Source of the DNA: Chlamydiota bacterium | GTDB lineage: Bacteria; Auribacterota; JACPWU01 | NCBI GenBank assembly: GCA_016196885.1 | Contig: JACPWU010000016.1 | Span: 1-23,793, forward strand | Direction of reading: 5' to 3' | DNA: 23,793 nt | Shown: positions 1-23,793 of the stretch, in pieces | Numbering within the stretch: the first letter of the stretch is position 1 | How the letters are laid out: each line of letters opens with the position of its first letter | Position numbers and translations under genes: made by a program | Notes under the pieces: generated by a model | What the model was told of the DNA's origin: nothing | What the model saw: the letters and a program-made list of their open reading frames with translations, nothing else | Database searches by the model: none

Positions 1-571
<571 letters not shown>

Positions 572-720
572 AAAATTTGTTCTTCATTGCTGAAGAAACC
601 GTTTCAGAGTTTGATAACTCAATTACTACTTACTGAATGTACCGCACTATTCAATTTTCAAAGAGCGAATGTTTCCCACTGTGAAAAGTGGGGTGATGAT
701 ATGACACATCCCCTTTTCTG

Positions 721-1944
721 TCAAGCAGGAAGTGAAGAAAATTCAACTTTTTTTATCTTTCTTTTTCCGACCTTTAAAATGAGGTCTTTTTCCAAAACGA
801 CATGCCTGTTTTCATCCGTCACTTTTTCACCATTAATCGCAACGGAACCCTGTTGAATGGCTCTCCTAGCGTCACTGCCAGAATCTGCGAGACCAGCTTC
901 CTGTAATAATTTGACAAGCCAAACGTCTTTCCCCTTTCTCTGGGAACTGACAAAAAAAACCTCAATTTCTGTGGGCAATTCTTTTTTCGAAAACACCCTT
1001 TCGAATTCTTCTTGAGAGTGCTGGGCTTCTTTTAACCCATGAAATTGGGTCACAATTTTTCGACCCAGCTCTTTTTTTATTTCCATCGGATTGAGATGCC
1101 TTTCCTCCATCTCTTTTTTAAATTTTGAAATTTTCTCTTCTTCTACGTCCGTCAAGAGCTCTAAATATCGAACCATCAAAGCATCCGGAATGGACATGAT
1201 TTTTCCAAACATTTCTTTTGGAGAATCATTGACTCCAATAGCATTGCCCAAACTTTTACTCATTTTCATTTTTCCATCTAAACCTTCTAAGAGCGGAAGC
1301 GTCATCACTACTTGAGGCTCTTGATTCCAGATCCTTTGAAGGTCCCTTCCAACCAAAAGATTGAAGGTCTGATCGGTGCCTCCAAGCTCCACATCCGATT
1401 TGACCATGACAGAGTCATAGCCCTGAACCAGGGGATACAAAAATTCTAAAATGGATATGGTTTTTTTCTCTCGATAACGAATCGCAAAATCATCCCTCTC
1501 CAGCATACGAGCCACGCTGTATTGGGATGCAAGTTTAATCACATCCGAGAACATCATTTTTCCAAACCATTCGCTGTTAAAATGAACCTCTGTTTTATCC
1601 TTGTCTAAAATTTTAAAGACCTGTTCTTGATAAGTTTTTGCGTTTTCCAACACCTTCTCATGCGTTAAAATGGGCCGGGTCTTGGATTGACCCGAAGGAT
1701 CTCCGATGGTCGCTGTAAAGTCTCCAATGATAAAAACAACCGTGTGACCCATGTCCTGAAATTGTCTCAATTTACGAAGACCCACGGTATGTCCCAAATG
1801 AATATCTGGGGCAGAGGGATCTGCTCCATACTTGATTCTAAGAGGTTTGCGAGTGGTGGCAGAAGCTCTCAACTTCTTCTCAAGCTCTTCTTCCGAGATG
1901 AGATCAGCAATGCCGCGTTTTAAGATATCGAGAGCGTTTTGCAT
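721..1944 (-). CDS. tyrS: Tyrosine--tRNA ligase
   Basis: The ORF carries class I signatures HLGH (PDIHLGHTV) and KMSKS ([10 protein letters not shown]). It has a C-terminal S4-like module ([18 protein letters not shown]). I moved the start from 1974 to the ATG at 1942-1944 (MQNALDIL) because the 10 extra codons in the ORF track are read out of the arm of the hairpin at 1954-2043. Confidence 0.93.
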
Positions 1945-1953
1945 AAAAAGATA

Positions 1954-2043
1954 GGGCCAAGGGTCAAAGGTCAAGGGTCAGGAAAAAATCTTCCATTTCT
2001 TGACCCTTGACCCTTGCCGCTTGACCCTGTTTTTTTGACCCTG
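1954..2043. repeat. Intergenic tandem-repeat hairpin 1 (unit GGTCAA[G/A]G / CTTGACC)
   Basis: Left arm is GGGCCAAGGGTCAAAGGTCAAGGGTCAGG. Right arm is CTTGACCCTTGACCCTTGCCGCTTGACCCTG, plus an extra TTGACCCTG at 2035-2043. 1971-1985 pairs with 1996-2010 around a 10-nt loop, and 1961-1967 pairs with 2021-2027. It fills the rpsA-stop to tyrS-start gap. Confidence 0.85.
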
Positions 2044-2047
2044 CTTT

Positions 2048-3709
2048 TTAAGCTTTAGACTTCTTAGAAGAGGCACCCATCTCCTCAAGGTCTTTCATGC
2101 TGAGGGCAATTCTTCTCTCGGCCTGTTCAACTCGAAGGATAATGGCCTTGACCCCCTCCCCTTCTTTAACCACATCCTCAATTTTCTTGAAATCGCGACG
2201 TGTCAATTGAGAAATATGGATCAGGCCTTCAATCCCACCCTCAAGCTCTACAAAGGCTCCGAAGCCAGTGACCTTGGTGACTTTTCCTTCAATGATCTCA
2301 CCTGGCTTATACTGCTCAGGCAAATGAACCCAAGGATCTTCTTTGAGCTCTTTAACACTTAAGGAAACCTTTTTATTTTCTGCGTCAACGGACAGGACTA
2401 CAGCCTCTACTTCATCTCCCTTTTTCAAAACCTCAGAGGGATGGTTGATTTTTCGCGTCCAGGAAAGATCCGAGATGTGAATCAGTCCATCGATGCCAGG
2501 CTCAATTTCCATAAAGGCGCCATAAGCAACCAAATTACGAATTAAACCCTTCACGCGAGTGCCCTGGGGATATTTCTGAGCAATGACGTTCCAGGGATTC
2601 AGTTCTGTTTGTTTGACTCCTAAAGAAAGCTTTTTATTGGTAGGATCAATTTCAAGAACCACCGCCTCAATTTCATCATCCAGTTTCAAGATTTCAGAAG
2701 GGTGATTAATCCTTTTAATCCAGGAAAGCTCTGAAATATGAAGAAGCCCCTCGATTCCCTTTTCCAGTTCGATAAAGCCACCGTAGGGAACAATGTTCAC
2801 CACACGCCCTTTCACTTTTTTGCCGACTGGATATCTTTCTTCGGCCTTATCCCAGGGGCTGGGCTGAAGCTGCTTTAATCCCAGAGAAACTCTTTCTTTC
2901 TCTTTGTCAAAATCTAGAATCAAAACCTGAACCTCATTGCCCACGGACAAAATCTCTGAAGGATGATTGATTCTCCCCCAACTCATGTCTGTGATGTGAA
3001 GCAGTCCGTCAATACCATTTAAATCAACGAAGGCTCCGAAATCCGTGACATTTTTGACAATGCCTTTTCGAACCTCTCCCACTTTAATTTGTTCCAGGAG
3101 CTTACTGCGTCCCTCCTTGCGATGCTCTTCTAAGAGTTCTCGTCTAGAAAGAATGACATTTCTTCTTTCGAGATTAATTTTGATCACCTTGAAGGTATAA
3201 ACCTTGCCCAAATACTGATCGAGAGAAATGTCGCGTAGCGGCTTGACATCAATTTGAGAGGCAGGCAAAAACGCCTCCATTCCAATGTCTACCATGAGGC
3301 CGCCCTTGACCTTTTTACAGACGCGGCCATCCACAGTTTGGCCTTCCTTACACGAGGCCATGATGCGTTCCCAACCCAAAACTTTATCTGCTTTTTGCTT
3401 GGAAAGAACGACGACCCCTTCATCATTCTCTTTTGCTTCTAAATAAACTTCAATCACATCCCCAAGTTTAGGAATACCCCCTGAACGAAATTCTTCGAGG
3501 GGAATAAGGCCCTCAGATTTGTAGCCGATATCCACCAAGACTTCTTTGTTGCGAATATCAATCACAGTTCCCTTGACAATCTTTTCCTCTTCAAGGTCTT
3601 TAAAAGTGCTTTCGTATAATTTCTTAAAGTCTTCTCCTCCAATAAGTTGTTCCTTTTCTTCTGTATTCACCATGTCTACCTTTTTCTCCTCATTCTGGGG
3701 CTTACCCAT
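2048..3709 (-). CDS. rpsA: 30S ribosomal protein S1 (six S1/OB repeats)
   Basis: 553 aa with recurring S1-domain blocks (G.V..V..FGAFV.L..G..GL.HIS.LSW..I.HPSE.L repeated). GAGGA lies 6 nt upstream of the ATG. Confidence 0.95.
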   Translation of the reverse strand: MGKPQNEEKKVDMVNTEEKEQLIGGEDFKKLYESTFKDLEEEKIVKGTVIDIRNKEVLVDIGYKSEGLIPLEEFRSGGIPKLGDVIEVYLEAKENDEGVVVLSKQKADKVLGWERIMASCKEGQTVDGRVCKKVKGGLMVDIGMEAFLPASQIDVKPLRDISLDQYLGKVYTFKVIKINLERRNVILSRRELLEEHRKEGRSKLLEQIKVGEVRKGIVKNVTDFGAFVDLNGIDGLLHITDMSWGRINHPSEILSVGNEVQVLILDFDKEKERVSLGLKQLQPSPWDKAEERYPVGKKVKGRVVNIVPYGGFIELEKGIEGLLHISELSWIKRINHPSEILKLDDEIEAVVLEIDPTNKKLSLGVKQTELNPWNVIAQKYPQGTRVKGLIRNLVAYGAFMEIEPGIDGLIHISDLSWTRKINHPSEVLKKGDEVEAVVLSVDAENKKVSLSVKELKEDPWVHLPEQYKPGEIIEGKVTKVTGFGAFVELEGGIEGLIHISQLTRRDFKKIEDVVKEGEGVKAIILRVEQAERRIALSMKDLEEMGASSKKSKA

Positions 3710-3734
3710 ATTATTCCTCGACTTAAGTCTGAGT

Positions 3735-3763
3735 AAGGTATCATTGGCCTAAAAGCTTGTCAA
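3735..3763 (-). promoter_or_regulatory. Candidate sigma70-type promoter for rpsA
   Basis: The minus strand reads TTGACA (3758-3763), a 17-nt spacer ending in TGA, then TACCTT (3735-3740). That is a perfect -35 with an extended-10-like TGn and a weak -10. It lies in the only long minus-strand intergenic gap without a hairpin. Confidence 0.3.
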
Positions 3764-4416
3764 ATACTTAATTGCAGCCTGTTTTTTAAATTCTTAATGC
3801 TGTCCATCACTTGATTGCTAATTGTTTGGTAAATTTCCTCGCTCCCCTTTTTCTGATAAAGCTCTTGAAAATCAAGACGAGTGCCTATCATGACCCTCAA
3901 TTTTTTAAATCTGGGCCATTTGCTGCCCTTGGGTAAGATTTGATGAGCACCCTGAATATAAATGGGGACAACGGGCGCTTGACTTTTGTGTGCGATGAAT
4001 CCGACGCCCATTTTGGCTTCTTGAAGTTCTCCATCCAAACTTCGCGTCCCTTCCGGAAAAAGAATCAGGGCCTGCCCCCCTTTGAGAAGACGAATCGCCT
4101 GTTTCAAGCTTCCGGGAGTGGGCTCATCTCGATCTACAGGAATGCAATTCCAAAGTTTAAAGAGAAGATTTGCCAGAGGGTGTCGCATGAGAGAGGACCT
4201 TGCAAAATAATACATTTTCCGAAAAGAGGAGGTCCCAACAATGGGTGGATCTAAAAAGCTAGAATGATTGGCGGCCAGAATACAAGCGCCTTTCTTAGGA
4301 ATATTTTCTTTTCCATAGACGCTGCGTCGAAAAAGGACATCATAAATAAACCTGAAGCTAAAATAGCCCCAGCGGTAAACAAGAATGTTAATGATGCGAT
4401 AAAATGAGGATGCCAT
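3760..4416 (-). CDS. plsC: 1-acyl-sn-glycerol-3-phosphate acyltransferase
   Basis: HX4D motif (ANHSSFLDPP) and FPEGTRS motif are present. The N-terminus is hydrophobic. Confidence 0.85.
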   Translation of the reverse strand: MASSFYRIINILVYRWGYFSFRFIYDVLFRRSVYGKENIPKKGACILAANHSSFLDPPIVGTSSFRKMYYFARSSLMRHPLANLLFKLWNCIPVDRDEPTPGSLKQAIRLLKGGQALILFPEGTRSLDGELQEAKMGVGFIAHKSQAPVVPIYIQGAHQILPKGSKWPRFKKLRVMIGTRLDFQELYQKKGSEEIYQTISNQVMDSIKNLKNRLQLSI

Positions 4417-4418
4417 GT

Positions 4419-5261
4419 TTACTTAAGAACTTTTCCTGCCTTCTCAAAAAAAGAAAGAAGAGAAAACGGATCTCCCTTGTTTATTTTTTTCTCGAGTTGG
4501 GAAATTTGATTTAAAAACTCATGAAGTGCTACCTTTAGATAAGCTTGGTTTAAAGAGGAAATCTCTGCCCATAATTTTGGGGAACTGTGAGCAATCCGCG
4601 TCATGTCCCGCCAGGCCTCCCCTGCCAAGCCTAAATAATCCCTTTTCCCAGATAATGTTTTGGCTAAACAAAAAGAAAGGAGGTGGGGTAAATGACTGAT
4701 ATAGGCAAAAATTTTATCATGTTCTTCTGCAGATTTAACCACGGGAGTCATTTTTAATTTTTTCCAAAAGCGAATTGATTTTTGAAGGGTCTCGCCAGAA
4801 GTGTGGGTATCCGGAGTCAAGATGCAAACAGCCTTTTCAAATAAATTGGCCCGCGCGGCGTCCGGGCCCTTTTTTTCTGAGCCCGCAATGGGGTGGGCCC
4901 CCATATACTGAACTTTTCTCCCCAATATCTTTCGATAAGACTGCATCACCTCCCCTTTGACACTGACTACATCTGTCACGATTTGCTTTTTAGAAAGAAA
5001 GGGCGAGATTTTTTTTAGAAGATTTTCTACGGCCGAGGGGGGAACAGCAAGGATAATCCAATCGCAATCTAAAACACCCTGAACAACATCTGTCGTGGCA
5101 ACGTCGGCCATCTTTTTATTCAAGATTTTTTTGATGTCACGGGAATGATGGACAACGCCAATCACTTTTGTTACGGAGGCGTTTTTCTTTAGAGACAGAG
5201 CCAATGAAGCACCGATGAGGCCCATGCCGATGATACATATTTTGTCTTTTTTTAAAGTCAT
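4419..5261 (-). CDS. tyrA: Prephenate (or arogenate) dehydrogenase
   Basis: N-terminal Rossmann motif ICIIGMGLIGASLA and GAHPIAGSE motif are present. The ORF track starts at TTG 5282. I prefer the ATG at 5259-5261 (MTLKKDKICIIG). Confidence 0.85.
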   Translation of the reverse strand: MTLKKDKICIIGMGLIGASLALSLKKNASVTKVIGVVHHSRDIKKILNKKMADVATTDVVQGVLDCDWIILAVPPSAVENLLKKISPFLSKKQIVTDVVSVKGEVMQSYRKILGRKVQYMGAHPIAGSEKKGPDAARANLFEKAVCILTPDTHTSGETLQKSIRFWKKLKMTPVVKSAEEHDKIFAYISHLPHLLSFCLAKTLSGKRDYLGLAGEAWRDMTRIAHSSPKLWAEISSLNQAYLKVALHEFLNQISQLEKKINKGDPFSLLSFFEKAGKVLK

Positions 5262-5282
5262 AGATGCACTTATCGCGTTCAA

Positions 5283-5352
5283 AGGTTTAAAGGTTCAAAA
5301 GTTCAAAGGAGGGAAAGCTTTTAAACCTTTGAACTTTTGAACCTTTGAACTT
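5283..5352. repeat. Intergenic tandem-repeat hairpin 2 (unit GTTCAAA[A/G]G)
   Basis: 5292-5309 (GGTTCAAAAGTTCAAAGG) pairs perfectly with 5326-5343. The stem extends to about 27 bp (5283-5309 with 5326-5352, including G-U pairs). The loop is 16 nt. Confidence 0.9.
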
Positions 5353-5372
5353 GTTTTTAGATGAACTTGCTT

Positions 5373-6392
5373 TTAAATTTCTCTCCCCACTGCATGCGCA
5401 ACGGGCTTTAATTCTTCCATCAACTTTACAAACATGCTGGGATAAAGAGATTGAGCTCCATCTGAAAGAGCTTTTTCTGGGCAGTTGTGCACTTCCAAAA
5501 TAAGACCATCCGCTCCGCAAGCAACGGATGCCTTGGCCATGGGAGGAATTAAATCACGTTTACCCGTTCCATGGCTGGGGTCTGAAATGATCGGAAGATG
5601 ACTGAGCGACTTGATTAAGGGAATGGCACTTAAATCCAATGTGTTTCGAGTCATGTCCTCAAAGGTGCGAATCCCTCGTTCGCAAAGAATCACATTTGGG
5701 TTTCCATTGCTCAAAATGTATTCCGCGGCCATTAAATATTCTGTGATGGTGGTCATCATTCCCCGTTTTAGAAGAACGGGTTTTTTCGATTTTCCCACTT
5801 CCTTTAAGAGATTGAAATTTTGAACATTTCTAGCACCCACTTGAAGAATATCGGCAAATTCTTCAAAGGCTTCAATGTCGCGGGTGTCCATAATTTCTGT
5901 GCAGACGGGCATCCCTGTTCTTTCACGGGCCTCTGCCAAAATTTCCAAACCATGGCGACCTAATCCCTGAAAGGCATAAGGCGAAGTTCGAGGTTTATAA
6001 GCCCCGCCTCTTAAAATGGTGGCGCCCCCTTTTTTGACTTCATCGGCAATTTCAAACATCATTTTTTTATTTTCAACCGAGCAAGGGCCCGCAATCGCAA
6101 CGACACGTCTTGCACCAATTTTCACTCCCCTGACATCTACGACAGTATCTTCTTTCTTAAATTCTCGACTGACCAGTTTGAAAGGTTTGAGAATCCGAAC
6201 AACGGATTCCACTCCTTCTAGGGCCTCCACATGAGGCTTGGCTTTAAGCACGTTTTCTTCAGAACCAATCACGCCCACAATGGTTCTCTCGACCCCATGG
6301 CTGACCACAGCCTTCAGGCCATGCTCTTCCAATAATTGAATGACGTGCTCTTTTTGTTCTTGAGAGATATTTATTTTTAAGACAATGATCAT
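5373..6392 (-). CDS. aroF: 3-deoxy-7-phosphoheptulonate (DAHP) synthase, type I-beta with N-terminal ferredoxin-like regulatory domain
   Basis: It appears colinear, from my recollection, with the Thermotoga maritima-type enzyme. Shared features are the MIIVLK...[19 protein letters not shown]-domain, [17 protein letters not shown], and [11 protein letters not shown]. Confidence 0.92.
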
Positions 6393-6405
6393 TTTAACCC
6401 TTTCT

Positions 6406-6488
6406 AGCGTTCAGCGCATAGCGTACAGCGGATAGTTTATAAGGAGTTGTTTTTTTCCTGACCTCTGAACGCCATACGCTGTACGCTC
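6406..6488. repeat. Intergenic tandem-repeat hairpin 3 (unit AGCGT[T/A]CAGCG)
   Basis: Left arm is AGCGTTCAGCGCATAGCGTACAGCGG. Right arm is CTCTGAACGCCATACGCTGTACGCTC. Perfect pairings are 6420-6430 with 6477-6487 and 6408-6415 with 6465-6472. The right arm contains the pheA stop codon (6487-6489). Confidence 0.85.
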
Positions 6489-7551
6489 ATTTATTAAATG
6501 GATAACTCCCCAAAATTTTTAGAAAATGACAATGTTTTTCCAGGGATTTCAATGCAGACTTCACATGGGCATCATCCTGATGCCCGATTAAATCAATGTA
6601 AAAATAGTATTCCCAAGCTTTCTTTTTAGAAGGGCGAGATTCAATTTTGGTTAAATTGATGTGATGTTTTTTGAAGGGGACCAGCATTTCATAAAGGGCC
6701 CCGACTTTATCCCGGACAGAGAAGAGAATGGAGGTTTTGTCGCGGCCGGTACGCTTGGCTGCGTGAGTTCCCACTATCAAAAAGCGGGTGACATTGGTTT
6801 GAAAATCTTCCACGCCTTCTCTTTGAATGCGAATGGGATAATATTGGGCAGCCAGACTGCTTGCAAGCGCTGCTGCACCTTTTTCTTTTGAAGCCACTTC
6901 AGCCGCACGTGAAGTGCTGGAGGCACTGATTTGATCTGCATGAGGTAAATGCTCTTTAAGCCATAGCCGGCATTGACCAAAAACTTCTGGTTTTGAATAA
7001 ACTTTTTTAATTTGATTCAAGGAGCTGTTAGATAAAAGAGAGTGATTGATTTTAAGAAGAACCTCTGAGCAAATTTTAAGGTCGGAATCAATGAACATGT
7101 CCAGCGTATGGGTTACAGCACCGTCTGTTGAATTTTCAATGGGGACGACTCCATAGTCCGCTCTTCCTTTTTCTACTTCGAAAAACACGTCTGAAATATT
7201 TTCAAGGGGGACATATTCCACAGAAGCGCCAAACTTTTGAATGGACGCCTGATGCGTAAAAGTCGCCATGGGGCCTAAATAAGCCACGCGAAGCCCCTTT
7301 TCAACAGCGAGCGCGGCCGACATGATCTCACGAAAGATAGCCTTGAGAGATCCTCGAGGCAAGAGAGAGTCTTTTGTATGGGCTAAAATGTTTTCATAAA
7401 CATTCATTTCCCTCTCTGGAGAATAAATGTTTTGACCCTGTTTGATCTTTTGATGCCCAATATCCAAGGCAAGTTGAGTTCGTTCATGGATGAGGGCAAC
7501 CAATTTGCGATCAATACAATCAATTTTGCTGCGCAACTTCTTTAAGTTCAT
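6487..7551 (-). CDS. pheA: Bifunctional chorismate mutase / prephenate dehydratase (P-protein)
   Basis: An N-terminal CM helix (LRSKIDCIDRKLVALIHERTQLALDIG) is followed by a PDT domain (VAYLGPMATFTHQA, TRFLIVG). A C-terminal ACT domain carries ESRPS (LTKIESRPSKKK). Confidence 0.92.
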   Translation of the reverse strand: MNLKKLRSKIDCIDRKLVALIHERTQLALDIGHQKIKQGQNIYSPEREMNVYENILAHTKDSLLPRGSLKAIFREIMSAALAVEKGLRVAYLGPMATFTHQASIQKFGASVEYVPLENISDVFFEVEKGRADYGVVPIENSTDGAVTHTLDMFIDSDLKICSEVLLKINHSLLSNSSLNQIKKVYSKPEVFGQCRLWLKEHLPHADQISASSTSRAAEVASKEKGAAALASSLAAQYYPIRIQREGVEDFQTNVTRFLIVGTHAAKRTGRDKTSILFSVRDKVGALYEMLVPFKKHHINLTKIESRPSKKKAWEYYFYIDLIGHQDDAHVKSALKSLEKHCHFLKILGSYPFNK

Positions 7552-8122
7552 GGCTCACCTTGTGAGATGTGACGTGCCGTAATTCTTCCCTCTGAGGTAA
7601 ATCGTCCAAACTTTTTAATCCAAAATAATCCAGAAATCTTTCTGTGGTGACATAAAGAAAGGGATGCCCCATGATGTCTTTTTTTCCCTGAGTTCGAACG
7701 AGGCCCTTTTCAATCAACTTTTTTAGAACGCCATCCACATTCACGCCACGAATTCCTTCAATCTCAACCTTCGTGATGGGCTGACGATAGGCAATAATCG
7801 CCAACGATTCCAGGGCAGGCTTGGACAAGCCCTCGGCATGTTTGACCTGTAAAAATTTTTTCACCCAGTCTGCGTTTTGAGATTCTGTGCATAACTGGTA
7901 TTTTCCGCCAATTTCAGTGATTTGATAGCCTCTTTGATTTTGAACATACTCTATTTTTAATTCTTCTAAAAGAGCCGCAATGTCTTGATGCGTGAGACGA
8001 AATCCCTCCTCGAGCGTTTCCTGGATTTCATCCACTGTGATAGCCTCTGAGGCAACCACCAGCAAAGATTCCATGATGGATTTAATCCGTTTTAAATCAT
8101 CCGCCGAAACATGTTCTGACAT
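7520..8122 (-). CDS. scpB: Segregation and condensation protein B
   Basis: ScpB core motif is SKPALESLAIIAYRQPITKVEIEGIRGV. It sits directly downstream of scpA. Its 3' end overlaps the pheA start by 32 nt. Confidence 0.88.
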   Translation of the reverse strand: MSEHVSADDLKRIKSIMESLLVVASEAITVDEIQETLEEGFRLTHQDIAALLEELKIEYVQNQRGYQITEIGGKYQLCTESQNADWVKKFLQVKHAEGLSKPALESLAIIAYRQPITKVEIEGIRGVNVDGVLKKLIEKGLVRTQGKKDIMGHPFLYVTTERFLDYFGLKSLDDLPQREELRHVTSHKVSHELKEVAQQN

Positions 8123-8124
8123 AT

Positions 8125-8850
8125 TTAAAGAGCCGTCCTTTGAATTTGAATATTTTGAAAATGGGTTTCTTGTACCACTTTTAATTTTTTTAACCGAATC
8201 AATTCCAGAAGCGCTAAAAAAGTTGCGACCATTTCCATTCTTGAAGAAAGGTCTGAAAAGAGTTCTTTGAATTCAAGCATGGGCTTGAGAGACATTCTCT
8301 CCTCTATAAAAATCATTTTTTGCTCAACGGAAACTTCCTCATCAAAAATTTGATTGAGATCTTCCCGAATCTGGACTTTTTTTAAAATTTCAGAAAAGGC
8401 GTTTAAAAGATCAAGAATTTGTGTTTCGCCTAAATCGAGCGGCAGCTCTGAGAAATCAGCCTGATGAACCGCCTCCCTTGGAAAATAAAGCCGCCGAGCC
8501 TCTTCTTTTTTTTGAAGGACTCCAGACACCTCTTTGAATTTCTTGTATTCCAGCAATTGCCGAATCAGCTCTTGCCTTGGATCTAAATCATCCTCTTCTT
8601 CACCCTCAACAACCTCATCCGGAGGAAGCAATGTCTTACTCTTGATGTAAATTAAATTCGCTGCCATCCACAGAAATTCGCCAGCAATCTCTAAATCCAG
8701 TATTTCCATCAACTCAAGATATTTCAAATACTGGTCAGTAATTTCAACCATTGGAATATGATAAATATCCACCTCGTTCTTTTTGACGAGGTAGAGCAAA
8801 AGGTCTAAGGGACCCTCAAAGATGTCTAGTTTTACTTTATATTGAGTCAT
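8125..8850 (-). CDS. scpA: Segregation and condensation protein A (kleisin)
   Basis: The N-terminus FEGPLDLLLYLVKKNEVDIYHIPMVEITDQYL is typical of ScpA. It is adjacent to scpB. Confidence 0.88.
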   Translation of the reverse strand: MTQYKVKLDIFEGPLDLLLYLVKKNEVDIYHIPMVEITDQYLKYLELMEILDLEIAGEFLWMAANLIYIKSKTLLPPDEVVEGEEEDDLDPRQELIRQLLEYKKFKEVSGVLQKKEEARRLYFPREAVHQADFSELPLDLGETQILDLLNAFSEILKKVQIREDLNQIFDEEVSVEQKMIFIEERMSLKPMLEFKELFSDLSSRMEMVATFLALLELIRLKKLKVVQETHFQNIQIQRTAL

Positions 8851-8856
8851 GGCGTT

Positions 8857-8948
8857 GAGAATTTGGAATACAGAATACAGAATTCAGAATCCAGAAGAAA
8901 CAAATTCCTCATTATTATTCTGTCTTCTGCCTTCTGACTTCTATGTTC
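8857..8948. repeat. Intergenic tandem-repeat hairpin 4 (CAGAAT family, copy 1)
   Basis: Left arm is GAATACAGAATACAGAATTCAGAATCCAGAAG (8866-8897). Right arm is ATTCTGTCTTCTGCCTTCTGACTTCTATGTTC (8917-8948). 23 of 32 positions are complementary, as five CAGAA/TTCTG blocks separated by 1-2 nt mismatches. It abuts the trpS stop. Confidence 0.8.
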
Positions 8949-9940
8949 TAAAGTCCCATTACATCTCTGACCTCTGTGAGTGTATCTTGAGCAAATTTTC
9001 TTGCCTTTTGAGTTCCTGTCTCTAGAACTTCACTGAGATGACGAGGGTTTTTCTCTAATTCAGCTCGTTTCTCATGAATGGGGGCGAGCCGCGACTTCAT
9101 GTTTCCAAACAAGTGCATTTTACAATCAGTGCAGCCCCGAAGCGCCTCCCGACATTCATGCGCAACTGTCTGGGTTTCAGCCGGGCTAAATATTTCATGA
9201 TAAGAATAAATCGTGCATATCTCCGGATGCCCCTTGTCTTTGCGGGTCACCCTTGCGGGGTCCGTGAGGGTATTCATTACCTTTTTTTTGAGAACCTCCC
9301 CCGTATCTGAAAGATAAATCGCATTCCCATAACTTTTGCTCATTTTTCGCCCGTCCATACCCAGAACCTTGGGGGTTTTCGTTAAAGCACTTTGAGGCTC
9401 TGGAAAAACCTCTTTTTTATAAATAAAATTGAACCGCCGAACCATTTCTCTCGCAAGTTCCAAATGCGGCAATTGATCCAGTCCTACCGGCACCCGCGTT
9501 GCCTTATAAGCCAAAATGTCAGAAGCCTGCAAAACGGGGTAGCCCAGGAAACCATAGGTCTTGAGGTCTTTTTCTTTAATTTCCTGAAGCTGCTCTTTGT
9601 AGGTCGGATTGCGCTCCAGCCAGGCGAGTGGCGTCAGCATGGACAAAAGAAGGTGTAATTCTGCATGTTCTTTTACATGAGATTGGATGAAAAGGGTTGA
9701 TTTGTTAGGATCAAGACCCGAACTTAGATAATCAATGGCGACTTCGCGAATGTTGTTTTTAAGAGCTTGAGGATTTTCATATTCGCTCGTCAAGGCATGC
9801 CAATCCGCAATCATGAAAAAACATTCGTCAAAGACTTTTCCAATCTGGCCCTCTAAAATCTTCCAGTTCTCAATGGCGCCGAGAAGATTTCCCAGATGTA
9901 AACGATCTGTCGGTCTTGTTCCGCTTAGAACGCGTTCCAT
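8948..9940 (-). CDS. trpS: Tryptophan--tRNA ligase (with C-terminal Cys4 motif)
   Basis: HIGH-type motif (RLHLGNLLG) and KMSKS (GRKMSKSYGN) are present. Length is 330 aa. Confidence 0.93.
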   Translation of the reverse strand: MERVLSGTRPTDRLHLGNLLGAIENWKILEGQIGKVFDECFFMIADWHALTSEYENPQALKNNIREVAIDYLSSGLDPNKSTLFIQSHVKEHAELHLLLSMLTPLAWLERNPTYKEQLQEIKEKDLKTYGFLGYPVLQASDILAYKATRVPVGLDQLPHLELAREMVRRFNFIYKKEVFPEPQSALTKTPKVLGMDGRKMSKSYGNAIYLSDTGEVLKKKVMNTLTDPARVTRKDKGHPEICTIYSYHEIFSPAETQTVAHECREALRGCTDCKMHLFGNMKSRLAPIHEKRAELEKNPRHLSEVLETGTQKARKFAQDTLTEVRDVMGL

Positions 9941-9954
9941 AGAATGTTAATATA

Positions 9955-10037
9955 GCAGAATTCAGTAGTCAGAATCCAGAATCCAGAATAAATACCATTC
10001 CTTATTATTCTGACTTCTGTCTTCTGAATTCTGCTTC
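9955..10037. repeat. Intergenic tandem-repeat hairpin 5 (CAGAAT family, copy 2)
   Basis: 9955-9965 (GCAGAATTCAG) pairs perfectly with 10024-10034. The inner arms are further CAGAAT / [A/T]TTCTG units. It begins immediately after the recombinase stop (10038-10040). Confidence 0.88.
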
Positions 10038-10985
10038 TTACCCCCTCGGATGAAACTTCTGATGTACACTTTTAACTCTCGAGCGATCTACCATCGTATA
10101 AATTTGCGTAGTGGAGATATCGCAATGTCCTAACATTTCTTGAACCGCTCTTAAATCGGCCCCTCCTTCCAAAAGATGCGTCGCGAAAGAATGTCTCAAG
10201 GTATGGGGTGTGATTTCTTTTCGAATTCCACACAAGCGGGCACATTTTTTGATTCTCCCCCAGAGTGTCTGCCGGGTCAAATGCCTTCCCTGAGAGCCCA
10301 CAAAGAGATACTCTGAGACCTTTTCTCCCAAAATCATCGGCCTTGCCTTGCTCATATATTTCTGAATGGCCCTCAAAGAGGGAGCCCCCAAGGGCACAAT
10401 TCTTTCTTTGTTCCCTTTGCCAAACAATCGGACATAGCCCATTTGAAGATTCAGATCCAAAAGTTTTAGATGTGCCGCTTCAGAGACACGGGTGCCCGAT
10501 GCGTACATAAATTCAAGAATGGCCTTGTCTCTCAACCCTAAAGGAGTGCTTGAATCAGGTACCTTCAATAGTTTTTTAACCTCTTCGACATTTAAAACCT
10601 CAGGGAGGAGATGCCAGGTTTTGGGGCTCGAAAGAATTTCGGCCGGATTTTGAGAAAGGTATTCGTCTTTCAATAAAAATTTGAAAAAGGTGCGCAGCGT
10701 CGCTGTTTTTCTAGCCAGAGAACTTGCGGAAACCCCCTGGGCTTTTTTAAAATAGAGAAAATCCGTCAAATGCTGTGCGGTGATTTGATGAGCCGTTGTC
10801 ACTTTTTCCTTTTCCAGGAAGAGAAAAAATTGCTCGAGATCTAACTTGTAAGAAATTTGCGTATTTTGAGACAAACCCTTTTCAATCGCCAGATATTGAA
10901 TAAAATGTTCGAGTAAAGAAGTAAAAAGAGGGGTGTGAAGAATGCGTTTCTTTTCTTCTGGGTTTTGAATAGAGGATTTTTTCAT
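10038..10985 (-). CDS. Tyrosine site-specific recombinase, XerC/XerD family
   Basis: The C-terminal catalytic region is HTLRHSFATHLLEGGADLRAVQEMLGHCDISTTQIYT. An N-terminal SAM-like core-binding domain is present. I cannot separate XerC from XerD by eye. Confidence 0.88.
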   Translation of the reverse strand: MKKSSIQNPEEKKRILHTPLFTSLLEHFIQYLAIEKGLSQNTQISYKLDLEQFFLFLEKEKVTTAHQITAQHLTDFLYFKKAQGVSASSLARKTATLRTFFKFLLKDEYLSQNPAEILSSPKTWHLLPEVLNVEEVKKLLKVPDSSTPLGLRDKAILEFMYASGTRVSEAAHLKLLDLNLQMGYVRLFGKGNKERIVPLGAPSLRAIQKYMSKARPMILGEKVSEYLFVGSQGRHLTRQTLWGRIKKCARLCGIRKEITPHTLRHSFATHLLEGGADLRAVQEMLGHCDISTTQIYTMVDRSRVKSVHQKFHPRG

Positions 10986-10995
10986 TGATCCAGAC

Positions 10996-13041
<2,046 letters not shown>

Positions 13042-13048
<7 letters not shown>

Positions 13049-14073
13049 AATGCAAGATCAAAAGAGGAAAGACGGAGCTTGGCTTGAGACAAGATGTATT
13101 CTGGAAGGGTACGAAACAGGGTAAGATCTAAATCCTTGGAAAGGGAGTCAAGAGAGGCCTGGGCCCGATCACATAACGAGGTCATGACCTCAAGAGTTTC
13201 TGAAAGCCCTTGTCCTTTCATTAACCAACCCTGAATCTCAAGCTCAGAAACATCCTCTCTCTTTTCCGTAATGATGTCCTCCAAAATTTTTCTTGCACTT
13301 TTTTCAAGATGCGGCAAGAGATGAATCATCGGAAGTGTTAATTTCCCTTTTTTGAGATCTGTGCCCAGTGTTTTTCCTTCCGTCTCTACATTGCCAGCCA
13401 AATCTAGAATGTCATCACCTATTTGAAAGGCTTGGCCCAAGGCATCCCCATATTGTCCCAGGACCTCAACCCAAGCGTCAGGCGCACCCGCGATGATGGC
13501 CCCACCCCGGCAGCTCGAGGCAAAGAGAGAAGCTGTTTTTTTCTGAATCATCCGAAAATAGTCACCTTCAGTCAAATCCATACGATGGGAGCTATTCACT
13601 TGTAAAAGCTCACCCTCGCAAATATCCTTCGTGGTTTCAGAAACCAAGGTAAAAAGACGATAGGATTGAAGAGAAGATAAAAGCATGAACGCCCTTGCAA
13701 AAAGATAGTCGCCCAAAAGAACGGAGGTCGTATTTCCCCACTCGGAATTGACACTCTTGCGATGCCGGCGGACCTGGGCATCGTCTAAGACATCATCATG
13801 AAGAAGGGTCGCGGTATGGAGAAGCTCGGAAATCACAGCAAATAAAACGTGCTCTTCGGTGACAGAGCCCAAAACCCTTCCTACCGCAAGCACCAGAATC
13901 GGCCGCAACCTTTTTCCCTCATCCAGGGCAATGTGTTGGGCTGCCCTGTTGATAAAATCAAAGTCCGAAGAAATCGCTTCTTGAAAAATGCGGTTTTCAA
14001 CGGCCCATAAAGATCCTGATAAAGGCTCAACCAATTTTTTAATTTCTTCAAGTGTCATGAGGGGTCTAAACAA
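13042..14073 (-). CDS. All-trans polyprenyl diphosphate synthase (IspB/HepT-like; chain length unknown)
   Basis: The first Asp-rich motif is LLHDDVLDDAQVRR and the second is FQIGDDILD. Confidence 0.88.
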
Positions 14074-14563
14074 GATATTTGATTAATATTTTTTTAGACA
14101 AATATTTATCGAGGCCAAGCGTCCTTCCCGCATTTGTGAAAAGCATCGCTAAAAGAGAGACCATCATCAGTCCTGAATGCCACAAGGATTCTCCTCCCTG
14201 TGAACCCAGATAATAATTTGCGTAAAGAAGAATTCCAAAAAGAGCCGCAAGACCCGACAAAAAACCGATCACCAAAGAAATCCCGACATAAAATTCACCA
14301 ATGGCCGTAAAATAGGCAAAAAATTTGGCATGCGGAGCAATACAGTGGTTCAAGAATAACTGATACCAGATATAAGGACTGTTATGTTCCCATCGGGCAA
14401 CAAGGTGAGCAAATTCTCCAATGTAACTCGCCGTAAACTTCCCCAAACTGGCGTGAATAAAATAGGCTCCAAGATAGATTCTCAAAAGAGAGATCCAGGT
14501 TTTTCCTAAACCTGGCCCTTTTCCCCCTGATTCTGTATTTGTCCCCGATAAAGTTTTAGCCAT
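14066..14563 (-). CDS. DoxX-family integral membrane protein
   Basis: About 4 TM segments are present. LLRIYLGAYFIHASLGKF and the C-terminal GRTLGLDKYL resemble DoxX/DoxD proteins, from memory. The ORF track starts at TTG 14596. I prefer the ATG at 14561-14563 (MAKTLSG). It overlaps the downstream gene by 8 nt. Confidence 0.55.
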   Translation of the reverse strand: MAKTLSGTNTESGGKGPGLGKTWISLLRIYLGAYFIHASLGKFTASYIGEFAHLVARWEHNSPYIWYQLFLNHCIAPHAKFFAYFTAIGEFYVGISLVIGFLSGLAALFGILLYANYYLGSQGGESLWHSGLMMVSLLAMLFTNAGRTLGLDKYLSKKILIKYLV

Positions 14564-14671
14564 GTCAAGCACCCAAGAATTTTGCTGACTATACAACCAC
14601 AGGAAGGAGGTGATGTCAATTGTGAAAATAAGTGTTTAAGTTCGTAAGCGCTTAAGTTGAGCAGTACAATC

Positions 14672-14700
14672 TTGTAAAAACTCTATTCAAATGATATCAT
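14672..14700 (+). promoter_or_regulatory. Candidate sigma70-type promoter of the plus-strand island
   Basis: TTGTAA (14672-14677), a 17-nt spacer, then TATCAT (14695-14700). It lies about 30 nt upstream of the ATG at 14731, which has GAGGAG 7 nt upstream. Confidence 0.4.
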
Positions 14701-14730
14701 TAGCTCCAGAATTTAATGAGGAGAATGCTT

Positions 14731-15771
14731 ATGAAAAAATTTCTTGTTTCACTTTCGATTGTTTGCTTTTTAAGCGCCTTTGCATTTGCCGAGGATACGC
14801 TGCAATCCATGCACGATGCTTTTGGAAGGGGTTTCCAGGCTGTTAAATCAAAGAATAAAGAGGAAGCCGTTACTTGGTTTAAAAAAGCAGGAAATGACGC
14901 CACTCAAGCTCAAGAGTGGCGGGGATGTTTGGATGCAGGAAATGCGCTTCTGAAATTGGGATCCCCTCAAGATGCCGCTCCCCTTTTCCATGAAGCCTTT
15001 CAAATAGGACAATCTAAAAATGACTGGAGAATTTCTATTGCTTCAGGCTATGCCCTCGCAAGTCTTCCCCCAGACCTCCATGAGAAAGAGGCGGCGATTC
15101 AGGCCTTTTCTTCTGCGACCGAAGAGGCGAACAAAAAAAATGACTGGATTGGACTGACGGAAGCAGCCAAGGGCCTGATTCATGTGGGCGACACTTCTCA
15201 TGCGTCTCAAGTTCTCGCGGACACTCGCAAAGTTGTAGAAGCCACTCAAAATGCGAAGGGCGCCCAGGTGATTTCTGATCTCTATACCCAACTGGGGATG
15301 GCCAAAGAAGCAGAAGAAATGAAGGCAAAAAAAGAAAAATTTGAGCAAGCTCCAGGAGAATCGGGCCCGTATGTCGAGCCCCCTCCTGGGTGGAGCGCCA
15401 GCGGAGAAAGTGTGGCGAGCCCCTCTATTCCAAGTCCTGAACAGCAAAGAATGGCTCGAGAATCGGCTGACAAGGACATCGAAGCCAAAAATCAATATAT
15501 TGCGCAGCAAAGGGAAATAGAGGTCACCAGAGAACGCGAGGCCAACCAATACAGCTCCTATTATTACTATCCCTATGGCTATGCCTCCTACACAGCTTAT
15601 GAACCCTGGGGATGGGATCTTCTGACCCCCTGGGCTGATACTTATGCAGGTTATTACACTTATAGAGACGGCTATTACTCCTACAGCGGAAGCTACACCG
15701 GCTTTGGTTTCGCCTACGGCTATGCAGATGGGAATAGTTCTTTTGGCGTCAGCGTTTTTGTGAGCGATTAA
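14731..15771 (+). CDS. Secreted Sel1/TPR-like repeat protein with Tyr/Gly-rich C-terminal tail (function unknown)
   Basis: The signal peptide is MKKFLVSLSIVCFLSAFAFA/ED. Three ~40-aa helical repeats are marked by A..WF.KAG, QEW, NDW, NDW. A Pro-rich linker and a charged helix follow. The last 73 residues contain 19 Tyr. The start is set at ATG 14731 because GAGGAG sits at 14718-14723. The ORF track starts at 14716. Confidence 0.7.
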   Translation: MKKFLVSLSIVCFLSAFAFAEDTLQSMHDAFGRGFQAVKSKNKEEAVTWFKKAGNDATQAQEWRGCLDAGNALLKLGSPQDAAPLFHEAFQIGQSKNDWRISIASGYALASLPPDLHEKEAAIQAFSSATEEANKKNDWIGLTEAAKGLIHVGDTSHASQVLADTRKVVEATQNAKGAQVISDLYTQLGMAKEAEEMKAKKEKFEQAPGESGPYVEPPPGWSASGESVASPSIPSPEQQRMARESADKDIEAKNQYIAQQREIEVTREREANQYSSYYYYPYGYASYTAYEPWGWDLLTPWADTYAGYYTYRDGYYSYSGSYTGFGFAYGYADGNSSFGVSVFVSD

Positions 15772-15774
15772 AAC

Positions 15775-15996
15775 ATGATTAAAAACCATCGTTTGCTTGA
15801 AGAACTGGATCAGAAATACCTACGCCAAAAACGCAGAACTTATCATCAAGCCCTGGCCATTTATGAAGCCCTGTGGAAAGAAGCTGTGTATCTTGGAAAG
15901 CTCCCGCTTAAAAACATGATGGAAGGCTTGGAAAAAGACTTCAGAATCGCAAAGGCTCTGAATCATCCAGATTATGTTCGAAAAAATCCTCGCTAA
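15775..15996 (+). CDS. 73-aa helical protein of unknown function, partner of the downstream nucleotidyltransferase
   Basis: The ATG lies 4 nt after the upstream stop. The 3' end overlaps the next gene by 23 nt, suggesting translational coupling. No motif is recognisable. Confidence 0.5.
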   Translation: MIKNHRLLEELDQKYLRQKRRTYHQALAIYEALWKEAVYLGKLPLKNMMEGLEKDFRIAKALNHPDYVRKNPR

Positions 15997-16531
15997 GATT
16001 GCAAAAGTTTTAAATGAAAAAAAAATCCCTTACATGGTTATCGGGGGTCAGGCCTTACTTCAGTGGGGAGAGCCGCGCCTGACAGAAGATATCGATATCA
16101 CTTTAGGTTTTACATCCGATCGCTGCCCAGAGGTCACAACTCTTCTTCAAAAGATAGACATTAAGCCTTTAAAAGAGGCAACGGGTGACTTTATTAGAAA
16201 AACCAGCGTTTTACCATGCCAGGAATTAACAGAAGGAATTCGCATCGATTTTATCTTTTCCTTCTTACCTTATGAGGAGGAAGCGATTAGAAGAGCAAAA
16301 GGAATTCTGATAGAAAATCAAAAAGTAAAATTCGCTTCCGCAGAGGATTTAATCATTCATAAAATGTTTGCCGGAAGATCCAGAGACATTGATGACGTTA
16401 AAAATATTTTAATAAAACAAAAAGAAAATTTGGACTATTCCTATATTCATAAAAATCTACAGGAATTTTCTTCTTTGGAAGGGTATAAGAATATTCTTAA
16501 ACATTTTCAAGATTTAGAAAAAGACATTTAA
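15974..16531 (+). CDS. Minimal nucleotidyltransferase-fold protein (Pol-beta superfamily, AbiEii/DUF2204-like)
   Basis: The hG[GS]-x(n)-DxD signature is VIGGQALLQWGEPRLTEDIDITL. A third acidic strand is RIDFIF. The C-terminal helix AEDLIIHKMFAGRSRDIDDVKNIL is typical of small standalone NTases. Confidence 0.65.
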   Translation: MFEKILAKIAKVLNEKKIPYMVIGGQALLQWGEPRLTEDIDITLGFTSDRCPEVTTLLQKIDIKPLKEATGDFIRKTSVLPCQELTEGIRIDFIFSFLPYEEEAIRRAKGILIENQKVKFASAEDLIIHKMFAGRSRDIDDVKNILIKQKENLDYSYIHKNLQEFSSLEGYKNILKHFQDLEKDI

Positions 16532-17856
16532 TCCCTTTCTATTACATCCACAATGGCTTGACAAGTCATCTCTAAAAGCATCTGGAGCTCTTTTTGTTGA
16601 ATAGCCAAAGGGGGCATGAGAACAATCACATTTCCCAAGGGCCGCAAAATTGCACCGTATTTTCTAGCTTGCTGACAGACTTTAATACCCATTTTTTCTC
16701 TAAGAAGAAATTTTTCAAGTTCAATGCCAACCATCATGCCGCATTGACGAATTTCTTTAACATGAGAGAGCCTATTAAATCTAACCAGTTCTTTTTTCAA
16801 GAAGACAATATTTTTCTGAACTTTTTTGAGTAATTTTTCCTTTTTAAATAATCTAAGGCTTTCAAGCGCCACCGCACAAGCCAAGGGATTTCCCGTATAG
16901 GTGTGACCATGAAAGAAAGTTTTGAACTGCGAATATTCTCCCAGAAAGGCGTTGTAAATTTTTTCCTTCACCAAGGTGGCAGCCAAAGGTAGATAACCTC
17001 CTGTCATCCCTTTCGCAACCGCCATGAGATCAGGCGTAACTTTCTCATGCTCACAAGCAAACATTTTTCCTGTCCGTCCAAAGCCCGTGGCCACCTCATC
17101 CACAATCAAAAGAATGTTGTGACGATCACACAGCTTGCGAACGGCCTTTAAGAAACCATTTGGGTGAAGGAGCATCCCCGCCGCTGCTTGAATTAAGGGC
17201 TCCATCACAACGCCAATGATCCTATTTTTATTTTGAACCATCACCTCTTCCATTTTCTGAATCAATGGATTTGTTGCATCCTTGTTCCTAAAAAAGTAGG
17301 GAGAAGGAAAATGAATCACATCAAAAAGAAGCGGCTTAAAAATGCGATGAAAAAGATCCATACCTCCGACACTTACTGAACCCAAGGTATCGCCATGATA
17401 GTCTTCACGGAAACTGATGAATTTTGTCCTCTGCGATCCGGGTTCTATATGCTGCCAGTATTGGTAGGCCATTTTGAGAGCGACTTCGACCGCCGTTGAA
17501 CCATTGTCGGAGTAAAAAACCTTGGTGAGTCCTTTGGGAGCGATTTGAATCAATTCTTTTGCCAATTCAATGGAAGGAACATTGGCCAACCCTAAAAGTG
17601 TACTGTGTGCAATCTTCTTTAACTGCCTTGTGAGCGAGCGATCCAATGCCTTCTTCCGATGCCCATGCACCGTTACCCAAAGGGATGAAACACCATCTAA
17701 ATATTTTTTACCATCCGTATCCTGTAAAAAGACTCCGTCGCCACTTTCAATGATCAGAGGATGATCTTCTACCCAATCTTTCATTTGGGTAAAAGGGTGC
17801 CAAACGTAAAGCTTGTCGAGTTCTTGTAAACGTAATGTTTTAGAATTTTTTGTCAT
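16528..17856 (-). CDS. bioA: Adenosylmethionine-8-amino-7-oxononanoate aminotransferase
   Basis: It is a class III aminotransferase with DEVATGFGRTGKMFA. The N-terminus (LWHPFTQM-type, here VWHPFTQMKD) is typical of BioA. It is adjacent to bioF. Confidence 0.9.
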   Translation of the reverse strand: MTKNSKTLRLQELDKLYVWHPFTQMKDWVEDHPLIIESGDGVFLQDTDGKKYLDGVSSLWVTVHGHRKKALDRSLTRQLKKIAHSTLLGLANVPSIELAKELIQIAPKGLTKVFYSDNGSTAVEVALKMAYQYWQHIEPGSQRTKFISFREDYHGDTLGSVSVGGMDLFHRIFKPLLFDVIHFPSPYFFRNKDATNPLIQKMEEVMVQNKNRIIGVVMEPLIQAAAGMLLHPNGFLKAVRKLCDRHNILLIVDEVATGFGRTGKMFACEHEKVTPDLMAVAKGMTGGYLPLAATLVKEKIYNAFLGEYSQFKTFFHGHTYTGNPLACAVALESLRLFKKEKLLKKVQKNIVFLKKELVRFNRLSHVKEIRQCGMMVGIELEKFLLREKMGIKVCQQARKYGAILRPLGNVIVLMPPLAIQQKELQMLLEMTCQAIVDVIERD

Positions 17857-17867
17857 TTTTTGAGAAA

Positions 17868-17952
17868 CCAGAATTCAGAATTCAGAAGTCAGAATAAAAA
17901 CAAATAACATCCTTATCATTCTGAATTCTGGATTCTGAATTCTGAATTCTGC
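17868..17952. repeat. Intergenic tandem-repeat hairpin 6 (CAGAAT family, copy 3)
   Basis: 17869-17887 (CAGAATTCAGAATTCAGAA) pairs perfectly with 17933-17951 (19 bp). 17890-17895 also pairs with 17925-17930. The right arm lies inside the last 12 codons of bioF. Confidence 0.92.
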
Positions 17953-19112
17953 TTTGCAAAATTTAAAACCTTCAACACCCTATCTAAATGTTTATTCGTA
18001 TGGTTCGCCATCAAGCTAAACCGAATTCTCCCCTCTCCTTCTGGAACCGTTGGCGGGCGAATGGCCGGGGCATAAACTCCTCCTTTCATTAAAACTTCAG
18101 ATGCTCGTAAAGTTTCCTCATCCCCGCCGACGATCCATGGATAAATGGGCGTTTGATCTTCGGGCATTTTAAGTCCTATATGATTGAGACCCTTGTAAAA
18201 ATATTCTACATTTTTTCTTAGACTTTTCACCTTGTCAGAATTTTTTTCCAAGATTTGAATGGCCTTTAAACTCGCAGCACAAGCACCTGCAGGAAGGGCT
18301 GTAGTATAAATAAAACTCTTTGATTGGTTACGCAGATAATCTATTAAACTTTCTTTTCCTGCAATAAATCCTCCCAAAGATCCGAGGGCCTTGCTAAAAG
18401 TGCCCATGATAACAGCCACTCTATTGGGATCCAATCCAAAATACTCCAAAGCCCCTCTCCCTTTCTCGCCCAACACCCCCGTGGCATGGGCTTCATCTAT
18501 CATCAAGTGCGCACCATGCCTTTCACAAAGCGCGAGCAATAAAGGCAAAGGTGCAATATCTCCATCCATGCTAAAAAGGGTTTCCGTGATAACCCATTTT
18601 TTTCTAAAATTTTTGTCGGAGCCGTTTTTTAAAATTTCTTCCAAGCGATTCATGTCTTGGTGAGGATACACCCAAAGTTTAGATTGAGCCACACGACAAG
18701 CCTCCACAATGCTGGCATGATTGAGGCGATCCAAAACAATCAAGTCGTCCGAATTCATCAGCGCGGAAATAGCCCCCAAGTTGGCCATGTAACCTGTGGG
18801 ATACACAAGGGCGCCTTCAGTCCCTTTCCATTTTGAAATCGCTTCTTCCAGGGACTCATGAAGAGAGGTGTTCCCGCTGATGAGACGCGATGCCCCGGAT
18901 CCCGACCCATATTTCAGGGTCGCCCGAACGGCGGCCCATTTCACTCGAATATCCTGGGCAAGACCCAAATAATTGTTCGAGGAAAAATTAATATATGCCT
19001 TAGAACCCATGGAAATCAAGGGACCCTTATTTTGGGTCACTTTTCTCAAGGATCGATAGCGATTTTTATCTTTGAGAGTTTTAATTTCTTCTTCAAATTC
19101 TAAAATTTGCAT
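17916..19112 (-). CDS. bioF: 8-amino-7-oxononanoate synthase
   Basis: It is an alpha-oxoamine synthase with HATGVLGEKGRG and the PLP-lysine motif TFSKALGSLGG. The C-terminal QNSEFRIQNSE* is encoded by the hairpin arm. Confidence 0.9.
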   Translation of the reverse strand: MQILEFEEEIKTLKDKNRYRSLRKVTQNKGPLISMGSKAYINFSSNNYLGLAQDIRVKWAAVRATLKYGSGSGASRLISGNTSLHESLEEAISKWKGTEGALVYPTGYMANLGAISALMNSDDLIVLDRLNHASIVEACRVAQSKLWVYPHQDMNRLEEILKNGSDKNFRKKWVITETLFSMDGDIAPLPLLLALCERHGAHLMIDEAHATGVLGEKGRGALEYFGLDPNRVAVIMGTFSKALGSLGGFIAGKESLIDYLRNQSKSFIYTTALPAGACAASLKAIQILEKNSDKVKSLRKNVEYFYKGLNHIGLKMPEDQTPIYPWIVGGDEETLRASEVLMKGGVYAPAIRPPTVPEGEGRIRFSLMANHTNKHLDRVLKVLNFAKQNSEFRIQNSE

Positions 19113-20276
19113 TTACATTTTCCTCGCCAAAACCCCACACACATGGCCTCCAAAACCATAGGCCAAGCCGAGAAGAACGCTCATTTTTTTCTCACGCCCC
19201 CAACGAGGCGTGTAATCCAAATCACACTGGGGGTCTGGTGTTTCCAAATTAAGCGTCGGAGGAATAAAATTGTGTTGCATACACATCAAACTTAAAATGA
19301 GTTCCACCGCTCCACTGGCGCCCATCATGTGGCCCGTGAAAGGTTTGGTAGAACTGAATGAAATATGATCGACATCATTTTTAAAAAAACTTTTGATCCC
19401 ACAGGTTTCAACCCAATCGTTCCAGACCGTCCCAGTTCCATGGAGATTAACATAATCTATAGACGAAGAAGCAATGTTCGCCTTCTTAAAAAGAAGCTGA
19501 AGAAGACGCTGAATGCTTTCACCGTGAGAAGCCATTTTGATTTCGCCAGATGCATCCGCTACATTTTCTACAGCCAAAATTTCTGCATAAATTTTGGCGT
19601 TTCTTTTTCGGGCCCTCTCAAAAGATTCAAAAACCAAAACACCAGCCCCCTCGCCTAAAACAGTTCCCGATCTTCTGTGATCAAAAGGTTTTAGAAGAAC
19701 CTCAGCAGACTCCCCCTTTTGGGGGCGAGCGAGAATGCCCGCCCTTTCGTAAGCCTTGATTAAAAAGGGATCAAGGACAGAATCGCTTGCCCCTGCAAGA
19801 ACGACATCGGACCTTCCCTCTTCAATCCATCGCTTGGCCCATTGCAAAGACTGGAGACCTGTACTGCAAGCTGAAACCAAATTTAAACAGGGTCCCTTGA
19901 TTTCGAAAAAATTCATCAATGAAGAATTGATTTTTTCGAGAAAAAATCCTTGGGGATTTCTGATTTGGCGAGCCAGATCCCCTTTGCTGGTACTGACCGT
20001 AAGACCGATACGCTCGGGGTTCTCATTCTCAAGCGAAACACCAGAGTCCAAGAGGGCAGAACGTGCAGCATCGAGGGCAAATTTCCCGCTTCGAGATTCG
20101 CTCGTTTCTTCTGGAATTTTAGCCAGGGGAATTTTTAGGCCATTTTCTTCAAGAAAGTGAATGCTGGACCTTGAGTCCTTCAAGAACTGAAAAACCTGAC
20201 GGGGATTTTCTCCCATCGCTGTTTTCAACCCAAGGCCTGTCACCACCACACGTGAAGAATGGATAGAAGCTTTCAT
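19113..20276 (-). CDS. Beta-ketoacyl-ACP synthase, KAS I/II (FabF/FabB)-like, embedded in the bio operon
   Basis: The Cys-His-His triad motifs are VSACSTG, NLHGTGT and STKPFTGHMMGASG. At 387 aa it is shorter than typical FabF. Its stop codon directly abuts the bioF ATG (TAAATG). Confidence 0.85.
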   Translation of the reverse strand: MKASIHSSRVVVTGLGLKTAMGENPRQVFQFLKDSRSSIHFLEENGLKIPLAKIPEETSESRSGKFALDAARSALLDSGVSLENENPERIGLTVSTSKGDLARQIRNPQGFFLEKINSSLMNFFEIKGPCLNLVSACSTGLQSLQWAKRWIEEGRSDVVLAGASDSVLDPFLIKAYERAGILARPQKGESAEVLLKPFDHRRSGTVLGEGAGVLVFESFERARKRNAKIYAEILAVENVADASGEIKMASHGESIQRLLQLLFKKANIASSSIDYVNLHGTGTVWNDWVETCGIKSFFKNDVDHISFSSTKPFTGHMMGASGAVELILSLMCMQHNFIPPTLNLETPDPQCDLDYTPRWGREKKMSVLLGLAYGFGGHVCGVLARKM

Positions 20277-20982
20277 GACTCAACACTCTATCTTCTAATG
20301 TGAAAATTTGTCCAGTGATTTGACCCAGACCCGAAAGAAAAACAATGGCCTTCGCAATTTCTCCAAGAGGTCTTTCTTCCGCTTTCTTTTTCAAATCCTG
20401 AACTCCTTGAGTCATCGTCGTAGAAAGTATTCCAGGAATAACGGCATTCACTCGAATTCCATAAGGGCGTAGTTCTGCCGCTGAAGAATGGGTCAAGGAC
20501 AAAAGACCCGCCTTGGAAGCCGCATAATTGCTTTGTCCAACATTTCCCCTGAGCCCCACGGAGGAGGCAACGTTTAAAATGGCCTTCTCCGCCACATCTT
20601 GAAATCCCATCCATCTGGCATAAGCCTGCGTACAAAGAAAAGGCCCCTTCAGATTGACCGCCATCACCTCATCCCAATCGTTTTCGGACATTCGAACAAT
20701 ATTTTGATCTTGCACAATTCCAGCATTATTGACAAGCATGTGGACCTCTCCCCATCTCTCACGAATGAGATTGAAAAGGCGATTCACGTCATCCGATAGA
20801 GAAATATCCGCCTGAATCAATTCTATTTTTCCCCCTTGTCCTTGAATTTGCTCCTCAAGAAGCAAAGCCTCTTTTTTAGACCGGCGATAGATTCCGATCA
20901 CCTCGTACCCTCTTTTTGAAAAGGCGTGAGCCAATTGAGCGCCTAAACCACGAGAGGCCCCGGTGATGAGTACAGTCTTCAT
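20149..20982 (-). CDS. Short-chain dehydrogenase/reductase, FabG (3-oxoacyl-ACP reductase)-like
   Basis: Motifs are VLITGASRGLG, NNAG and S...YAASKAG (YxxxK). The start is set at the ATG at 20980-20982 (MKTVLITG) because the longer ORF-track start (21003) reads into a hairpin arm. The 3' tail overlaps the KAS gene by 128 nt. Confidence 0.85.
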   Translation of the reverse strand: MKTVLITGASRGLGAQLAHAFSKRGYEVIGIYRRSKKEALLLEEQIQGQGGKIELIQADISLSDDVNRLFNLIRERWGEVHMLVNNAGIVQDQNIVRMSENDWDEVMAVNLKGPFLCTQAYARWMGFQDVAEKAILNVASSVGLRGNVGQSNYAASKAGLLSLTHSSAAELRPYGIRVNAVIPGILSTTMTQGVQDLKKKAEERPLGEIAKAIVFLSGLGQITGQIFTLEDRVLSHESFYPFFTCGGDRPWVENSDGRKSPSGFSVLEGLKVQHSLS

Positions 20983-20989
20983 GAAGGAA

Positions 20990-21073
20990 AGTCCACGGTC
21001 CATAGTCGATAGTCCACAGTTTTAAAGGAATCATTTATTTCTATAGACTATGGACCTCGGACTGTCGACTGTG
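20990..21073. repeat. Intergenic tandem-repeat hairpin 7 (units GTCCAC/GGTCCATA/GTCGATA)
   Basis: 20997-21007 (GGTCCATAGTC) pairs perfectly with 21046-21056. 21009-21012 pairs with 21041-21044, and 20990-20994 with 21059-21063. It fills the ExbD-stop to SDR-start gap. Confidence 0.88.
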
Positions 21074-21076
21074 TTT

Positions 21077-21508
21077 TTATTTTGTTTCCGTCTGAGTAGC
21101 TATATCCAATTGATTGACACCCCTATTGCGCAAGATGTCCAGAACTTTGACCATTTGTCCGTAAGGGACATCTGTGTCCCCTCTTAAAAGGACAGCGAGA
21201 TCTGGTTTACGCTCTTTTTCAGAGCGAATACGCTGCGAAAGATCTTCCAATTCTACTTTTTCCCGATTCCAAAAAATAACTCCGAATTTTGACACACTGA
21301 GCGTCACCACATCCTGAGGCGTGTCCACTTTTTGGGCGGAGGCCTCTGGAAGATTGAGGTCAATCCCCGACTCAATCATGGGGGTGAGCAAAATAAAAAC
21401 GATCAAGAGCACCAGGGTGACATCCACCAAATTGGTGACATTGATTTCACTAACCACTTTTTTGCGGGAATGAGGATTCATGCTATCGAATGACGTATTT
21501 ACGTTCAA
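21077..21508 (-). CDS. ExbD/TolR-family biopolymer transport protein
   Basis: 143 aa with a single N-terminal TM (INVTNLVDVTLVLLIVFILL) and a periplasmic domain. It overlaps the upstream MotA/TolQ/ExbB gene by 26 nt. Confidence 0.85.
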   Translation of the reverse strand: MNVNTSFDSMNPHSRKKVVSEINVTNLVDVTLVLLIVFILLTPMIESGIDLNLPEASAQKVDTPQDVVTLSVSKFGVIFWNREKVELEDLSQRIRSEKERKPDLAVLLRGDTDVPYGQMVKVLDILRNRGVNQLDIATQTETK

Positions 21509-22178
21509 CCCCTCCTAAAAATTCAGAAATGAAATTATCTGTTTTGAGAGAGAGGGTATTGATGCGCGTCTGAAAAAAATTATACGCGACCAGGGCAGGA
21601 ATGGCCACCAAGAGACCAATCACGGTTGTGATCAGAGCAACAGCCACACCCGGAGCCACAGCGGCAATGCTGGCATTTCCCTTGCGGCTGATTCCAATGA
21701 AAGCCACCATGATCCCCCAAACAGTTCCTAAAAGACCTAAAAGAGGGCTCACCGAAGAGGCGGTCGCTAAAACCGAAAGAGATTTTTCCAAATTCATCAT
21801 CTCCTCGGAGGCAATTCTCTGAAGCATTTTCTGAAGACTTTCCAATTCCAGAATAGAAATCTTAGGCAGAGTTCCTTTAAGAGCCACCGGAGATCCCGTC
21901 TCGCTTGCCTTCAATAAATGATCCAGCTCTTTACATCCCCCTTTGTATATTTTGATAAGGGGGGAAGGATCTTCCAATCGTGAATAGTTCTCACGAAAAA
22001 GGGCCGTTGGCTCCACAACCCTCCTAAATTTCTCCAAAAAAACAGTTGAACCCTTTTCAATAGCTCTTAAAAGTTTAAGCTTATGAAGAAAAATCGCCCA
22101 GCCATAAACAGACAAACCCGTCAAAACGATGATAATGATAATTCCAACAATGTCTACGTGAATGAATGAGCCCATCAT
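21483..22178 (-). CDS. MotA/TolQ/ExbB-family proton channel protein
   Basis: Three TM segments are present, with the conserved SPLLGLLGTVWGIMVAF block. GAGAGGG lies upstream of the tandem ATGs at 22176-22178 and 22173-22175. Confidence 0.85.
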   Translation of the reverse strand: MMGSFIHVDIVGIIIIIVLTGLSVYGWAIFLHKLKLLRAIEKGSTVFLEKFRRVVEPTALFRENYSRLEDPSPLIKIYKGGCKELDHLLKASETGSPVALKGTLPKISILELESLQKMLQRIASEEMMNLEKSLSVLATASSVSPLLGLLGTVWGIMVAFIGISRKGNASIAAVAPGVAVALITTVIGLLVAIPALVAYNFFQTRINTLSLKTDNFISEFLGGVERKYVIR

Positions 22179-22240
22179 ATCCCTCTCTAGGGTAACCCTA
22201 TGTTCTTCATGAGTGAGTGATCGACAACTTGTTTCTAAAA

Positions 22241-22836
22241 TTAAGAATAGTGATACAGGTAGATACCATAACTGATTTGGCCAAAATAGGCAAGCACCCT
22301 GGGAATAAAGTGCTTCAACGGCTTAAAACTGATGCAGCATAATATGGGATAAGCGAGAGAAAGAGAAATGGTCATATCGCAAAAACCCGCATAGGTGGCC
22401 TGGTTTAAGAAATCGTCTGCTTTTCCTGTATAGGAAAACCGAAACCATTGAAGCAACAGAAAAGCGATCCAACCCCCTATATTTTGGTCCAAAATCAGGC
22501 CATTATAGTAGAGAATTTCGACTCCTTAAATGTGCTTTCCCACACTCTGATCATAAGAAAGGGGAAGTAGTGATTTAATTCTTCCAACACAATGCTAGGG
22601 TCATGTCCCTCTTTTCACTCTTTTCACGTACGTTATCAATGGGGATAAGACCAGATGATTTTGGGGTGGAGAAAAAAACCGCGAGCGGATTTGATTGGAG
22701 GAGTCATCTGGCGATTATTTTGGAGGGAGTGATTCCGCATTGATTTCAGAACAGAACTTTTTAAGAATCATTCGATGAAAAACTTGAGGCCTTTAACGTT
22801 GCCGTATTTTGGCCAGGCCATTCTTACAGCGGGCAT
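22241..22836 (-). pseudogene. Decayed acyltransferase-3 (OafA-like) gene remnant
   Basis: The 83-aa ORF ends at the family motif FGQISYGIYLYH and then stops, so the C-terminal TM helices are missing. Upstream, a different frame (about 22500-22620) reads GHDPSIVLEELNHYFPFLMI. This resembles the family motif GH.WSL.VEEQFY..FPLL. A third frame reads IRSRFFSPPQNHLVLSPLI. Stops and frame changes separate the pieces. A 9-nt tandem duplication TCTTTTCAC x2 lies at 22610-22627. Confidence 0.55.
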
Positions 22837-22839
22837 AGA

Positions 22840-23217
22840 TTAATTGTCTCGCTTCATCTGACCAAAAAAGATAAGACTGGAGATGATGAAGAGAACAATA
22901 CAAACGCCCGACCCTAGATATTCAATTGATCTTATGCTCAATACTCTCTCAGTAAACGCCGGTAAACTCGCAGTGACAACGCAGAGAAAAAGAATCTTAA
23001 GCATCACCCCTAATTGTTTCCTGAACAAAAGAAGTACGCATAATAAGATTAGAATTGCTGCAGAAAAAAGACGGATTATCCCTAATCCCAACTGAATTCC
23101 CATTTGAGCGGGTTCGTACCATGGCATAATCGAAAATCGGCTTGAATAAGTCGAAAATGTAAAAAATACATAACCTGATGAAGTGACATAGAGTAGAAGA
23201 GATATTAGCTTTTTCAT
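22840..23217 (-). CDS. 4-TM membrane protein, putative immunity protein of the upstream RHS toxin
   Basis: The start is set at the ATG at 23215-23217 (MKKLISLLLYV). This forms an ATGA overlap with the toxin stop (23214-23216). The protein has four hydrophobic segments and sits immediately downstream of a polymorphic-toxin C-terminus. Confidence 0.6.
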   Translation of the reverse strand: MKKLISLLLYVTSSGYVFFTFSTYSSRFSIMPWYEPAQMGIQLGLGIIRLFSAAILILLCVLLLFRKQLGVMLKILFLCVVTASLPAFTERVLSIRSIEYLGSGVCIVLFIISSLIFFGQMKRDN

Positions 23218-23793
23218 TTGCACCTTTTCTTCTTTTCTCTCAATTTCTGGCAATATCTTCGGTCTGCTTCCCAAATAAATTCTTGACAGTCAAATTTCTT
23301 TTCATCGTTGAATAAAGGGTGGTTATATCTCTGCCCCTTTTTATATTGCTCTTTCCAGTAATCCTTAGCCTCATCAATAGCTTCTCGCATTAGGTCATCA
23401 TCATCTCCCTTTAGAGTAGGATTCTTAGAATAGCCACTGGGGTCATCCGATCCAATATTAGGCTCATTCCCGCTATCTCCTAAATAGCCGATGTTAGTGC
23501 CATCGTTATAAAACAATTGCCAGTGTTGTCCACTGGGATCATTCTTCCCGTAAAAATAATCTGCACCTTTAGCCCCAGTCTTACTATCTAATCTTCGAGT
23601 CTTTACTTCCCAAAGACCTAATGGATCAATGTAATTAACCGGATTATTGCCAACATACGTGTAAACGTTAGGCCCATCGTCAAATCCCAGGGGATCTTTG
23701 GACAAAAAGTTTCCTGTGTTTGGATCGCGTTCCCGATAAAGGTAATGATAGAGCCCCGTCTGTACATCATATTCTCTTCCGGCAAACATGAAC
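23214..23793 (-). CDS. RHS/YD-repeat protein, C-terminal end (core-capping motif plus variable toxin domain); 5' part lies outside the window
   Basis: The RHS-associated core end is GREYDVQTGLYHYLYRERDPNTGNFLSKDPLGFDDGPNVYTYVGNNPVNYIDPLGL. A 132-aa unrelated C-terminal domain follows. The reading frame stays open to the window edge. Confidence 0.88.
   Translation of the reverse strand, partial: FMFAGREYDVQTGLYHYLYRERDPNTGNFLSKDPLGFDDGPNVYTYVGNNPVNYIDPLGLWEVKTRRLDSKTGAKGADYFYGKNDPSGQHWQLFYNDGTNIGYLGDSGNEPNIGSDDPSGYSKNPTLKGDDDDLMREAIDEAKDYWKEQYKKGQRYNHPLFNDEKKFDCQEFIWEADRRYCQKLREKKKRCK

Follow-up and report, generated by a model that had tools for sequence, protein, structure and literature searches.

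Tandem-repeat hairpins filling intergenic gaps of a bacterial housekeeping gene array resemble heptamer hairpins of filamentous cyanobacteria and Geobacter

In filamentous cyanobacteria, STRR heptamer hairpins lie between co-transcribed genes, for example in the hupS-hupL gap; an array of tandem 7-nt units and its complement form the hairpin, multiple unit types are found in one genome, and no function is known for them (PMC2670836). In Geobacter metallireducens, the "predicted global regulator binding sites" of classes 1-3 are tandem repeats of 7-9 nt that come in pairs on opposite strands, separated by about 80-100 nt; they follow the 3' end of one gene, precede the 5' end of the next, and are unique to this one species of the genus (Aklujkar 2009, PMC2700814). 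The direct heptamer repeats with the unit TAACTGA, reported from Beggiatoaceae, cyanobacteria, and Bacteroidetes, also form intergenic arrays adjoining start codons, are patchy across phyla, and have no known function; unlike the elements described here, nearly all of them are direct (one inverted case in 170 sets) and only one unit is involved (MacGregor 2015, PMC4679880). In the hmw 5'UTR of Haemophilus influenzae, a heptamer array makes up one side of a long RNA hairpin that RNase III cleaves, and changes in repeat number need both transcription and RNase III; however, only this one locus is involved, with a role in phase variation, the other arm of the hairpin is G-rich and not repeated, and the hairpin is situated in a 5'UTR rather than between cistrons (PMC12721329). 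REP, BIME, and REPIN sequences are extragenic, multi-copy, and hairpin-forming, and occur in both orientations and in operon gaps; however each REP family has one conserved palindrome and a partner RAYT gene, and the present elements were rejected as REP or REPIN sequences on the palindrome criterion, their stems being tandem arrays of many differing units, most of 7 nt. REP hairpins stabilise upstream mRNA.

The seven elements of this study lie in a window of 23,793 nt (the whole stretch of DNA analysed), and their architecture matches both the cyanobacterial STRR hairpins (PMC2670836) and the paired sites of G. metallireducens (PMC2700814). The novelty suggested in the earlier note is therefore not upheld: the genome is a new host for an element kind already described in filamentous cyanobacteria and Geobacter. 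As in the STRR hairpins, an array pairs with its complement to give a hairpin in the intergenic gap of a presumably co-transcribed gene pair, as seen from the folds and the gap census, and two Nostoc loci from our scan (L021 and L084) have the identical architecture. The host, an uncultured bacterium, is not cyanobacterial (NCBI labels it Chlamydiae bacterium), and the units differ from the classical STRR1-3 sequences, reportedly those of Mazel in 1990, so that classical STRR1-3 units in a heterocystous cyanobacterium were rejected as the category. The resemblance to Geobacter extends to sequence in one case, since the five MTYCTGA copies of G. metallireducens class 3, annotated there as paired (ATTCTGA)n sites, correspond to the CAGAAT unit of elements 4-6, which have ATTCTGA/CTTCTGN in 3-5 copies per arm when compared with supplementary Figure S5 (PMC2700814). 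The remaining units of G. metallireducens are unlike those here, and its sites have been read as IHF/HU-type DNA binding sites, not as hairpins or mobile repeats (PMC2700814).

Each of the seven sites listed in the earlier note is a real element at the coordinates given there (Table 1), with tandem arms recovered by Tandem Repeats Finder (TRF) and strong hairpins whose sense-strand RNA folds at -31 to -50 kcal/mol (z = -3.9 to -7.3 against dinucleotide shuffles), and the architecture that the seven loci were said to share is real as well. The unit is 7 nt in six of the seven elements and 8 nt in element 2. TRF detected both arms as arrays in five elements but only one arm in elements 3 and 7; the period was 7 in five elements, 8 in element 2, and 14, resolving into two heptamers, in element 3. 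The tandem copies first described are genuine, but the "CAGAAT" unit is properly CAGAATN, and the 11-mer proposed at 6406-6488 is four heptamers of the form YAGCGNN. Five of the six pairings checked by hand are exact, while that of 1971-1985 with 1996-2010 has 14 of 15 positions paired and not 15. The helices comprise 25-40 pairs over a span of 80-102 nt and enclose loops of 4-22 nt. The first paired base lies between 1 nt inside the stop codon and 11 nt past it, except at bioF, where it is 45 nt within the reading frame, and the last lies 0-15 nt ahead of the next start codon. The next ribosome-binding site stays unpaired, and the elements are confined to the space between stop codon and ribosome-binding site. 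No sequence common to all seven was found by TRF or in alignments. Three of the seven copies within 24 kb (elements 4-6) make up one family, 78-82% identical over about 80 nt with the loop included (82% over 78 nt for elements 5 and 6), in which a 5-nt core is invariant and the 2-nt spacers vary and are mostly unpaired. The short hairpin at the ispB>ligA junction was rejected as a further element, as it is without tandem units (no TRF array).

Table 1. Hairpin elements of the window, with the plain hairpin for comparison. Arrays are TRF positions; energies are in kcal/mol.
Feature	Coordinates	Strand	Gap	Unit	Details	TRF arrays	Fold	z
Element 1	1945..2049	-	rpsA>tyrS	GGGTCAA/TTGACCC (7 nt)	helix 2036-1945, 36 pairs; two more decayed units reach rpsA stop codon	1953-1980, 1999-2028, 2021-2049	-50.2	-7.15
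Element 2	5277..5372	-	aroF>tyrA	GTTCAAAG/CTTTGAAC (8 nt)	perfect 18-bp core (18/18 pairing); decayed units up to aroF stop codon	5277-5309, 5318-5352	-31.2	-5.85
Element 3	6405..6488	-	pheA>aroF	YAGCGNN (TRF period 14)	helix begins within pheA stop codon; aroF ribosome-binding site AAAGGG left free; junction compared with relatives	6405-6435	-37.8	-5.64
Element 4	8857..8950	-	trpS>scpA	CAGAATN (CAGAAT family)	5-bp CAGAA/UUCUG blocks paired, 2-nt spacers mostly mismatched; family alignments	8866-8896, 8918-8942		-3.91
Element 5	9954..10038	-	xerD>trpS	CAGAATN (CAGAAT family)	loop AAUAAUAAGGAAU	9970-9989, 10008-10038	-36.7	-6.98
Element 6	17859..17960	-	bioF>bioA	CAGAATN (CAGAAT family)	perfect 19-bp core; upstream arm 17918-17951 is last 11 codons and stop codon of bioF	17869-17895, 17918-17951	-41.2	-7.27
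Element 7	20987..21073	-	exbD/tolR>fabG-like	AGTCCAY/AGTCGAT (7 nt)	11/11 pairing	20990-21020	-34.6	-5.47
Plain 12-bp hairpin	13021..13048	-	ispB>ligA		overlaps ligA start codon		-13.9	-5.37

Among other known categories, Rfam gave no family match at gathering score; the only hits were to microRNA hairpin families, scoring 25-46 bits where the cut-offs are 65-95. No transposase is encoded in the window. The category of MITE was rejected, as no target-site duplication was seen when filled and empty junctions or aligned copies were compared, and homology between copies ends within the arrays.

The claim that every co-directional gap longer than 20 nt between tyrS and exbD holds an element or the plain hairpin was borne out by the census, with the gap upstream of rpsA (50 nt) as the sole exception. 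A special link to operon-internal co-directional gaps did not hold: for 120 elements from many genomes, gap types track the background (52 co-directional, 11 convergent, and 6 divergent for elements; 967, 150, and 146 for background). Of the two strands, the sense strand folds more stably in six of seven window elements and in four of nine from the sister MAG L203 (10 of 16 together), and neither strand stability nor gap types point to selection acting on the RNA. Protein termini are conserved right up to the element, and bioF in the window and scpA in L203 read into the array; the elements occupy only dispensable space.

A tree built from TrpS alone groups L203 with the window as its sister. 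L203, with a TrpS about 80% identical to that of the window, has 10 elements in 21 kb. Its units are mostly unlike those of the window at orthologous gaps; at trpS>scpA its unit is related to that of element 4, and at scpA>scpB it has an element where the window gap is 2 nt. In the equally close relatives L205, L207, and L210, the junctions of the array downstream of trpS overlap or measure 13-78 nt and hold zero or one element, with a ribosome-binding site visible at some of them. These comparisons show the elements of this lineage to be recent, unstable, lineage-specific additions to a conserved gene array. The scan found the same architecture in many phyla with a patchy distribution; density per 100 kb is 3.3 in the background, where 68 of 80 loci are empty, 25 in the window, and 48 in L203.

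Whole elements are also copied to other gaps, in either orientation and with the loop included. In L203, 117 nt of the stretch 9745-10000 reappear within 18126-18288 with 94.9% identity and the opposite orientation, the loop being part of the match, and another genome, L162, has two copies at 93.7% identity. The TTTTGAT family has four copies in L203. Family sizes are small samples, since the source genome is represented by 24 kb and its sister by 21 kb. The differing units at the loci are not supported as a sign of independent origin, given the loop shared by elements 4-6 and the 95%-identical, oppositely oriented copies in L203. Unit dynamics and arm complementarity were followed in the pair L162/L187, two genomes with 80-90% nucleotide identity. 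Between them, one arm of an element differs by an indel of 16 nt (two octamers), which shows that arms gain or lose whole units, and one element is present in one genome and absent from the other. In an orthologous element, 5 of 16 predicted pairs have changed on both sides with pairing kept. One element ahead of trpS has about 98% identity between the two genomes, against about 86% in the coding DNA that flanks it, a hint that some copies at least are constrained. The whole-unit indels, whole-element copying, and compensatory arm changes agree with the earlier proposal of "selection on structure or a shared generating mechanism". We did not find whole-element copying or rapid turnover between sister genomes stated in the STRR literature consulted.

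We prefer, with a probability of roughly 0.55, the explanation that the elements are selfish or near-neutral, short, non-coding dispersed hairpin repeats with inverted arrays of 7-nt (once 8-nt) units, which survive only in dispensable space. Replication slippage would multiply the units. Complementarity may be kept either by one arm templating the repair of the other or by tight junctions tolerating only self-folding inserts, because a hairpin holds the upstream stop and the downstream start near each other in space. The elements would be co-transcribed and would fold into RNA hairpins of 25-40 bp, which may be targets of RNase III or blocks to 3' exonucleases; any such effects on the mRNA would be side-effects and not the reason for the existence of the elements. 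We know of no enzyme that mobilises them. Counting against dispersed repeats, neither a transposase nor target-site duplications nor sharply defined ends of the elements were found, the compensatory arm changes fit selection on structure equally well, and the core and spacer pattern of the CAGAAT family looks more like a constraint on sequence than on structure.

A rival explanation is that the elements are selected cis-acting RNA hairpins in polycistronic mRNAs, serving as RNase III sites, as 3' exonuclease barriers that set cistron levels, or in the coupling of termination to initiation. This is rather unlikely. All seven elements lie between co-directional genes, begin at the stop codon, and do not pair with the ribosome-binding site that follows, and both the five compensatory pairs and the conserved trpS-upstream element of L162/L187 are consistent with such a role. 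With 25-40 bp, the stems have sufficient length for RNase III. The heptamer hairpin of H. influenzae hmw, cleaved by this enzyme, controls expression (PMC12721329), and transcript stability or translational coupling has been suggested for the cyanobacterial elements (PMC2670836). However, relatives about 76% identical in TrpS have overlapping junctions and lack the elements, orthologous gaps carry different units, copies occur in both orientations, the sense strand has no excess of stability, and co-directional gaps are not preferred.

That a nucleoid-associated protein or global regulator binds the elements as arrays on the DNA, as proposed for the G. metallireducens sites, is improbable. The strict 7-bp periodicity and the invariant CAGAA/TTCTG core between variable, mostly unpaired spacers agree with binding, as does the presence of the CAGAAT unit in G. 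metallireducens class 3 sites and in many phyla, although this recurrence is partly an artefact of the pattern-based search. The genome of G. metallireducens is 60% G+C. At least five unrelated units are present within 24 kb, with others in the sister genome, and therefore no single sequence-specific protein could read all of them; turnover among close relatives is also fast.

Growth in place, in which a local seed is enlarged by slippage and fold-back (inverted) duplication and nothing is copied between loci, is just as hard to favor. A two-copy proto-array, AGTTATAAGTTGTAAG, is found in L205 at pheA>aroF, where L203 has (AGTAAGT)n; there is a whole-unit indel in one arm; and different loci have different units. 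As read from its sequence, (GAATTCN)n is self-complementary at 6 of 7 positions, and a direct array of this unit can therefore fold on itself. Against growth in place stand the 117-nt copies of L203, which include a non-repetitive loop and lie in opposite orientation in two unrelated gaps, the copies of L162, and the loop common to elements 4-6.

Atypical intrinsic terminators or attenuators are very improbable: strong hairpins do lie directly after stop codons and UCUUUUUAU follows element 1, but, in agreement with the statement in the earlier note that these are not canonical intrinsic terminators, a terminator scan of positions 1-20000, covering six of the seven elements (element 7 was inspected by eye), calls none of them, the loops are 4-22 nt, no consistent U-tract follows, the gaps have no room for promoters of the essential tyrS and trpS, and in relatives the operon works without the elements.

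In a conserved array of housekeeping genes, the hairpins take up most of the free intergenic space; they lengthen two reading frames and cause breaks in short-read assemblies, and therefore affect annotation, MAG contiguity, and operon models of this lineage. To our knowledge, the heptamer-hairpin architecture has been without a mechanism since it was first noticed in cyanobacteria. The window with L203, and L162 with L187, show gain, loss, unit indels, and compensatory changes, and so provide usable material on the origin and possible function of the elements. A wider and doubtful reading is that heptamer-stem hairpins are one unnamed pan-bacterial, self-propagating class that spreads between phyla, possibly on viral DNA. 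If so, expansion and arm-to-arm homogenisation would proceed by an undiscovered mechanism, for which repeat change dependent on transcription and RNase III, as at H. influenzae hmw, would be a candidate. Three observations hint in this direction: Geobacter, Nostoc, Acidobacteriota, and the present PVC-group MAG all carry the CAGAAT unit; the loop-proximal sequence CAGAAT[GAC]ATAAGG is common to the present MAG and an Acidobacteriota MAG; and CAGAAT arrays are frequent in viral contigs.

The best-supported reading of the seven hairpins with tandem-repeat arms in the minus-strand gene array of the window is that they are dispersed hairpin repeats, selfish or nearly neutral, of the type known as STRR (short tandemly repeated repetitive) sequences in filamentous cyanobacteria. 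Tandem Repeats Finder (TRF) found short-period arrays in every one of the seven elements, five of which have them in both arms, and the sense-strand RNA of each element folds into one long hairpin (-31 to -50 kcal/mol; z = -3.9 to -7.3 against dinucleotide shuffles). The census of minus-strand gaps in the earlier note is correct, and its hand-checked pairings are exact save one, which pairs at 14 of 15 positions rather than at all 15. The arms are built of tandem units as it described, but not always of the stated lengths: six elements have a 7-nt unit and the seventh an 8-nt unit. The supposed hexamer CAGAAT, found in the trpS>scpA, xerD>trpS and bioF>bioA gaps, is actually CAGAATN, and the 11-mer proposed for 6406-6488 resolves to four copies of YAGCGNN. 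The first position of the helices ranges from 1 nt within the stop codon of the upstream gene to 11 nt past it, except at bioF, where it is 45 nt inside the reading frame; the helices end 0-15 nt ahead of the next start codon. Because the frames of bioF in the window and of scpA in L203, a 21-kb contig of the sister genome (GCA_016178055.1), enter repeat arms, protein C-termini have been remodelled by the elements.

The elements in the window lineage are young and unstable. The TrpS of L203 is ~80% identical to that of the window, the gene order xerD-trpS-scpA-scpB-pheA-aroF-tyrA-plsC-rpsA-tyrS is kept, and the contig has ten heptamer hairpins. The units at orthologous gaps mostly differ (GCTCGAG, AGTAAGT, CGGATTT, GGCTCGA); only at trpS>scpA is the unit related to that of the window (GACAGAG/TTCTGAC), and the scpA>scpB gap, 2 nt long in the window, holds an element in L203. 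In other TrpS relatives, L205 and L207 (both 76% TrpS identity) and L210 (63%), junctions in the gene array are overlapping or short, some with a visible ribosome-binding site, and the array holds one element in L207 and none in L205 or L210. Protein termini are conserved between the window and its relatives right up to the elements. Since the window and L203 are sisters in a tree of the single gene TrpS, gain in their common ancestor is, weakly, the simpler reading. L203 and L207 have an aroF>tyrA element in common and few others; the 5' arm of CGGATTT units in this element ends in the called tyrA ATG, and the loop and 3' arm (CAATCCG x4) would translate as an N-terminal extension of tyrA.

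Units are altered in whole-unit steps, without loss of complementarity between the arms. In L162 and L187, a syntenic pair with 80-90% DNA identity, one element is ~98% conserved, one differs by an indel of 16 nt (two octamers) that affects one arm only, one is in one genome only, and one orthologous element has a changed unit in both arms, with 5 of 16 predicted pairs altered on both sides and pairing kept (RNAalifold). The CAGAAT family differs in that its 5-nt core never varies in the covariation test; the 2-nt spacers of CAGAA...TTCTG hairpins pair at a rate of 0.60 (shuffles 0.51; p = 0.07) and so are not clearly complementary. AAGCAG/CTGCTT was considered as a conserved end motif and rejected, as it is only mildly enriched and is accounted for by the phase of CAG-type units. 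Selected RNA elements are a rival reading of lower probability, and neither RNA strand nor operon context shows any sign of mattering. In 10 of 16 elements (window 6/7, L203 4/9) the sense strand folds more stably, which is not significant. Only 28% of 120 elements from all loci are within stop-to-stop ORFs as compared with 85% of random windows (crude ORF caller), so the elements are intergenic. With the same crude caller, 52 are in co-directional, 11 in convergent and 6 in divergent gaps; this matches the background (967/150/146), and a tie to co-directional gaps is not supported.

The Rfam comparison suggested in the earlier note, run at a permissive E-value, gave no family for the elements; the matches, all to microRNA hairpin families, were below threshold. 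Their novelty has to be given up, as the same kind of element is already in the literature. STRR sequences with 7-bp repeats can form hairpins, and their function is unknown, with transcript stability or translational coupling suggested (Devine et al., PMC2670836). In Geobacter metallireducens, tandem 7-9-nt repeats (runs such as TCCTGAATTCTGAATTCTGACTCCTGAATTCTG in a supplementary figure) are paired on opposite strands, downstream of one gene and upstream of its neighbour, with pair members ~80-100 nt apart; class 3 has five copies of MTYCTGA (PMC2700814). This is also the unit of the three CAGAAT elements of the window. The Geobacter pairs were predicted to bind regulators; protein-binding arrays are a less probable reading of the window elements.

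A cross-phylum scan with one genome per species, seeded with the single unit pattern CAGAATNCAGAATNCAGAAT, gave at least 120 loci, the matches listed including Nostoc and other cyanobacteria, Acidobacteriota, Planctomycetota, Verrucomicrobiota, Bacteroidota, Gemmatimonadota, Desulfobacterota, Thermodesulfovibrionales, Clostridia, and others. Among these listed matches, a reverse-complement partner within 130 nt accompanies 40 of 129 CAGAAT arrays (null ~1%) and 94 of 396 other short-period arrays at the same loci. Acidobacteriota, Tepidisphaerales, Desulfuromonadaceae, Thermodesulfovibrionales, Thermoanaerobaculia, and Nostoc have the same architecture with quite different units. The CAGAAT-hairpin loops of the window MAG and an Acidobacteriota MAG (BP_25) have in common CAGAAT[GAC]ATAAGG beside the arm, and of 19 CAGAA...TTCTG hairpin loops, 6 contain ATAAGG; the common motif could reflect cross-phylum descent or could be functional, and a scan of viral contigs for it gave no match. 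CAGAAT heptamer arrays are frequent in IMG/VR viral contigs (L211-L330), with an inverted partner in just 10 of 128 among the matches listed, and one such contig (L241) has 13 partnered short-period arrays in 10 kb.

Whole elements are copied. The xerD>trpS and rpsA>tyrS elements of L203 have 117 nt in common, including the non-repetitive loop, at 94.9% identity in opposite orientation, and the TTTTGAT family has four copies in that contig. The three CAGAAT elements of the window are 78-82% identical over ~80 nt, loop included, and two copies in L162 are 93.7% identical. Growth purely in place is an improbable alternative beside such copies, which showed neither target-site duplication nor sharp ends when filled and empty junctions and aligned copies were compared; no transposase is encoded in the window. 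Terminators are a similarly improbable rival: a terminator scan of 1-20000 flagged none of the six elements in that region, in agreement with the earlier view that these are not canonical terminators.

Element abundance is patchy and tracks lineage. A metagenome scan with TrpS gave only relatives with at most 58% identity, from which came the L162/L187 pair and a background set of 733 kb around trpS (80 loci). Density in this set is 3.3 elements per 100 kb, with 68 loci empty and two having five and seven, compared with 25 in the window and 48 in L203 (one contig each, 24 kb and 21 kb); period 7 predominates. An assembly artefact is ruled out, as independent assemblies contain the same sequences and isolate genomes show this architecture too. 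Two Logan short-read contigs are 100% identical to MAG contigs of the same organisms; both ends of one (L002) are inside hairpin arms and both ends of the other (L204) run into TRF arrays, so de Bruijn assembly appears to be interrupted by the elements.

If the elements are dispersed repeats of STRR type, their 7-nt units would multiply by slippage, with whole-element copying as a second route, and they would survive nowhere but in the stretch from a stop codon to the following ribosome-binding site. The arms may be complementary because one templates repair of the other, or because only self-folding inserts are tolerated at ancestrally overlapping junctions. Such junctions were presumably translationally coupled, and we infer that fold-back would be tolerated because a hairpin leaves the start codon spatially next to the stop codon. 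Operon transcripts must include the elements, and RNase III can act on stems as long as these (25-40 bp), which makes it plausible that mRNA processing or stability is affected. The hmw locus of H. influenzae is an experimental analogue for such effects (PMC12721329).

Features of the window and of related contigs
Contig	Position	Strand	Feature
Window		minus	5' part of 16S rRNA, then tyrS, rpsA, plsC, tyrA, aroF, pheA, scpB, scpA, trpS, xerD, ligA, ispB, doxD
Window		minus	bioA, bioF, fabF-like, fabG-like, tolR/exbD, exbB (beyond three plus-strand ORFs)
Window	1-571	minus	16S rRNA gene, 5' 542 nt
Window	724-696	minus	TTGACA-17-TATCAT, sigma-70-like site
Window	9990-10007, 17896-17919		CAGAAT[GAC]ATAAGG loops
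Window	13021-13048		Plain 12-bp hairpin without tandem units
Window	15775-16531	plus	73-aa ORF (no family match) overlapping 185-aa DUF2204/DUF6036/AbiEii-type nucleotidyltransferase
Window	17916-17951		bioF last 11 codons and stop codon, CAGAAT units
Window	19113-21003		fabF-like and fabG-like genes
L006	5647-5694		CAGAAT[GAC]ATAAGG loop
L095	239-281		CAGAAT[GAC]ATAAGG loop
L187	11025-11160		137-nt insert after trpS; non-tandem inverted repeat ccccacaccca / tgggtgtgggg, present twice; absent from close relative L162
L203	11835-11861		scpA final ~9 codons, GCTAGAA units
L203	14812-14925		aroF>tyrA element
L207	7613-7720		aroF>tyrA element

The window corresponds to contig JACOUD010000064.1 of the MAG GCA_016178005.1, and its proteins are labelled 'Chlamydiae bacterium' by NCBI; for TrpS, Omnitrophica follow as the closest relatives with another label (~60% identity). 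Nearly all genes of the window are on the minus strand. The best sigma-70-like site in a scan of 1-20000 is upstream of the 16S rRNA gene, at the 3' end of tyrS. The plain hairpin, unrelated to the repeat family, overlaps the start codon of ligA and could occlude initiation. The plus-strand ORF pair between doxD and bioA is toxin-antitoxin-like. The fabF-like and fabG-like genes are directly upstream of bioF-bioA and may have a role in pimeloyl-ACP supply for biotin synthesis; both score below equivalog cut-offs, and their listed ORFs share 128 nt, so that one of the two starts has probably been set wrongly.

Follow-up and report, generated by a model that had tools for sequence, protein, structure and literature searches.

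How does a bacterium make the pimelate precursor of biotin when its bio operon contains none of the usual genes for this step, but does contain a ketosynthase and a reductase of the fatty acid synthesis type? This question is raised by a stretch of 23,793 nucleotides (the window), in which a FabG-like short-chain reductase (SDR) and a FabF-like condensing enzyme (KAS) directly precede bioF and bioA. A sequence-only reading proposed that the pair is an alternative route to a pimeloyl thioester, possibly a reduced two-gene version of the gene cluster found in Desulfovibrio bio operons, which could condense a glutaryl or malonyl-derived primer with malonyl-ACP and perform the first reduction. Summarizing our findings, the gene arrangement is confirmed as it was described, and the interpretation is supported: every part of it that could be examined here came out in its favour. 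Nonetheless, the function of the pair is inferred from sequence alone, and we consider the route outlined below as a tentative explanation only.

Gene order and junctions of the bio operon

All four genes are located on the minus strand in the order SDR (20149-21003), KAS (19113-20276), bioF (17916-19112) and bioA (16528-17856), with a hairpin between the latter two. The bioA (adenosylmethionine-8-amino-7-oxononanoate transaminase) and bioF (8-amino-7-oxononanoate synthase) products both pass their curated cut-offs, with 552 bits against TIGR00508 (cut-off 405) and 454.7 bits against TIGR00858 (cut-off 426), respectively. The KAS (387 aa) contains both ketoacyl-synthase Pfam domains and keeps the catalytic Cys137 (codon at 19866-19868), His279 (19440-19442) and His316 (19329-19331), together with Lys311, Asp287, Thr281/283 and the GFGG loop with Phe375. 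The SDR (Pfam adh_short, 1.2e-53) keeps Ser147, Tyr160, Lys164 and the NNAG motif. Its ORF comprises 284 aa with a likely start at Met8 (20982), but the SDR fold ends near residue 242. The public gene calls for this contig list no product for the SDR ORF.

The start of bioF abuts the KAS stop (ATG TAA ATG), and the SDR and KAS overlap by 128 nt (20149-20276), both as claimed by the sequence-only reading. The overlap arises because the SDR ORF runs about 40 codons past the end of the fold (...FTLEDRV), in the frame one base behind that of the KAS N-terminus. This tail is not conserved in relatives. The locus of one relative (L002) also shows an overlap, of 71 nt, whereas another (L004) has a 230-nt spacer instead.

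No BioC, BioH, BioW, BioI, BioZ or BioE-type protein is encoded in the window. However, the window is only 24 kb of a MAG (GCA_016178005.1), and bioC/bioH or another route may be present elsewhere in the genome.

The ketosynthase clade and its reductase partner

Both enzymes appear to be divergent paralogues rather than housekeeping copies. The KAS scores 272 bits against the FabF model (TIGR03150, cut-off 494) and the SDR 200 bits against the FabG model (TIGR01830, cut-off 298); scores fall below every curated NCBIfam cut-off, for the window as well as for other members. A phylogeny against FabF had been set beforehand as a check on the proposal: here the KAS belongs to a clade that is monophyletic in 98 of 100 bootstraps and separate from 36 housekeeping FabFs. 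An AlphaFold2 (AF2) model of the KAS (pLDDT 90.5) has E. coli FabF (2gfv, TM 0.91) as its first-listed Foldseek hit.

In 12 of the 14 gene contexts examined, this KAS lies in or beside bio genes, and 11 of those have the SDR directly upstream. These contexts come from several little-studied, phylum-level lineages, in MAGs labelled Omnitrophota, Elusimicrobia/Endomicrobiales, Verrucomicrobiae and Chlamydiae. The order bioB-SDR-KAS-bioF-(GGDEF)-bioA-bioD is found in loci L007, L009, L016 and L092, bioB-SDR-KAS-bioF-bioD-bioA in L010 (Elusimicrobia) and L095 (Endomicrobiales), SDR-KAS-bioF-bioA in the window, L002 and L004, and KAS-bioU-..-bioF-bioD in L008. Several operons hold all four late genes plus only the SDR and KAS. 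In comparison, 1 of 78 housekeeping fabF loci carries bio genes (Fisher p = 3e-12), so the association is more than chance would give, even though the loci are neither independent nor randomly sampled. The association is not exclusive: the same KAS clade occurs as a stand-alone gene, away from bio genes and without an adjacent SDR, in Gimesia aquarii and in a planctomycete contig (which the sequence-only reading had not described), and its function may therefore be broader than biotin.

To look for other early genes, we searched 251 kb around 13 clade-member loci plus the window by tblastn with E. coli BioC, BioH, AcpP and FabH. None of these was found, while the BioB and BioD controls were. 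In addition, no BioW, BioI, BioZ or BioE-type Pfam domain appears among the called genes there. Housekeeping loci show the order fabG-acpP-fabF with a GSGIGG motif, but no acpP lies between the SDR and KAS.

Both enzymes carry family-specific positive residues at positions where housekeeping enzymes are hydrophobic or Gly. In the KAS, Ser97-Lys98 (codons at 19983-19988) replaces Gly107-Ile108 of E. coli FabF, the back gate of the acyl pocket. This pair is invariant in 31 of 31 aligned clade members and absent from 90 of 90 housekeeping FabFs; 103 of 106 further members carry xSSKG or a close variant, and one more keeps the Lys. In the sub-clade of the window the 16 residues after the gate are deleted. 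In FabF, I108 and F202 gate the pocket at C7-C8, the I108F mutant restricts elongation to C6->C8, and a glutaryl methyl ester on the cysteine reaches that gate (PMC9006962). The geometry of Lys98 rests on sequence homology to FabF plus these published structures, and the segment just after it has low confidence in the AF2 model (pLDDT 62). In the SDR, Arg239 (codon at 20287-20289) is part of a signature [E/D]-x-R that replaces the N-G-G motif of FabG (E. coli Gly240): Arg is present in 11 of 11 bio-linked SDRs, and Gly in 37 of 37 housekeeping FabGs, including E. coli.

A possible route to pimeloyl-ACP and its alternatives

Given these observations, the best reading, though a tentative one, is that the SDR-KAS pair is the early segment of biotin synthesis in this organism: a dedicated module that, together with the housekeeping ACP, dehydratase and enoyl reductase, builds pimeloyl-ACP for BioF from malonyl units while the omega-carboxyl group stays free, so that neither methylation by BioC nor demethylation by BioH would be needed. 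In this view the KAS is acylated on Cys137 by an omega-carboxy-acyl thioester (glutaryl in the second round, probably malonyl in the first), of which the terminal carboxylate would be held by Ser97-Lys98, about C7-C8 from the cysteine, where the end of a bound glutaryl group reaches. Decarboxylative condensation with malonyl-ACP through the intact His-His/Lys/Phe machinery would give 3-oxoglutaryl-ACP and then 3-oxopimeloyl-ACP. The SDR would reduce these 3-oxo intermediates with NADPH, where Arg239 may pair with the carboxylate, after which FabZ and enoyl reductase finish each round and BioF takes pimeloyl-ACP. E. coli FabG, FabA and FabI already convert free-carboxyl 3-oxopimeloyl-ACP to pimeloyl-ACP (PMC7645780), and a dedicated reductase therefore points to an earlier intermediate such as 3-oxoglutaryl-ACP. 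The gate position, however, fits a glutaryl primer better than a malonyl primer, so the first round is the weakest step. What our analysis establishes is the gene order, the conservation of the module in bio operons, the identity of the clade, the signature residues and a BirA site in a relative (see below); the substrates, the roles of Lys98 and Arg239, the number of rounds and the use of housekeeping ACP, FabZ and FabI are inferred, and no experiment exists for any member of this clade.

The closest precedent is the extended bio cluster of Desulfovibrio vulgaris: DVU2558-DVU2565 (FabZ-like DVU2560 and DORF42491, KR DVU2561, ACP DVU2562 and KAS DVU2563) plus the nitroreductase-like DVU1220. 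There too, FAS-like KAS and ketoreductase genes are embedded among bioB/F/A/D; in Desulfovibrio, bioC/bioH are absent and the operon is BirA-regulated (PMC545781, PMC10102598). The route was predicted in 2004 and supported genetically in 2023, by RB-TnSeq evidence that the KAS, KR, ACP and FabZ genes are required for growth without biotin (PMC10102598, not taken into account by the sequence-only reading), but is still biochemically undefined. In our reading the present pair would be a two-gene variant of this cluster, by analogy of gene content and without implying orthology to DVU2563/DVU2561. The Desulfovibrio system also needs its own ACP, FabZ-like proteins and a nitroreductase-like protein; no such dedicated genes are seen in the window or in any of the 12 related loci, so either housekeeping enzymes suffice or parts are missing. 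The hosts differ as well: the 2023 paper reports the cluster only in Desulfobacterota and Desulfurispirillum, against MAGs labelled Omnitrophota, Elusimicrobia, Verrucomicrobiae and Chlamydiae, plus Planctomycetes, for the present clade.

BioZ of alpha-proteobacteria is likewise a dedicated condensing enzyme in or near bio genes that bypasses BioC/BioH, and condenses a primer with a free omega-carboxylate (glutaryl) with malonyl-ACP. It is FabH-like (KAS III-type, Cys-His-Asn, CoA primer), whereas the present enzyme has the FabF fold with Cys-His-His. BioZ anchors the glutaryl carboxylate with two Ser side chains (PMC12625853), against Ser plus a charged Lys in this clade, and needs no dedicated reductase, while here an SDR partner is nearly always present. 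The BioC-BioH pathway uses the same chemistry as proposed here (two FAS-type elongation rounds from a malonyl to a pimeloyl thioester, used by BioF), but masks the carboxylate as a methyl ester in order to be accepted by the hydrophobic active sites of housekeeping FabB/F and FabG. The BioI-BioW and BioE routes also deliver a pimeloyl thioester to BioF, but cleave long-chain acyl chains or activate free pimelate. BioE (a diiron oxygenase, PMC12704756, 2025) was missing from the known routes listed in the sequence-only reading and is the route reported for Chlamydia species. No ferritin-like, P450 or BioW-type gene is present here, and the module would be biosynthetic (condensation and reduction) rather than based on oxidative cleavage.

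Of the alternatives, a BioZ-like single round survives best, although we regard it as less likely. Here the KAS only condenses a glutaryl thioester, supplied by other metabolism such as lysine or glutarate catabolism, with malonyl-ACP, and the SDR reduces the one resulting 3-oxopimeloyl-ACP. The position of the Ser-Lys pair at the back gate agrees with this, BioZ shows that one condensation onto glutaryl is enough and that polar side chains can anchor a free carboxylate, and KAS enzymes normally decarboxylate malonyl rather than load it as a primer. On the other hand, KAS I/II enzymes normally take acyl-ACP primers, and no gene supplying glutaryl-CoA or glutaryl-ACP (CaiB-like transferase, lysine catabolism) appears in any of the 12 loci. 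Moreover, a dedicated reductase is kept in 11 of 12 loci although E. coli FabG already handles 3-oxopimeloyl-ACP, and the Desulfovibrio authors also favour elongation from malonyl-ACP.

It is unlikely, but conceivable in the absence of biochemical data, that the pair makes some other polar short-chain acyl-ACP and is linked to bio genes through co-regulation or a side function. The stand-alone genes in Planctomycetes and sub-threshold hits of the KAS to the cispentacin AmcF model (which make unusual primers conceivable) might indicate this. Against it, the pair sits between bioB and bioF in operons that otherwise hold only bio genes, and a BirA operator lies directly upstream in L002. Planctomycete genomes are not generally known to keep pathway genes in operons, so a lack of linkage there says little.

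We consider it still less likely that the pair is accessory to a canonical route encoded elsewhere in the genome, as a condensing enzyme and reductase dedicated to the methyl-ester intermediates that relieves competition with fatty acid synthesis. The genome outside the window leaves room for this, bioH and sometimes bioC lie outside bio operons in many bacteria (PMC5438404), and a pocket shortened at the back gate would also suit C3-C7 methyl esters. Nonetheless, a charged Lys (plus Ser) replacing Ile108 and an Arg in the SDR are the opposite of what a methyl-ester disguise needs, E. coli BioC and BioH queries found neither gene in the 251 kb, including operons that hold all late genes, and ordinary FabB/F and FabG already handle the methyl esters in E. 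coli.

Finally, that these are simply the housekeeping fabF and fabG placed next to bio genes by chance is very unlikely, since, even though fold and catalytic residues are those of FabF and FabG and no other fabF or fabG was seen in the 24-kb window, the scores are far below the equivalog cut-offs, no acpP lies between the genes, the clade is separate from housekeeping FabFs, the hydrophobic back gate needed for chains longer than C8 is replaced by Lys (with the 16 residues after it deleted in this sub-clade), and ordinary fabG-acpP-fabF loci exist in other Omnitrophota MAGs (L033, L044).

Operator-like sites and repeats around the operon

In the close relative L002 a perfect BirA-type palindrome, TTGTTAACC-N14-GGTTAACAA, is located at 9213-9244 (0 mismatches) and ends 3 nt before the SDR start; a site with 3 mismatches lies at the same place in L004 (8828-8859). 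Only one other site with 3 or fewer mismatches exists in 1.57 Mb of loci. The window itself has no BirA-like site, also not in the promoter region of the operon. Instead, an imperfect inverted repeat (20987-21066; 26-nt arms, 85% complementary, 28-nt spacer; -34.6 kcal/mol, z = -5.0) between exbD/tolR and the SDR start occupies the place of the palindrome.

The stem-loop between bioF and bioA (17869-17951), of which the 5' arm lies inside the bioF 3' end, is real (-37 kcal/mol, z = -6.9). The sequence-only reading had placed it in the gene order of the operon, but it is not a bio feature: it is a member of a dispersed REP-like repeat built of CAGAAT[TC] heptamers, one of three such intergenic hairpins in the window, the other copies lying at 8871-8929 and 9956-10033.

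Layout of the locus

The window is the reverse strand of contig JACOUD010000064.1 of MAG GCA_016178005.1, and a sister assembly is labelled 'Chlamydiae bacterium'. On the minus strand the gene order is tolQ/exbB (21483-22178), tolR/exbD (21077-21508), a FabG-like SDR (20149-21003), a FabF-like KAS (19113-20276), bioF (17916-19112) and bioA (16528-17856). The rest of the window encodes housekeeping genes (among them TyrRS, S1, PlsC-like, aromatic amino-acid genes, ScpAB, TrpRS, XerC/D, LigA, polyprenyl synthase and DoxX) and no known early biotin gene.

The details of the sequence-only reading, namely the gene order, the 128-nt overlap of SDR and KAS, the TAAATG junction of KAS and bioF and the intact catalytic residues, were all confirmed. 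The KAS keeps Cys137, His279, His316, Lys311, Asp287, Thr281/283 and the GFGG loop with Phe375, and thereby the Cys-His-His triad, the lysine and the phenylalanine gate of the KAS I/II fold (Lys335 and Phe400 in the FabF criterion). The SDR keeps Ser147, Tyr160 and Lys164. BioF and BioA pass their curated NCBIfam equivalog cut-offs (454.7 bits against 426.45 for TIGR00858, and 552.3 bits against 405 for TIGR00508), whereas the KAS and the SDR do not: the former scores 272.2 bits against the FabF cut-off of 493.75 (TIGR03150) and the latter 200.1 bits against the FabG cut-off of 297.75 (TIGR01830). Pfam assigns ketoacyl-synt and Ketoacyl-synt_C to the KAS and not ACP_syn_III, and its triad is Cys-His-His, unlike BioZ, which has the KAS III (FabH-like) fold with Cys-His-Asn and a CoA primer.

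The overlap arises because the SDR ORF runs about 40 codons beyond the end of the SDR fold (...FTLEDRV), in the frame one base behind that of the KAS (20149-20276); this tail is not conserved. We considered a single-base sequencing error that removed an ATGA stop/start overlap, but this is unlikely since a second, independent assembly (the related locus L002) has a comparable 71-nt overlap (9959-10029) once its true KAS start (MQICQYPSRVVITG, position 9959) is used. A further sister locus, L004, instead has a 230-nt spacer. The public gene calls list no product for the SDR ORF on this contig, perhaps because of the tail.

Conservation of the pair and its signature residues

Homologues of the KAS fall into three groups: a tight clade with the window protein (47-55% identity), a larger clade at 35-42% identity, and ordinary FabFs at 32-37% identity. 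We looked up the gene context of the first two groups and of more basal relatives. The two sisters of the window, L002 and L004, read exbB-exbD-SDR-KAS-bioF-bioA, and locus L005 reads bioB-SDR-KAS. The Omnitrophota-type loci L007, L009, L016 and L092 (the last labelled Verrucomicrobiae) read bioB-SDR-KAS-bioF-(GGDEF)-bioA(-bioD), although the bioB position of L016 is masked and L092 ends within bioA. The order is bioB-SDR-KAS-bioF-bioD-bioA in L010 (Elusimicrobia), bioB-SDR-KAS-x-bioF-bioD-bioA in L095 (Endomicrobiales), SDR-KAS-bioF-bioD in L091 (a metagenome contig) and KAS-327aa-x-x-bioF-bioD in L008 (Omnitrophota MAG GCA_043823025.1). Together with the window this makes 12 distinct bio-linked loci, 11 of them with the SDR immediately upstream. 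Assemblies carrying the module include GCA_016178005.1, GCA_016178055.1, GCA_964640155.1, GCA_016929635.1, GCA_035495615.1 and GCA_043823025.1.

The exception is L008, which lacks the SDR. Here the 327-aa protein (5589-6572) is a close homologue of Synechocystis Slr0355/BioU (E = 4e-103 to PDB 6ir4), the cyanobacterial replacement for BioA. The locus reads KAS-bioU-two membrane ORFs-bioF-bioD and has no bioA, so BioU appears to replace BioA outside cyanobacteria. The 87-aa and 156-aa proteins of this locus were considered as candidate ACP and FabZ, but this was rejected since they are membrane proteins without a Pfam hit.

Of 80 loci taken from a scan of genome contigs with the KAS alignment, based on generic KAS motifs, 78 were housekeeping fabF; the other two were L010 and L016, and the 78 served as a control set. 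Only one of the 78 has a bio gene within 10 kb: L057, with bioB 6 kb away. We rejected L057 as a Desulfovibrio-type cluster, since it is an ordinary fabG-acpP-fabF locus with a frameshift and the GSGIGG motif. Fisher's test gives p = 3e-12 for the association of the clade with bio genes, though the loci are neither independent nor randomly sampled. Using E. coli BioC, BioH, AcpP and FabH as queries, tblastn finds nothing in the 251 kb of these loci, while BioB and BioD controls are recovered. Housekeeping loci are easily told apart, as they show fabG, a gap of several hundred nt that holds acpP, and then fabF; no acpP lies between the SDR and the KAS or anywhere in the window.

A neighbour-joining tree of 32 clade members and 36 housekeeping FabFs supports the KAS clade with 98% bootstrap and the sub-clade of the window with 100%. 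A profile search shows more than 120 further members, mostly named from Omnitrophota MAGs. None of the members tested passes any curated NCBIfam model (other clade members score 319-381 bits against TIGR03150). A profile search of a library of 1.84 billion representatives was not informative on the family: the top 150 hits, ranked by summed scores, were almost all giant multi-KS polyketide synthases. The AF2 model of the KAS is confident (pLDDT 90.5, pTM 0.93) and its first-listed Foldseek match is E. coli FabF (2gfv, TM 0.91).

A search for positions that are conserved in the clade and different in FabF gave four sites. The sharpest is Gly107-Ile108 of E. coli FabF, which is replaced by Ser97-Lys98: Lys is present in 31 of 31 clade members and in 0 of 90 housekeeping FabFs, which have Leu, Ile, Met or Val at this hydrophobic back gate that lets long acyl chains through. 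Among further members, 103 of 106 have xSSKG or a close variant, and one more has GSGKG. In the window sub-clade the 16 residues that follow the gate in FabF are also deleted. According to a review of elongating ketosynthases (PMC9006962), the I108F mutant restricts elongation to C6->C8, and a glutaryl methyl ester on the active-site cysteine is about C7 long and reaches that gate. A Lys (with a Ser) at this position would therefore close the fatty-acyl pocket and place a positive charge where the end of a cysteine-bound glutaryl group lies, a geometry that is inferred from homology and published FabF structures. BioZ, the only characterized condensing enzyme that takes a free-carboxyl primer, anchors the glutaryl carboxylate with two Ser side chains (PMC12625853).

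For the SDR, we aligned 8 bio-linked sequences with 37 FabGs (36 from fabG-acpP-fabF loci, and that of E. coli). One position separates the two groups completely: the second Gly of the C-terminal N-G-G motif (E. coli Gly240) is Arg in all bio-linked SDRs (Arg239 in the window), within the motif [E/D]-x-R. Three more bio-linked SDRs also have it, giving 11 of 11.

In L002 a perfect BirA-type palindrome, TTGTTAACC-N14-GGTTAACAA, ends 3 nt before the ATG of the SDR, and L004 has a weaker version with 3 mismatches at the equivalent place. Only one other site with 3 or fewer mismatches to the consensus of Rodionov et al. 2004 (TTGTAAACC-N14/15-GGTTTACAA) occurs in 1.57 Mb of loci. So in at least one close relative the SDR is the first gene of a biotin-regulated operon. 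The window itself has no such site upstream of the SDR with 4 or fewer mismatches. In its place an imperfect inverted repeat (20987-21066; 26-nt arms, 85% complementary; RNA fold -34.6 kcal/mol, z = -5) lies in the SDR leader and covers the first in-frame ATG (21003).

Proposed role in pimelate synthesis

The feature is real and non-random, and the interpretation given in the sequence-only reading, a candidate alternative route to the pimeloyl thioester, is supported. Rodionov et al. (2004) predicted that ACP, KAS, KR and dehydratase homologues in the Desulfovibrio bio operon encode a new pimeloyl pathway. Trotter et al. (2023) showed by RB-TnSeq that DVU2558-2565 and the nitroreductase-like DVU1220 are needed for growth without biotin, and proposed elongation of malonyl-ACP on a dedicated ACP without methyl esters; they stated that the biochemistry is undefined and found similar clusters only in Desulfobacterota and Desulfurispirillum. 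The present loci share the embedding of KAS and 3-oxoacyl-ACP reductase genes among late bio genes, but form, by gene content, a two-gene variant with a much wider and different taxonomic distribution than was reported for that route. The dedicated ACP and the FabZ-like and nitroreductase-like partners which the Desulfovibrio system needs are not seen here: besides the absence of AcpP homologues from the 251 kb, no FabZ/FabA-type Pfam domain appears in the gene lists of the related loci, and no nitroreductase-type domain in the window or those lists (though the latter could lie elsewhere in the genome, as it does in D. vulgaris).

Papers from late 2025 count four early routes (BioC-BioH, BioI-BioW, BioZ and BioE) and do not mention a KAS II-type route. 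Full-text searches found no paper describing an SDR-KAS pair in bio operons of Omnitrophota, Elusimicrobia, Planctomycetes or related groups.

In the mechanism that we consider most likely, the pair is a dedicated early segment that keeps the omega-carboxylate free. The KAS would load an omega-carboxy-acyl primer on Cys137, with Ser97-Lys98 binding the carboxylate, and condense it with malonyl-ACP; the SDR would reduce the 3-oxo product, housekeeping FabZ and enoyl reductase would complete the cycle, and BioF would use the resulting pimeloyl-ACP. Gene order, linkage to bio genes, clade identity, the residue signatures and the BirA-type site of L002 are direct results of the sequence comparison, whereas the substrates, the number of rounds, carboxylate binding by Lys98 and Arg239 (proposed anchors, both open to mutation), the recruitment of housekeeping enzymes and the need for the pair in biotin prototrophy are all inferred.

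The gate geometry fits the glutaryl-to-3-oxopimeloyl step best. Nonetheless, a dedicated reductase is retained in 11 of 12 loci, even though the BioZ paper shows that E. coli FabG, FabA and FabI convert the free-carboxyl BioZ product to pimeloyl-ACP. This argues that an earlier and more awkward intermediate, 3-oxoglutaryl-ACP (a beta-keto acid on its free end), is also made. We therefore tentatively favour two rounds from malonyl over a BioZ-like single round from an external glutaryl donor, which we regard as unlikely though not dismissed; a role accessory to BioC/BioH encoded elsewhere in the genome, outside the 24-kb contig, seems more unlikely still. Taken together, it is quite probable that the pair serves pimelate synthesis in some form.

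It is possible, although rather less likely than not, that these two enzymes (a FabF-derived ketosynthase with a Ser-Lys carboxylate anchor in place of the hydrophobic back gate, and a FabG-derived reductase with a C-terminal Arg) are sufficient, together with ordinary FAS II enzymes, to make pimeloyl-ACP from three malonyl units with a free carboxylate. The BioZ paper recalls this old proposal of condensing three malonates, and the objection that hydrophobic FAS active sites would not tolerate the free carboxylate. If true, this would be the main early segment of biotin synthesis in Omnitrophota, Elusimicrobiota and related PVC lineages, including cultured Planctomycetes.

How bacteria make the pimelate moiety is the variable and still incomplete part of biotin synthesis: a 2019 survey found 74 gut species with bioFADB but no known early enzymes, and proposed uncharacterized ones (PMC6593275). 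The FAS-like pathway of Desulfovibrio has genetic support only, and the window and its relatives show a much simpler two-gene form of the idea, spread over several poorly known phyla. If confirmed, the module would add a new early segment to biotin pathway annotation (the proteins are currently named only 'beta-ketoacyl-ACP synthase family protein'), correct vitamin-auxotrophy predictions for candidate phyla and offer a compact methylation-free module for engineering biotin or C7 diacid production.

A protein search with the basal clade members found, among its best 120 hits, Planctomycetes instead of Desulfobacterota, including cultured, completely sequenced Gimesia species (entries P0404, P0419, P0430 and P0446; motif GSSKGG). 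In Gimesia aquarii (CP037422.1, locus L093, 10001-11284) and in a planctomycete contig the gene stands alone, away from bio genes and without an adjacent SDR. This neither supports nor refutes a biotin role, but leaves room for a broader function, and also provides a cultured system for the clade, the organisms of the bio-linked loci being uncultured MAGs.

Neighbouring genes and repeats

The hairpin between bioF and bioA, which the sequence-only reading had placed in the operon, is strong (-37 kcal/mol, z = -6.9). It is, however, one of three intergenic hairpins in the window made of tandem CAGAAT[TC] heptamers (8871-8929, 9956-10033 and 17869-17951; 21 matches against 1.7 expected). A bio-specific attenuator was rejected, because the same repeat lies between unrelated genes and is therefore a dispersed REP-like element. 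The copy between bioF and bioA starts inside the bioF 3' end, so that the BioF C-terminus reads ...EFRIQNSE.

Genes related to c-di-GMP recur inside or next to these bio operons: a GGDEF gene sits between bioF and bioA in three loci (L007 12680-13408, L016 12210-12980 and L092 7315-8013) and a PilZ gene adjoins the module in three others (L005 11190-11633, L008 11437-11931 and L010 7486-8112). Directly upstream of bioB in Omnitrophota-type loci (L005 4932-8064, L009 194-2034 and L092 126-3004) lie ThiS-like and NIL-domain genes, with PALP enzymes and, in L005, a JAB protease plus sulfate-activation genes. This looks like a sulfur-carrier system beside biotin synthase.

Within the window a nucleotidyltransferase gene (15974-16531; DUF2204/DUF6036/AbiEii-like) with a small partner ORF (the 73-aa ORF upstream of it, seen in locus L001 at 7798-8019) lies between bioA and the TPR-like gene, whereas L002 and L004 have those two genes adjacent. 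It is convergent with bioA, the two ORF ends overlapping by 4 nt, and is possibly an inserted toxin-antitoxin-type pair. The ORF that runs to the window end (23214-23789) has a sequence resembling the end of an RHS/YD-repeat core (...NPVNYIDPLGL) followed by a short C-terminal domain, and a 144-aa membrane ORF (22840-23274) comes next; neither has a Pfam hit, and they may represent a polymorphic toxin tip with its immunity gene. Finally, a 351-aa protein (14716-15771) with an N-terminal hydrophobic, signal-like segment and a weak TPR hit ends in a Tyr/Gly-rich low-complexity tail (YYYYPYGYASYTAYEPWGW...) and is conserved in position in L002 and L004.
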